Source of the DNA: Convolutriloba macropyga
Taxonomy: Eukaryota
Length of the DNA stretch: 64,000 nt
Direction: 5' to 3'
NCBI RefSeq assembly: GCF_964194025.1
Contig: NC_134471.1
Span: 31,496,001-31,560,000, forward strand
Within the stretch, counting starts at the first letter, position 1, and each line of letters begins with the position of its first letter. Below the pieces are notes generated by a model, which was not told the origin of the DNA, ran no database searches, and worked only from the letters and a program-made list of their open reading frames with translations. Below are positions 1-64,000 of this stretch, piece after piece. The translations under genes and the position numbers were made by a program.

Positions 1-501
1 CGAGTTGGTGTATGGTATGAAATCACTGCGGGTACGTTTCTCCCCCGGATGAGTAATGCTGGGGAACTACGTGTGGAATGGTGGAGAAGCCCTAAGAATC
101 AATTGAGTCCACTTTATTTCGTGGATTCTATTAACCAACTGAGAAGTCTTGACCATAATGACAACAATAATTCGCACGCGAAGCTTTTCGCTCCCTTTTT
201 TATCCATCCCAGCTGGTTCGAGCCGAATGGAATGCAGGGGCACTATGCGCTACCAGCTGGTTTTGTGGTTATGGGAGTCCATTTTGATGTCAATGAAGGC
301 AACATGTATTTCAAACCCTACTCCGACTTTTGGGTTAGAAATCAGCCTGAACTGGACAAATGCGTAAATCGCCAACAACACTATTTCGACGGGTCACGGG
401 GTCATCAATATTTTCTGGCCAGAAGTCCAACTTTTCTCAGTCAGGAAGATAATGAGCAGATCACTCAACAGGAGTTGGAGGCGTCCAAAAACAAACCGCA
501 G
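1..501 (+). CDS. Probable coding exon of an unidentified host gene (runs off the window start)
   Basis: Frame 1 is open from base 1 (RVGVWYEITAG...SKNKPQ). GC is higher than the flanks. Strong donor CAG|GTAAGA at 501/502, after which the ORF becomes AT-rich and intron-like. Confidence 0.6.
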
Positions 502-812
502 GTAAGAAAAAATCTGTCAATTGAGTTACATCAATTTATGAAACTGAATTACTTGTCGTGCAGGAAAAAAATATTCGGTCGGAAAAAACTAACCATGCTG
601 AGTGAGGTAGAAATATACACTATCTGATTTGGAGAGAAATTTGCCATGATCAGAGACAAGCAATTGACTATGACTCGTACTAAATCGAATTACTGCGAAA
701 TAATTTGACAAAGCGCGTGTATGTTTCGAATAGGATAAAGGGCAGCTGAGAACAGGCTATTGTAGGCCCAATGCTGTTCCGCTGCGATTATGCAGGAACC
801 ATAAATATTATT

Positions 813-1660
813 AATTGCTCTCAAACGAAATTTGTAGCAATTATATTAGTCCTGTCGGTCTTTTTTTACGCGATTTTTCGCTTGACCGATTTTTTGTCTG
901 ACACTTTTGACTTTTCGTCCTCAAAAGCGGGATAAACAGGTAGCGGCCAGCGGGCATTAAGTGCTCTTAGAGCCTTTCAGCGCTGTTTCAGCTCAAACTG
1001 TTTTGGAGACTTAACTTATGGTGTGAAGGGAGGTTATTAGAGGTTGAAGACACCCCAACTATTGACCCCTACAACGGGCTGTTGCCCCCCACTCCACTGT
1101 TGCCCACCCCCACTCCACCCCTCCCCATCAGCCCCCCGGTGCATCCCCCCCTGGCTACGTTAGGAACAACCGATCGCTAAGCTTTTTGAAAATTTTTGTC
1201 TTTTTTGAGTTGTTTCGGCCTTAGGTGTCAAGAAACCTCCTCGAGGCTTTTATAATAGGTTACTGCATAGTTTCTTGTGCTAATAGAATGGTTTCAACAT
1301 TATAACAGGACGAATTTTAGCATTTTTTGACAAAACATTCAAATTTTTTCCATTTTTTATGACATTTAGTTTTACTTACTCACGATTTTCCACGTTTCTC
1401 CAGCCTCAAAAGCCGAGGAACTTCCTCTAGGGTTTGACCATAGTTTTCTGTAGAGTTTCTAAAATTAATGGAATGTTTTTCAAGATTTTAACACCACGAA
1501 TTTTAGCATTTTAAAAAAATTGATTTTTTTGCAATAATTGTCATTGTTCAGGTTTTTCAGCCTAACAGAAAATCTCCAATAGGGTTTGATAATAAGTTAC
1601 TGGAAAATGTTTTTTGGCCATGGATTAGTTTTCAATTTTTATTATCACAAATTTTAGCAG
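813..1660 (+). mobile_element. Helentron/DINE-like non-autonomous element, family A (5' part plus ~175-bp degenerate tandem units)
   Basis: Starts with the subterminal repeat AATTGCTCTCAAACGA after a T-run. The first ~150 bp are shared with 4276, 5950, 9500 and 40074. Units containing 'cctctagggtttgataataggttactgcatagtttct' follow. Confidence 0.6.
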
Positions 1661-3186
1661 TTTTTTATGCTCTCTGATTTGAGATTTGTTAATAAGAAAG
1701 TGATTTGAGCCAGTATACACAGTAAAGTCAAAAAAATTAAGTAAAGTCAATAAGTCTTCGCTGAAAAATGCTCTGATCATAAGTACGCAGCACTGTGGAA
1801 AACAGTATTTTTCTTTCTGACGCTTCAATAGTGACAACACTTTGTCATGTGTTATTTAACTTTGTCAACATTTACGAAATAAGCATTACCTGTTGTCACT
1901 CGTATTCTCTGATAAAAATAACTTCTATCCGTCCCTTTGAGCATTCGTTTCTTCAAAAAACTAACATAAGGTGTTAATGCTCAAGCTAATTTATTAAGTT
2001 TTTGGAGCCATAGTTCAGTTAACGTTCAATTGGGCCAGTGAGTCGAGATACATGTACTTGCAATAGCGCTTGTTTTCTTATGCTGTAATTGGTTTTAGAA
2101 GGGATTTTTTGGAAATTATTCAGTAATTAAGCTTTTTGATTTTTGGCTGAACTGACACGCTATTAACTATCATAGAATATGAACACGGCAACCACGGGTA
2201 ACAAAACTTTTTGAGGTGGATGCTTGTAGCCGTGACGGTTGATTCTCACCCGGGTCAAAAATAATGCAAAAATTGCGGTGCGAAGCTTCAGCATCTTTCA
2301 GCGATGAATGCTGACAGAGCGGTAACATTTTGTTTAATTTGCCGTTTTTGGCAATGAATTGTCGTAACATTTGCTGTTTTTCACGGTGAAATTTTTTTTT
2401 CACCTCATTCACCGGAATTCTTTCACAAAAGAGACTAACATCCACGTGTTCGGACTTCTGGCGTTCTGCATGTCAACTTCTTCTTCCACTTCCACACCTG
2501 GCATCTACTTATATGATATTTCTATTGAATTTAAATCAGATTCACTACACTATGGAAAACACAAGTTAAATGTTTGTAAGATTTGCGGTTAATAGCAGAG
2601 ACTTTTTGCAAGATTAGAAATTTTAGTGGAGAATTTTTCATCTCCCCCTGCTTAAGCAGTGAACAATAATAATTCATCAAAACCAGCTGGAAGCGTTGGA
2701 AACATAAATTCCGTCGCTAAAAACCGCAAACATACAAAAATTCGCAACACAAAAATCATGATTTTTAGTGTTAAATTGAAGTAACATGTGCAATTTTGAG
2801 AATTGAAATTTTCATTTTTGCAGCTTTCACCGCATTCAAATCACTGCAACTCTTTTCTTTTTCGGCAATTTTTAGCGTTGCCGTCTCAACCGGGGAACTT
2901 TGAAACAAAGTATTTTCGCTTAGTGCCAATTTTCGCAAACGGTAACCAGCTCTAATATTAAAAACACGGTTGTGAAGAACAACGACATTTTCTATTGAAT
3001 TTACCGATAAACTTTTTATATTTAATAGATTCTGCTATAAATTTTTTAATTTTCCATTTACAAAAAAAAACAACTAATTTGAACAACAAATTAACAACAG
3101 TTTGAGTTTATTTTTAGCAATAAATAGCTATTTCTGCTTTAGTTGGCAAACACACTTGCGATACGACAGTGGGAACAACCTCAAGT

Positions 3187-3402
3187 NNNNNNNNNNNNNN
3201 NNNNNNNNNNNNNNNNNNNNNNNNNNNNNNNNNNNNNNNNNNNNNNNNNNNNNNNNNNNNNNNNNNNNNNNNNNNNNNNNNNNNNNNNNNNNNNNNNNNN
3301 NNNNNNNNNNNNNNNNNNNNNNNNNNNNNNNNNNNNNNNNNNNNNNNNNNNNNNNNNNNNNNNNNNNNNNNNNNNNNNNNNNNNNNNNNNNNNNNNNNNN
3401 NN
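3187..3402. other. Assembly gap (N run)
   Basis: Run of N. Confidence 1.
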
Positions 3403-3513
3403 TGCTCAACAGCAAGTGTCAGCGCAAAACAGACTTGCTCCAGGTCAATTTCAAGGTGAGAACATCCGACCAGCTCTACAGAAATTTCCTGGAAATGACA
3501 GATCTGCTCAACA

Positions 3514-3956
3514 GCGCCCGTGTCGAATTTTTACCCCAAAAAAGATGTAACATAAGGGGGGTAATCGGCGGAATGTTTAGCCAATTCCCCTCAAAACTCT
3601 TACATCGTTTTTTTGTGGGGGGGGGGGATAATGGGGGGTAATTCGATGTAAGAGTGCGAGTTCATGGGGGTAAAATGGTGTAAGATTAGGGGGTAATTTT
3701 GGGGGGTAAAACGATGCAAGAGTACGGAGGTAGGGGGGGGGGGGGGGGGGGGTAAAACAACGCAAGCGTTAGGGTTAAAACGATGTATGAGTACGGTGGT
3801 AATGGGGGGTAATAGGGGGGGGGGGTAAAACATTGTAAGTGTAAGGGGTAATGCCCCTGCCCCCCCCCCCCAAAAAAAAATTACCCCCCTAATCTTACAT
3901 CTTGGGGGGGGGGGGGGGTAAGTTTTAGGGGATAAAATCTAAAACCATACGGGCGA
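3514..3956. repeat. G-rich foldback/MITE-like element with an internal ~60-bp minisatellite
   Basis: The ends CGCCCGT...TTTTACCCC and GGGGATAAAA...ACGGGCG are imperfect inverted repeats. Internal repeats of 'aaaacgatgtaagagtacgg..ggggg' and an inverted 'ttaccccctaatcttacatc'. Confidence 0.5.
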
Positions 3957-4142
3957 CTTTCAGGGCAGAACGGGCCAGCTCTACTTCAAGCTCCTCTCCA
4001 AACGCTTCCAGCTCAACAACAGCCAGGGCCCATGACTTCCACTCCAGCGCGCAGACCGGTACAGGGACCGGCAGCACGACCACCGTTTCAACCTATCAAA
4101 AAAGCATCGCCCATCATACGGTAAACCGTAAAAAAAAAATTT

Positions 4143-4267
4143 GGGTCTTTCCCATTATAGCCCCCCAGCTTAGTGGTCAGATAACCTAAAGCCCCCCAAT
4201 CATGGTAATTATACCATAATGGGGGGGCTATAATTTCATGGGGGGGGGGCTATAATGGGAAAGACTC
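4143..4267. mobile_element. Small MITE (~125 bp) with 24-bp TIRs
   Basis: GGGTCTTTCCCATTATAGCCCCCC (4143-4166) versus GGGGGGCTATAATGGGAAAGACTC (4244-4267), one mismatch. Decayed relatives at about 54220-54330 and 58478-58605. Confidence 0.75.
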
Positions 4268-4275
4268 AAAATTTT

Positions 4276-4510
4276 AATTGTTCTCAAACGAAGTTTGTAT
4301 CAACTATACTAGTCCGGTGGTCTTTTCTATGCAATTTTTTGGTTGACTGATTTTTCGCCCGATCCATTTGACTTTTCGTCCTCAATAACGGGATAAACAG
4401 GTAGCGCTCGGAGGGCATTAAGTGGCCGAGCAGCTCTCTTAAAGCCTTACGCCTTACTAGCCTCTAAGTATGCGATTGACTGAAACTGTTTTTAAGACAC
4501 ATTTCGAGGT
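4276..4510 (+). mobile_element. 5' fragment of family A Helentron/DINE-like element
   Basis: AATTGTTCTCAAACGAAG... homologous to 813 and 5950. Confidence 0.6.
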
Positions 4511-5949
4511 GCGAAGAGAGAGATGAAGTCTCTCTCCCCCCCCCCCCCCCCCCCCACTAACCTCTTCCCACTCCCCCCAAGACTCCGCATGTCTATCTTC
4601 CTCCAGCTCGCGATTTTAACCCCCTCGTCTAGCCCTCTCAACACTACACCCCATGACTTGACAATTGCTAACTGAAAAAATTGATATCAAAAGCTCACCT
4701 GAAATAAAATTGACCTTTAGACTGACTTTTATGTATTGCCATTGAATCTATGCGCGTGACGTCATTTCTTATTCTCTTTCGCGACAGCTCTAGGTCAATT
4801 GTGTAGATTTTCAAATTACCTCACATGAAAGAATGATTTCTGCACTCACTTAAGAGCATCCAAAGCGTGCAACAAACAGAAGTGCCTAATTATGACGATA
4901 AAAGTTTTTGAATTATTCATCTCAAAAAATATCTTTGACAGAAATATATTATTAGCTTTTCCTTTATGCGTTTTTGTACGGCGCCTGAAAAGGGCCTCAT
5001 AATTGAAGTATGTACTCTTTTTTACGAGAAGAGTATTGGTTTTCTTAAGGTTTCTTTTTACCCGAAGTACTATTCGTTCAGGCGCTGTTATGTACTAAAA
5101 GCAAAAATGAGTAAAACTGCCGTGTGAACTAGCTTTTTCTGAGCCAGAGAAGTTTTTTGATCATGCGCTGCATTTAGTGAATGACTTTTTGACTTTGAAA
5201 ACTATTTTTTGACGGAATGGCACATATAAATAACCGTTTTTAACCGTTTTTTTGTCTAAGTGGCCAAGTTTTTTTTACTTGTATTTTTTTGTAGAAATAA
5301 TTTTTATTCGATGCAATATTGACATGTAAACCTCCGAAATTGATACCACAGTGCTTTGCAGAGCCTGAAAATGCGTTTCAAGTTCAAAATTGGCATTTGT
5401 TTCCTGATTTTTTAGTTAATTTTTGGCTTTTTTTCTATTAATTCCATTTTGGGATCTTTCAGTCGCCATTTCTTAAAATCAGTTAATATAGCAACTTTAC
5501 TTTGATAATTGATATCCTCAACGCCTCCTTCTACCTCTATATTTTTTTGTTTCGTAAAATTGTACATATGCTAATCCGATTTTGCTCGTTTTTTTCCAAT
5601 TTTTCTCAGTTTTTTGTATTACGGTATTTAGGAAAACTTCTTCATAAATACAGTCGTAAAAAATTTTTGACCATTTTGCAAAATGTTTCAGTTTTCTTAT
5701 GTTTGAATTCTTGAATTCTGTTTTTACTTTTTTTTGTTCTGCTGAAGAAGATGGCTTTTTGTGTCGGATGATTTTTTTTCTTTTCTAAGTCTCGATTCCT
5801 GAACAATGAAATGTTTTCGGTTTTTTTATTTAATTTGACTTTTTACTTTCAAAAATCAAGATTAGGTCTTTTTTGCAACGCTGTTTCTTTCATTGTGTCC
5901 ACATTGTTCACATTTACGTTGTTAAAAATCTGAGTGATTTCAGCTTTTT

Positions 5950-8900
5950 AATTGCTCTCAAAAAGCACGAAGTTTGTAGCAATTATATTAGTCCTGTCGG
6001 TCTTTTTTTATGCGATTTTTCGCTTGACCGATTTTTCGTCTGACACTTTTGGCTTTTCGTCCTCAAAAACGGGACATTCAGGTAGCGCCCAGCGGCCATT
6101 AAATGCTCTTAGAGCCTTTCAGCTCTGTTTCAACTCAAACTGTTTTGGAGACTCATTTGTATACTTATGGTGTGAAGGGCGGTTCTTAGAGTTTGAAGAC
6201 AACCCCACTGTTGACCACCCCCCCCCCCTATTGCCCCCCTATTGCCCCCATCCCCCCCACCGCGCTGTTGCCTCCCCACCCCAGTGTTGCCCCCTCAATC
6301 AGCCCCCTTTTTTTAGGTTTTTAAAAAGGTTACTGCGTAGTTTCTGGTGGTAATTTTAATGGTTTCAACATTTTACCATCACGAATTGCACATTTTTTTT
6401 TTTGACAAAAACGTTCATTTTTTTTCAAATTTTTTAACATTTTGTCCCTCTTTTAGGTTTTTCCAGACCCAATAGCCAAAAAACATCCTATGGGGTTTGA
6501 TAATAAGTTACTGACAAGTTTTTAATGGTAAGGGAATAGTTTTCCAACTTTTTTATGTCACTAATTTTAGAAATCTTTTTTAAATTTTGTTTTTTTTTCA
6601 AGTTTTTTGAAACTTTTTGTCGTTTTTCAGATTCTTTCAGCCTTAAGAGCAAAGTAACCTCATCTAGGGTTTGCAAATAGGTTTCTGGATAATTTTTAGA
6701 TTAAGTGGAACGTCTTGCAATATTTAAACATCACAAGTTTTATCAAATTTTTTAACATTTTTTGCCAGTTTTTTCCAATTTTTTTAAAATTTATACTTAT
6801 TATTCCAATTTTTTGAGCCTCAAGAGTCAAAAAAGCCTCCGATAGTTTTTGATAATAAGTTATTGTAAAATTTATGTTAGTGTTGGATTAATTTTCAATT
6901 TTTTATTATCAAGTTTTAGCAATTTTTTTTAAAACTTGCAAGTTTTGTTGAAGTTTTTTGATTTTTTGTTATTTTTTGGGCTGCTCTAGCCTCAAGGGCC
7001 ACTGAACTTCCTCTAGGGTTTGATAATATGTTACTGCATAGTTTATTGGTGAAATAGAATGTTCTTGGAGGTTGTAATATCACGAAATTAATCAATTTTG
7101 AAAATTATTTGCAATTTTTTCATGTTTTTGAGTTTTTTCCGGCAACAGAGGCCCTGGGACCTCCTCCAATTTTTGATAATAGGCTGCTGCATAGTTTCTA
7201 GAGCTAATGGGATTGTGATCAACAGTGATCAAGCGTATGGATCTTTATGAGCCAGTGAAACTATTTCAGGTTTTAAACAGGGATCATGGATAGTCTCATG
7301 AGACAATGTAATGGTTCTTAAGATGTCAAAGTCTTGAATTTTAGCGAGGTTTATATACAACAAGAAAACAATATGTGTTGTTTTCATCTCAATTGCAGTG
7401 ATTATAAATCTAATTGAGAAATTCAACTCAGTTTCTAAGAATATTATCTGCTGTTTGCTTTCGCAATCTTTTAGAGACTAGAATGATGACTTTTTATGGA
7501 ATTTGACAGCTTTTTCTGCTTTTTGAGCCTGTAAGTATTTTGACCATCCTAATTATTTCGGATTTTCCTAAAATTACCAACGGTTTTCAATAATATAGGT
7601 TTTGCTGCCTTTTGTTTCTCTGGATGACTATGGTTTAAATTTCGCCAATTTTTAGATCAGACAAATTAGATGGTTAAATACAAAAGAGAATGGCTTCCGC
7701 AGTTTTCACGGTTTTTTTGTGAAGTTTCAACGCTTCGCGTTGCATCCAGAATTCTTCTGGCTATGTTTTTAAGATCTGTTCAAATATTTTTATAACTTTG
7801 AAGTCATATTGGAGTAGTGATTTTGGTCACGCCGAAAAAGGAAATGGAGTGAAAAAGCGAGTGGTTTTGCGGTGTGAAATTTTTTCGCTCTAATTTTGAA
7901 GTAGAGTGATAAAACGGTGTTTGAACAAAAATACGTTTTCAGGGTAGGTCGAAGGGTAGGACGAAAATAAAATCTGTTCGACGAAATTGAAAAACATAAA
8001 AGGAAAAGTGGTTTTTTTGTTCACATTTCACTTTGACTTTTACTGTTTTTTCGATTTTCTGATCGGATTTTTTTTCTGAATGGTTTTTCCAATCCTTTCA
8101 CTCATCATTCTGGTCCTTGTTTTTTTATTCGAACAAAATTTCTTTTTCTCGCTAGTGGTTTTTTTCACATTGACATTTTGACATTAACTTTGTTTTTTTT
8201 ATTTTATCTGATTTTTTCAGAAACGGTTTTCGCAATTCACTCACAGTCGTTCTAGGTAAAGTTTTTTTTGTTTAGTCAACGAAAATTCTTTGAATTGTAC
8301 GTCAGTACTTGTCCTGCTATGTTTTTTACTATTCAAAGAATTTAAATTGTTTTGTGGCGCTGTCTTTTTCTTTTTTTTAAGATCTGTTCACACATTTTCA
8401 TGATTTTTGAAGTCAAATTGGAGTAGTGATTTTGGTCACGCCGAAACAGGAAATAGAGCAAAAAAATGAGTCGCTTTGCGGCGTAAATTTTTTTCGCTCT
8501 AAACTTAAAGTAGAGTGAGAAAACGGTGTTTGAACAAAAATTCGGTTTCTCGGTAGTGGTTTTTTGTTCACATGTGGCAATTTCACTCTAATTTTTACTG
8601 TTTTTTCGGATTTTTGGATCGAATTTTTTTCTAAATGGTTTTCATAATCCATTCACAGCTCATTCTATGCCTAGTGATTTTTTGTTTTTTTTTGTTATTT
8701 TTTGATCTGATTTTTTTTATATCACCCAGAGTCCATTCCAGGTCTAGTTTTTCTGTTTAGTCAATAAAAATTCTTTGAATTGTACGTCAAGACTTGTCCT
8801 GCTATGTTTTTTTTTTCGTCGAACAGAGTTTTGTTTCATCCTACCCTGACTTCTTCGAATTGACTTTTTCAATGACTTTAGTGAATTTTACTGCTTTGCA

Positions 8901-9335
8901 GTGAAAATTTGTGGTCGTGACATCATTTCTGCTTTTAGTTCAATTGCTTGACTTTCTTCACTCCAAAAAAGACTTCTGAACTCCTTTATGGAGTTTTAAA
9001 TTTTATGAACATTTACTAGTTAAAGATCAATAGTGTGCATCTAAATAGTGCGAAAATTTTTTCAGTATTGTTCTTTTCGGAGTTTAACGACCATTACTAT
9101 CCAACCAAACTTTTTAACTCTCGGAGACGGGTTACTTGACATAAATTTTGAGACAAAAAATGGTTTTGATTTCTTTATTGCCGAGTTCAAAACTTTTTAA
9201 TTTTGACTTTTTCAGCTTTTTTTATGATTTATTTATTCACAGGTTAGAAAACGAGAAGTTGCAGTGTTAAATCAAACCAACGAAGATATTTCTCCTTCGG
9301 TTGTAGTTCCTTTCCTTCTCTTTCTCGTTCACGTT

Positions 9336-9372
<37 letters not shown>

Positions 9373-9425
9373 GATTCCGCACTTCAGCTGCTGTTATGTG
9401 GCGTATTGTCAGCATCTGTGATCCT
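5950..9425 (+). mobile_element. Family A Helentron/DINE-like element carrying a 1.7-kb internal segment
   Basis: Family A 5' end at 5950 and ~175-bp units to ~7230. The family A 3' module (gaagttgcag..., (CT)n at ~9338-9369, gttgattccgcacttcagctg) lies at ~9250-9425. Confidence 0.5.
7352..9051. repeat. Direct repeat, copy 1 (includes an extra diverged ~600-bp internal duplicate)
   Basis: Nearly identical to 9955-11124. The segment 7770-8375 is a diverged duplicate of 8378-8800. ORFs 8413..8652 and 10407..10646 translate almost identically. Confidence 0.9.
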
Positions 9426-9499
9426 CATTATCAATGAGCTATAGTTGAAATGTTTTTTATCATAAATGATCTAACAGGCACTTTTAAGAAGCCATTTTT

Positions 9500-9720
9500 A
9501 ATTGTTCTCAGAAGCAATTTGTAGCAAATATAATAATTATGTTTGTCTTTTATGCAATTTTTCGCTCGTCCAATTTTTGTCCGACTCATTTGACTTTCGT
9601 ATTCAGAAACGTGATAAACAGGTAGCGCCCTGACGACACTAAACCATGGATAACTGTTGACGAAATCAAACGCTCGCCAGTTGTTTGAGAGCAGTTCTCC
9701 CGACGTTAGTCGGTTATGTT
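9500..9720 (+). mobile_element. Minimal (~220 bp) family A Helentron/DINE-like element with both ends
   Basis: 5' AATTGTTCTCA, 3' inverted TTTGAGAGCAGTT, hairpin CCGAC-GTTA-GTCGG (9700-9713), then TTATGTTTTT. Confidence 0.65.
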
Positions 9721-9954
9721 TTTTAGATTATGGTCATTTCTTTGGTTTACAATTGATTTCATCCCTCATAAGGTAGCACTGAGAGTGTGCTAAAAAGCAT
9801 TTTGCAACATTTCCACCTATTACTAATTGTTGCAATTTTTTGTGGCCCTGGTAAAGTTTTCAAACGTTTTTTTTTATTAGTTTTCTGTTGCTTATTTTTT
9901 TTCTATGGTTAATTTAATTTTTGAAAAAGTATGAAATCATTTTGTCTATAAGCA

Positions 9955-11124
9955 TATATACAACAAGAAAGCAATATGTGTTGTTTTCGTCTCAATTGCA
10001 GTGATTATAAATCTAATTGAGAAATTTAACTCAGTTTCTAAGAATATTATCTGCTGTTTGCTTTCGCAATCTTTTAGAGACTGGAATCATGACTTTTTAT
10101 GGAATTTGACAGCCTTTTCTGCTTTTTGAGCCTGTAAGTATTTTGACCATCCTATTTATTTTAGATTTTCCTAAAATTACCAAAGGTTTTCAATAACATA
10201 AGTTTTGCTGCTTTTTGTTTCTCTGGATGACTATGGTTTAAATTTCGGCAATATTTAGATCAGACAAATTAGATGGTTAAATACAAAAGGTAATGGCTTC
10301 CGCAGTTTTCACGGTTTTTTTGTGAAGTTTCAACGCTTCGAGTTGCATCCGGAATTCTTCTGGCTATGTTTGTAAGATCTGTTCACACATTTTTATAACT
10401 TTGAATTCAAATTGAAGTAGTGATTTTAGTCACGCCGAAACAGGAAATGGAGCAAAAAAGTGAGTGGCTTTGCGGTGTAAATTTATTTCGCTCTAAACTT
10501 AAAGTAGAGCGAGAAAATGGTTTTTGAACAAAAATCCGGTTTCTCGGTAGTGGTTTTTTGTTCACATGTGGCAATTTCACTCTGATTTTTACTGTTTTTT
10601 CGGATTTTTGGATCGAATTTTTTTCTAAATGGTTTTCATAATCCATTCACAGCTCATTCTAGGCCTAGTTTTTTGTTTGAATTAAATTTTCATTTCTCGC
10701 TAGTGTTTTTTTTTGTTCACATGCGGAATTTAGACATTGATTTTTTGTTTTTTTCTTATTTTTTGATCTGATTTTTTTAAATGATTTACTCAATTCACCC
10801 AGAGCCCATTCCAGGTCTAGTTTTTCTGTTTAGTCAATAAAAATTCTTTGAATTTTACGTCAGGACTTGTCCTGCTATGTTTTTTATTTCGTCGAACAGA
10901 GTTTTGTTTCGTCCTACCCTGACTTCTTCGAATTGACTTTTTCAATGACTTTAGTGACTTTTACTGCTTTGCAGTTAAAATTTGTGGTCTTGACATCATT
11001 TCTGCTTTTAGTTCAATTGCGTGACTTACCTCACTCCAAAAAAGACTTCTGAACTCCTTTATGGAGTTTTAAATTTTATGAACATTTACTAGTTAAAGAT
11101 CAATAGTTTGCATCTAAATAGTGC
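9955..11124. repeat. Direct repeat, copy 2
   Basis: Matches 7352-9051 apart from the extra internal unit. Confidence 0.9.
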
Positions 11125-11966
11125 CAAACTTATATGCCCTAATTCCTGAACAATAGAGTATTGAGTTTTAATATCGAATAATATATTTGAAAAAACTCCA
11201 TTAGTATTTTTTTGTAGAAAAAATGTGTCTCATAAAAGTGACAGTCCGAATCTAACCCAAAAAGTCTAGTGGTCTATTTAAAAACTTGTGGTCGATCTGT
11301 CAAACTTATTTCTTTAGTTGTTTCAATTCATGGTAGGTCACAATAGTCTATCGCGCTATTTTCCGGCAATCTTCCGGATATGTTTATTTATAAAAATTGC
11401 GCTGAGACTCTAAACCTTAGCGTTCTGAAATAGCAAAAGGTGTTCAGTTTATTTAATTTTATTCTGTGCTTGTTTCAATTCCGGTAAAAGCCAAGTGGTC
11501 AAGTGGGTCAATCGAGACTATTTGCAGGCAACCTGCCGGCTTTTTGATTTTTGCTTAAATCTGAATTTTGCAAAGGAGTCGTGATACAGTGTTCAAAAAC
11601 ATTTTTTTCATTTTTCTCTAGTATTGGGAATCAACCAGTTGTTTTTTCTGATTTCCAAAGCCAATGGAATAGTTCCATGTCTTTTTATACAGCTAATATC
11701 AATTTTTTAATATTTCGTGGAGTTTTGTCAAACAAGAGCTATTCTGCTAAGTTTTATGTTTATTCGGTGATTCAAATTCTAGTTATACATCAAGTATAAT
11801 TAGAATTTGATTTAGTTATACACGGTGTATTATTTTAATATTTGACCTTTTTATCTATTTCTTGGTTCCTTGAAGATTCACTTTTTCGCTTAAATTCAGA
11901 AATTTAAGTCACCTGACACTTCAGCCTTCTAAAAAAAATTGTGATAGGGAAAACAAAACACTTTAG

Positions 11967-12329
11967 GCAACAAGGACAAGCAAGCAGTTCTACAGTTGGG
12001 GCTACTGGTGGGAGTCAAAGTGGACTGGACTTGAGTAGTGGATACCAAACACAAGGAAAGCCTCCCCAAAGATCCTCTTCTATGGGTCCAACGACATCCG
12101 CGATGCAACAGGTTCCATTAGGAGCCCAATTATCTCAAAGAGAACCATCTCCTCAAAGGGTTCTGTCTCCCCAAAGGGTGGCTTCCCCGCAGAGACCTCA
12201 GCGACCCGCAAGATCAGTCAACTTCCAAATTCCGACTATACAAGTTACACCCCCAAGTCCAAGTCCAGGCACAGATGCTGGTCCAATGTCACCACCGCAT
12301 CTGTTTGATAACTGGCCTCACCAACCCAA
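11967..12329 (+). CDS. Probable exon encoding a disordered S/P/Q-rich segment
   Basis: GC-elevated ORF 11941..12333; acceptor ctttag|G at 11966/7; donor CAA|GTAAGC at 12329/30; phase 2-2. Confidence 0.6.
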
Positions 12330-13878
12330 GTAAGCTAAAATGTAGATATATAAAGCTATAACTGATCATTGGTATTCAGTGTTTTGCTATCTCTATGGTA
12401 TATAAATGTTATAGGTCGCAACATAATAATTATGTTTAAAAAACTATTATATGGCCTGCAGGGTTGCAAAAATCAAACAGTCGAGTGAATTGAGTTAATA
12501 GATATACAAACAAATAAAGTCAACTTCACTTGATTTTAAAACTTTAGTCAGAAATTTTTCCAATAATAGAAGGTTGATAGATAACTCCAAAAAAAACTAC
12601 GGAAAAGATTCAAAGAAAAAGAAAAATTTCGCTGACAAACTTGACTAAAACTCCAGTTGGAAAACAATGATTCAAGATCAGGAACCCAAAGAGTTACTAG
12701 TTGAGAAGAGATTCAATTTTTGTATTCTATATATTTGTAATCTTTGAAGCTCGGTAAATGTGAAAAAAAGAGCAAAGCAAGAGCAACTTCTAGAGGAACT
12801 TCAATTTTAGATTATTTGCCCTCAAACTAACGTTAATTTTCTCCATTACAAGAGAAAAAATTCAGTAGTCTTTATGAGAATGCAATTAAAAGGATACAAA
12901 AAGTTCTTAGGATTCAAAAACGAAAAAAAAATATTGAAATATTCCCAAGTTGGTCAAACTTTGCATTATTGAAAATTAGGAACCTTTGCAAAATCAAACA
13001 AAATGTTAAGGAAAATACTTTTGTATTTTACTGAATACGTTTGATGTCTAAATGGATGAAAATAGTAAAATGATATAAAAAAAAAGCATTCAATTGACAA
13101 ATTCTAATTCGTACAGGAAGCATAATAGTGGAAGAAAAACAAACTTCCATGACTAGTTAAATTTTCAACTGATTTTTAACAATGTTTCGTTTGGAAATTT
13201 TTGAACGTTTCTAATTTCAACATTTTGTATTAATTATTCTTTAAGAATATATAATTAAAGTTTTGTTTTCGCAATTATCAGAAACGATGTAAAATGATAG
13301 CGAGAGATGTAAAATGTTAAAGAGAAATGCCGAAATGATAATTGACCGACCAAATGGAGCATTATTTGAGGTTACGCGGTATTACCGCTTGAAAAAGCAT
13401 GTAAAAAAACTCGAAAATTTTGGTGCTCAATTTCTCAAATAAAAAGTTTGATCAAAAGATTCTGAGACCTTAATCTAACTATCAGTATAACAAAGCAATA
13501 AAACTGCAACTACGCGTCCTTCATCTGTAATGCCTAAATAAGTTTCTAGAAAAGAAGAAGCTTTCAAATATGTTAGAGATATATACTTTTGTTAGCGGTC
13601 AATTTTTAATGTTTTATAGGATAATTTGTTTAGAAAACCGAATTTTTAACTTCGACTTCAATAGAAATATTGCTATTTTGAGCAACTGTAGTGTGCCTGG
13701 AAACAACTTAATTAAAATTACTTTTGCGGAAAAAAGTTTTTCAATTTTTGCTGAAAAACACTTCCTGTAAAATCAATATAAAATTTTTTTATTTATGTCA
13801 ATATAAAATTTTTTTATTTATGTAAAAGGATAGTGATAAAGGATATTGATATCCGCTATTTCTAATTTTTTTCTCACT

Positions 13879-14375
13879 AACAGCCGCCGTAAGACTCTCA
13901 AAAACTATTATTTAGTTATTCTCTTTTATAGTTCTTTTGCCTTGTATTACATTCCGTCCGATTTTTGATTTACCTCACTCACTGTTTCAATAGATGTGAA
14001 TATTGAATTCATTGAACACTTTCAACACGAGACGGTCAAGGTCAGAATGCAAGATCAAACGAAACGGGACGAACTAATAAAGCTTGTGCAAAAAGAAATA
14101 AAGTATTTTTATTGAAGCCTTCTTTGTTAAGCTATTAAAGTTCTATAGATTATACTTCGAATGACCAATAATATAAAGCTCATTGTCCTCCATTTTAGAG
14201 ACTGAATTCAGCATATTTATCGAATCGAATGAAATTGCGAACCATATTAAAAGATTTCTGGACACATTAAAAATAACTCTTAATTTGTATCATTTTTTTC
14301 TCGATTTGCTTCAATTTCAAACTTCATTAGACGGGTCAACGGCGGCTATTTTTGAGCATTATGCTGGCGATGTTT
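13879..14375 (+). mobile_element. Helentron/DINE-like family B element (decayed)
   Basis: AACAGCCGCCGT (13879) versus ACGGCGGCTATT (14339-14350), then a degenerate hairpin and GATGTTT. Confidence 0.4.
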
Positions 14376-14414
14376 AGTCTTAGTTATGTGGTCTTGTTTT
14401 ATGTGGTCTTAGTT

Positions 14415-14950
14415 AATAGCCGCCCCCATCTTCTCAGCCGGCTATTATTGCGCTCGTTTTTTTTTTTTTTTACTTCGTCAAACTTTTTTTCGCTTTACCA
14501 TTTTGCCGCTTTTTCGACATTTTGCGTGAAATCTTTTTGACATCTCTAGGCTATTTTCTCTCTTCTCTCATTCTGCTTAAAGTGAATTTGAACATCAGTT
14601 GCTAAGCAAAGCAATTCAAAATGAACAGAGTCGGTATAAAAAATTGAAGTCAGAAATAGAAACGGGATAAACCCATAAAGCCCAATTTTAGATGCCCGCT
14701 ATTTGAACGTCGTTCCTATAAGTCTTAGTTACCACCTCTAATGCTTATTGGTGTTGATAGTAGCCCCTGTAGCCTCTCTCTAAGAAACAGAAGTATGTTC
14801 AACTACGAAATGCCATCAAAATAAATCGGACTTAATAATATTTTTGTACAAAAATCTTTTTTTTTTCAATATATTCTATTCGTTCAATCCCAATCATGCT
14901 TATTTGAATCAACGGCGGCTATTTTCCGGCAATCTGCCGGGTATGTTTTT
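14415..14950 (+). mobile_element. Helentron/DINE-like family B element
   Basis: AATAGCCGCC (14415-14424) versus GGCGGCTATT (14914-14923), hairpin CCGGCA-ATC-TGCCGG (14926-14940), then GTATGTTTTT. Orphan 3' ends at ~11355-11385 and ~15315-15342. Confidence 0.55.
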
Positions 14951-16103
14951 TTTTGTATTAGTATTTGTTGTAGCTCAAGCTTCGATATTTCAATGATTCT
15001 TAATTTGACTTCTTTTGCATGATTTGATTTTTTTTAGCTCATATGTCTCCAGAACTTTAGCTCATATGTTTCCACGCTAATTTACTGCTGAAACCGAAGT
15101 GTGTGAATTCACTATTGTCAAATCAATCTTATAAGCAAGTTGGTCAACAGTATTGATACTATTTGAGAAACAATTGAGATAAAAGTTTCTCTAATTACAA
15201 AATCAATCCAAGAAACTCGCCCTTTGAAATTAATTGTTTCAAAGCAATCAAGTTTTTCTCAATTGTTTTGTGTTCGTTCAAACTCAATTGGAGTTATGAC
15301 ACTCATTGTCAAATTTTGGGCAATCTACTGGGTATGTTTTTTGAGCAATTATGAAACCATATGAGGAAGGGGGAAATTTTTGAACATTTCAAACTTGAGG
15401 AAGGTGAAAAAGCTTTGAAAAAGCCTATCTCCTTGAGAAATCAAAAATTTAAAATTCTATTTTCAACAATCCGTTTAATTTCTCAAGGGTTTTCCATTGA
15501 TTCCACTTTTATATCTCTCCACAAAAGATATCGATCGGCCAAAAAAGTGGGGCTTTATAGAGTTCTTATCCTCCAAGTAAATTTGGAGTGTTGGAGCAAT
15601 AACAAGATACAGATAGTGAAGGCCATTAAAAGTCTTAATGCCCGGTCGACTAACGTCATTTCCTAGCAAATGGCCTGATGTCCCCTTGCCCTTTCCCTCC
15701 TCGGTTTTTCAACCCTCAATTACCTCTTACATATCATTAAACTATACGAACAATGGTTTCAGTTGGTGAGCATTTTAAAATATTTAGTAAGCTATAATAT
15801 GACACTTATCGGACAAATTTGTGGAATTTTCTAAGATCCACTTTGTTAACAATTGTTCACAAGCTAAATAAAGTTAAGCTTTCTTTACCTCAACAAAAAA
15901 GGCAAAATTAAGACAAGGTTAATGTAACGTATTAAGGTTACTTTCACTTTACCTCAAATTGAGAATAAGTTTTAAAAAATGCCTTAACTTTTCTGTAGCG
16001 CTTTTAGTTACAAAAAAGAGTAAATTTGCAACGTTTATTTTCCGCATCTCAATTGCATCAATTTTCTTGCAATAAAGGTTTTCATGAAAGCTACTTTTTT
16101 CAG

Positions 16104-16386
16104 TCAAAGCCTACAGCTGAGTGGCGAAGAATACTTTGGAACAGACAATAGTAACACAGGTTTTGAGGTTCATCTCCCTCTGCTGTACCCGCAATACAAC
16201 CAACAAACAGGTGTGTCTGATGATGTCTTTCGCACCGCCTATGCAGAACATGGAAATTACAGAGGTCAACCCAATATTAGGTCCCAGTATGATGCAAGGA
16301 GTAACCCTGAACACGGTTACCCCGTTGGAATGCCGCCTACTCCGATTTACCCTGGCTCGAGTCTAGATCCTGATTTCTCCGGGGAA
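16104..16386 (+). CDS. Probable exon (G/P/Y-rich), phase-compatible with exon 11967-12329
   Basis: Acceptor ctactttttttcag| at 16103/4 (phase 2); open frame QSLQLSGEEY...DPDFSGE; candidate donor GAA|GTATTT at 16386/7. Confidence 0.55.
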
Positions 16387-17765
16387 GTATTTAGTTTATC
16401 TCTCATCTGGTCAAACCGCTGATTTTGAAATTTTTTTCAATTCAACTAGGCGATGACAATACGCCCCACCACATCCCTTTCAGCGACTTTTGCTCAGATT
16501 TTTTGTAATGTTGCTAGTTTGTTTGTGCTAGACTAGCGTGCGCAGAAGCATGACAGTGCAATATATCTTACTTCCTGTGAGGTTCATTGTGGTGGAAGAG
16601 TGTTAGCATTGGTTAAACAAAAAGGAATCTTTAGTTGGTATAAAAATTTAAATGTCGACCAAACATTATTTTGAAATCGTGAATCTTGAAAGCATCAAAG
16701 CTGTATTTCCAATTAGTGAACAGATCTCTAGGGATATTTTTGATTCGACAAAGTCCTTAGCTTAATTTTTTAAAAGAGGGGCTTAACAATTACCATTACC
16801 AGACTATCAAAAATAGTGAACAAAAAAATTCCAATATTTTTGTAAGTTTCTGTTACTTTTCTCTAATTTGGGTCTCAGCTTGATATCAATACTAGCCATT
16901 ATAGCATTAACTGCGACCAGAAAAGAGGGATGCAATGATTTCCGTAGAAGCTAAAATAGCAAAAAGAGCATACATTTATTGAAACAAAAATTGACAGCCA
17001 TATGATTAACCTTAATTTTTTAAGCATACAGTTTAAAAACCTATTAATTGAAATACAGTTTCTCTGATTTTTGCATGTGAAAGTTTAGTATAATTGAACC
17101 AACATCTATAAACGGAGGACGCCATTTAAGCAACAAGTGCGTCCACCTAAATGAGGAAAAAACAAGGAACAATTAGTAAAGCTTAACAACTGAATATTTT
17201 AAGTTGATAACTTAAAGAACAAACAACGTTTCATAAGTTTCCATTTTCAAATGCATTGTAAAAAACCATTTCTCAGAAATTCTGCAAAATAACGTAGGAA
17301 AGATCTATCCGTGCTCGCAACCTACCCCTCTCACCCTAAGAGGGTTTTATTCGCGGCAGTCTGAGTGGAGCGCAAGCAGACTGCACGCCCTAGATAATCA
17401 ACGGACGACAACTGATTAGTCGGATTTTTTTATTTGTCCATTAATTCAAGTTAATTAGATTGTTAGACAAAAGATTTCAAACAATGCCACTAAAATTCTC
17501 ATTTTTTGCACTGCTGTACGCTAAACGCTCATTAGGCTAAAAAAAATCTAGCTTTTCTGTAAACACTGGTTTAACGAAGAAATAAGAATCAACGATTTAA
17601 AAAAAAACTCGCAGGCAGATTTTTTAAAATCTGAAAGCAGCACCAAGCATCAACTATCTTATTTAAAAGTTTAATTTACTAGAGGCAAAGGTAAGCCTAT
17701 TCTAATTTTGCCACTTTATGATATTTCATTTCCTGATATCGTGATTTTTCAGGTGCTTATTTTCA

Positions 17766-18845
17766 AGTTATCAAAATTGACCGGTCTGTAACAGATGACA
17801 CAATGCGAGATCTCTTTATGTTGGCCAGTCAAACTTGACAAAAAATATAACAAATCGAAGACAAAGATATAAGCCGAAGACCTGCCTGTGCGATAAGACT
17901 CAATTTAAAATTTTTGGGGGGCTGAATAGTTAAATTAGTTAAACAGATTGTATAAGTGAACAAGCTTACACTGAGAAGTAATTAGTCGGGTTGAGCTGAT
18001 AGTTGATGAAGTTGTTCTTGTCCAGGCACGTCTTTTAACTGTAGTTAACTTCCTCGTAGTTAAGTTAATTCTTCTTTTTGAAATGTTGATAAGTTTTAAA
18101 ATTTCTTTTTTAAATTTAGAAGTTTGTTTATGCAAAAAAGGAAGCAGTTGCTTGCTGCTGATTTCTGGCTCTCTTGTGTCTCTCTAATTTTATTCCGTCC
18201 CACTTCGCTGAGAGAAACACTAAATTCTTCTCAACTCAGTTTGGGCCGATAGGGAGCAAATCACACACTCACGCTCATAGTGAGGTGCTGCTTAATTTTC
18301 CTATTGGCCGAGAAGGCAAGAGAATTAACTCTTTTTATCTCACGGAACAATTATTGAAATTCCAAAAAATATTAAAAGTCTAAAAAACAGCATCAATTAT
18401 TGATCACGTAGGCGCCTGCTTTCTGCTTTTCCCCTCTTGTAAAACCACAGCAATTATGAATTTCTTGGGGGCCTTTTTTGGGGATCTATTGTCTCTTCCC
18501 CTGAAGCAATCCGCTTCATCCTTATTGAACTTAGGGGAAGAGATCTGCATTGCAACTGTCAAAAGCAGAAGCAAATTAAATCAAAAGTAAGTGCGGTTAT
18601 ACAGGCCGCCTACGCTGAACAACGTACATTTTCTATCCTGGATATAAGCGAGGAGATCTAGATTTAAAGTTGTGTTAATATAAATAAGTCGAACTAAGTT
18701 GTTTAGATACTTCTGTACTGGTAGTCTTAACGAGCGTTAATTTGTTTAGCGCGCAGTGAAAGAATGGTTAATTAACGCCTAAATACGTTCGCCCTAATGC
18801 GTGATTAATTATTCGTTCATTTGTAACGGTTTTCGTAATACTACA
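17766..18845 (-). repeat. 3' LTR (1080 bp)
   Basis: Direct repeat of 38940-39933 (compare ORFs 18174 and 39281, MCLSNFIPSHFAERN...). The minus strand starts TGTAGTATTACG and ends TTTTGATAACT. Confidence 0.92.
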
Positions 18846-18860
18846 GCTCACCCCGATTTT
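18846..18860 (-). promoter_or_regulatory. Weak polypurine-tract candidate
   Basis: Minus strand AAAATCGGGGTGAGC directly precedes the 3' LTR; only partly purine. Confidence 0.35.
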
Positions 18861-19089
18861 AAGATAGAAATATTATGATTAAAAGAAAAGAAATATACTG
18901 CATCATAAATAATTTTATTGCGCTTGGGACATATGAATGAGTTACTACAATGTCAGTAAACCTTTTGTCAACACAAGTTCAGACGGCTGTGAAGAAATAA
19001 GATCGCAAAAGGTGAAAATGTCGTCTGTGTATAATGTTGATCACAAATGGCGACTGGTGCAAAAAGTTTCGCAAAGGGCGGTGGCCATG

Positions 19090-20400
19090 TTAGACAAAAA
19101 AATCTGGTGGTAAGATGACCGGGCTTGTTACAGGACTGGCACCGTCGTCCAATATATCGAACACTTCCACAACTTTTTCTTCATTTTGTGTATTTAGTTA
19201 CTGAGATGATGATGCTATTACCACAGTTTTTCTGTCTATTTTTTTGTGGCTTCCGATTGACTTGTTTCTTCGCGTTTAATTTTTCGACTTTTCTTGGTCT
19301 TCATTTTTCTTACTTCGCAATTGAGCTCTTTAATATTTTGCAGAAGCATTTTATTTTCAATGCCTAGCTTTTGATTCGCTGATGTGATTTCTGAGATGTT
19401 TCTGGGCATACACCTTTTTCATTCGTTTTAGATTACTGTCTTCAGTTTTCTGGAGTTGTTTTGTTATCACATACTGACGTCTCCATTAGTCATCGCTGGT
19501 GCTTTTTTCTTCTCATCACTTTCCATGTTAAGATTCTCAAATTTTATTTGCAATTCCGTATCTTTTTTGAAGAGCTCTTGCCTGAAGCGGTTGTTTTCTG
19601 TGATTTCCTGGACTTTCCTTGGACCTTTCCCTACAATGAAAGGATTGCGTTTATAGCATCGTAAGGGATGTTAATGTAGACATCCAGCTGGTGATTTCTG
19701 TTGCTATATGTTTTCGTTTCTGGATCCCCGTTTTTATCCTCCACGTGTTAGATTCTCTGCTTAGGTTGAAACATTTTACGAGAGGCAATTTTGAGAGGCC
19801 TCGATTTCAAGAAGCGGTCCTAATTCGTAGCATCGTTCCAAACTTTTACACATTCTAAAGTTGTGAATTATTTGTATCTTGTTTTGAGTGCGTATTTTAG
19901 GTGGTTGACAAATGTCGGGTTCTCAGGATTCAGGTCTGATTCTCTGCTTCGTTGTACACGCAAGAAGTAGTATTTGTTCATCCTATCTTCCTCGGATAAG
20001 AGGCCATCAATATTGGCTAAATTTCGCATGGACTTTTTCCGCATGGTCGTTTATCAGAGTTTGTGAGAGGCATCCTTTGCGGTTTACTTTCCAGTTAACT
20101 TTAGGGTCGTATTGGTTGGAAGTTAATGGAGTGGGCAGTTGTGGTTTGATGGGTTCAAACGGAGGAATTGATGTTTTGATTAGCTGGTCAGTTTTCCTAA
20201 TTTGATTTGGGTATGTTGAAGGTTGTTCATGAGGAGTGTAAATTTTTCGTGTAGAGGAATGATTCATGTTGATGGTCTGATTTTGATCGGTTGTGATGAT
20301 CACACTCTTAAGTGTTGCTTGGCTGGTCATTGTGATGTATGGGATCTAAAATTTTTTGTGATTATGTTGCCTGTGTTACAAGTATCACACATTATGGCTT
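19090..20400 (-). pseudogene. Decayed accessory ORF(s): P/T/Q-rich segment followed by a K/E-rich coiled-coil-like segment
   Basis: ORF 20007..20330 and the frame-broken continuation ...KVQEITENNRFRQELFKKDTELQIKFENLNMESDEKKK... Confidence 0.4.
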
Positions 20401-20576
20401 CTGTTTCTTTCTGGAAATTTGTTACTATAAAAAAAAATAAAAATGTTTTTCTGCTAAGTGCAGTTTTGATTTTTTAGGTAACAAAAAAAGTTTTTGAAGT
20501 GTTTTTGTTTTGCTAAATTCAAAGTTTATTTATTTTTTAAGGAGAGGGGGTAATAATTAAAAAAATTCATACTTAT

Positions 20577-20697
20577 GCCAGGCGGGCAGCTCTGACACAA
20601 GTACGTCTTTCTCCGCTGCCCGGAGGTGTGAGTCTTGGGGGTGTGTGTCACACTAACACGGCTGCAACTGCCCGTGCAGCTGGGGAGACACCCTGGC
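20577..20697 (-). ncRNA. Candidate structured cis-RNA element inside the retroelement
   Basis: GC-rich island. Closing stem GCCAGG/CCTGGC; hairpins CAGCTGC/GCAGTTG, GTGTTA/TGACAC and GGGCAGC/GCTGCCC. Confidence 0.45.
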
Positions 20698-20869
20698 TGA
20701 GCTGAAAAAAGGAATTGTTTGGGAATTTTTGTCGGAAGTTTGGATTATCGATCAGAGGCCAGGGGGGACAGGCTGGAGAAAGTTGAGGTAATCACTTCCC
20801 GAGGAAAAGGTGAAAAAAATATCGTTGTGTTTCAAGTTGTTTTGATCTATTGAACAACGTCATCTGAAA

Positions 20870-21180
20870 AATTTTTCCAAATGGGATATTTTGTGTGCTC
20901 ATTTGTACATAATCGACAGAATCGATTATCCTCATGTTGGGATAAATGTGGATGTTTTGTCACTTCTAATTTTGTTTTCATTTTGTTGCATAAATTAGTA
21001 GGATGTGATCAGGACGGGGAGACAAGATCGCAGACAGATGGGGCTTTCAGGGTTAGGGTATCTTTTAAAAAGTGCTTTTCTGCAAGGAACATATACATAT
21101 TGAGTATTTTCCTTGGGGAATTGTTTATGTAGTTTTTTTTACGACCACGGTTTTGCGGGAATTTATTGGGCAAATAATGT
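20870..21180 (-). pseudogene. RING-like Zn-finger accessory ORF, paralog 3 (decayed)
   Basis: ICPINSRKTVVVKK/LHKQFPKENTQYVYVPCRKALFKRYPNPESPIC ... FCRLC; frameshift in an A-run. Confidence 0.55.
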
Positions 21181-21258
21181 CCTTAATGGGATAGAGCCAA
21201 CAAAAACGGTACAATAAGGATTGTGAGAGACCAATCGAGTGACTGTTTTTTATTTTAC

Positions 21259-21459
21259 TTAGACAAAAACAGGAAAAAATTTGAGAAACTGGAGAATGAT
21301 GATGTTAATGAGGAACGATATGGCAAGCAAATTAATTAGGATTAGGATAAATATTGTTGTTGGTAGGTCTAGATTGGTCATTTTCGGTATCTGGAAAGAA
21401 TTTGGCCAGTTGCAGAAAGGAGATAATGATTGATAAAAAGTGATATTGTCAAAGCGCAT
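21259..21459 (-). CDS. Small ORF with a strongly hydrophobic, TM-like segment
   Basis: ...TTIFILILINLLAISFLINIIILQFL...; AT-rich DNA can give such runs by chance. Confidence 0.35.
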   Translation of the reverse strand: MRFDNITFYQSLSPFCNWPNSFQIPKMTNLDLPTTIFILILINLLAISFLINIIILQFLKFFPVFV

Positions 21460-21651
21460 AGCAAAACAAATAAAAGAATAAACAATATTATTGGGTGCAT
21501 TTTATCAGACCAATGAATAGTGTAGATTTATAGTGAAGAAAGTGGCTTGTTCTTGGTAAAAACTCAGGTGAGTCAGGGAGATCGAGTGGATTAGCAGTAA
21601 AACAAACAGAAAGGGAATTAAAATTTGTTAAGTTTTCGGATGCATTTTAGC

Positions 21652-21990
21652 TTATACGAATGTTTTTTCGCAAAGGGGGCGCAATATGTAATCTTTTCGG
21701 CAAACTTTACAGAAGTTGAGGGGTTTCTGATCATTGTGATGAAACGTTTTTGCAACAGAATGTTGAAGCCTTGTTTGTTTGCAAACATCACATTGGAACC
21801 AGTTAAAGATTGAAAAGATAACATTAAGTTTAGAGCGTTTAGGGCAGAAGTCAAAACCCATATCTCTTATAACATTTTGATAACAGAGCAGACACATTAC
21901 GTGGGGTATTTTGTTAGGGAGGTTCTCGTGTAGTTTCTTGGAGACAATTGTGTCGCGTCTGCAGCATAGACAAATTAATGGGACCGGTTT
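21652..21990 (-). pseudogene. RING-like Zn-finger accessory ORF, paralog 2
   Basis: In-frame upstream extension of ORF 21652..21897: ICLCCRRDTIVSKKLHENLPNKIPHVMCLLCYQNVIRDMGFDFCPKR...FQCDVC...FCKVC...PLC. Confidence 0.6.
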
Positions 21991-22384
21991 GGATTCTTCA
22001 GTTTTGATTCCTTTGTCAACTTTATTCGTATTTGGGAGGGGATTTCGTTTAAACTATTTGAGGTATTGGTTGTTGAATATGTTGGGATTTGATTGTTTGA
22101 TTTATTACCAATGTACTTATTAACATCAAAAAGTTGAGAGGCATACTTATAACCACGACGAAAGCAGTTAAAAACAAAAATCAAGTATTGTTGCTGTAAA
22201 TAATGTGAAGGGTTTGTGAACTCAGTTTCGAATCGGAGGTTTTACCAAGGATGTTTTTGATCAATGGTTTGTTTAATTAAAGGTCATTTTGGGTTGGTAA
22301 AGGTCATACATTAACAACAATTTTATTTTCCAGGGGTGTAAATATATGAGATATCTGTGGCAAGTGAATAACTTTTTGATTTCT

Positions 22385-22570
22385 TGTTAGGAGTCACACT
22401 GGAAATAATAGCAATTACTAATAGTATAAATGGAAGTTACACAAATGGGACAGTTAGGTTTGCTCCAATAATTAAATAACTCATTTCTACAGGGAATACA
22501 CGCGAAATGGGGATTTTTTAAATTGACGGAAAAAGCGATAACAAATAGGGCATTCGATTTTAGGAGTTGA
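22385..22570 (-). pseudogene. RING-like Zn-finger accessory ORF, paralog 1
   Basis: ECPICYRFFRQFKK/NPHFACIPCRNELFNYWSKPNCPIC...FQCDS*; one frameshift. Confidence 0.6.
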
Positions 22571-22615
22571 GTCAGTTTGTAGTTGCTGAGAAAAAAATTT
22601 TCAAAATGTATCCCA

Positions 22616-25600
22616 TTATACTGACAAATCAGAGATATTTGGGTATGAGACTTCTAGTCCATGGTGTTCAAGTTCATTGGGGATAGTTACATTTAAATCT
22701 GCAATAGCAAAAAAAAATTCCAGTGTCGATCGTCTGGATAAATGTAATAATGATTTATGGTACCTGTGCTTAAGAACATATAAGTTATTTTTATACATGC
22801 TTTATAGTGTTTGTAACAAAAGGTAAACCATCTTTCTACTTTAAAAATTTTTAATTTTTCCTTACGAACGAACAAAATCATTTTGTTTTTGACAATTTGG
22901 TAGAAAACGAGGGAACAAGAACAAACTGATCGGGATACAAATGAATTAACAGGAAAGGAAAAAAAGAAGGGATAAAAAATGAGCAGGGAGAAAACTGTTT
23001 AATGAAGAGCGCCCAAGTGGGCAGTGCTCTTCGATATCAATGAGGGCTAGGAAGAATTCCCAGTGCGTCATTCCAATGGTGATTCGTGTAGTACCCTTGC
23101 ATTCACGTTTGTAGTCTGTATAATGGATAATGATACAGGCTTCAATCTCTCCGGTGGGAGTTTCAGTGAACGACCTCCCGAGGGACTCTACTTTAACTAG
23201 GCGGTTACCAAAATTGAACAGCATTATAGAAGATCTAAATTAAAAGGGATTTTGGTGCCATTTAACGCTTGGGATATTTTTATAAAAAAATGTCCAATAT
23301 GGGGAAGATGGTGTTAAAGTAATAGTGCCATCAGTCCAAGTATTTAAATATTCAAAATGTATTATTAGTTGTGGGATTACTCTGTTACTTTTTGTCGTGA
23401 CAAATGGTTTTTCAAAAATTGAAATTGTACAAGGCAGTTTTGGTATGAGAATATCTTTGCTGTTTTTAATTATTAATTGTGTCCAACTCGTTTTGACAAG
23501 AATCAGTTTTTGGCAGATCAAAAGAAATATTGTGAGGAACACAGTTTGGATTTTCTAGAATAAAGATGAAGAATTTCGCAATGGATTGAGAGAGGGTTAC
23601 TACTGTTTAAACCAAAGGTTTCACTTTGTATCTCTTTGAGTGTTACTAGCATGGTGGGAACAAGAGTTGGGTACGCATCAAAAGATCGTTGAATTTCGTG
23701 CAATTCTACAAATTTATTGTCAACTGCAAATATAACAGTTTGGAATGCTGGTAATTGAGCAATGTAGATTGGATGTCGAACTTCAAATATCGAGTTCTTT
23801 TTGTTAGCTAGAAAAATGGTTAATTCGGCGAATTGAGGATGGATTATGAAGATAGTTTACAGTCTATAAATATTGTCATAGGTTTTTTCACGAAAGTCAT
23901 TTTATTTATAGCAGAGACATTGTAGTTGTTTGTTAGTTCATTGTTTTTCCTTTCAAAGCTATGTATTGACGTAAGCTTATTTGAAAAAAATTAATGATAT
24001 AAAATTGTCAATTTTGGCTAAAAGCAGGATTATTGACAACGATTGCTATTAATAGATAATCCATCAATCGAATTCGCTTTAGCAAGATTGGAGTAGGTGA
24101 AAATTCGGGTAATAAATAGATGGACACAATTAGGATTAAAAAGTTGAAACTGGATTATAAGAAATAAAAAAAAACCAAAAGATTCCGCAAATTTCCCTCA
24201 AGGTTGAACTTATAACAGAATTCAAAATCTAGTAAGATTTTTCGTCAGGTACTTGAAACAATTTTCTATCCGATTCCAATGTTTACAAATTAATTATGTC
24301 ATCAACCAGGTCCCTTAACAATAAGAAATAATAAAAATTTGAATGCGGTACGTCCAGATCAGTAATGTCACTAAAATAGAACGATGCAACTCTAAGAGTT
24401 ACATTACTTCCTAAGGTAGAAATACTTGATGATACCATTTGTCCGGTGTATTGTCCCAATCTAACGAATAAAGCGTTAGGCTGTTCAATGAATTTGGGCT
24501 GCCTAACATATCGTCCTTGAGGTGTATCTGAAAAAGATGTTAATTAATTGGTAGAGTCTAACACATATAACTTTCATCAATTTTTGGGACAAACCTCCCG
24601 AGGGACTCTACTTTAACTAGGCGGTTACCAAAATTGAACAGCATTATAGAAGATCTAAATTAAAAGGGATTTTGGTGCCATTTAACGCTTGGGATATATT
24701 TATAAAAAATGTCCAATATGGGGAAGATGGTGTTAAAGTAATAGTGCCATCAGTCCAATTATTTAAATATTCAAAATGTATTATTAGTTGTGGGATTACT
24801 CTGTTACTTTTTGTCGTGACAAATGGTTTTTCAAAAATTGAAATTGTACAAGGCAGTTTTGGTATGAGAATATCATTGCTGTTTTTAATTATTAATTGTG
24901 TCCAACTCGTTTTGACAAGAATCAGTTTTTGGCAGATCAAAAGAAATATTGTGAGGAACACAGTTTGGATTTTCTAGAATAAAGATGAAGAATTTCGCAA
25001 TGGATTGAGAGAGGGTTACTACTGTTTAAACCAAAGGTTTCACTTTGTATCTCTTTGAGTGTTACTAGCATGGTGGGAACAAGAGTTGGGTACGCATCAA
25101 AAGATCGTTGAATTTCGTGCAATTCTACAAATTTATTGTCAACTGCAAATATAACAGTTTGGAATGCTGGTAATTGAGCAATGTAGATTGGATGTCGAAC
25201 TTCAAATATCGAGTTCTTTTTGTTAGCTAGAAAAATGGTTAATTCGGCGAATTGAGGATGGATTATGAAGATAGTTTACAGTCTATAAATATTGTCATAG
25301 GTTTTTTTCACGAAAGTCATTTTATTTATAGCAGAGACATTGTATACTGCTAAAAGCTCAAAACTTTGATTTTCGATTCTGACCTGTAAGTTTCTATTAG
25401 TTAAGTGGATCACAATTGCTGGTCTAGTTCTTTAAGCAAACTAATAGGATCAAATTGTGCTAAATAAACAAAATAGTTCCAATACAACAATTGAGGGGTT
25501 TAAATGACACTATCGTTTTCCTGCGTGTCCCAAAGTTCGAACTTTATAACCATTTGAGGGAAAATGTCTCCGTGATTTTCTTCAAATGTTTTCTTTATTT

Positions 25601-26260
25601 GATAGATTGATCAAGTGGATCTTGAAACAAAAAGTACATTAATTGAGGCGTATTAGTTGTTTGTTAGTTCATTGTTTTTCCTTTCAAAGCTATGTATTGA
25701 CGTAAGCTTATTTGAAAAAAATTAATGATATAAAATTGTCAATTTTGGCTAAAAGCAGGATTATTGACAACGATTGCTATTAATAGATAATCCATCAATC
25801 GAATTCGCTTTAGCAAGATTGGAGTAGGTGAAAATTCAGGTAATAAATAGATGGACACAATTAGGATTAAAAAGTTGAAACTGGATTATAAGAAATAAAA
25901 AAAACCAAAAGATTCCGCAAATTTCCCTCAAGGTTGAACTTATAACAGAATTCAAAATCTAGTAAGATTTTTCGTCAGGTACTTGAAACAATTTTCTATC
26001 CGATTCCAATGTTTACAAATTAATTATGTCATCAACCAGGGCTTTAACAATAAGAAGTAATAAAAATTTGAATGCGGTACGTCCAGATCAGTAATGTCAC
26101 TAAAATAGAACGATGCAACTCTAAGAGTTACATTACTTCCTAAGGTAGAAATACTTGATGATACCATTTGTCCGGTGTATTGTCCCAATCTAACGAATAA
26201 AGCGTTAGGCTGTTCAATGAATTTGGGCTGCATAACATATCGTCCTTGAGGTGTATCTGA
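22616..26260 (-). pseudogene. Tandem array of paralogous ~75-aa 'W-x-F-F' accessory domains of unknown function
   Basis: Units at ~22616-22881, 22946-23224, 23240-23480 (=24644-24900), 23500-23740 (=24920-25160) and 25430-25640 share an alignable pattern; 26024-26260 may be a more distant member. Confidence 0.6.
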
Positions 26261-26322
26261 AAAAGATGTTAATTAATTGGTAGAGTCTAACACATATAAC
26301 TTTCATCAATTTTTGGGACAAA
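23173..26322. repeat. Near-identical tandem duplication X-Y / X'-Z-Y'
   Basis: 23173-23924 = 24593-25344 and 23925-24593 = 25656-26322; the segment 25345-25655 (311 bp) is absent from the left copy. Confidence 0.95.
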
Positions 26323-26529
26323 TTTTTTTAAATATAAAAAGACTACTTTCACGACTTTGATCACAGCTTTAGGGAGGTGGAACACACTTCGAATGTTAGC
26401 ATCATTTTATTGTTGTGGTTGATGCGACTCGAGACTTGGGTATGCTGGTTTATTATTTTCAGTATTTCAATGCTGATCAATTTTAGTTTCTCTTTGTTGG
26501 TCCTTAACACACTTTTAACTTTGTTCTAT

Positions 26530-28639
26530 TGTGCTGTAAGGATGATAATTACTACGTGGTAAAATTGATTGGTGCTCTGTGGAGCCGATGGTCTCGTTTC
26601 GCTGGAAAATACCGATGTAAACAAGGATAAGATACAAAGATTTTAAGTTGCTCCTTATTAAATTTTCGAAAAACCCATTGTTTCGTTGGATATTCTGTGG
26701 ATTTCGAATGCTCTAATGATAATTACAATTACATCAGTTAAGAAATTTATTCACAAGAAACGAGCAAAATAAACTCCAATTTTTTCCAGATAAAAAGTGA
26801 TGATTCCAAAAGTGTATGTGAAACCAGAGAGTCTAGATAAATTTGTCTATTAATGCCCATTGCTGACGCATAGATATCTTTTTGTGAATAGTCTATGCTT
26901 CATCCTTCTAAAAATTCTCTGAAAATTTTTATCAAAACAGATTTTGATGCTTCCGAGTGCAAGATATTGTCCCAAAAAGATTTAAGTTGATTTGGTGTGT
27001 AACTTACGTCGTAATTCGTAACCGGTAAATTTTGAAACAGAACTAACAACTCTTGAATAGAATACTTTTGGCGGTTGTAAAGGAACAAGTGCTGGCATCA
27101 AATGGTACCATGAATTTTCATTATCAATATCTAACTGGTAGGCATTTTTGTAGCCTCCAACACAATCTACTTCGATTGCAAATGGATAGCTTTTTCGAGT
27201 AATTGGGTCGACGAATATTGTCCAGTCACCATAGTGAATAGGAATCCTATCATAACACTGGTCAAGAAGCCCAAGTGGTGATTTTTGTTCTGGACAGTTG
27301 TACAGCCGACCTATGCTACCATCTGTGTCTAAAAACATCGAGCGGTTGCCGGTTAACATGTTTCGAGCTAAACGATTAATTTGGATAGCCAGCATGAGTA
27401 TCATTTGTTTTTGAGTTCGATCAAGTTCGCATTGCTCTATAACCAAACTTTTCCATGCTTGTTTTAATGGTTTGTAATTATGGTATATGACAAAATCCAT
27501 TTTTACCGCAAGGTTAAGATCATAGTCCAACTTGTCTTGTCGGATAATCGGATCTGGTCATCTGAAGGCTTCCTATTAAATCCATTTACACTTAGGCTGT
27601 TGTCAGGATCAATAAAAAGTTTAAAGAAAAAAACGTTTAATTTTTGACTTATAAGTTTTGACAGTCTTCATATTAAATCCGCCTTTATAAGAAACATAAA
27701 AAGAATCTGAATTTGTTCTGTAAGTAAACGCTGGTTTTCCACACACCCTTTCCTTTTGATCAACTACTCTAATCTTTATGTCCATTTCAGCAGGAGAATA
27801 CGTTCCTAGTCCATCATATGGCGTCTCCGGTTTTTCATCACTCAATATGAAATATTGTACGTTACCAAGTTCGTTTTCATGTTTTAGCATTTTTGCATTT
27901 TGTGAAAGCCTTTAGTAACTATACAATTTTCCGGTTCCTACCAATTGCATGCAAAAGGGTCGAGTGATGTCAAATGACAACCTCCTTCTGAGAGGGCACA
28001 AGGAAGTTTTAACCCTTGACTGTAATAGACAGATCTGTCATTAAGATCAAAATCGAGTAGAAAAAAGTTTAATTTTATTACGGTTAACAAAAGATGTTGA
28101 TGAGTCACCTTCAAGATCAACTCCCTGGTTTTTATAGGAGACCGTTTTCATTGTATGTTTTATGTCTACTTCCATATCATTATCATCAAATTCGGTAACA
28201 GTAATTTTACAGTTTTATTGGCAATTAGACATCGTTCTGGTGAAACAATAATGTCGTATGTTATTATTGGGGCGTTGTGTACAATTGATGAATGGCAAAA
28301 CATACCACAATTATAATGAATGAGCACCGCAGTGACTTTGCACATAAGAGCTTTAACAAAGGCATGATAAGAACGCTGATAATGAGTTACATGTGTATCA
28401 ACCATCTGAATAATTTCGGGTGTGATTTTGCCAGGAGAAACTTGTGTTAGAGCATACATTTTATTTTCTTTCATTTTAGAACAGTCATAGTGAATGACCC
28501 TAAGTTTCCTAAACACATCATTATTATCCTCAAATGGACGTTCAGTAGCGTTAATAACAATAAAAAGAGTACAACAGTAGAAAAGACTTACAACTAAATA
28601 AGGAAAATAGAGTTTATCGAAATAAAGAAATCTTTTCAT
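26530..28639 (-). pseudogene. env: env, chuvirus-G/gB-type (class III) glycoprotein-like, frameshifted
   Basis: Signal-like N-terminus MKRFLYF...VVSLFYCCTLFIVINA; HYDC; CKV...NCGMFCHSSIVHN...SPERC; LPC.LSEGGC; EQCELDR...LYNC...CYDRIPI...FVDPITR...EVDC; C-terminal TM-like TFGIITFYLEKIGVYF...TDVIVIIIRAF. Confidence 0.8.
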
Positions 28640-28918
28640 CCTGGTATTTTTAGCTCCTCAAGTCGAGAGTTAAGGCCATGAGTTGTAGTTAAAGGCACGT
28701 CCAGTAATAGTTGACTGATTTTATTGTTACCTAAAACAAAATCAAGTTAATCCGGCTTGATAGCGTGATGGCGGCTTGGCCACGCGACTAGAAGTTCGCC
28801 TATTGTTGTTATTTTCTAAAGTTTGCAAACTAGGTCCTTATTCCGATCTATTAGGGCGGGGAGGACTTAAAATTTGGTCTAATGGTAATCTGGAATTGTT
28901 CTGTGGGCAAGGAGTTGA

Positions 28919-30315
28919 GTAATTATGATATATGACAAAATCGATTTTTACCGCAAGGTTAAGATCATAGTCTAACTCGTCTTTGTCTAAGTGTTCCCAT
29001 GCAACAAAACCATTGTCGGATGTTCGGATCTGGTCACTTGAAGGCTTCCTATTAAACCTTTTTACAATAAGGCTGTTGTAAGGATCAATAAGAAGTTTAT
29101 GAAAGAAAAGTTTAATTTTTGACTGATAAGGTTTGCCAGTCTTCATATTAAATCCGCCTTTATAAGAACCATAAAAAGAATTTGTTCTGCAAAAAAAATT
29201 CTGGTTTTCCACACACCTTTTCCTTTTCAACAACTACTCTAATTTTTATGTCCATTTCAGCGGGAGAATAAGTTTCTGGTCCTCCTTAGGGCGTCTCCCG
29301 TTTTTCATCACTCACTGTGAAATATTTTACGTTACCAAGTTAGTTTTCATTTTTTTAGCATATTTGCATTTTGTGAAAATCTTTTAATAACTTTACAACT
29401 CTCCGGTTCCTCCCAATTGTATGCAAAAGGGTCGAGTTATGTCGAATGACAACAGCCTCCTTCTGAGAGGGCACACGGAAGTTTTAATCCTTGACTGTTA
29501 TAGACGGATCTGTCATTAAGATCAATAGCGAGTAGAAGAAAACTTAATTTTACCACGGTTATCAAAAGATGTTGATGAATCAATTTCAAGATCAACTCCC
29601 TAGTTTTTATAGGAGACTGTTTTTATTCCATGTTTTATGTCTACTTCCATGTCATCATCATCAAATTCGGTAACAGTAATTTTCCAGTTTTATTGTCAAT
29701 TAGACATTGTTCGGGTAAAACAATAATGTTATGTTATTATTGGAACGTTGTGTACAATTGATGAATGGCAAAACATACTACAATTATAATGAATGAGCAC
29801 CGCAGTGACTTTGCACAAAAGAGCTTTAACAAAAGCATGATATGAACGCTGATAAAGTTTTACATGAGTATCACCATCTGAATATTTTAGGGTGTGATTT
29901 TGCCAGGAGAAACTTGTTTTAGAGCATACATTTTATTTTCTTTCATTTAAGAACAGTCATAGTGAATGACCCTTAAATTGCTAAATACATCATTATTATC
30001 CTCAAAAGGAGGTTCAGTAGAGTTAAAAACTATAAAAAGAGTACAAAAGTAGAAAATACTCACAACTAAATAAGGAAAAGACTCACAACTAAATAGTCCT
30101 TATTTAGTTGTAGAAAAGACTCATAACTAAATAAGGACTAAATAAGGAAGAGAGTTAAGGCTATGAGTTGTAGTTAAAGGCACGTCCAGTAACGCCTATT
30201 GTTGTTATTTTCTAAAGTTTGCAAACTAGGTCCTTGTTCCGATCTATTAGGTCGGGGAGGACTTAAATTTAGGTCTAATGCTATTCTGGAATTGTTCTTT
30301 GTGCAAGGAGTTGAG
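28919..30315 (-). pseudogene. env: Diverged tandem duplicate of the pol 3' tail and env 5' half
   Basis: Aligns with ~27474-28918 with scattered substitutions and complementary indels. Confidence 0.85.
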
Positions 30316-30769
30316 CTTCTTGTTCGACTACCAATGGGCAGGTTTGTCTGGACTAAAGGGTGGCTGTCACGACCACCTGATTTTGCTTCATTAAACCCAA
30401 AATCAAAATTGGTAGGAGTTCGGTCAGCGTCTAAGTTCTGCACGGCTGAATCTCTTCGTATGAAATTCTCCACGAGGAAATGTTCGGTGTTAGTTGGGCT
30501 TTGGAAGGAGAACTTAGTCAAAGGACTGTTGAGTTTATTCAATTGAGTTGTCATTAAGTTATTATAAAATGTATCACAATTATTTTTATCTATACCATAT
30601 TCTAGGGTTAACTCTGGTATGTTTTCAGTAGCTGTGTAATACTCAACTAGGTGATTTCTATGAGCAACCTATCCTGGTAGCTATCCGGGCAACTTTCCGG
30701 GCAACTTTCCGGGTTGTTATCTAAAGTTATTTCTTAGTTGATTTTGGTTAATTTTTTAGCTACAGTATG

Positions 30770-31620
30770 AGGACCTGATCTCAGCTCGTGTAGTTTTTGT
30801 GACGTTCCTAGCTCAATTTGATGGTTTTCCTTTCAAAATTGTCCAATCTCCAGTGGCTTACCTTACTTGTGTTTATTTCTGTGTTTATGTCTGCGGTTAT
30901 TATTTTCTAGGCTCTTTTCATAAGCGTTGTTATATATTTGTTTAAATTCATTTTCTCGCATGAGCAATGAATTGCTGACAGTTGGTTTTAGGAGTTTGTC
31001 AATTTCTGTGTTTTTGGAAGTTTGCAGGGCATGCCTGTGAAGAGGCAGGTCTTTGCAAAACTCGGAGGAGCATGTTAGTTGTGAATTTCGTAGAAGTCCT
31101 AACTTAAGTGACAGAGGTATCTGTGGTTTTTTATCCGAACACAATTTCATAAGGTGAGATTCCAGTACTAGCATTTAGAACCGCGTTACGAGAAAAAGCA
31201 AATTTTGGTGCCAGTTCATCCCATTGACCTTGAGCATGTTCTTGAAAAATTCGGAAATGTGCTCCTAAATGTTTGTTTTGGATCTCGACTTTACCATTAG
31301 TCCAAGGCTCATAAGCAGTTCGAGGTGCGTGTGTTATACCTAAGTCATGAATATAACTCGCAAAATCTTGGTTCATGAATGCCGAACCCTTATCATACAC
31401 AAGTTTTTGCGGTATTCCAAAAGACAAGATTAACCTTTCTAAAGCTTCTAAATCTTTCTTCAGGTTTTCAATACATTTATACATTCCGGGCCATTAAAAA
31501 AATCACTTTACTTTAGCAAGTGTTTTATCTAAATCTGAAATACCTGACAGTTTGCAATGAGCTAACTGAGAAGCTTCAAAAAACAATGAAAGCGGTACAC
31601 ATATTTTCAAAAACTCAATA
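30770..31620 (-). pseudogene. pol: Integrase (internally deleted)
   Basis: WPGMYK fused to FGIPQKLVYDKGSAF...RTAYEPWTNGKVE...STGISPYEIVFG; GPY-like RSGPHTV near 30770-30790. Confidence 0.9.
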
Positions 31621-32449
31621 TCCGGTTCGTCTGTTTGTTATTGAATACATAATATGTTATCTACAAAACTCAATTTTTCAAAGTTATTATTATACGACAT
31701 TATGGCTTTAAATTGTCGAAATTCAATTTTCTTTTCATCTTTGTTATTGATCGTCCTTAATTGACGAATTTGTTGTAGCACTGGGTCTTATAATTGTTCT
31801 TGACAAATAACCGATGTATTTCAATCAACTTCCTTAGAGAAGGATGTCAGTTTATCGATGAGTTCTCATCATTCTTTTATTTTTGGATTTCGGGGATTTT
31901 TTTGCTAATTCGATTTTATCTATACAAGTACTATTCTTCACGAGAAAATTTTTATTGTATTCTATAGGGAACCTATACTCCAAGTCTGTTTTATTAGTTT
32001 GACCAATTTAGAATTTGTCAAAATTTAATTCCGTCGACTGGTTCTCACTGAACAACTCAAACTCCAAAATTGGGTAAAATTTTTGTTCGGTTATCTGTTT
32101 CTCGAGATAGGAATGAGTTTTTGTATAGTAATCAGACATTTCATCCTCCTCCTGTTCAAATACAGGGGTTGTTTCATGTTCGCCGTGACGCCTGTAGGGG
32201 TTAATTGATGAACCATACGATAAATCTTCCAAAAAATTGTTTTTTGAGCAAATTCTGTTTTGGTGGTTGTCGTGTTTTTGCATTACCATTTTGTCGTTTT
32301 CGAAATTGAATTTGTCGATACCCCTTATGCTTGGTTTTAGGATTGGAAAAAAATCATCTGCTGGTTCCTTTTCATTATCACGCAAAATGAAACTTTTTTC
32401 CTCATTACCATGCTCGTCGTAAAAACTAATGTCTTTGGTATCTTTTTGT

Positions 32450-33985
32450 GTTGAAGTTGATACATAGGATGTCGGGAGAAGCTTAACTTTTGAAATTGTT
32501 TTGAAATTGAGAGATTACTAACTGGTATCTGAAAAACCTGCGAGAGAGTTTTCCTCTTCTACCCCATAGATACATTAAAAGCTTATGGTCTGTGTACTCT
32601 TATACGGGATGAGGAGAACCAATTAGGTAATGCTCATAAGTTTGTAATGCATATCTTACACCGCAAAGTTTGGTGCTGTGGTGCTCATTTTTTGTTCCTC
32701 TTTATAAGTTCTAGAGTTAAAAGACACTATTCGTTTCCCTTATGGAAATTCGTGAACGAGAATTGAGCCTACTCGTATAGAAGAAGCGTCTACATGCACG
32801 TGGAAAGGCTGTTTAGTATCAGGTATTGCAAAGACATATTCGCTAATCCTGGTTTATATGTCATTATACGATTTTTCGTGTTCCGTTGTCCAGACAAATT
32901 TAGTTTTTGTGCGGGTTAGGTCATAGAAGGGATTGCAGTCAAAGTGCAAATTTCTGATGAACATGCTGTAGAATCCTAAGCAACCTAGAATTCTCATGAC
33001 ATTGTTTTTTTCAGGCGACTTAAGTGCTTTTAAATCCGTTACTCGCTTCTTGACTGGCTGTATTCCATCTTAACCTACTACGTGTCCCAAGAATTGTACT
33101 TTCCTAACGAAGAATTTAGTCTTTTCGGGTTGAGCTTTCAACCCTGATTTCCTTAAGAATTCGTAGTAGTTGTCAATTATTTCAAATATTTCGGTTTGGT
33201 CTTGAACTTGCATGATAGTGTCATCAATGTAGATTATGGCGTGTTTTTTTTCTGATTAGTGGTGCACAGTGAATAGCCAGTATACGATTGAGGAAATTAG
33301 GTAGACCGCATAGTCCATAAAATCCGAGTTCAAATGTGTATTGCTTTGGACCAATTACAAAACTTACCAGCTGTTTGGTTTCTTCGGTTAGAGGGACCTG
33401 GTTATAAGCTGACCAAATATCACAGGTTGTGAAGAAATTACCTTTCAGTCTAGTTAATGGGCTTTCTATTGGTTTGTGTGGCCATGAATATCGACTCAGA
33501 TCTGTTATTGAACTCAAATGTCGGGCGTCTATAACCAGTTTTACTGTGTTCCCCTTGGGTAAGATTATGATTGGATTAATAAATTGTGAACCCATTTCTT
33601 TATTGTTACCCAATTTCCGGATTATACCTGTTTTACACAGTTGTTCCAAAAAATTTTCTAGTTTTTCCTGAAAATGTAATGGTACTTTGGATGGTCTCTG
33701 TTTTGTTAAAGTTGAATTAGGTAAAAGTTTGACATGAAATTTTTGATTTATCTTTCCAACATCGTATTTGTGTTGAGAATAAACGTCCTTATTATTAGTT
33801 CTCATTAACTTGTCTAAGCTTTCGTCATTGGTTTCAGCTTGACTGAAATCAAACCTTTTGAGAAATGTTTGGTCGGTTTTGTCAAATCTGTTTTCTTTGG
33901 GAAGATCAACGGGTCCGATCTTTTCATCAGTTGATTCCAATTGCGGCTTTAGATCCTTGAGGTCGTCGCTAAAGTTTAATTCCAA
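32450..33985 (-). pseudogene. pol: Reverse transcriptase and RNase H
   Basis: NPIIILPK...KLVIDAR, TTCDIWSAYNQVPL, GFYGLCGLP, AIIYIDDTIM (~33215-33240), RNase H PFHVHVDAS (~32785-32810). Confidence 0.95.
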
Positions 33986-34461
33986 TTCGTAGTTGTTGGT
34001 AAAATCTTGCTGTTTAAGTCGCTTTTCTGTTTGCTTTTGTTTTTCAGAAGTTTTGTTGGATTCGAAGAATTTTTACTTTTTGAAATTTTTGCACCTTGTT
34101 TTTCACATGGAATATTTGATCCCAATTAGTGTCACTATACATTAGGTTGTTTATGGTTGCAACGTTGTCAACTACAGAAAGTTTTGGGTTTTGTCGAATT
34201 TCAATGTCTTCTAAAGTGTGCCCAGTAGGACCCTTTTGGATGACAACCTTGTTGTTTTGGGGATTGCTTAGCATTATTGGTAATTCTTCTTCTTTTCTAA
34301 AACACTGAACATTGTAAGTATAAATTCCTTGAGCCTGTAGTTCACTTCCGATTACAAAGGAGGTTCCTTTTTTGAAAAATTCATTTGGTGGTCTGTCTAA
34401 TTGATATTACGCGAGCTGATTTTTGTGCTCATGGTAGCTGCTAATCAAGAGTTACAATTTT

Positions 34462-34860
34462 TTAGGAACTAAAGTACGGAAAGCTTTTCGTTTGGTATCT
34501 AGATAATTTGACGTCTACATCAGTGTAAGCTTTTAAATCAATTTTTGGAGTTCTTATGTCCATGGATTTCAGTGTAGATTCAAGCAAGTCCATTCTCAAC
34601 AAGTTCGAGTTGCTACCATTTTTGGCTGAAGCACATGCGGTAAATTCGACTTGATACTTTCCTTCAATGTTGACGGAAGTTTTAAAAGTAGTTTGACATA
34701 GCACTTTTAGTTTCTCGCCATTAACCGCTAAAGTATGATTTTTTGAAGCCTTCATCTCAATATGCCGTGTTTTGCATATTTGAATGTAAGTTTGGTAATT
34801 AATCAAAGAGCTTGATGCTCCTGTGTTCAATAAAAACTGTGTTTCTAAACCGTTATTTTT
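34462..34860 (-). pseudogene. pol: Aspartic protease
   Basis: FLLNTGASSSLIN (LDTGA with catalytic D replaced by N) ... NLLRMDLL. Confidence 0.85.
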
Positions 34861-35199
34861 ATTTTTGTCTCGGAGGGATTGATATAAATTAATAAAAAAT
34901 TGTGAATAATTTGCTTTGTTTTCAGTAGTGCTTATGTACGGAGATCTGTCTAGTTTAAGTACTTGTCGTTGTAATTCTCATCATTGTAATAGCCTCTGGG
35001 AGTTTCACTAGTAAAGTGGACTCGAGGGTTTCGCCCTTCACTGTTATCTCTTGAATGAATAGCATTGTTTTGCCTAGTAGGTGTCCTATCACGGTCATGG
35101 ACTCTACTCCTCTCACGATATTGATTATCTGATCTTGAAGGTGCGTTGCTTTGTCTATCGCTACTATTTTGCCTATTGCTATCTCTATAGGAGTTGTTT

Positions 35200-36260
35200 C
35201 AATAGTAATTTTGTCGTTCCTGTGATCGGTCATCGTAAGATGATGATCGGTAATTGTCTTGAGGAGTTTGATGGGTACGGTGATCGATGTCGGTAGTCTG
35301 ACCTAGAGTTGTTTTGATAATTCGATTGATTTTGTTTAAAACTATTTCTGTGTCTGTCCCTAGAAATTTGATTGTCAAAATCGTTTGCTCTGGAATGTAG
35401 TTGACCTGGTGAATGGTTCCGACTGCGTTTATAATTATTTGTTACCCGTTCGCGATGTTGAGGGCTTCCAATTTTCGTTTTTATAATCTTTGTACTTAAA
35501 GTAAAATGCTATTGTGTGACCAGAACGTTTGCAAAACTTGCAGAATCTAGGTTTTGTTTAAATCTGAGATTGTTACTGTTGTAAGTAGCGTTTATTTTGT
35601 GATCTTTCATGAGATTGGGAATTTCTGTGAGTTGGTTCTTTAACCCTATAATTTCTTTTTTTATTGTCAATACTACTTGAGGCGGTACCCTTGAATTCAC
35701 TCCTAACAAAAAAACTTAAGTCCTTAGTCTCTACATGATCCTTTAATTGTTGCCATGTTGTTTTTAGGGTTTCTATTAACAACTGATGTGCCTTTTGCAT
35801 AAGTGCAGGTGGCGTTAGTTGTCTTGAAAAGTACTCCATACACTTGGCGGTATGCTGGTCGTTGTTAAATTCTGGATCTGGCCATCTTGTTTCAACTGCT
35901 TTTGATACTCGTTGAGTATAGCTTTTTATCAACTCATCTGGCTGCCTTTTATTAATCTCCACTTCACTCCTTTTCCTGTAATTATCTTTTGCATCAGTGA
36001 AACGGTCAATGAAATGATTTCTAACTTCCATGCTAAAGCTGGGGCTAAGGTTTCAAACTATTGGGCTGCTGGCCTACGTGAAACCCAACCGAAAAACGCT
36101 TTTTGTCTAGCGTCGAATGCTGCTTACGAGTCAGCATCAGCCGGATCTTTTTTTTCTTAGCGAGAATTGGATTTCTCTTTGTATTAAATTGAAGAATTCC
36201 GGGGCATCTTCAGATGGATCTTAAACTGTAAATGAAGAGAATAACCTGTCTTAACCGGTT
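35200..36260 (-). pseudogene. gag: gag (capsid-like region, CCHC knuckle, R/S-rich tail)
   Basis: DPSEDAPEFF..., ORF 35573..36031 (FIDRFTD...RQPDELIKSY..RV), knuckle CKFCKRSGHTIAFY at ~35500-35545. Confidence 0.8.
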
Positions 36261-38920
36261 TTAGATTATTGAGAGAAAATGTTATATGAGTGTACTATTA
36301 GTTTGGGTAATTAGTGTAGAAAATAATTTTGTTATAACATATGGGTAATAAAAAACTAATACTAAAGTAGAAATTTGAACTGTTTGTTTTGTGTTATGAA
36401 TTTTATTTGTTTTGGACCAATTAATGATTGTAGCTTAAATTCAAAAGTTTTGCCGTCATCAGTGCTAAAAATTTCCACCCAGGAGAAAATATCGGTTTGC
36501 TAAACGGTAAAATTTAATAACCAAGGATAAGTGTTTTCTGAGTGTTTTAAATTCAACAGAGTTTTGGAGAAAAGTTTACTTTTGAAAATCTAATTTGTGT
36601 GACTAATTTTGTTTTTATGAGTAGTTTAACTCTATTTGGTTAACTCGGATCGTCAGGCGAAATGTTGATGTATTTGGGTTTAAATATTTTTTGAAATTTG
36701 TAAACCAAACGGGGAAATTATATTTTGGTGGCTCATCCACACACAAGATGATAACGTTTATGCTAATTCTATCACACTTTTATGATTTCTTAGAGCAAAT
36801 AAAAGTCCATTAAAGTTTGGGTTAGACCACTTGTAAGTTCCACCTGTCCACTTCTGTGTTTCGTTAGGAGAATGATGGTAAATGCATAAAAAATTTCCGT
36901 TCTGATCAGTTAAATAGTATGAAACTTTGCTTATTTTGTTATGTTCTTTAATACTTAAATTTACACTCTGAATGTTTATTTTAATATATAATATATAAAT
37001 AACATAGAGCAATTGTTTTGTTGTTTTCTTATTTTATTTTTGTATGAATTTACACAGAAAACAGAATAAAAACTCTTAATACGGGATGTTTAGTACATCA
37101 GTAGTAGTATTTTAGTAGCAATTATTGTGTAGAAATATGTGGATATATAATGTTCTCAAAGTGCTTGAGTCTGTTAATGACCGTATTTTAGCAATGAACA
37201 ACACCTTTTTTGGTAAATTTGTGTACAAAATGGGTTATAAAAGGCTAGTTTACGCTTTTTTGTTTAATTGTTGGCAAAATTTTCTGTAAGAATCTCGCTC
37301 ATACTGTTTTTACTTTTTAATAAAGTTAGTAAATTCTGAACATTGTGGTTCTCAACTGCATACTTATATAAAAGATAAGCAGGGGAATTGTGATCAAACC
37401 CGTAGAAAATGGGTAAGAAGGTAATTCAGTCAGTAATAAACCGTGTTATTTTACACCTTCTAGTGTTTTCTATTGCTGTTAGATTAAGATGTTCTATAAT
37501 AACTATTCCAGTTTGGTTTATAATACACTGTTCAAAATCACTTTTGATTGTGAAATATGCAAAATATACTTGTGAAATTGCCAAAAATGTGGAAAATCTC
37601 ATCAATTTACTTTATTTTCAGGCAAAACGTTTATGCTGGGGGGATAAAATTGAGTATAAAATGTGCTATTATTTGTTAATCTAGTGCGAAATCGGGGTTT
37701 ATATTGTCAAAAATGGGTTAATAGTGACTATGGGTTAATACTGACTACAATTTTAAACAAAATGACATTAAATTGACTAAAATTTATATAATTTGTGTTA
37801 AAATAGTACGAGACTGGCATTTATTTGGCTACAATTTGATAGATATTTGATAAAAACATGTCCCAACTGAATTTAATTCTTGTAAAGCTAAGACAAAATG
37901 GTTATTTATTTAGTTGAAACGGTTAGTACGGTTTAAGACTGGACAGAATTGGTTTTTAATTGACTAAAATCTTATTATTTCCTGTTAAATTAAGATAAAA
38001 AATGACGTTAATTTGGTTAAAATCTGTTTAAAAATTGAGAAATTAGGACAAAATGATGTTTCTTTGTTTATTTGATTATTGTTATTGATTATTATTACCC
38101 CACCCGGGTCGATAAATGGATAAAACAGAGCGGATAGTCAACTGAGGAAGGCTTATATTTGACCAGAATTGGGCTGATTAATTTAAAAAAGCAATAATGT
38201 CTGCTTAAATTTGTTGAAAATTGGGTATATTTTACAATAAACACGCATTGGGGTGATGAATTCTGGTTAAATTTATTTTAAATCGTTTGAAAATGCTAAA
38301 TTTTGGGCAAAAATTCAGTGAAATCTACACATATAATACTCTAAATATGATTTGGTGGGGTGAATACTGGTTAAAATTCGACTATTTAGTGTAAAAATAC
38401 AAAAATTCAACTCCGAAGTTGTTGAAAAATGGTTAACACTTAGGCTAACTAGGTGTTGGTGCGACGAAGTTTGAACAATTTTTGGTTATTTGGTGTGTAG
38501 ATACTAAAATTTAACCATAAATGTGGTCAAAACTGGGTCAAAAATAGACCAAACAGGTTTTGAGGGGATGATTTCTGTATAAATTTTGGTAATTTAGGGT
38601 GAATTTACTAAAATTCGACCATAAATGTGGTGAAAACAGGGCAAAAATTATTTTAAACGGGTCGGAGTGTGAAAATACTTCAATTGTGTTATAAATAAAC
38701 TAAAAATTGGACATAGATTACCCCCACCCGGGTCAGAACAATTTTACAAGAGCAAAGAATCAGTTGCCTGTTACGATTTTAATGTAAATTTACTGTATTT
38801 CGGCCCTAAATTTGACATAAATTACTCTTGTTTGTCTGTTAGTGTGCTTTCACTTCTGTGGTAGTGGTTATTTTACTATTTCAATCCGATCGGATAGAAA
38901 AACAAAAATTCAGGCGTGAT

Positions 38921-38940
38921 TCTTTCCTCTGGGCGCACCA
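38921..38940 (-). promoter_or_regulatory. Primer-binding site
   Basis: Minus strand TGGTGCGCCCAGAGGAAAGA starts on the last LTR base (TGG is the complement of tRNA CCA); cognate tRNA not identified. Confidence 0.75.
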
Positions 38941-39933
38941 GTTATCAAAATTAGGTCTCATAATCTTAAGGCAAAGATATATGCCTAAAACCTGTCTGTG
39001 TGATAAGTCTCAATTCAAAATTGTTGGGGGGCTGAATAGTTAAATTAGTTAATTAGATAGTTTCAATAAATAAGCTTACACTGAGAAGTAATTAGTCGGG
39101 TTGAGCTGATAGTTGAAGTTGTTCTTGTCTAGGCACGTCTTTTAACTGTAGTTAACTTCCTCGTAGTTAAGTTAATTCTTCTTTTTGAAATGTTGATAAG
39201 TTTAAAAATTTCTCTTTTAAATTTAGAAGTTTGTTTATGCAAAAAAGGAAGCAGTTGTTTGCTGCTGATTTCTGGCTCTTTTGTGTCTCTCTAATTTTAT
39301 TCCGTCCCACTTCGCTGAGAGAAACACTAAATTCTTCTCAATTCAGTTTGGGCCGATAGGGAGCAAATCACACACACACGCTCATAGTGAGGTGATGGTT
39401 AATTTTCCTATTGGCCGAGAAGACAAGAAAATTAACTCTTTTTATCTCACGGAAAAATTATTGAAATTCCAAAAAACATTAAAAGTAGGCGATCTCGTAG
39501 GCGCCTGTTTTCTGCTTTCCCCTCTTGTAAAACGACACAAATTATGGTTTTCTTGGGGGCTTTTTATGGGGATCTTTTGTCTCTTCCCGTGAAGCAATCT
39601 GCTTCATCTTTATTGAACTTAGGGGAAGAGATATGCATAGCAACTGTCAAAAGCAGAAATAATTTGAATCAAAAGTAAGTGCGGTTATACAGGCCGCCTA
39701 CGCTGAACAACGTACATTTTCTATCCTGGATATAAGCGAGGAGATCTAGATTTAAAGTTGTGTTAATTTAAATAAGTCGAACTAAGTTGTTTAGATACTT
39801 CTGTACTGGTAGTCTTAACGAGCGTTAATTTGTTTAGCACGCAGTGAAAGAATGGTTAATTAACGCCTATATACGTTCGCCCTATTGGGTGATTAATTAT
39901 TCGTTCATTTGTAACGGCTTTCGTAATATTATA
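38940..39933 (-). repeat. 5' LTR (994 bp)
   Basis: Direct repeat of 17766-18845, immediately followed on the minus strand by the PBS. Confidence 0.92.
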
Positions 39934-40073
39934 AGGTAAATTTTCTTTAACTTTATCTGTGCATTTTTTTATCGGTGCTTTATCTGTGCCTAATCTTATT
40001 CAATAAGTATTCAACCTCAAAAATTGAATGAAATCGGCTACACTTAATCTTAATACCTAGGTACATCCTCAAT

Positions 40074-42440
40074 AATTGCTCTCAAACGAAGTTTGTAGCA
40101 ATTAGTTTAGTCCTTTCGGTCCTTTTTTATGCAAATTTTCGCTCGATCGATTTTTTGTCTGACCTATTTGACTTTTGGTGCTCAAAAACGGATTAAAACG
40201 TAGCACCAAGTGGGCTTTAATTGTCCTTAGAGCTTTTCAGCTCTGTTTCAGTTCAAAATTTTTCAAGATTTTAACAGCACGTTGCAAAAGATTTTAACAG
40301 CAAGTTGCAAATTGAAAGTTGCAACTTTCAATTTTTTTTTCATTTTTTGTCATTAATCGGGGTTTTTCAGCCTGAGGGATCAAAAAACTTACTTAGGGGT
40401 TTGATAATAGATTGCTGCTTAGTATCTGGTGGTAATGGAATGGTTTTCAACATTTTTACATCACGAGTTTTTGCAATTTTTTTTATAAAACTTGCAATCT
40501 TTGTTCTTTTTTTCAACCTCCATTGTCATTATCTAAGTTTTTTCTTTTCCAGCCCCAGGAGCCAAGAAACCTCCTATGGGGTTTGATGATAGGTTACCGA
40601 ATTTTTCTTCTAGTCGTGGAATAGTCTTTAATTTTTTTATATCACAATTTTTTTTTTGATTTTTTGATAAAACTTGCAATTTTTAAGTTTTTTGAATTGT
40701 TTTTTTTTTTCATTTTTTAGGCTTATCCAGCCTCAAGAGCAAAAGAACCATCGAAACTGATTAAGGCTTAAAAAAGGAGACTTGATAGTTTTCTGAGACA
40801 ACGAAATGGTTCTGAGGACATTAGAATCACGAATTTTAACAAAATTTTGTTAAAACTTGCAATTGTTTCCAAAATTTTTGATCATTTTTGTCCTTTTCTA
40901 ACTTTAACGATCCTTGCTGGCCAAGGAGGCTTTTTAAGTCTTGCAGATGGGCTTAATGACAGAAATCCAGAGACAAAAAACTTTTGGATAATTTTCTTCA
41001 CTGCAAAATGCGGAAATAATTTGTACGAATTTTGCACTTTCAGTTTTTTCTATTTGGTTTAAGTACTAACAAGGCAAGAAAACTAGAAGTTGCAGAGTCG
41101 AATCTCATCATGCAAAAAAATACCTAACTCTCTTTTTCTCTCTCTGTCTCGCTCGCTGTGTGTGTTGGTTGGGATTTCTGTCCTTCTCTTTCGTGTTCAC
41201 GTTTTATTTCTCGCACTCTCGCTCCCTCTCTTTCTCCTGAATTCTTTTTGTTGATGCCGCTCTTCAGCTGATGTTATGTGGCGTGAACTCATCGGCTTGT
41301 ACCCTAACCTCACAACCCTTCAATCAAGTTCAAGCTAGCCTCACTAAGCAGTGGCTAGGCACTGACGAAGCCTACCGCTCGCCTGTAGTTTGAGATCAAT
41401 TTTTTGTCATTTCTTAAGCTTATCCAGCCTCAAGAGCCAAGAACGTCCTCTAGGGATTGATAATAGGTTACTGTACAATCTCTAGATGCAATAGAATGTT
41501 TCTGAGGATCTTAACATTACCAGATTGAGCATTATTTAAAAAAAAATTGAAATTTTCGAGTTCTTTTAAATTGTTTGTCTCTTTTTAGGTGTCTCCGTTT
41601 TCAAGAGCCAAAAAATATATGGTTTGATGATTGGTTATTGCATAGTTTTTAGATATGATGGAATGTTTTTCAAGATTTTAATTTTACAAATTCAAAATTT
41701 TTAAAATCGTTTGCATTTTTTTCAATTTTTTAAAACATTTTTTAAGATTTTTCAATTTTTTCGTACCAGGGCTCAGGGAATTCCTCGCAGGATTGATAGT
41801 AAGCTGCTGCTGTAGAGTTAATCAAATGGACACGAGTTTAAACATTCTTTTGATGAAAAATAATTTGAAATTAATTTTGAAAAGTTATTATTCTCTGAGT
41901 TTATGAGCCAATGAAACTGATTAAGGCTTAAAAGAGGAGACTTGATAGTTTTCTGAGACAACGAAATGGTTCTGAGGACATTAGAATCACGAATTTTAAC
42001 AAAATTTTGTTAAAACTTGCAATTGTTTCCAAAATTTTTGATCATTTTTGTCCTTTTCTAACTTTAACGATTCTTGCGGGCCAAGAAGGCTTTTTATGTC
42101 TTGCAGATGGGCTTAATGACAGAAATCCAGAGACAAAAATGTTTTGGATATTTTTCTTCACTGCAAAATGAGGGAAAAAATTCGTACGAAATTTGCACTT
42201 TCAGTTTTTTCTATTTGATTTAAATACTAAGAAGGCAAGAAAACTAGAAGTTGCAGAGTCGAATCTCANNNNNNNNNNNNNNNNNNNNNNNNNNNNNNNN
42301 NNNNNNNNNNNNNNNNNNNNNNNNNNNNNNNNNNNNNNNNNNNNNNNNNNNNNNNNNNNNNNNNNNNNNNNNNNNNNNNNNNNNNNNNNNNNNNNNNNNN
42401 NNNNNNNNNNNNNNNNNNNNNNTTTCGTGTTCACGTTTTA

Positions 42441-42472
<32 letters not shown>

Positions 42473-42660
42473 CTTAACTCTTTTTGTTGATGCCACACTT
42501 CAGCTGATGTTATGTTGCGTGAATTCATCGACTTATACCCTAACCTCACAACCCTTCAGACAAATTGGAGCTAGCCTCACTAAACAGTGGCTAGGTACTG
42601 ACGAATCCAACAGCTCGCCTGTCGTTTGAGAGCAATTTGCCCGACGTTAATCGGTTATGT
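40074..42660 (+). mobile_element. Family A Helentron/DINE-like element with both ends and a duplicated 3' half
   Basis: AATTGCTCTCAAACGA (40074) and its perfect inverse TCGTTTGAGAGCAATT (42622-42637); hairpin CCGA-CGTTAA-TCGG; TTATGT end; (CT)n; ~175-bp units. The 3' module occurs twice (~41080-41400 and ~42240-42660). Confidence 0.7.
42269..42422. other. Assembly gap (N run)
   Basis: Run of N. Confidence 1.
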
Positions 42661-43139
42661 TACTGTTTATTGATCTTTATGGTGAACCTTAGTTTTCTGC
42701 TTTGACAATTTTCTGGAAGTAAAACAAAAGAAATTTAAAAAATTTCTATAATATGAAACACTTAAAACCTGTGATGTATTATTTTTCCATAGATTTGAAT
42801 GAAGTCCTATATAAATTCCAAAACAGAATTCAATAAAAAATTAAATTTTTAAATTAAATCTTTGTTACAGATTTTTGCTTAAACACGTTTCTCAATCTTT
42901 TCATATGCTAAAATTATGCTGAAATTCCAAAGAAGGGAAACTAGCTGTAGCAAAAGACTAGCAGTCAAAATGTTAAAAATTTGGAACACATTGAAGCAAT
43001 TTAATGGCGAAAAGGAGAAGAAATGAAATATTTTGAAAACTGTAAGCCTGTTTTACGCGAGAAATCTATAAGATCTGTGAAACCTGTCACAAATGGTGCA
43101 ATTTTTTTACTCTAAATATGTCGGTTTTACAAAAAATAA

Positions 43140-43562
43140 TTGGGCTGGTATAAAGCTCCTAGCCGGCTAATAAGTACCCACAGAGGATCATTTCTTGGGG
43201 GGCAGGTCGAGCTTCAAAATAGATGTAGTATAAGAGCAATTGAGCACATTGACCCGGAAAACAAAATCATTTTGGCCATGAGAGAGAAAAAAACATCCAA
43301 TTTAAGTGCGATGCAAGTTCCACAAGTGTTCAAAGATGCATACCCGCCGCCTCGACAGCGCACTGAACCTGTTATAACAACGAATGACCCTAATTGGAAA
43401 AGAAACCCGGAGAAAGAATTTATAGGTCATCGCTATGGTCAGCAACCATTGGGTGAAGTACCCCTTCCAACTCGACCCCAACATGAAGTGCCAGAGGGAC
43501 CCATTAAGGGGGAATGCCCAGCAATTCCTTATGGTCTGCACCCATCATACGGGTACAACTAA
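43140..43562 (+). CDS. Possible exon or terminal exon, Pro/Gly-rich protein segment
   Basis: 140-codon GC-elevated ORF with protein-like composition; 5' boundary uncertain. Confidence 0.4.
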   Translation: MGWYKAPSRLISTHRGSFLGGQVELQNRCSIRAIEHIDPENKIILAMREKKTSNLSAMQVPQVFKDAYPPPRQRTEPVITTNDPNWKRNPEKEFIGHRYGQQPLGEVPLPTRPQHEVPEGPIKGECPAIPYGLHPSYGYN

Positions 43563-44577
43563 GTTATACACAAAGGGTACTATGAGTTCTATAAATGGAG
43601 ACGCAGATCTAAAATGCTTTATAGCCATATCACCAAGTTTCAGAAAGACCAACAAAGTCCAACTAAAGCAGCTTGCTCTAATATGAAAATTGAAAAGGAT
43701 AATTGTCAGTATGTTATAGAAAAAAAAACGGTTATCAGGACTGGAAAATGAACTTGACTGTCTTTGATCAAAAGCAAAAACGAAGCAATAACAAAGAGTA
43801 CCTAGAATGAAACATAAACCAAGTGTCAGTGTCAGAAATAAATTGAATTATTTCACATTTTTGAAACCGAGATTTTTCGGCGAGAATGCTAATAGAAAGA
43901 GCAGAAGCGTCCTTGCCGTCCGTCAGTGGCAGCTACATATTTCAGCCACAGATTTGTGATCACATTTAAGCATTTCAGAAGAAAGCAAGTGCCTCATCAA
44001 GTACTGCAATTATACCATGAACGTGCTTTATTTTCTTCGGAGATCATCAATGGGTAATCTCGAAGCGGAAAGCGTCTACGTGTTCACTAAAAATGCTTTG
44101 GTCGTTAATCATTAAAAAACTAAATCTGAAGGAATTTGTGAGACCTGTAAATTAATGCGCTAAATTAAGCTGAAGGAGGCGAAATTGGCCATATTATCTA
44201 CAGCAAATCTTTGTTTCTGCAAGAGGGCGCAACCAACAAGGGCAACAAATTAATTAGCGCGAAAAAAACTAGATTATTTAGTGCTCTGTTGACCTTTGAT
44301 TTTTCAAATGGTCCTGATAAAGTATGACAAACAAATTTCGTGACACATTTGAGGACCTGTTGGCAGTACTTTGCTGAGCAGTTTTTTGTAACAGCATTAC
44401 TGGTCCCTACCTGAATCAACAATCGCACCACTTACGTTTATTCCAATCTAGAGGCCATAAATGATTCTTGGTATTCATAATAGATCATATATGATACTGT
44501 TAGATTTCTTAATTGTTATACAAACATCGTATATGATTTCCTGGAAATCAAATTGGAATCAAGCAACATACTTGAAA

Positions 44578-45541
44578 TCTTATAATAAATTAAAAGTCAT
44601 TAACAGTTCAGATTACAGATTACAGTAGATTTAATTCCCTGCAAATGTATTCAATAGTATATTAAAGATCAAGAACAGTATTTACAAAAATGGTGGCAAA
44701 GATTATTTCTATCAGTACCAGTTAAGAACAAGAACGAATTTAAAAGGGAGATGTGAGAAGGTGGGACACAGCTAAGGGTTTGCAACAAACCAGCAATCAA
44801 CATAAATGAGATACAAAATTATCAAAAGGTAAAACATTTGAATAAAAATCAAACAAAGGAGAATCAACTTAAAAGCCTCCCTTCTTCGACAACAGCCCCC
44901 ATTGAAGCCTCAACCGGCTGCGTTCGTCGGAGTGAGCGGGAACCGCGCAGGCAGAGTACAGAGCTCCGGAGTAGCGCAAAGCTGATTTTCGTTTGGATAA
45001 ACGTGATGGTGGCGTAGGAGTCGTCGTTCTTAAGGCTCAGTTTGCTGGCAACTTGCTTTATCGACCGAGTTGATGAAAGTCCTGCTCCTCCTGAGCAAGA
45101 AAGAATCAACGGACTGAAAGTGCCCTTCCTTCTCAACATTTATAACTTGAGGCTCGTATTTCTATTTTTTCAAATATATTTTAATGGTAGCTATACGCGT
45201 CTTCAATATTTTGGGCAGCTTTTTGCAATGGGATTGAAAATTTTTACATCGAAGAACGTTTTTAAGAACCTGCTGTCCCAGAGGCCATTGGCTTTCATAT
45301 CCAAATGTGCGTCATCTTCAGTGTTGGTAGTTTTTTTGCGAAGGACTCGCCTTGCAACGGCAGCTCGCCTAGCTCGATTTCAACATCTCGCCTAGCTCGA
45401 TTTCAACATCAAAACGAATTTCCTCAAGCAGATTGGCGAAAGATTCACGAATGTCTTTATGTCTTAAGTGCGTATATCCTCCTCTGGGACAGTGAAGGGC
45501 ATGGATAACTGTAAATGGCTCGCCACAAAAACAGTTGGACC
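44578..45541 (-). mobile_element. 5'-truncated CRE-like non-LTR retrotransposon (Zn knuckle and restriction-like endonuclease)
   Basis: CFCGEPFTVIHALHCPRGGYTHLRH.DIR; DAHLDMKANGLW...FFDVKIFNP; GTFSPLI...GGAG; ISFALLRSSVLCLRGSR. Flanked by an 18-bp direct repeat CAAGCAACATACTTGAAA (44560-44577 and 45542-45559). Confidence 0.85.
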
Positions 45542-47429
45542 CAAGCAACATACTTGAAAACCAAAAAGAAATTTAAAAAATCATTTCTGGTAGAATTTGT
45601 AATATTTTTGAAATTATACAAAGTCATAACGCAAAAACAATGACTGGTGCCAAAAATTTACGTATAATGAAATGAAGAGTCGTATAATGAATAAATTCAA
45701 AGTATCTCACTTGAAGTTTACATTTGACCCTTTTGGTGAGCTAAGATAATAATTTAAGTTCAATACGTGTTTAGAAACTGAAATTGAAGTTCGACGCAAT
45801 CTAAAATTTATTGCTTTTATCCTATAAATGAGCATAGAAAGGCTTCATAAAACTGCTTTCATAGGTTATCATAATTTTAGTGATACATATACTGGCTCTT
45901 TTAAATAGCAACCATCTTTGCGATAAGATTGCTCTACAGAGTGTTTTTGCGAATCACAAAGTGATGCTTATCAATAGAGAAAAAAAGTAAAAGGAAAGAA
46001 AAAAGCATATCTTGTCATAATAGGACTATATGTAGTTTCTTAGTAATCATACAAGAATCAGATATGAATTCTTTGATTTTATATTGAGATAGTAGCGAGC
46101 AATTGAGGTTGATTGCTCAGTACTATACATGATCTTTTTAGATGATCAAAGCAATTTCAATTCCGGCAATTTTGCAGTTCATTAAATCTTTCGATGAGAC
46201 GTAAAATCTTATTGCTCAGAACAGTTTTGTTGAACTTTTGTAAAAGATCACACCCGACCCAACCAAAGAGATGAACCCAATTTATCCTCCAGTTTTGAAG
46301 GTTTTCAGATACCCATTTTGGTCTGTTCGATCTGGCTCATAATACTTATTTTTGTCTAGCTGACACAAAATATAGTTTTCAAACCTTTGTGGAGAAGTAA
46401 GATGAAGAACATGGGCTGTAATTAGAGTACAAGAGCACTTTGAAATGACCTGAACCCCATGTCCACTGTAATACAAGGGCCGGATTTCTGCAATGAACAT
46501 CACTTTCGCAATTGTTTGTTGACCATTAGTAAATAGCAACTGACTGTAAACAGATAAAAAAAACAGCACGTTGATTAACAAATGTGTTTCGGAATTGATG
46601 TTTTTTCGGTGTTTTCGGTGTTTTTTTCGGAATTGATTTTTTTTATTATGAAATGCGCAGGCTACCAATCAGGCTAATTTTAGGGCCCAAAAGCTCGAAC
46701 TCTTTCTTTCTTCGGTCTGAGTTAAGGTCTCTTTTGAGTCTGCTCGATCCGACCCCGAGTCGGGCCTACGGTATGTGTTTTTTTAGCCAAGTTCGGGAGA
46801 TCGAAATCTATTCGCTCTGATGCAATGTTTAGATTAGATTTGATCGGACAATCCAAGTGACATTAATGTTTCTGTTTGGTATGTTCAGTCTGGCAAGGAT
46901 TTTACATAATTCTGGTTAGTATCATCCAGGGTTATCTACTCTTGCTTAGAATTGCCCAGTGCTTTGCATGTTCGGACTGGCCCATACTTGAGAGTGGATC
47001 TCTTTGGATTGGAAGCCCTGTGAGAGCTCAAAATCAGTGTGGCTGATGAATTTTGTGATACGAAGCTACCAAAAGTAATTATGAAAATTCATTTATTCAT
47101 TTCTGCTCTCATATTTTAAGTTATTTAGTGTGTCAGTCAATGAATGTTTTCTTCATTGCTCTCCTTCGTTTTCTCCAATATACAGAATTATAAAGTCAGT
47201 TTTTTGTCCTCTTTGTCTGGACAAAACAGTTCATTCTCTTGTTTCTGTGACTGAAACTAGGTCGGGAAACTCATTCAAAATTAGTTGTCTTTTAATCCAG
47301 ACTAGCATTGAGTAATCGAAAATTGTACGCAAACTCTGAGAAAAAATTTCCTGGCAAACTAAACCACTTAATGAAACATGTGACTCGCATTTTGCAAGTC
47401 CTCCGACATTTCTTTGATTAAACAATGTG

Positions 47430-50400
47430 GTGCAGTCAGCGACCTATGACAGCTAGAAAGCCTCAATCGGTGTTGAGCCCGCTTGGGACAAACCTCTCCT
47501 TTAGACTCACCTCGATTTTGGAAAAAAGTACAAAAGCTTAGATTAAACTAATTCTCTCAGCGAAAGAGGATCGTCACGCCAGAGAACTTCTGAAAAACTC
47601 TACCGACGGCAGTGTTTTGCCCCAGACCTATATGACGAGGAGATAATCGTTGGATCTTCAGCCTAGTCGAAACGCGGGAGACAAGCTCGTTACTTACAAG
47701 TAAAAATGAACTGACAAAGAAATATCAAAATAATTTAAACCAAGGAGTGTTTCTTGGATACAATGTAACAATAGAACAACTTCTATAATGGACATTTAGC
47801 ACCAAAAGACGAAAAACAATTAAATAATAAGATTCTGTATGTCAAAAAACAGATACCGATTCGCCACTGAAGGAGTTTTTTAATCCCATTGATAGGTCAA
47901 TACTGTTTTTCTAACAAAGAAACAATCATGAGAAAAATCAAAGGAATCTGTGGCACAGAAGCTATTTGTATACAAAATTATCTGAAGTTATGTTGAACTT
48001 ATATCGCCCTTCCGTATAACTATTTCACTTGAGTTTTGTAACCCCTCCAAGTGAAGAAAATCATTTGTTCATCCTAACAAAAGGAAATTAGTCTTTTCAA
48101 ATTTTTCAGATTTCCTACTTTGTAAAACTAAATCACACTCATTGTCTCTTTGATCTAAACTCTTTGAGCTAAAATGCCTTCAATTTAAATGAGTAGTTCT
48201 AAAGCAACTTCTAAATCTGGCTGCTGCCTGCAGCACGATTCCACCTCTGAACAAAATAGGCGCTTTTGCAACTAGATTGATACTACAAGCTATTAGAGTA
48301 TCACTTGGCGCAATCAGCAGCCAAAAATTGAGCTGATTTTGGAATCCAACCATTTCAAAAAAATTAATCTGGGACCCGTTAGAACAGGGAAAGATTGAAA
48401 GTATTCTTGAAATTTGCTATATTTACCAAAAAATATTTTCTGTCGATATCCTGAGAGAAGCCCCACAGGACAAAGTAGTTCAACCACCAGATCCGCTCTA
48501 CAAGGAAAATGTGGAAAACAGTACGGCCCAGAGTAAGCACGCCTGTAGAATTCGCAATGAGCAACTCAGGAATACTTGGCTGAACAGTTGCCCGATAATG
48601 GAAAGTGCAGGAATTTTGTGTGGTGATCATCCATGAAAACTCTCTGACATCAAAAGCGTTTCTTTGACCTAATCAAGCCTTGCCGCATAGCGTTGTCGTA
48701 TTTTTTGATTGCAAGTTTCGAGTTATGAAATTGATGAAATGACGAGAATAGAATTCTGGGTTTTGCTGAATAGTATTTCTACAAAACAACGCAACATCAC
48801 GTTTGATCATTTAGTTCTCTTCACTAGAAAACAACAGAGTCCAAGTGATAGCCCAATGAGCAATACTTTGGATCTCTCCGGGAAATTTGTTTGAATAGCG
48901 ATTGAGGGAGCCACGAGGAATTGATAAGAAGAGATGTCTTCATAGCCATTATTCAAGATGGAGAGATTCAAAGGAAATTGTTGAAGCAGACAAAAAGACA
49001 TTGGAGTTTGCAATATACATCGAAATGTGTAAGCAACCAGTTAAAGACAGCCCGAAAGTCAAATGATACGGTTAGTTTTGGGGTTTCAATCTTTCGGTTT
49101 ATCATATACAAAAGATTTGGGATCCGCCACCAGGTGCATATCGATCTGATCAACAAAATAACTCACAACAACCAACAAGATTTTCAAATTTTGATAATTT
49201 CAAGATCTCCGGGTTCTTAATAAAACTGCCCCGATCAAAAGAAAACGCGGTGTCTAAAAAACTCTGGCATGAAAAATCGCAGAACTTTGTAGAAACCCAG
49301 AGTTTGGCAACTGGAAACCAAAATCACTGCTTGATTTTGTTGAAGATACACAATCAGACGCTGCTACGTTGCATACCGGATTGGAAGAGCAAGTAAACTA
49401 AATCAACTCTCTATTGAGAAAACAAAACATATACGAAGCCAACTACAACGCTGATGATAATGATGATGATGATGATGATGACAACGACCACTGAGTGCCA
49501 ATTTTAGCCGCTCATTACTTCTGTATGGTGGAACCGGGGAATCTCCAGGTTCAACTGAGAATGAATCAAATAAAGGCATTGGTGGATTCGCAAAGAGTGA
49601 GCGCATTCTTTCAAAAAAGTATGACCAATGCTATGGTTAACTCTGACGATTCATCTACTGGCTTCCAAAAACTCCTAGATCCGAATTGAAAACCTTCTTG
49701 AACGAAATGTACGAGATATTCGGAACCACCAAGAGAACAATCAAAAGTAACGACTGGGTTGCAGAAGACGTTAAAGTGACCATTTTCGATGATGGTCAGT
49801 GACCAATCGTTAGACGAGAATTTTTTGCCTAATTGGGCCTATTGTTGAACCACTTCAAAGAAGTAACCTCAACCGATCAAAATCAATGTGTAATAAAAAA
49901 AATGGGAACAGCGCAGGAAATTCTTGATCTTATTTCACGTGTTAGGAAGTCCAAAAATTATACATTAAAGTCCACATTTCAAAACATTTGCACTCCAAAA
50001 AATCGAAATCGACAAAAGTTCATTGCAATTTAAAAGATCTGATAAAAAAATCAGAAAGATGGGCTGATGGCTTTGATAAAAATTTAATATCCTCCATTGT
50101 TATTACTGTAAAACAAAACAAGTCTGCTTGCAATTGATGCAAAAATTTTAAATAATTTTACTCAAAAATGTAAATACCAGATGCCAAGATTTGATATTTT
50201 TATTCATGAGATTCAGCAAATTGACATTATAAATTCATCACAAGAAAAAGCTTGTTTAGCAATACTGGATATATAGTACAAATATAGTCAACTGGATTTA
50301 GACCCAGAAACTTCAAGTCATTGCAGCTTCAGTATAATTAGTAGGCAATCCACGCATATCTACCGATTTCTAACTTGTTTCTAAGGTCTGCCCGACATGC

Positions 50401-52930
50401 CCATATTTTTTTCAAAAAGTCAGGGACTACACGTTAATAGGTCTCAAAAAATCACTCATTGTTTTTCGATGACTTTGTTATGGTTAGTGGGGACCACAAA
50501 AAGCAAACTTAAAAGATCCTCTATAAACATCTTTAAAAATTTAGACAATCATTACCTTAGAATTAATTTGCCAAAATGTGGCTTTGCTAAAACTGAAATT
50601 GAATGGTTAAGCTATAAAACTTGTCAGTTAGTGATATCTCCACAGGAGTAGAAAAAAAACCTCACCAGTTCTTTCAATTTCAGGACCTAAAGCTCTTAAA
50701 AAACTGAGATTCTTCTTAGGCTTCTTATGTCTTGTTACATTCACCCTAAATTTGTCACAATTGTCACCCAGGCCACTTCTTAGGCAACAAACTAAAATCA
50801 TTTCTGACAATACATTGGAGACTCTTTTCCAACACATTGAGAATCAAGTTGCAAAAGCAATAGAAAATACACAATATAGTCCATACTTGGGAACGCACGT
50901 TAAAGGTGAGGCATCTCGTTCAGAGCATTAGAAGATTGTTCACATACTTTTTGCCAAAAAGTGGCATTTTCATCACAATTCCCTTATAAAAACGAATAAT
51001 TGTAGTGTTATTGAGTTAAAATATCTGGTCGCAGTTTGGTCTGTGGTATCATTCAAATAGTATTCATTTGGTAAAAATTTGGATTATCGAGTGTTATTAT
51101 CCACCAGGAGGGAAGATAATTCCAATAAAACACGTGATAGCAGATTTATACGTTTGGCAGATAGATTACAAGTTGATTTTTCATATTAAAGAAGTTCCAA
51201 GTGCTAAAAAGGGATTAGCCGAATACATTTTGTGCCAACCAAACCAAAATGCGAAGGCATTACCGAATACGAAGACGAAGTTGAGAATCAAGCAATTAGC
51301 CGCATTCGTGATAAGACCAGGCAGTTTATGCTACCTCTCCTTCAACAAGTTGTCAATAACAACAAATTAACGTTGTGAACTGTGATCATTCCTTTCACAC
51401 CAGGAATACTTGCAAACCAAACAACTCTCCACTGCTTTCTGCCTTAATCAGCCGTGATGATGAGATGCCTGCTAGTAAATTTGAAGACGTGCTTTTTTTC
51501 CATTTCGTTACAAATTCAATCATGGGTGACAAAAAGCGCATTTTCATCTTTCCCAATCACCGCCAATCATGTGACATTTTATTCAAAGCCTAATTCTAAT
51601 GTATCTAGAAATACAGAAATGGAACTGCCATCATCTCCTGCAATTGAAATTTTGAGGATAGAAGTATTCCAAAACAACCTAACACAGCTCTTGTCCTTCC
51701 CAGCCGTGATAATAAAAAAGAAGCTGTCAAAAAAAATTCGTGACTGTGTGCTCCAAAACAACGAAAAAATAGATGTTCAGGACGTGAACTCTATCTGATT
51801 TCTTTCTGGCGAGACTTGCACCTTCGCTCCGTTTGTGTCGGTGTCTGCGCAGACAAACGAGTAGGAATTATCAATTCAATTCAGTATGCCGTCTTGGAAT
51901 CGCTCACCTAACACACCCTGTTAGCCTGGGCATGATTTCTTAGCCCCATATGCAACCCACCATATGCAGCGCCCCATATGCAGGCTACTTGGAAACGGAT
52001 CAATGATATAGGTAAAAAAAAATAAAAGAAAAGTAATTCCCGAATCTCATTGCAAACCGCTTGAAGACTTTCCAATACCTAACGAAGAAATTCAAAGTAA
52101 TTTTTGTAGTTCAATAACAAATGAAAGAAATGANNNNNNNNNNNNNNNNNNNNNNNNNNNNNNNNNNNNNNNNNNNNNNNNNNNNNNNNNNNNNNNNNNN
52201 NNNNNNNNNNNNNNNNNNNNNNNNNNNNNNNNNNNNNNNNNNNNNNNNNNNNNNNNNNNNNNNNNNNNNNNNNNNNNNNNNCATTTTGTATGTAAAAAAA
52301 CAGTAAAAGTATGCAAAAAAGCAAATGTTCCATATGTTGTAAAATTTTTGGAAGACTGTTATCACAACACTGCAATACCTCGAAATGTTCGCCTAGACGA
52401 GGCACGATCCTTGGTTGGGAAAAAAGTTAACATCTTTTGTAAAAAAAAACAAATATACCTTAATTGTAGCACTCACTAATGATCATAGAGTTATTGAGTT
52501 AGTAGAAATATTATTGCAAACTACTAAAAGAAGCTTTGGATTAACGAAATTAGGCTTCAATTCAAAGACATTTACCCTAAAGAACTCTATTGAATCAATC
52601 GTCTATCAATTACGCATATGTAAACAAAGGACATCAGAGGCATCACTATTCCACGCATACCTCGGTAGAACAACATGCACATCTCTAGGTAAAATTTGCG
52701 TTCAAGCTAAGTGTTCAAATATGAGCAGTTTTTCATTCAACAATTGACAATGAGACAGTTCCTGTAGAAGACTTTATTGATGATCGTGGATGGGTGATTA
52801 CGGAGCAAATTAAAATACAAATTGAGGACATGAAAACAAAGGCACAGCTGGATGCCGGGGAAAGTTACTGTAGCGAACATAAAAACAGTGTATTTCTTTT
52901 CGTTTTACATCTCACCAATCCCATTCCGTT
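47430..52930 (+). mobile_element. Second, heavily degraded Ty3/gypsy element with unrelated sequence at ~47850-49300
   Basis: gag-like IGVEPAWDKP (~47466); protease IKALVDS (~49570); RT ISSIVITVK..LAIDAK..KYQMP, YSQLDLD, F*GLPDMP, LRINLPKC.FAK.EIEWL; RNase H and integrase remnants to ~52750. No LTR pair found. Confidence 0.75.
52134..52281. other. Assembly gap (N run)
   Basis: Run of N. Confidence 1.
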
Positions 52931-55900
52931 AACGTGAATGGAGACATCTCTGGACAACAAATTTATAAATTGATGAATGCCCTTACATTTTTTCTAATGC
53001 GTGACATCCATCTGCTTATAGTGCTCGTAGGCGTTTAAAGTAATTCGCAATCTCGAAATCCCGATATCCCTAACAGATCATGTTGTAAAAATTAAAAAAA
53101 AGTTTTTACAATAAAATTTGCAAAGAATCAAGTTTTTTCAAGTACTAGAATTGGTCTTGATTTTAATATCAGCTCGGCTAATGCAATCAATGATAAATTT
53201 TGAAGCATACTTCTGAAATTAGAATTATTCTACGCTTCAGAATCTGCGCTCCACGTAATAACGTCATACAGTTTGTATCTCATTCCATGGTTGTAGGTAT
53301 AGAGGATTTGCAAGCTTCATATGTGGCACAAAACAAAAATAAAATTGTTTTCCTGAAATCAAAATGCACAATGATCACTTCAAAAATTGAAAAGTGAAGC
53401 ACTAGAGAGTGTATAAAACTCGGCAATTTATCATTTTTTTGAAATTCAATACAAATTACGTCTGATAATGAAATACAGTTAACAAATGTTAACTCTAATC
53501 AAACAGGGAACTACCGTTCGTTTTCGGTTTAAGTTTAAGCAATCATTTTTTGCTATCAACATTATTATTTACTTGTATCAAACAACTGAAAAAAAATTGG
53601 AAAGAAATACATAAAAATATTAAAAGGAACTATTTGGACCAAATTAATTGATTTTTATTGTGTCCCTTCTTAATAGTTAACAATTCTTAAAAATAAAAAC
53701 TTGCAATAACTGTTTTGAAGAAATCTCCTCAACAATTGATCTGATTTGGTCATCTTGCAAACAATTTCACTCTTCATGACAAAACCAAACTCACAAAATG
53801 AACTTTTTCTTTGTAAATTGTCCGTATTAAAGGCCAAATTCCTTCTGCATAATTTAGACCGCTCTGTAGGACAATTATAACAATCGAAACATAGTCAGGA
53901 GAACTACAAATATTGGATGAACTGGCAAATTTACTTAAAAAATAACTCGGATAGATGTTGGCCCAACGCCTGAGCAGGTAGAGCCGAATCTAGGTAGAAC
54001 TAAACAATCTCTTAATTATATACTTACGGAAATTGGGCAAAACTCTATATGTATTTTCTCTGTAAATACGATTGTCTGTATAAAAAAGTGTGGACCTTCT
54101 GATTTTGTCAAAGAATGCATTAATTAAAAATTTTACTGCTGGCGATTCAAGCTGTGGTGTTAGCTGTAAACTTTAAAATTGAAAGATTGAATATTAGTTT
54201 TCTGGTCTAATCTCTTATGACCCTCCCGACCTAATTTAAGAGTCAAACATGTATGGCCCCCACCATTGATTTTATAGCAATAATGGAGGCGGCTGTAAAT
54301 TCCTCGGGGCTATAGTAACTGACTTTTCCGCATTCCAAACGTAATTTTTGTTAAATAGTGTAGTTGCTGATGTCCTGTTGCCAAGCCAAAGGAGATCAAC
54401 AAACAGACCAAAATTTTTTTGAATCAAAAAACCATAATATTTTTTATTGTGTTATATCTACTTCCAAAAACTCAATGCTGTCCTTAAATATTAGCAGAAT
54501 GTAAAGGTAAAGTGATAGTTGAACTATAACTTTTCTTCTCCTTTACTGACAAAAAAGGTGCTTCAGTTTATCAGAGATGGCACCAACCAAATGATGAACG
54601 CCCTAACATGCTTTTTTCATGGCGTGACCTCCATCTGCATATGGGCGTCGTAGGATTCACAATTCAAAAATCAATCGGAATTGAACCAAACCCATTTTAA
54701 AAATACGCACAGATTATGTTTGGAGTGCAACAGATGGAACTGCTTATTTACTACAAACTTACGCAGTACAGATTAACAATAAAATTGGCAACCAAATTTA
54801 AAACACAATTTACAATGGAACAAAAAGATTAAAATAGTAGTTTTTAGCAAGAAAGTTGCTATGAACTTGGCTAATAAATTCTCTTTAAAACTCTGAAAAA
54901 AACTTCTGAAACAGTCTTCATTCTAAAATCAGAAGCTGTGCGCCGCTTTTGAAAAGATAGAATATTAGATGCATTACAGAATTTGTGTTTCTGAAATCAA
55001 TATGCAGAGAAATGGAGTTCAAAAAAAGAAACTGTGCACAAATTATAAACCATCGCACACAATTAATTTTTGTGTAAATTAATACAAAATCACGTTCGGT
55101 ATTGAAAAATAGCAAGCCAATGTTAATTCTAATCTAAAAACAACAACAAACGCTTTCGGTTTAAGATTAAGCATTGAGAGCATGTTATCAAAATTGTTTT
55201 TATTTGTATCAAATGACTGAAAAGAACCTCAACTATTCCATTCCATTAACGTGAAGGGAAGAATCTCTGGACAACAAATTGATGAACGGATGAACGCTCT
55301 TACATCCCTTTTTTCCCTTGACATCCATCTGCATATAGACTTCGTATGTGTTGATAAATTTGAAATCTTGAAGTCGATAAACAATATGCACAAAACCTAT
55401 TGGGAATATCCGTGGCAGATATAGTTTGCACTACAAGAACTGATGCACTAAAGGATTCCACCGTAAAAAATAACAATAGAGTTTACAATTGGATTTACAA
55501 TGGAACGAAATTATTTAAGTACTAGTTTTTATTTGAATTTTAAATTCAGCTTGGCTGTTGAAGTCACTAGTAAATTTTGAAGCATTCTTCTGAAATTTGA
55601 ATCATTTTACATTTCAGTATCTTCTGCGCTCCAAATAACAACATCATACACTTTGCATCTCATTCCATGGTTGTAAGTAAATGGATACGCAAGATTCATA
55701 GGAGGCCCAAAACAAAGGTAAAACTCAATATTCTGAAATCAATATTCACAATGATGGATGCCAAAAAAATAAATCTCTGGAAATTGTATGGTTTGGGAAA
55801 ATTATTCTTTCCTTGAAGTTCAATACAAATCACGTTCGATAATTAGAAACAGTTGGCTAATGTTAATTCTATACTAACAGGGATCTACCGCTTTCGGTTT

Positions 55901-58470
55901 AAGTTTAAGCAATGAGTTTATGTAATCTACATTATTTTATAACTGTATCATATTACTGAAGACAAAAAAATTGAAAAAAATACGTAAAAACTTTTAAAGG
56001 AACTAGTTGGAGCAACCTATTTGATTTTTATTGTGTCCCTTCTTAATGGTTACCATTTTTATAAAAAAAACTTTCAATAAGAGTTTTGTAAAACTCTTCT
56101 CAACAATTTATTTGATTTGGTCATCTTGCAAATAATTTTACTCTTGTTGACAAAATTAAACGAACAAAGATTCAAATAGTAGTTTTTGCAAAGAAAGTTG
56201 TAATGAACTTGGCTAATAATTTTTCTTTTAAACTTTGAAAAAAACTTCTGAAACAGTCTTCGTTCTTAGCTTCAGAAGTTGTGCGCCGCTTTTGAAAAGA
56301 TAGAATATAAGATGCATTGCGGAATTTGTGTTTATGAAATCAATATGCAGAAAAATGGAGTTCAAAAAATGAAACTGTGGACAAATTATAAACCTTCGCA
56401 CATAATTAATTTTTGTGGAAATTATTACAAAATCACGTTCGCTATTGAAAAACCGTCAGCCAAAGTTAATTCTAATCTAGAAAAAACAACAACTGCTTTC
56501 GGCTTAAGATTAAGCAATGAGTTTATGTTATCCACATTATTTTATAACTGTGTCAAATTACTGAAGACAAAAAATTGAAAAAAAAAATACGTAAACTTAT
56601 TTAATGGCACTAGTTGAAGCAACCTAACTGAATTTTATCGTGTCCCTTCTTAATTGTTAACAATTCTTAAAAAAACACTTGCAATAACTGTTTTGAAGAA
56701 ATCTCCTCAACAATTGATTTGATTTGGTCATCTTGCAAACAATTTCACTCTTCATGGCAAAACCAAACGTACAAAATGAATTTTTTCTTAGTAAATTGTC
56801 CGTATTAAAGGCCAAATTTCTTCTGCATAATTTAGACCGCTCTGTAGGACAATTATAACAATCCAAGCAAAATCAGGAGAACTACAAATATTGGATGAAC
56901 TGGCAAATTTACTTAAAAAAAACTCGGATAGATGTTGGCCCAAAGCATGAGCAGGTAGAGCCTAATCTACGTAAAATAAAAAAACTTGCAATAAGAGTTT
57001 TGTAAAACTCTTCTCAACAATTTATTTGATTTGGTCATCTTGCAAATAATTTTACTCTTGTTACGAACAAAGATTAGTTTGCGTTGCATATTACTCGTCT
57101 TAAAAGCACATTTTGGCTATTTATTTTGAATTTTAATTCAATCGAAGCATATTCATGCAAACGTTAAAAATGGGATGCAATTACAGTTTTAATTAATAAG
57201 ACAAAACAAATCGACAAATGCACCAAAAATTCACTGAAGGTGACAAGCAATAAATTTTTTCTTGTCGTATTTTAATTTCAAAAAACCTAGTTTGCTGACG
57301 CGTAATACTAAGAGTATTTAAATGGAGAAGTAAAAGTTGAACTCTAAACACTTCCCCGCTCTTCTGACAACAAGAAAGGCATACTTTAGCTGATCAAAGA
57401 CAGCATCAACCAAACGATGAAGGCCCGTACATAAATTTGTCATGGCGTGACTGCTCTCTGATTATGGGCTTCGTAGGTGTTGACGAAAGATTCGCAATCC
57501 AAAAATCAGTCAAAATTGAACAAATCATGCTTGAAAAGTAAGCAGCAGAACATGTCTGCAGTACTAGAGATAGAACTGCCTAATTACTAAAAATTGACGC
57601 AGTACAGAATAACAATAGAATCGGCAAAAAGTTTAAAATACAGTTTACAATAGAGCAAAGTTGTTCAAATGGTAGTTTTTGCCATGAATATTAATACGGG
57701 CATGGCTAAATTTTGAAGAAAATTTTGAGGAAAAAAGATCACTATTCTAAACTTCAGAAGCTGTGCGCCACTTTGAAAAAATAATATATGTTACATGGTA
57801 TTTCATGGTTAGAATTATAATGGATTTGTTGAGCTTTAATGAGGCATTCAGAAAACTTAAAAACTGTTTCCATGAAATCAATATGCCAAAAAAATGGATA
57901 CCAAAGAGAAAAATTGAAGCTGTAGAAAAATTATAAACTTGCGCACATAGTTAGTTCTTGTGGAAATCAAAACGAAATCTTTTTTGTTGAATTTTGTTGT
58001 TTTCTTTCTTAATGATTATAAAATTTCCCCAATAAAGACCTGCAATAAAAGTTTCTAAGAACTGTGATTTCTGTTGTACCCCACAATTTGGTTCATTGGT
58101 CATCTTGCAAATAATTTTACTCTTGTTGAGAAAACCTGGCGCACAAAATGAACCGTTTTTTATGAATTTTGTAATCAGAATTTTAAAAGATCTAAACTTA
58201 AAAAAAGGAAATTTCAATTACAAAGAAAACTGGGACAAAATTTGGCCCAACTAATGAGAAGGTTGAACGGATTTTACTAAGAACCTACCAGAATGTTTTT
58301 ATATTATTTACGAAGAATGGCTAATTTCTCAATGTATTTCTCTGTAAGTATGTATTTTACTGTAAAATTCTGATGTTGTCAGTTGGTTTAATACTTTAAG
58401 TGTGTAAAGCTGACTATGCAAGCATTGGCGTTATCGTTAAAACCAGAAACTGAATTATTGAATATTTAGT
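52920..58470. repeat. Cluster of degenerate, shuffled kb-scale repeat modules
   Basis: The motif gatgaa.gccc.tacat...catctg..tat....tcgtagg occurs at ~52970, 54590, 55290 and 57415. Near-identical blocks: 53675-53990 ~ 56650-56970 and 54830-55220 ~ 56170-56560. Confidence 0.8.
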
Positions 58471-60224
58471 GTTAGATCTTTCCCACTATAGCCCCCCTCT
58501 TCCGCCTTAAGTTATGTGTCAAATAAAGTGTGGGAGGAATCATGGTTGTATTACCAAAAATAGGGGTGGCTATGGTTTTCTTGGGGCTAAAACCGGAAAA
58601 ACCTCAATTTTTTCCGCTTTCGAGAAGTTATTTTTGTTAAATGCAGTATTTGCTAAACAGTTGTTAAGTGCTGTGGTTGCTGTTGCCAAGAAAAACAAAA
58701 TTGACAATTACATCAATATTACATTGAAACCGAGAAGCTAAAAATCTTTTTGCAATATAGTGATAAGCGAAAACTAGTTCATTGAAGTGTAATATTATCA
58801 AAATGTGAGTGTCAAGAATAAATTGTTGAATTGAAATATTGTCTTGGAACTCGCTAGGGCCATACCCCAGCATTCAGTTTGGACAGTTAATATCAGGAGT
58901 ACAAAAACCAAGCCATTTGAGTTTTCAAAGTACAGAAAAGGTAGTGCGACCAATTTAACTTACGCCTAGAAATTCAGAGCATCAAAGAAGGGTTCTCCAG
59001 TAGGACATCAATAGGATGAATATATGGTAAAACGCAAAATTTTGAATATGAATTTTGCGGGGTTGAAAAACCAATCACAATTGAATCAAATTATATCGAT
59101 CGGTGTGTGGGGAATTGAAAAAAATAGTTCAAAGTCAAATTTCATCTTCGAAATTTAAAATTTAGTTTACAATACGTTAATTTTTAATTTTGCCTACACC
59201 AAAACTCCAAAAACAACAGTTAAAATTGAGAACAAAAACTTCTGTTCAGGAAAAGTAACCAAAAAACATGGTTAATTTAATGTAATAATTTAATTCTAAT
59301 AATTTTTTGGTAATGTTAAAGGTAAAATAATGTTGTTAAAATACCTTAAACTGTAAATAAGCTCAAAAACTTGTTGTTGCTATTTTTATTTATTTCCTAG
59401 CTTTAAAAACAAATTCAAATACAAGTAAAAACGCTTTGTAAATTGTTTATTTGAATTTGCATCATTTTTAAGTCAACCGGAAATTGAACACGAAATGCGA
59501 AATTGTTCGTTTTTACTCATGAATTTTTTTTAAATTAACATTACGTTTGCAAATATAAACATTGTTATTTCGAATTTTAAAAAAGGCACTAAAGAGTTGA
59601 GTTAAAGCAAAAGTTTAAAAGATTTTGAATCAAAATTTAGAAGTTTCTAAAAAATAAAATAGGATGTTTCACGCTATAGCAGCCAGCTTAACCTTTCTTG
59701 ACAAGGTTGACCTTTCTTGATATTAACTAAAACGTAAATTACGTCTTGAAAATTAGCTAAAATGGTATTTAAAATGTACACTGATGTCGGTAAAATTTTC
59801 CGTAGATGTGCACCGTTACATCATAAAAAAATATATTCAGGGGACTGTTTTTAAGATTTTCCTTGCAGTCGGCGATTTATTAATTGGTGCTGCTCTTAAG
59901 AAACCAGGGAATCTAACCTAAAAACAACTCTCCAACTGAGCTGTCATACAGTGTTGTCAAGGAGACGTTGGATAAAATTATCAGAAGAAGAATGGGAAAA
60001 AACCTTTTGAAATCAAACAACGGCTCAATAAAAAATTCCTTACAAAAATGTCAATAAGCAGAACTTTTTTTTTCTTTAAAGAGGAATCGTCACCAAAATT
60101 GAGCAAAATCCTGAAAAAATTATGTGATCTTCAAATAATTTTCAGAACGAGAAAATTTGTGAACTTGCTTACCAACCCACCCAAAAACAACATTTGACAG
60201 AAATTTAAAATTGCATGAGGCATA

Positions 60225-60412
60225 AAGAGAAGTACATGTATTGAATGCAATTCCGACTATGATGGCCAAAAAAGCAGACATCGTAGCAATAGAGTTTAAG
60301 GGCGTCCTAGAAAAATTTAAGAGAAGTACATGTATTGAATGCAATTCCGACTATGATGGCCAAAAAAGCAGACATCGTAGCAATAGAGTTTAGGGGCGTC
60401 CAAGAAAAATTT
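60225..60412. repeat. 94-bp tandem duplication
   Basis: aagagaagtacatgtattgaatgcaattccg...aaaattt repeated twice. Confidence 0.9.
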
Positions 60413-62049
60413 AAGTTAATGTAAGTTCATATCTGGTTGAAAATTTTGGAAGAGCGCATAATTTTGAACGATTCAAACTTCAAGCATGTTGATGGGCTGA
60501 AAATTGAAGCCTTCTATATGAATAATTTAAAACCCCAACTAAAACCGCGCGATGGTTATTGGAGCCGGCAATTTTGATTTTTGAAATTTGAAATTTAATT
60601 TGGTAGAAGTCGATTCGTAATTCTGTCAACCATAAAACATCAAGATAAAAATAGAGAGCATAGAAGATAAAAGTTAATGTTCAGGAAAAAACCCAAAAAA
60701 TCAATGAATGCAGAATTGAGATTCTAATCTATTGGGTGTGTATATCCAAAAGAAAATGTTGTTTATGTAACCTAAGCTGTAAAAAGTTTCAACATTTCGC
60801 TGCTTCAACTGATTTGGGAGAATGAAAAAAATTGTGTCAATGGCAAGTGTAATTAGTTTTCAGATCATTTTATTTATTTATGCATCACTTTTAAGTCCAA
60901 CTGACAATGAACGCAAGGTCCGAAATTTTCCAGTTTCACTAATCGATTTTGTTTTCAATTGTCAATTTTTTTGCACCCTGAGCCACTCCTAATTCAAGTT
61001 TTAAAGGAAAATCTGAAAGTAGTAATGGAATGCAAAAGTTTTTGGCTCGATATTTTAAAAAATCTATACAGGTAAATTAGGATTTTTCATATTTTAGCAG
61101 CCGACTCGCTCCATCATGAAGTCAAGACTGCTCATTATAGATTAAAAAGCTTAACTTACATTTCACTATAAAAAGTCCCGATGCGAAAAGAAACCTGGTC
61201 ATCCAAGATCTGAACATAAACGTAAACATCTGGAAGAATATTTACTGTCATTCGTTTCATAGCTGCCTAACGTTAAAACTTAAGAAATGTGATCCAGGGG
61301 ACCATGCATAGAATTTTTGAATGGAAACAGCCACTGGTAATTGTTCGATGAATATCTCGATAAAAATCAAAAGATTTAGACAAAGAACCATACTAAACTG
61401 AGTGGTCATCCAGTATAAATAATAAGACGTTGGGAAAAGAAATCACAAAAGAGAAGGTAGATATTTATTTCAATCCTGGAACAATCGATTGCGAGCTGAT
61501 GTTTCTCCATTTTTCAGAGGGATCCATATTGTAACCCAATTTTGGTGTTAAAATTAAGTAGGCTGTCACTTGACCGTATTTGTAGCTTTGACAGATCTTG
61601 TCGTAGTTAAACTTTATCATTCGAGATGCTGATTATGTTGTGTTGTCAGTCGTGACAAGTTTTCACTTGAGGGAACAATTTTAGGTACTGAGGCACTGAT
61701 AATAATATATGAAAAAGCACCATTATATTGACAAAATCAGAGTGTTCCAGGCATTCAAAACCTATCACATGGAGATTTTCCCAGAGAAGATTATTTCAGG
61801 AAGGTGAAGCATGTTCATAATTTTTTGTCGAGAAAAAGATTTCAATATCAGATATTTTGTTCATTCAACCGCTGAGTTTTTGGGTAAAATTTCTTCTGTA
61901 CTGAACCAGAACATCTGTTCATTTTCAGTTTTGTAAAAATTTTCAGTTTTTTGAGCTGTCGTTCCTTTTCGCAAAATTTTGCTGCAACCAAAAATTAAAA
62001 ACCAAAAAGTACAAAGGCTACTAGACATGCAACAAACTGAGATTCGACG

Positions 62050-62560
62050 AGCATATTAGCATAAACTTTAGAGAAGCCAACAGCATATCATTGGTTATCA
62101 GTAAAAATTTGTTTTCAAAACAAATCTATCAGCCCTCATAAATAATAACGGCTCCTGCCAGCGCAGATTGTTTCTTGGTATAAAATTTAGTATCCAAATA
62201 AAAAAACAGGTCATGACAGAAACAATTAAACGAAGAGCAATTAAATTAGTGAAAAGTGTAAAAAATCTAACGTAACGTTCAAGATTGAGAAAAGTCGAGT
62301 TACTAGGACTTGAATATCGACGGAAACCGTCAAAAGTGATTGGTGTATGGAAACTAATTAGTTCCAACTAAAGCCAATTCAATATTGCCGCCCGTTTTTT
62401 TAGCATTAAAGAAAGAATTGGTATATGCAATTCATGTCAACTCCAGGTTCCAAAACCACGACAAGAAATTACACAAAAATCCATTGCAGTACAAATAGTC
62501 AAGGCTTGGAATAATCTCACAAATTCTCTGATCCAAAACATTTGTTGTTGTTGTTGTTGT
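62050..62560 (+). mobile_element. 3' fragment of a CR1-like LINE with a (TTG)n tail
   Basis: ETIKRRAIKLVKSVKNLT*RSRLRKVELLGLEYRR and IVKAWNNL match LINE ORF2 C-terminal motifs; ends in ttgttgttg. Confidence 0.6.
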
Positions 62561-62589
62561 GGTTTTGCTACTTCCGTCGCAGAATTAAT

Positions 62590-64000
62590 AATCAAAGTCA
62601 TTAAGTTTTTAAATATTGTTCACTTATTTCTACAGCGCTGGCAATCACAGAACAGTTGCAAGGCAGATGTTCTTTTTAGAGTAATTTTTGTCAACGAAAA
62701 GTCACATCATTACTATTATTCTACTTTTCAGTTCCCAATTTCAACGTGTTTGTCCATTTTGTTTACAAGTCGACAGTTTTTGAAGAAGAACTCTCCTCAA
62801 CTTTTTCGATACGTTTTGTTCGAGCATAAAGATGTCATTTTTCGTTTTGCACAAATTCTGGCAGTTCAATGCAGTTCGAATCTTTTTTCATCATCCTTGA
62901 CAGAAGCATTATATTGTTTTGTTTAAGAAATATCGGCAATGACAAAATTTTCAGATGTCTCAGTTGGTTTTCATAACTGACATCTCTGAGTCCAGTGATC
63001 CATTTGACAGATTTCTTCTAGAATTTCTCAAGCTGTTTAAGATCAGTTCTTAATTGCGATATGCAAACGAAACCTTTCAACATCACTAGAGGAATTAAGG
63101 ACGTGTAGAGTCCAAGTTTGATCCTTGTTTGTACACCCATTTCAACATTCCTGCAAAGTAGGTAGAGAACTTTGTAGGCTTTCAATTAACCTTTCGACGT
63201 GCACGTTCTAAGTAAAGTCGACACATGAATTCCTAGTTCTTTCCATATCCCTTAGTTCTGTAGTCGGCCATCATTTAGTTTGGAGGACATATCTTTTCCC
63301 ATGAACCTATCTTTCTCGACTTTTTTCACTGCACGATCCATTTTATTGGTTCGCAACCAATTTTGAAATTCATCTTCATATACCTCCCATGTTTCTTTTA
63401 CGGTTGCTAGGAGGAATTAATCTGAGAAATTGAGGGCTTCGGCAAGTGATCAACAAAGATGCAAAAGAAAAGCGGGTCCAAGAGTGATCTTTGAGTTACA
63501 CCAATTGTCACTGTTAGTGTTCGTGATATTGTGTCCTCGAAGCGTACAAATAGTTTTCTTATCATTAAGTAAATGAAAAAGATCTTCAGTTAACGCCCTC
63601 CTACTGATATTCATACAAATTTCTTCAAGAGCTCGTAGTGAGTTACTTGATCCAATGGCTTAGAAAAATCTGTGTAGAACGCCACCACCTCAAATTTGGG
63701 ATCTCTGTCAGGGGCGTCATGTATCTTTTTAAGGAAGGATTGGTTGGGACCGAACAATTTCTTACAAAACCATGCTGATGCACAGTCACCATGCAGCAGA
63801 AGGGGATGTTAAATTCTATTAATAAGCACTTTCCATCTATATCCAGCAGTTAAGCTGGTGTGTAGTTTTTACAGATCTGTCACTTTTCCTGTAAATCGTT
63901 GAAATTACAGCCAATTTTCAGCATTCTGAGATTTTGCGCAAACTTTTCATATTCTTGAAGACTATGGAGAGAGTCCATTTCTTCTTCGCGACTTTGATAT
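62590..64000 (-). mobile_element. Degraded CR1/L2-like LINE ORF2 (RT to C-terminus), runs off the window end
   Basis: VVAFYTDFSKPLDQVTHYELLKK, LTVTIGVTQRSLLDPLFFCIFVDHLP (GVPQGS.LGPL.F motif), C-terminal QLFCDCQRCR. Confidence 0.8.

Follow-up and report, generated by a model that had tools for sequence, protein, structure and literature searches.

Ty3/gypsy elements are generally credited with no more than two extra genes, if any, whereas extensive sets of accessory genes are associated with complex retroviruses of vertebrates and with large DNA viruses. Ancient errantiviruses with an HSV/gB-type env (PMC13524379) share with the present element the order gag-pol-env, a Ty3/gypsy pol, a gB/chuvirus-like env and the presence of many near-identical copies. 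Burro/GYPSM1 of planarians (PMC6431247) is another gypsy element of giant size in an invertebrate; it shows homology to env and has additional domains with links to ubiquitination and apoptosis. The foamy-like fish endogenous retroviruses AciFLERV/AliFLERV (PMC5512871) are similar in their length (17.4 kb) and post-env accessory genes, which include one paralogous pair. MDG1-group sORF1/sORF2 (PMC11952523), Cer1 CERV (PMC10309623) and bdelloid ORF3 (PMC5408684) are functional accessory frames of Ty3/gypsy elements, including small ones before gag. CaMV with TAV/P6 (PMC5902531), also a reverse-transcribing agent, is similar in layout: its frames abut or overlap slightly, and a spacer bearing a promoter precedes the last gene.

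The window analysed here is a stretch of 64,000 nucleotides from Convolutriloba macropyga (NC_134471.1, positions 31,496,001 to 31,560,000). An element with LTRs, a PBS, gag, PR-RT-RH-IN and env lies on its minus strand, and env is followed by a block of frames on that strand that include paralog families (Table 1). We judge it rather probable that this is a broken copy of a recently amplified env-bearing Ty3/gypsy element that has about 18 accessory frames of its own, most of them under selection and likely to manipulate the host.

The window copy and its core genes

Both LTRs of the preliminary description are present, with their limits corrected from 17766-18845 and 38940-39933 to 17769-18845 and 38943-39933. 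They have diverged by 5.9% (58 mismatches in 990 aligned bases), and the copy is flanked by a target duplication of 4 bp with one mismatch; young copies have 4-bp target duplications in nine of the nine cases whose ends were inspected. The window element is an old copy in decay; the Ty3/gypsy family to which it belongs is young, high in copy number and recently amplified, and has an env of gB/chuvirus type.

The 22-kb element and 7.7-kb block first described are real, and their size is inflated by local duplications: about 2.8 kb of the 22 kb comes from two tandem duplications, and young copies are 19.9 kb long with a post-env block of 6.16 kb. One duplication (27474-28919 against 28919-30315, 87% alike) covers the end of pol and the first half of env. 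The other (23173-24593 against 24593-26322, 99%) lies inside the post-env block and may be either real or an assembly effect; contigs of three sets of unspecified kind cover 30 of the 30 bins of the window copy, which has no bearing on expression, and no RNA data set is among those listed as holding the block. Part of the internal paralogy reported earlier thus reflects this local duplication, and genuine paralog families of deep divergence (23-50% identity) are present besides.

Table 1. Features of the element, all on the minus strand, in window coordinates. N/S values are from variants shared by at least three of 33 family A copies; shared variants are non-independent events, and transition bias is ignored in the site count.
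Feature	Position	Strand	N/S	Remarks
5' LTR	38943..39933	-		about 90 bp shorter than 3' LTR, near its 3' end
PBS	38926..38940	-		2 nt behind LTR; also at this site in young copies; families B-E have related sites
Imperfect tandem repeats of about 104 bp	38207..38660	-		in long 5' leader
l1	37267..37521	-	0.17 (p 0.015)	L family; 85 aa in young copies; tblastn 73%; homologues in families B, D
l2	36761..36988	-	0.37 (p 0.08)	L family; 78 aa
l3	36380..36736	-	0.32 (p 0.06)	leader frame; 124 aa; broken here
gag	34953..36250	-	0.12	broken here; 444 aa in young copies; PF03732, E 4e-6 on young copy
pol PR-RT-RH-IN	30192..34977	-	0.05	broken here; -1 frame relative to gag
Partial env copy	28919..30078	-		one unit of local 1.4-kb tandem duplication, units 87% alike
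env, gB/chuvirus-type fusion glycoprotein	26371..28639	-	0.12	broken here; 782 aa in young copies
a1	26033..26233	-	0.06	L-related; 94 aa; duplicate 24292-24501
a2	25416..25610	-	0.08	S family; 80 aa
a3	25177..25413	-	0.12	L-related; 79 aa; partial duplicate 23758-23948
a4	24888..25155	-	0.16	S family; 94 aa; duplicate 23469-23736
a5	24647..24876	-	0.05	S family; 77 aa; duplicate 23227-23454; model pLDDT 92
a6	22997..23224	-	0.05	S family; 76 aa
a7	22619..22881	-	0.24	S family; 88 aa
z1	22245..22600	-	0.12	tandem-RING; 132 aa in young copies; Met-Gly start
tm	22061..22171	-	0.53 (p 0.13)	hydrophobic; 67 aa; match partial
z2	21661..22026	-	0.16	tandem-RING; 125 aa
t1-t3	21265..21645	-	t1 0.68; t2 0.23, t3 0.14 (both p<0.001)	three abutting hydrophobic mini-frames; 45, 36, 40 aa
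z3	20853..21235	-	0.12	tandem-RING; 130 aa; MGxxxS start
GC-rich conserved non-coding element	20570..20690	-		upstream of last gene; TATA-like run at its end
Last accessory gene	19096..20330	-	0.13	Tudor/SH3-like barrel + coiled coil; broken here
Polypurine tract	18846..18860	-		similar tracts in families B-E
3' LTR	17769..18845	-

In one young copy, a slippery-type heptamer lies at the end of gag, and Pfam places the pol domains in the order protease (42-133), RT (515-636), RNase H (700-831), H2C2 (1151-1208) and rve (1231-1322), with no Pfam domain assigned between RNase H and integrase; ancient errantiviruses have a 'mini' domain behind RNase H. The best solved relative of pol is Ty3 Gag-Pol (E 4e-58), followed by foamy-virus RT (E 9e-22) and integrase (E 3e-24), in what is a ranking by similarity and not a tree. 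Env matches PF24664 both on pieces from the window (E 3e-9 and 2e-11) and on a young copy (E 7.6e-39), and has no sequence match in the PDB; its hydrophobic segments at 10-33 and 638-703 fit a signal peptide and a C-terminal membrane anchor, and it has 22 Cys.

The element thus combines the hallmarks of Ty3/gypsy (the order PR-RT-RNase H-integrase, LTRs, PBS, PPT and a short target duplication) with that of errantiviruses in the wide sense, a viral fusion glycoprotein as third frame. We rejected an assignment to the complex retroviruses (Retroviridae), since pol is nearest to Ty3 and env belongs to the Monjiviricetes family rather than to the furin-cleaved class I; an RxK/RR motif is absent from the env of four of the five family representatives, and the fifth has one past the membrane anchor. 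Judged by its sequence, the element is an errantivirus-type retrotransposon, not a retrovirus. The endogenous retrovirus lineage proposed earlier therefore stands only in the errantivirus sense of an env-bearing element, pol being of Ty3/gypsy type and not of Retroviridae.

The accessory frames

Fifteen same-strand frames follow env, and three small ones, missed in the preliminary description, lie between PBS and gag (36380-37521), which gives about 18 accessory frames. The post-env set consists of five S (small beta-barrel) paralogs, L-related small domains, three tandem-RING genes, four membrane peptides and the last gene. Three further candidates were rejected as genes, with N/S of 1.09 for 42 aa behind a1, 0.74 for 60 aa ahead of the last gene and 2.38 for the +1 frame within gag. 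The expanded accessory repertoire suggested at first is supported: it is carried by family A, the family of the window copy, and is mostly under selection.

Eleven post-env frames have N/S of 0.05-0.24 on shared variants (p at most 3e-6). With t2 and t3, 13 of the 15 post-env frames are under frame-specific purifying selection as strong as that on gag or env. The 24 shifted frames used as controls give 0.62-3.94 (none with p<0.15). The earlier suggestion to look for selection on the accessory ORFs was answered positively. Private variants give N/S of 0.42-1.05. Selection on tm, t1, l2 and l3 is below significance.

The block travels with the element. Among 39 copies anchored on RT, which form the unbiased sample, 36 have it: 34 have z3, the third RING gene, 8.7-10.4 kb downstream, one more has a match to the block, and another proved on inspection to contain the whole block. 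Two of the three block-less anchors are tandem pol repeats before a block-bearing copy, and the third ends at the start of env. Ten of ten copies with paired LTRs, which were selected by length, agree in their frame array, and the two LTRs of each are 99.8-100% alike. The proposal that other copies with the same LTR and pol might lack the block hence failed, and so did the proposal that the block occurs elsewhere with its own termini: 11 of 11 additional loci, chosen by matches to the small-barrel family, sit in the same type of array. In 10 of them the array follows env directly, and in the remaining one it lies between LTR-like repeats with no match to pol or env. None of these loci is a free-standing array, and the block has no terminal repeats of its own.

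Sister families B, D and E, with pol 61-72% and env 50-63% identical to family A, carry colinear homologues of its array, and paralog numbers differ among families (S 3-5, RING 1-3). Family C has the last gene alone of the accessory set, which is the sole accessory gene common to all five families. Since family C is nevertheless intact and young, the array is dispensable for transposition as such.

Sequence searches with the accessory families gave unnamed relatives and no named homologues. The S family has no PDB sequence match and no usable Atlas match (best 0.80), and its best fold match, to an EF-P-like domain I, is weak (Z 5.3, rmsd 3.6, 58 aligned). The L family, found both before gag and after env, belongs to no Pfam family; profile comparison leaves S and L unlinked (hhalign probability 0.1) and links a1 weakly to the leader family (hhalign 69%, E 4e-5). 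Foldseek returned nothing at E below 0.001 and no significant viral fold match, an absence that is not equivalent to a new fold.

Each z protein has two C2H2C4-like Cys/His ligand sets, invariant in eight aligned members, a pattern that we take to be the MDM2-type C2H2C4. RING profiles match RNF4, TRIM32 and MDM2 (E 8e-7 to 2e-4), and Pfam RING matches (E 3e-4 to 4e-3) are under the curated cut-off. Gly2 is retained in 32 of 32 copies of z1 and in 32 of 33 of z3. FAST-like sORF2 fusogens (63-107 aa, with an MGxxxS/T start, a membrane segment and a polybasic tail) were considered and rejected, as tm and t1-t3 have 36-67 aa and none begins with Met-Gly.

The last gene swaps alleles between otherwise near-identical elements. 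It falls into at least four allele groups, 43-57% identical, with one recombinant, and elements with different alleles are 95-99.6% alike per kb elsewhere (about 98%); the allele of the window copy is 33-36% identical to that of the reference copy. PWWP, Tudor, KOW and SH3 are tied as weak matches to its barrel (Z 4.3-5.3, rmsd 2.4-3.9, 54-81 aligned).

Expression layout and competing explanations

Consecutive frames lie within 50 nt of each other at 30 of 40 junctions, stop-start overlaps included. Stray ATGs are rarer than expected in the leaders (O/E 0.44 and 0.38) and mildly depleted inside the arrays (O/E 0.65-0.90, significant in two of four). Acceptor-like sites stand before no more than 20 of 61 starts, compared with 22% of background positions, so that splicing to each frame is not supported; that such a site lies before the first post-env frame in four of four cases was noticed post hoc. 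Folding of the GC-rich element is moderate in family A (z -2.6 and -3.2) and weaker in D (-0.8), and the element is possibly an internal promoter or an RNA signal; the only Rfam matches over 50 kb are two to microRNAs, on an AT repeat and due to chance, and we claim no RNA family. This layout suggests that the accessory frames would be read from a polycistronic RNA, probably a subgenomic one joined to the acceptor just before the first post-env frame, with successive frames read by stop-start reinitiation or leaky scanning and the last gene possibly under its own promoter.

Selection acts during replication of the element, so it is the element, and not the host, that the accessory genes serve. 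Their products likely manipulate the host, in the manner of accessory genes in complex viruses: the tandem RINGs, of which two of three start with Met-Gly, would act as ubiquitin ligases tethered to the membrane and clear away restriction or silencing factors of the host, the small barrels would be diversified binding adaptors, and the last gene, which is present in all five families and the most polymorphic, a regulator or the main contact point with host defence.

The accessory genes could also be real and act on the element's own life cycle instead of on host defence, which we consider unlikely, if worth weighing. Roles would then lie in RNA export, packaging of the 19-kb RNA, particle assembly or budding, or transactivation of reinitiation, with the RINGs comparable to arenavirus Z, a matrix/budding protein, and the last gene to a transactivator such as caulimovirus TAV or Cer1 CERV. 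Binding to nucleic acids or ribosomes is common among small SH3/KOW/OB-like barrels and would fit such roles as far as the weak fold matches go. Arenavirus Z appears in the Atlas at 0.86, as a lead only, selection is mainly purifying and not diversifying, and the layout of CaMV (PMC5902531) offers a parallel to the abutting frames and to a last gene preceded by a TATA-like spacer. However, in family C this core replicates with no accessory gene except the last, and variable paralog numbers together with deep allele swapping in the last gene would fit host-facing genes better.

It is far less probable that the block was captured once from a separate virus or element rich in small genes, of which it would be a remnant, with selection inherited from the donor. 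Dense, abutting small frames do resemble a viral accessory region, and among the Atlas neighbours of z1 RINGs from large DNA viruses prevail, at a weak 0.85-0.90. Against this, selection acts on variants that arose inside family A, the L family occurs on both sides of the core genes, neither terminal repeats of the block nor a free-standing array was found in the 11 loci, and the relatives retrieved are all unnamed. Finally, a one-off capture, a nested insertion or chance frames in an AT-rich spacer, confined to this copy, is practically untenable: about 1.4 kb of the block is indeed the 99% tandem duplication peculiar to the window copy, but the block recurs in the RT-anchored copies and three sister families, and selection is frame-specific.

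Returning to the host-manipulating accessory genes, a wider reading, which we regard as somewhat less likely than not, is that the families represent a radiation of invertebrate "complex" endogenous viruses. These would have independently evolved an arsenal of up to 18 genes of undescribed families, expanded through tandem duplication and translated by chained reinitiation on polycistronic RNA, with myristoylated tandem-RING ligases and a Tudor-like regulator. The alleles of this regulator would be kept in balance either because elements compete with each other or because the element and host silencing are engaged in an arms race.

Comparison with described elements

In the literature searched, outside which lie most subscription journals and Repbase, we found no description of such an element. 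The survey of Chary and Hayashi (PMC13524379) looked no further than 3 kb beyond env (for some groups, 5 kb beyond pol) and left out elements with more than 14 kb between LTRs; owing to these limits, a 6-kb accessory block would be outside its view. The words "accessory" and "RING" are absent from its main text, and the PBS of the present element is not in its supplement 1. Such elements may therefore be widespread and overlooked, as this largest recent survey stopped at 14 kb between LTRs.

Two questions arise from the layout: by what means animal ribosomes translate 14 abutting frames in a chain, and in what way an RNA of 19 kb is packaged and copied. CaMV (PMC5902531) is a plant pararetrovirus, and its likeness is an analogy for expression only. 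The undescribed families are candidate transposon counter-defence proteins against animal genome defence.

Burro joins MATH, BIR, BCL2 and ankyrin domains with env in a polyprotein of about 4,900 aa (PMC6431247), whereas here a separate env is followed by 15 small frames of mostly undescribed families; a giant in-frame polyprotein of the Burro type was thus rejected. The MDG1, Cer1 and bdelloid elements have one or two extra genes each (PMC11952523, PMC10309623, PMC5408684), as against about 18 here. In addition, MDG1-group sORF2 replaces env (PMC11952523), which is kept here, and CERV forms protein rings and is not a RING-finger protein (PMC10309623). AciFLERV/AliFLERV are true Retroviridae with five accessory genes of 234-465 aa (PMC5512871), in contrast to about 18 frames, mostly of 36-132 aa. 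With 9-18 extra frames, family A and its three sister families exceed the precedents that we found in print, the five of AciFLERV included.

The window copy and its family

The preliminary description proposed a 22-kb gypsy element with LTRs, a PBS, gag, PR-RT-RH-IN and env. These parts are all found on the minus strand, although the pieces of gag, protease, RT, integrase and env are broken. The length needed correction: about 2.8 kb is due to two tandem duplications present only in this copy, one spanning the end of pol together with the first half of env (units 87% identical) and the other within the post-env block (99%), and young copies measure 19.9 kb. The target duplication is 4 bp with one mismatch. 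The gap between LTR and PBS resembles that of elements whose integrase trims two bases. The flanking Pro/Gln-rich stretches may be host-gene exons, in which case the element would sit antisense in an intron.

Features of the window copy and its surroundings, related loci in the source assembly (G000), and accessory groups
Feature	Position	Strand	Remarks
5' LTR	38943-39933	minus	58 mismatches in 990 aligned bases of the LTR pair
3' LTR	17769-18845	minus	
PBS		minus	2 nt past 5' LTR
Polypurine tract		minus	present
LTR termini	17769-17772, 38941-38946		TG...TA in family A (window and young copies) and B; TG...CA in C; TG...AA in D
pol stretches	about 34000-34450 and 31900-32500		residues about 170-300 and 850-1130, stop-to-stop frame
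Pro/Gln-rich open stretches	11917-12333, 16024-16422, 43140-43562	+	flank element
Other repeat families	807-11131, 40073-42661, 52911-58168		interspersed and tandemly duplicated
94-bp tandem pair	60225-60415		
LTR pair of family A	G000:C4:65966603-65977551		only 9.9 kb apart, env between; probably an internally deleted copy
Satellite-like array derived from block	G000:C15:14013703-14028818		S-family gene piece repeated about 15 times, ~760-bp spacing
S family			five frames, 76-94 aa; invariant M, F, W, F
L-related group			members before gag and after env
Cys/His-rich frames (z1-z3)			three
Hydrophobic peptides			four
Last gene			346-414 aa

A first look at the 1.18-Gb source assembly gave 204 candidates for a piece of the block, 604 for the LTR and 342 for RT, which are not copy numbers; 40 of each were scored. 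Among the LTR matches, 11 pairs lie 18.8-18.9 kb apart; ten of them were taken as young copies of family A, the family of the window copy. All ten have LTRs 99.8-100% alike and align colinearly to the window copy at 76-87%; 4-bp target duplications occur in all nine whose ends were inspected, and full-length frames remain for gag in nine, pol in seven and env in seven.

The pol domain order is that of the preliminary description, the closest solved structure being Ty3. The pol frame is -1 relative to gag; where gag ends there is a slippery-type heptamer, and gag-pol would be expressed via frameshifting. The 782-aa env matches the Monjiviricetes fusion family and has 119 relatives, all unnamed. 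Two clusters of env relatives (P0004 and P0005, 45-55%) lie, unlike other clusters, on many 1-14 kb contigs, possibly assembled from transcripts of a related element.

Inheritance and selection of the accessory block

All ten young copies carry the block. Because they had been picked by length, co-inheritance was tested from RT. The third RING gene, z3, lies 8.7-10.4 kb downstream in 34 of 39 RT matches. Among the other five, one has a block match and a second, once retrieved, proved to contain the entire block; two more are tandem repeats of pol lying in front of a copy that bears the block, and the last ends at the env start. In all, 36 of 39 carry the block.

The dN/dS ratios sought for the accessory frames are 0.03-0.47 pairwise among 11 young copies for 12 post-env frames and, when the window copy is compared with a single young copy, 0.10-0.55 for 11 of these. 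We also compared, in 33 copies, distinct variants common to at least three copies with private variants. The shared-variant N/S is 0.05-0.24 in 11 post-env frames (p 3e-6 or less), with gag and env alike at 0.12, against 0.62-3.94 in 24 shifted-frame controls; private variants (0.42-1.05) are nearer neutral decay. Note that the shared variants cannot be treated as independent events and that the site count ignores transition bias, flaws that the controls share. The small frames t2 and t3 are also under selection and l1, before gag, is marginal; tm, t1, l2 and l3 did not reach significance in this test. The block is real, inherited and selected.

Synonymous divergence among young copies is 0.10-0.20 in a5-z1 vs 0.02-0.05 in gag, pol, env and a1-a4, which suggests that sub-lineages also swap the central part of the block. 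In 30 copies the last gene yields 15 frames longer than 300 aa. These divide into at least four groups, 43-57% identical to one another, with one recombinant copy; ten of the 15 frames share a short proline-rich C-terminal motif. When two copies with differing alleles are compared kb by kb, similarity is 95-99.6% throughout the first 17 kb and 68-71% in the following two.

Accessory proteins and their putative expression

The packed same-strand frames with paralog families reported after env are borne out in young copies, where the stretch from env to the 3' LTR is 6,158 bases long and 4,684 of these belong to 15 frames; three more frames precede gag. Every one can be located in the window copy.

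Each Cys/His frame has two RING-like ligand sets, with profile matches to RNF4, TRIM32 and MDM2; by our reading of the alignment, the RNF4 match is an engineered two-RING chain. Thirty relatives were found, all unnamed. Gly2 is conserved in 32/32 copies of z1 and 32/33 of z3, which also keeps Ser6, and this fits the N-myristoylation start motif. That motif is also given in PMC11952523. The S protein model (pLDDT 92) has four strands and one helix, with weak fold matches (Z 5.3), and that of the last gene is a beta-barrel followed by long helices, weakly like PWWP/Tudor/KOW/SH3.

As to the inferred mode of expression, 30 of 40 frame junctions lie within 50 nt, several being overlapping stop-starts. 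Two leaders are poor in stray ATGs (O/E 0.44 and 0.38), and the arrays show a mild deficit (0.65-0.90). In four of four families an acceptor-like site lies upstream of the first post-env frame; overall, such sites show no clear enrichment before starts (20/61 vs 22% background). Upstream of the last gene, family A and relatives have a GC-rich element with a terminal TATA-like run. D shares the 5' part of this element, for which no counterpart turned up in B, C or E.

Sister families and known systems

Searching with two diverged env proteins identified families B, C, D and E, from each of which two copies were fetched (53-72% identical to A in pol, 43-63% in env). The arrays of B, D and E are colinear and comprise 3-4 S genes, 1-2 RING genes plus the last gene. 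The only accessory gene of C (12.4 kb, identical LTRs) is the last one, a 587-aa frame after env. In C (L044-L048), gag and pol form a single 2,050-aa frame and the LTRs are just 367 bp. One B copy (L039-L041; 9.7 kb, LTRs 99% identical, target duplication) is a recently moved non-autonomous derivative that lacks pol and most of gag and keeps env and the entire accessory array.

All 11 further loci picked by S-family matches are element-type arrays, and an S profile search matched 51 unnamed proteins among 1.84 billion. One of these has no match in the source assembly at E 1e-8, another reaches at best 42%, and one env relative only 52%; as far as these non-exhaustive searches go, relatives therefore probably exist in other assemblies.

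The accessory repertoire is almost certainly genuine, and its role is more likely than not mainly host-directed. Precedents for accessory genes are Burro (PMC6431247), fish foamy-like elements (PMC5512871), MDG1 sORFs (PMC11952523), CERV (PMC10309623) and rotifer ORF3 (PMC5408684); in the portions of these sources consulted, none matches the frame number, families or layout seen here. No published description of such an element was found in the literature searched, whose coverage was incomplete, and the accessory-bearing element is apparently undescribed so far. Its core counts as an errantivirus if the term is used as widely as in PMC13524379; the survey method of that paper is unable to detect such a block.

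Follow-up and report, generated by a model that had tools for sequence, protein, structure and literature searches.

The analysed stretch of Convolutriloba macropyga DNA, hereafter the window, was 64,000 nucleotides long (contig NC_134471.1, positions 31,496,001 to 31,560,000). A long terminal repeat (LTR) element was found on its minus strand, and the 3' accessory region of this element contained three small genes for Cys/His-rich proteins, named R1, R2 and R3 (Table 1). All three RING-like motif strings that the initial annotation had reported were recovered there in the minus-strand translation.

Table 1. Positions of the LTR element and its genes in the window
Feature	Window positions	Strand	Remarks
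Whole LTR element	17,769−39,933	minus	decayed Ty3/gypsy copy with chuvirus-type env, 22.2 kb
3' LTR	17,769−18,845	minus	91.9% identity with 5' LTR over 986 columns
Last accessory ORF before 3' LTR	19,096−20,345	minus	~420 aa frame in sister copy; broken in window
R3, double-module RING-like gene	20,856−21,250 (about)	minus	broken in window copy
R2, double-module RING-like gene	21,652−22,053	minus	open frame, 133 aa
Remains of small hydrophobic ORF between R1 and R2	22,061−22,250	minus	tblastn 22,171−22,061; left end measured, right end approximate
R1, double-module RING-like gene	22,248−22,616 (about)	minus	broken in window copy
Small accessory ORF array	22,622−26,322	minus	76−94 aa in sister copies, several of them paralogues; window copy with partial duplication
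env, chuvirus-type fusion glycoprotein (PF24664)	26,383−30,192	minus	E 2.5e-38 in sister copy; broken and partly duplicated in window
pol, protease−RT−RNase H−integrase	30,755−34,977	minus	Ty3/gypsy order; broken in window
gag	34,956−36,250	minus	PF03732, E 8e-5 in sister copy; broken in window
5' LTR	38,943−39,933	minus	followed inward by a primer-binding-site-like TGG stretch

The features that mark Ty3/gypsy elements with a gB-type env, namely LTRs, gag, the PR-RT-RH-IN series and an env placed after pol, were all present, and PF24664, to which the env was assigned, is the Pfam family of the Monjiviricetes fusion glycoprotein. The host element fits the envelope-carrying errantiviruses with a gB-type, chuvirus-like env described by Chary and Hayashi (PMC13524379). 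In the accessible part of that paper, those ancient errantiviruses share with it the gag-pol-env order, the gypsy domain order, the LTRs, the many near-identical copies and the chuvirus-like glycoprotein. In contrast to them, the element studied here was about 19 kb long and contained a dozen or more extra ORFs; RING, zinc, accessory and ubiquitin were not mentioned in the main text of PMC13524379, as far as it was accessible.

When R2 was searched against the 1.18-Gb genome, at least 150 matching places were found (642 candidates, of which 150 were scored). Two of the three sister copies examined at length had this length of about 19 kb and LTR pairs that were 99.9−100% identical, hence the element family multiplied recently. 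The window copy itself is old and broken. Behind env, the sister copies carried seven small ORFs, R1, the hydrophobic ORF, R2, R3 and the long last ORF, in this order. The three paralogues are indeed carried by the element. Four read runs gave a flat, high depth with no clear splice joints.

Several minor features of the element were recorded. The window copy was extended to 22.2 kb by internal tandem duplications at 23,173−26,322 (99% identical) and 27,474−30,315 (87% identical). The LTR termini (window 17,769 and 39,933) read TG...TA and not TG...CA; two sister copies had 4-bp target duplications, and the flanks of the window copy matched at three of four letters. Degenerate repeats of ~104 bp, longer in the sister copies, were found in the leader behind the 5' LTR (window 38,383−38,648), and two or three small ORFs, two of them alike, lay upstream of gag (window 36,380−37,536, minus strand) and occurred in the sister families too. 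Three near-identical matches, L016, L017 and L018, followed one another every 21.7 kb or so, one pair being 99.8% identical over 8.3 kb, which was due either to a tandem duplication or to an assembly effect.

It had been stated that the ORF track misses R1 and R3 because of frameshifts, and frame breaks were located in both genes. R1 contained at least three of them, near 22,600, 22,520 and 22,330, as well as stops and a short deletion in module 1; the breaks in R3 lay near 21,140 and 20,997, and its start codon was absent. Both genes were spread over three reading frames each, with stops or lost ligands. Of the 16 ligand positions, the window copies retained 11 in R1, 13 in R2 and 9 in R3 by our own count. 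A profile of 19 relatives matched five pieces of the window with E values from 1e-27 to 3.5e-4, all within R1−R3, while the next window match had an E value of 0.26 and the best of 15 shuffles reached 0.029. Further, the window contained two instances of the short ligand motif, and 100 shuffles contained none. The R1−R3 feature is real.

The natural sister copies provided the intact proteins, with 132 (R1), 125 (R2) and 130 aa (R3) counted from ATG; the identity to R3 was 39% for R1 and 30% for R2. The ligand spacing of module 1 was C-x2-C-x10-H-x8-H-x2-C-x2-C-x12-C-x2-C, as initially proposed, and it was found in open frames at 29 natural sister loci. A second Cys module had also been noticed, and it was present; the two CxxC pairs by which it had been described were only half of it, as the sister copies encoded a full eight-ligand C2H2C4 module. 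This module 2 followed after a linker of 14 residues and was built of C-x2-C, two His separated by three to four residues (R1−R3), C-x2-C, six or seven residues and C-x2-C.

A pattern search placed both modules within a single open frame at all 29 loci for R2 and at 26 of 29 for R3, the sister loci being the best R2 matches and their selection therefore biased toward open frames. R1, whose last spacer was seven residues, escaped this search. A later count gave full open frames for R1 at 21 and for R3 at 24 of 27 loci. In both modules, the eight Cys/His ligands formed four pairs. Each of the 16 ligand columns was kept in 16−19 of 19 aligned proteins with an overall identity to R1 of only 21−48%.

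The N-terminus was a Met-Gly start in all 23 R1 frames found and in all 27 R3 frames, while R2 had no Gly2. At five loci, such a start was present in 6 of 10 RING ORFs and in none of 46 neighbouring ORFs, these being related copies and not independent cases. Among the 15 family members listed, seven started with Met-Gly, and at least one paralogue did so in each of four element families. The Met-Gly start of many members is a possible myristoylation site. Additionally, a Trp close to the C-terminus was found in 8 of the 15 members listed and in the single-copy family.

To judge by codon substitutions, R1, R2 and R3 are all under purifying selection, with pairwise dN/dS values among the copies of 0.18, 0.16 and 0.21, respectively (from 27 loci after removal of two tandem duplicates; the pairs are not independent). 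The dN/dS of the window R2 against the copies was 0.32. Neutral cargo, that is, a captured sequence riding along as a functionless passenger, agrees with the decay of the window copy, but it is largely refuted by these ratios; as four element families and other data sets likewise showed conserved ligands, we consider it extremely unlikely.

Related element families in this genome carried their paralogues at an identical position, behind the small-ORF array and ahead of the last ORF, but differed in number: there was a single one in one family (seven loci, with a duplicated block at one of them), two in L048 and L040−L043, and three in L061. The RT−RNase H stretch of the sister families was 81−92% identical to that of the window's family, while their RING proteins shared about 27−54% with R1−R3 by tblastn, the R1 counterpart in L061 reaching 69%. 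The RING proteins were thus far more diverged, and the gene is old in the lineage, prone to tandem duplication and fast-evolving outside the ligands. In the paralogue tree, R1, R2 and R3 each grouped with their sister-family counterparts, R3 weakly (82/78), and the deeper order was unsettled; in the RT tree the window row crossed a frameshift and was unreliable. We propose that R1−R3 arose by tandem duplication of one ancestral gene within the element lineage.

Beyond the element, the three-paralogue profile matched 41 representatives in a set of 1.84 billion with E values up to 0.001, mostly two-module proteins of 124−203 aa or broken pieces of them. P0033 was discarded from these as a repeat artefact, and several others were frameshifted pieces. 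Ten clusters were inspected, and their names were all uninformative; word-based homologue searches returned unnamed ENA proteins only (6 for R3 and 30 for the alignment of the family). At E 1e-20 this genome gave no match to P0023, and for P0026 and P0016 it gave matches at 32−43% identity only; with no close match in the genome, all three probably come from other organisms. Searches of viral contigs gave no loci for P0026 or P0016, and metagenome contigs gave none for P0016. A separate metagenomic protein, P0044 (JGI/IMG, hypothetical), had 242 aa, began with a hydrophobic leader and contained two C2H2C4-like fingers whose histidines were far apart; it aligned with module 1 at an hhalign probability of 95.6% and exceeded the Pfam cut-off for zf-C3HC4_3. 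Its pattern implies that long-loop C2H2C4 RINGs occur outside this element.

The fold was assessed on models. The AlphaFold model of R1, built with 19 sequences, had a pLDDT of 84.9 (92−96 in module 1). VIA-align of this model against 48,161 chains gave Z values of 5.0−6.8 in the best 50 rows, covering residues 9−95, where a Z under 8 may reflect a common arrangement; by our own count, 39 of these 50 rows were titled RING, U-box or E2-E3 complex. Module 1 superposed on its best structural matches with an rmsd of about 2 Å over 50−57 residues, and the rmsd to RNF146 was 2.2 over 56 residues. RINGs also headed both the PDB and the BFVD lists of a Foldseek search with the R1 model, in which no match fell below E 0.001. 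The Foldseek top matches with tandem RINGs, RNF4 and Ring1B-Bmi1 fusions, had rmsd values of 11−12 Å and thus lend no support to a dimer-like geometry.

Module 2 of R3, folded alone with 8 sequences, reached a pLDDT of 84.9. Its best matches were RING/U-box structures with Z up to 4.0, tied with non-RING zinc fingers; the TM-scores to RNF12 and RNF165 were 0.53−0.55, and module 2 aligned with module 1 at hhalign probabilities of 71−81%. In searches of the Pfam RING families, R1−R3 scored 19−21 bits at best, under the cut-offs of 27−28, and zf-C3HC4_3 was matched by 7 of 19 members at E 0.05 or better. The best E value of a sequence search in the PDB was 0.24 with the three paralogues and 0.001 (TRIM32) with the 19 sequences. 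The RING-like fold assumed from the ligands was thus modestly supported by the model for module 1 and weakly for module 2, with no match individually significant. The scores were modest, but the structure lists were mutually consistent and fitted the ligand pattern, and the models support a cross-brace fold of the RING type for module 1.

LIM, PHD and RBR proteins were discarded as readings because their ligand order or their number of modules differs; the RBR series RING1-IBR-RING2 was absent, there being only two modules 14 residues apart. The spacing of ligands 3 and 4 had been called non-canonical; the ligand order C2H2C4 is a known cross-brace RING type, represented by Mdm2/Mdm4, in whose RING the ligands run C, C, H, H, C, C, C, C according to the accessible text of PMC6372010. 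Mdm2 RINGs ranked fourth in Foldseek and appeared in the sequence search at E 0.12−0.5. Unlike Mdm2/Mdm4, R1−R3 have tandem modules, and in module 1 the two histidines are separated by eight residues. Their identity as Mdm proteins was rejected, since the p53-binding and acidic regions were absent and the sequence similarity was not significant.

The initial annotation suggested that the proteins may be ubiquitin ligases and named the E2-binding surface as a point to check. In module 1, Ile, Val or Leu preceded ligand 2 in each of the 16 rows that had a letter there, a hydrophobic residue stood four helix positions past ligand 6 in 19 of 19 rows, and the loop-2 Pro was likewise present in 19 of 19. 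These three positions contact the E2 in RINGs, hence the hydrophobic contact surface was kept; Ile or Leu before ligand 2 was seen in just 9 of 19 rows of module 2. The linchpin position, directly after the last Cys, was basic in 3 of 19 rows of module 1, and a Lys was found there in 4 of 19 rows of module 2. In the accessible part of PMC12326332, Arg is given as the most effective linchpin residue, and active RINGs with other residues are described (Tyr in XIAP, His in Doa10).

The predicted complex of R1 with the host Ubc13 scored 0.40, against 0.00 for the best of three controls, with a partner pLDDT of 88 and at least 96% of contacts agreeing between runs. On this scale, scores of 0.60 or under were obtained by 5 of 78 solved complexes and by all four mismatches that passed, and RING-E2 pairs may pass the test from model memory; the prediction is therefore weak evidence for a binding of R1 to Ubc13. 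The host Ubc13/UBE2N gene (L064:1471−1932, minus strand) was intronless and closer to the human protein (290 bits) than to that of yeast (236 bits), which points to an animal host. A function as ubiquitin ligases is accordingly plausible: the E2-contact positions were kept and the complex was weakly supported, but the linchpin was mostly missing.

Where RING ligases act as dimers, the second RING contributes an aromatic tail to the grip on ubiquitin. The kept E2 contacts, the Met-Gly start and the Trp tail together suggest a single-chain two-RING ligase that would be anchored in the membrane in the case of R1 and R3. Each protein consists of two C2H2C4 modules with a 14-residue joint, both proposed to be cross-brace zinc modules. 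Module 1 would bind host E2~ubiquitin in the manner of RING E3s. Module 2 and, where present, the C-terminal Trp tail may replace the partner RING of a dimer and prime ubiquitin, a task otherwise done by the linchpin that is missing here, or may bind a substrate. No separate substrate-binding domain was present in the proteins of 124−170 aa, which comprised a short leader and the two modules. The Met-Gly start would probably serve as a myristate anchor on R1 and R3 and direct their action to membranes. As a net effect, a host factor restraining the element, or proteins where it buds, could be ubiquitinated. The action against host silencing that the initial annotation considered would be speculative. 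On balance, we consider it probable, by a small measure, that R1−R3 are element-encoded, partly membrane-tethered tandem-RING ubiquitin ligases. A wider proposal is doubtful: that an invertebrate lineage of 'complex' endogenous retroviruses has its own family of myristoylated single-chain RING pseudo-dimer E3s, tandem-expanded and diversified, which destroy host restriction or silencing factors like the accessory proteins of vertebrate viruses.

Other functions could be assigned to the same features. Arenavirus Z carries a myristoylated glycine and a central RING (PMC3509680, in its accessible part) and is like R1 and R3 in its small size, Met-Gly start, RING fold and origin from an enveloped virus. 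R1−R3 might accordingly be myristoylated RING adaptors without a ligase activity of their own, lining the membrane, linking capsid and env or binding host factors in assembly and budding, and the env of the element would suit such a role. The fold searches indeed returned Lassa Z (TM 0.71 normalised to the target length, rmsd 1.8, Z 5.2), which had an Atlas lead of 0.86, but zf-P11 was reached at E 0.068 only. Further, Z has one RING and late domains, whereas R1−R3 have two modules, and PPxY and P[T/S]AP (PTAP) motifs were absent from the 15 members scanned, with a single YPxxL-like match. Considering also that Gly2 was missing from R2 and from one family-B paralogue and that the E2-contact positions were retained, we regard this function, the main alternative, as unlikely.

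The retained E2 surface and the mostly lost linchpin would also be expected of decoys, in which module 1 holds a host E2~Ub or a RING partner without catalysing transfer and so dampens a ubiquitin- or SUMO-dependent defence. Inactive RING partners are known from MDM2/MDM4 (PMC12326332, as far as accessible). The same source, with its active RINGs that use other linchpin residues, speaks against this interpretation, for which three diverged paralogues are not obviously needed either; it seems quite improbable. Nucleic-acid or chromatin zinc fingers, serving for example in RNA export or transcription of the element, have a precedent in CERV of Cer1, an accessory Cys-rich RNA export protein (PMC10309623, accessible part). 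The basic module 2 of R3 and the ties of module 2 with non-RING fingers point the same way, but module 1 matched RINGs almost exclusively and the Met-Gly starts point toward membranes, and a role of this kind was judged very unlikely. The preferred reading of R1−R3 as ubiquitin ligases can be compared with the RING E3s of viruses (herpesvirus ICP0, baculovirus IE2/PE38/CG30, iridovirus and giant-virus proteins), which share the virus-borne RING fold and headed the BFVD list, with Nucleocytoviricota clusters heading the Atlas list at 0.87−0.90. Their matches were all weak (E above 0.01), they are mostly larger proteins of DNA viruses, and the two-module form was seen in none of them.

RING ligases of viruses and additional ORFs in LTR elements are both familiar. 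Descriptions of invertebrate gypsy elements are usually limited to gag, pol and at most env. The GDSL and DEDDy ORF3s of rotifer elements (PMC5408684) and CERV of Cer1 (PMC10309623) are likewise family-specific genes in gypsy-like elements, according to the accessible parts of these papers; CERV is a different Cys-loop protein, and the accessible texts mention neither RING nor zinc (PMC5408684) or do not mention RING (PMC12440569). The literature searched, largely that outside subscription journals and Repbase reports, contained no account of accessory RING genes in elements of the gypsy or errantivirus type. R1−R3 are therefore an apparently undescribed, selected family of tandem C2H2C4 RING-like accessory proteins in a giant envelope-carrying gypsy lineage.

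This recently multiplying lineage has a dozen or more selected accessory genes, including one to three tandem-RING genes whose family is covered by no Pfam model. If the proteins are ligases, they would offer a concrete and assayable handle on retroelement counter-defence, and their substrates would name host restriction factors. A natural single chain with two RINGs and no linchpin would also be of interest for the structural biology of ubiquitin.

The neighbouring accessory ORFs were investigated as well. Between env and R1, all four element families (L035, L048, L052, L061, L062) had four to seven ORFs of 74−105 aa. Several were mutually paralogous, and dN/dS was 0.06 and 0.17 for the two analysed. 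The small-array ORFs that were searched gave no Pfam or Atlas match, and the last accessory ORF before the 3' LTR gave no Pfam match. The hydrophobic ORF between R1 and R2 encoded 67 aa from ATG in the sister copies, with a hydropathy of 2.9 and a dN/dS of 0.61 at low synonymous divergence. A similar ORF was present in L061, and in some copies the hydrophobic ORF was joined in frame to R2 (L023; 218 aa frame).

What the first reader, a model, noticed from the sequence alone, without database searches (positions are those of the whole stretch)
22616..26260. Hidden tandem family of an unrecognised ~75-aa 'W-x-F-F' domain after env
Manual minus-strand translation gives alignable units. C: MLFNFGNRLVKVESLGRSFTETPTGEIEACIIIHYTDYKRECKGTTRITIGMTHWEFFLAL. 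D: MILFVRKEKLKIFKVERWFTFCYKHYKACIKITYMFLSTGTINHYYIYPDDRHWNFF/FAI. B: ISIFEKPFVTTKSNRVIPQLIIHFEYLNTWTDGTITLTPSSPYWTFF. E: IYQIKKTFEENHGDIFPQMVIKFELWDTQENDSVI*TPQLLYWNYFVYL. A: VIFAVDNKFVELHEIQRSFDAYPTLVPTMLVTLKEIQSETFG/..SIAKFFIFI. Shared pattern: hydrophobic strand, [RK]xF, P/AC-x-I-x-I-x-[YF], a Gly/turn, a strand, then [HY]W-x-F-F. DNA similarity between units is not obvious, so the expansion is old and was kept at the protein level (inference). I do not recognise the domain.
Basis: partly seen in the sequence, partly recalled or inferred. Interest (0 to 1): 0.85.

Follow-up and report, generated by a model that had tools for sequence, protein, structure and literature searches.

The report
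Retrotransposon array of five mini-genes
A large virus-like jumping element carries, behind its envelope gene, a row of five small related genes for a protein family found in no library searched, probably accessory proteins aimed at host-cell targets, though what they bind is untested.

The parts
38968..39931 (-). 5' LTR (alignable part), followed by a PBS-like TGG stretch at about 38940
   Evidence: 91.9% identical over 986 nt to 17858-18843; ends read; no target-site duplication recognised
35200..36052 (-). gag-like region, broken
   Evidence: position and translation only; no Pfam match; inferred
30640..34977 (-). pol: protease, RT, integrase in Ty3/gypsy order, broken
   Evidence: PF13975 E 3e-4 and rve E 5e-6; RVT_1 E 7e-10; the only 2 PDB hits are 4ol8 (RT/RNase H) and the Ty3-G Gag-Pol chain 7q5b
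28919..30079 (-). older partial duplicate of the env 5' part
   Evidence: 86.6% identical to 27474-28607; PF24664 E 5e-5
26600..28657 (-). env, Monjiviricetes-type fusion glycoprotein, broken (3' end approximate)
   Evidence: PF24664 E 3e-9 and 2e-11
25952..26233 (-). ORF F, 94 aa in intact copies, not a family member; a splice-acceptor-like site lies 23 nt upstream
   Evidence: database homologues with clusters of 72 and 41; no profile similarity to the family; acceptor score at 95th percentile but within the null range
25640..25925 (-). region G, probable degraded ORF with hydrophobic start; unresolved
   Evidence: read-through tails of P0109 and P0111 match it; no stand-alone homologue recovered
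25410..25639 (-). family unit E (76-80 aa in intact copies); here frameshifted near the start with one in-frame stop
   Evidence: 16 database proteins, cluster of 119
25174..25413 (-). ORF H, 79 aa in intact copies, second unknown family, overlaps the E stop by 4 nt
   Evidence: (P0070 N-terminal part, E 1e-5)
24885..25155 (-). family unit A (94 aa in intact copies); here frameshifted, start not intact
   Evidence: 12 database proteins
24644..24876 (-). family unit B (77 aa in intact copies); frameshifted near the start; its stop overlaps the C start as TAATG
   Evidence: 4 database proteins, cluster of 38
23173..24593 (-). recent tandem DNA duplicate of 26322-24593 lacking the ~310-nt E segment: holds second F, G, part of H, A (23736-23466), B (23457-23225) and the start of C; leaves an 18-codon C stub at 24644-24593
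   Evidence: 99.0% over 671 nt and 99.3% over 753 nt
22999..23224 (-). family unit C (76 aa in intact copies); core intact, tail frameshifted
   Evidence: 9 database proteins, cluster of 116; model pLDDT 91.7
22616..22881 (-). family unit D (88 aa in intact copies); frameshifted after the W-x-F-F motif; its stop overlaps the next start as TAATG
   Evidence: 9 database proteins, cluster of 147
22387..22616 (-). RING-like ORF, broken
   Evidence: zf-C3HC4_3 E 0.002, below the curated cut-off; D runs into the same Cys motif in P0077 (read by eye)
21652..22053 (-). Cys-rich zinc-finger-like ORF
   Evidence: translation; only a weak Pfam hit, E 0.4
17858..18843 (-). 3' LTR (alignable part), preceded by a purine-rich tract

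Best explanation
The units are five paralogous accessory genes of an env-bearing Ty3/gypsy element, made by old tandem duplication and kept by selection while the lineage was active (shown at protein level). Each is a separate small protein (shown): an SH3-like beta-barrel with a long hairpin and a hydrophobic W-x-F-F helix (predicted). They are probably translated from one polycistronic, perhaps spliced, 3' RNA by termination-reinitiation at stop-start overlaps (inferred from anatomy). The most likely job is binding host proteins, each paralog with its own target, as decoys or as adaptors working with the co-expressed RING protein to blunt host restriction (inferred).
For: Homology. Separate ORFs: nearly all of the 50 hits are single-domain proteins of 71-94 aa, and none of 43 cluster representatives exceeds 162 aa. 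Constraint: F19 in 38 of 38, start Met in 37, W in 34, last F in 32; relatives match their class at 212 of 392 paralog-conserved sites against 253 of 823 other sites. Classes persist across diverged relatives. Order is kept in read-through proteins: B>C in P0051 and P0053, A>B in P0066, H>A in P0070 and P0079, E>H in P0094. 13 of 59 contig lengths recur across ORF types. Fold. Coupling: TAATG at B>C, D>RING and an upstream frame>E, and a 4-nt overlap at E>H, where 11 of 98 ATGs in the region follow TA. All 6 database C or E proteins with an in-frame upstream extension have I, L or V before the Met, compatible with the same overlap; background is 24%. UAAUG and AUGA are the described reinitiation arrangements (PMC5972666, passages). 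The conserved residues are hydrophobic core while net charge runs from -5 to +4, which fits a scaffold with variable binding surfaces.
Against: No binding partner or activity was tested. The site-conservation contrast is inflated because relatives were found with a profile of the family. dN/dS was not possible without DNA of other copies. Two junctions are not overlaps (A>B 8 nt, C>D 117 nt), and 2 of 2 B-type extensions lack I/L/V. No UGGGA motif lies within 90 nt upstream of any of 6 starts. The RING match is below the Pfam cut-off. The genomic context of the database relatives is not visible, so their being inside LTR elements is inferred.
Confidence: 0.45

Rival explanations
1. The domain is a captured and diverged eIF5A/EF-P domain I that mimics the translation factor, as a decoy for its modifying enzymes or a ribosome binder, and tunes host or element translation.
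Confidence: 0.17
2. The domain works like a Sul7d/chromo-type chromatin or nucleic-acid binder that helps transcription, integration targeting or escape from silencing.
Against: Lower Z and worse rmsd than EF-P. No basic surface is shared: net charge is -5 in E and -2 in C. No chromo Pfam hit in 45 or 31 members scanned.
Confidence: 0.18
3. They are housekeeping parts of the element's own cycle (particle assembly, RNA export, env trafficking) acting on element-encoded partners.
For: The 3'-of-env position matches regulatory genes of foamy-type viruses (PMC5210030, passages). A nematode LTR element encodes an RNA-export protein (PMC10309623, search listing only). Order is conserved.
Against: Five divergent paralogs with variable surfaces fit diversification against several targets better than one housekeeping role. 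Gag-pol-env Ty3/gypsy elements are widespread and described by those three ORFs (PMC13524379, section 5 part 1).
Confidence: 0.15
4. The similarity is a chance product of AT-rich, hydrophobic translation, or the units are exons of one spliced protein.
For: The window's own A is not recovered blind. Some starts have acceptor-like AGs upstream.
Against: reject chance. Each intact unit has its own Met and stop. Acceptor scores lie within the null range.
Confidence: 0.03

Closest known systems
Env-carrying Ty3/gypsy elements ('errantiviruses') with gB-type env (PMC13524379; passages and section 5 part 1 seen)
   Same: LTR-gag-pol-env order, Ty3-type RT, Monjiviricetes/gB-type fusion protein, many copies.
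   Different: About 7 kb of small ORFs after env, including a five-member paralog array. Text searches of that paper for accessory, extra-ORF, downstream-of-env and RING terms found no such array; its supplements were not read.
Giant LTR elements with cargo: planarian Burro, plant Ogre, rotifer ORF3 elements (PMC6431247 passages; PMC5408684 abstract and outline)
   Same: Over 20 kb, extra coding capacity, ubiquitin-related or RING cargo, accessory ORFs sometimes downstream of env.
   Different: There the cargo is recognisable domains in a polyprotein or one or two ORFs. Here it is many separate mini-ORFs with an internally expanded unknown family.
Fish foamy-like endogenous retroviruses (PMC5210030, passages)
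   Same: Several unknown accessory ORFs after env under purifying selection; genomes over 17 kb.
   Different: Those are retroviruses with large accessory ORFs; the passages seen describe no tandem paralog array.
EF-P / EfpL / eIF5A domain I
   Same: Predicted SH3-like barrel with a long hairpin, rmsd about 2.2 A over 50-52 residues.
   Different: No modified-lysine motif, no further domains, an extra helix, and no significant sequence similarity.
Termination-reinitiation at UAAUG (SART1, influenza B segment 7; PMC5972666, passages)
   Same: Stop-start overlaps between consecutive ORFs.
   Different: Repeated along a chain of ORFs; no UGGGA motif found; coupling not tested.

Membership tests
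Ty3/gypsy LTR element with env | paired LTRs with PBS and purine tract | tested here: met
   91.9% over 986 nt; PBS-like TGG and purine tract read directly; tRNA not identified, no target-site duplication seen
Ty3/gypsy LTR element with env | PR-RT-(RH)-IN order and Ty3-type RT | tested here: met
   RNase H not detected by Pfam; no RT tree built
Ty3/gypsy LTR element with env | fusion glycoprotein after pol | tested here: met
   PF24664 above cut-off in two segments
eIF5A/EF-P family | SH3-like domain I with long hairpin | tested here: inconclusive
eIF5A/EF-P family | conserved modified lysine motif at the hairpin tip | tested here: not met
   tip columns variable, lysine at most 6 of 38, against the conserved motif in fetched EF-Ps
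eIF5A/EF-P family | C-terminal OB-fold domain(s) | tested here: not met
   proteins end after a helix and short tail at 76-94 aa
eIF5A/EF-P family | significant sequence-profile similarity | tested here: inconclusive
   probability under 2% and 36 of 150 block shuffles as good, against 22 bacterial EF-P/EfpL only; no eIF5A alignment was available
Sul7d / chromo-like binders | barrel plus C-terminal helix | tested here: inconclusive
Sul7d / chromo-like binders | basic DNA-binding face or aromatic methyl-lysine cage | tested here: inconclusive
Termination-reinitiation polycistron | stop-start overlap or close spacing | tested here: met
   4 overlaps and one 8-nt gap; C>D (117 nt) and H>A (about 18 nt) are not overlaps
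Termination-reinitiation polycistron | upstream UGGGA (TURBS) motif | tested here: not met
   0 of 6 starts within 90 nt; not required in all described cases
Termination-reinitiation polycistron | downstream translation depends on upstream termination | not testable with these tools
   needs a reporter assay

The most novel reading that the evidence does not exclude
An animal LTR retroelement captured the N-terminal domain of eIF5A, dropped its hypusine site and expanded it into five ribosome- or enzyme-directed mimics. These are read from an operon-like RNA by chained stop-start reinitiation and may themselves promote that reinitiation or rewire host translation.
Probability: 0.12. Interest if true: 0.88.

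Novelty: new variant of a known kind. Interest (0 to 1): 0.62.

Why it matters
Accessory ORFs after env are known, but an internally expanded, selected family of small proteins in an operon-like row was not found in the papers searched or in any family library. It points to a multi-target arms race between an invertebrate-type retroelement and its host. It also gives five small proteins with a confident predicted fold whose partners could reveal host restriction factors. The chain of stop-start overlaps is a natural test case for repeated reinitiation in animals. If the eIF5A link held, it would be a new kind of translation-factor mimicry.

Tried and rejected
Sequence libraries gave nothing credible: Pfam, NCBIfam, PHROGs, PDB sequences with three profiles, phage tblastn, ESM Atlas (no hit at 0.9 or more), Rfam over the element (108), tRNA scan. 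Foldseek found no match at E 0.001 in PDB or BFVD. F and H as sixth and seventh members: rejected, scores inside the shuffle range, and F and H are not similar to each other. A PC4/Pur-alpha fold, considered from the strand-helix pattern, appeared only in low Foldseek rows and not among the listed VIA rows. Origin from the element's own integrase C-terminal SH3 region: the family profile did not hit it. A separate splice acceptor for each ORF: scores within the null range. A homodimer prediction for unit C returned no verdict. The one genome-contig scan went to an EF-P comparison set, so the family was not scanned there. Paper searches returned no description of this family in listings or passages seen; no supplements were read.

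Full report
Setting. Self-comparison of the window shows two repeats, 38968-39931 and 17858-18843, 91.9% identical over 986 nt. Between them on the minus strand lie a gag-like region (position only), protease, RT and integrase pieces (the RT's 2 PDB hits are 4ol8 and a Ty3-G Gag-Pol chain) and an env with PF24664 Monjiviricetes_fusion hits. This is a decayed ~22-kb Ty3/gypsy element. The finding is the first half of about 7 kb between env and the 3' LTR. The host was not identified.

The observation. The five peptides are present as written. A profile of unit C and its 9 relatives (9 of 11 candidates) ranked B, the second B, D and E above all background in 3198 tiles; the broken A was not recovered. 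A search with all five units returned 50 of 61 candidates, sorting into C 9, B 4, D 9, E 16, A 12. With 46 of these (4 fragments or read-throughs dropped), 9 of 10 family pairs beat all 40 shuffles; B-D did not. Leave-one-out profiles found B, C, D and E at 24.5-40.6 bits against at most 9.6 for background, and missed window A. Full-length A proteins scored 16-29 bits against a shuffle maximum of 14.0. Paralog identity is 17-33%, with no DNA similarity in 10 of 10 pairs.

Anatomy. Intact copies are separate ORFs: E 76-80, A 94, B 77, C 76, D 88 aa, in 90%-identity clusters of up to 119, 10, 38, 116 and 147 members. The order here is F, G, E, H, A, B, C, D, RING-like, zinc-finger-like. A recent tandem duplication (99.0% and 99.3%) repeats F-G-(H)-A-B and the first 18 codons of C, without E. 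Both A copies carry the same breaks, so it postdates decay; an assembly artefact is not excluded. F (94 aa) and H (79 aa) are conserved ORFs but show no profile similarity to the family or to each other. G is unresolved.

Range and selection. HMMER over 1.84 billion representatives gave 43 clusters at E 0.001 or better, none longer than 162 aa. Read-through proteins among them keep the order B>C, A>B and H>A; E>H is seen in P0094. 13 of 59 contig lengths recur across ORF types, an indirect sign that the ORFs travel together. In a 37-row tree, diverged relatives join classes A (97/93), B (97/97), D (99/96) and E (98/85); C has 84/83, and 67 columns resolve little else. The expansion therefore predates the split of these element families. 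Among 38 aligned members F19 is invariant, the start Met is in 37, W in 34 and the last F in 32. Relatives match their class at 212 of 392 paralog-conserved sites against 253 of 823 others, a contrast inflated by profile-based discovery. No dN/dS was possible. That the relatives sit in LTR elements is inferred, since no context was visible.

Expression. B>C, D>RING and an upstream frame>E overlap as TAATG; E>H overlaps by 4 nt; A>B has an 8-nt gap and C>D a 117-nt pyrimidine-rich gap. Eleven of 98 ATGs in the region follow TA. All 6 database C or E proteins with in-frame upstream extensions have I, L or V before the Met (background 24%). The 2 B-type ones do not, as expected from the gapped junction; P0070, P0079 and P0088 were set aside as ambiguous. 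UAAUG and AUGA are the described termination-reinitiation arrangements, including in the retrotransposon SART1 (PMC5972666, passages). No UGGGA motif was found at 6 starts, and splice-acceptor scores stay within the null range. Reinitiation on a polycistronic RNA is the favoured reading, untested.

Function. A conserved hydrophobic core with net charge from -5 to +4, retention of five classes, and direct coupling of D to a RING-like ORF favour protein-binding modules with different targets, acting as decoys or ligase adaptors (0.45). Chromatin or nucleic-acid binding (0.18), eIF5A mimicry (0.17), element housekeeping (0.15) and artefact (0.03) are the rivals. All functional steps are inference.

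Comparison. gB-type env Ty3/gypsy elements are widespread (PMC13524379; passages and section 5 part 1). Accessory ORFs after env and giant LTR elements are known (PMC6431247 passages; PMC5408684 abstract; PMC5210030 passages). No paralog array of this kind appeared in the listings or passages; subscription papers, repeat libraries and supplements were not seen, and the element may be listed in one of them.

Verdict. Real, selected and apparently undescribed: a new small-protein family arranged like an operon in a known kind of element. Interest 0.62; 0.88 if the eIF5A-mimic reading (probability 0.12) proved true.

Noticed in passing
window 26233-25952 and 25413-25174 (-): ORFs F and H are two further unknown conserved proteins; H has a diverged homologue fused to an A-type unit in P0070. 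By eye both have a strand-strand-helix pattern, but no fold was predicted.
   Followed up: partly
window 30315-28797 (-): An older internal duplication: 1.2 kb of env at 86.6% and a 123-nt repeat at 93.5%, suggesting repeated template jumps or recombination in this element.
   Followed up: partly
window 38900-36100 (-): About 2.8 kb between the PBS-like site and gag with short open frames and a 160-nt internal repeat; no Pfam match of note.
   Followed up: partly
window 22053-18971 (-): More small ORFs toward the 3' LTR: Cys-rich, membrane-like and basic ones; three more stop-start overlaps at 21897, 21381 and 20330.
   Followed up: no
window 1183-1666, 6316-7214, 40326-41726: A dispersed degenerate repeat family of about 170-180 nt spacing outside the element, 60-75% identical; possibly decayed coding repeats.
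   Followed up: no
window 7352-11094 and 53603-58127: Two further clusters of 83-99% direct repeats of several hundred bases.
   Followed up: no
window about 3190-3410, 42270-42430, 52130-52280: Runs of N, so the window is from a gapped or masked assembly.
   Followed up: no
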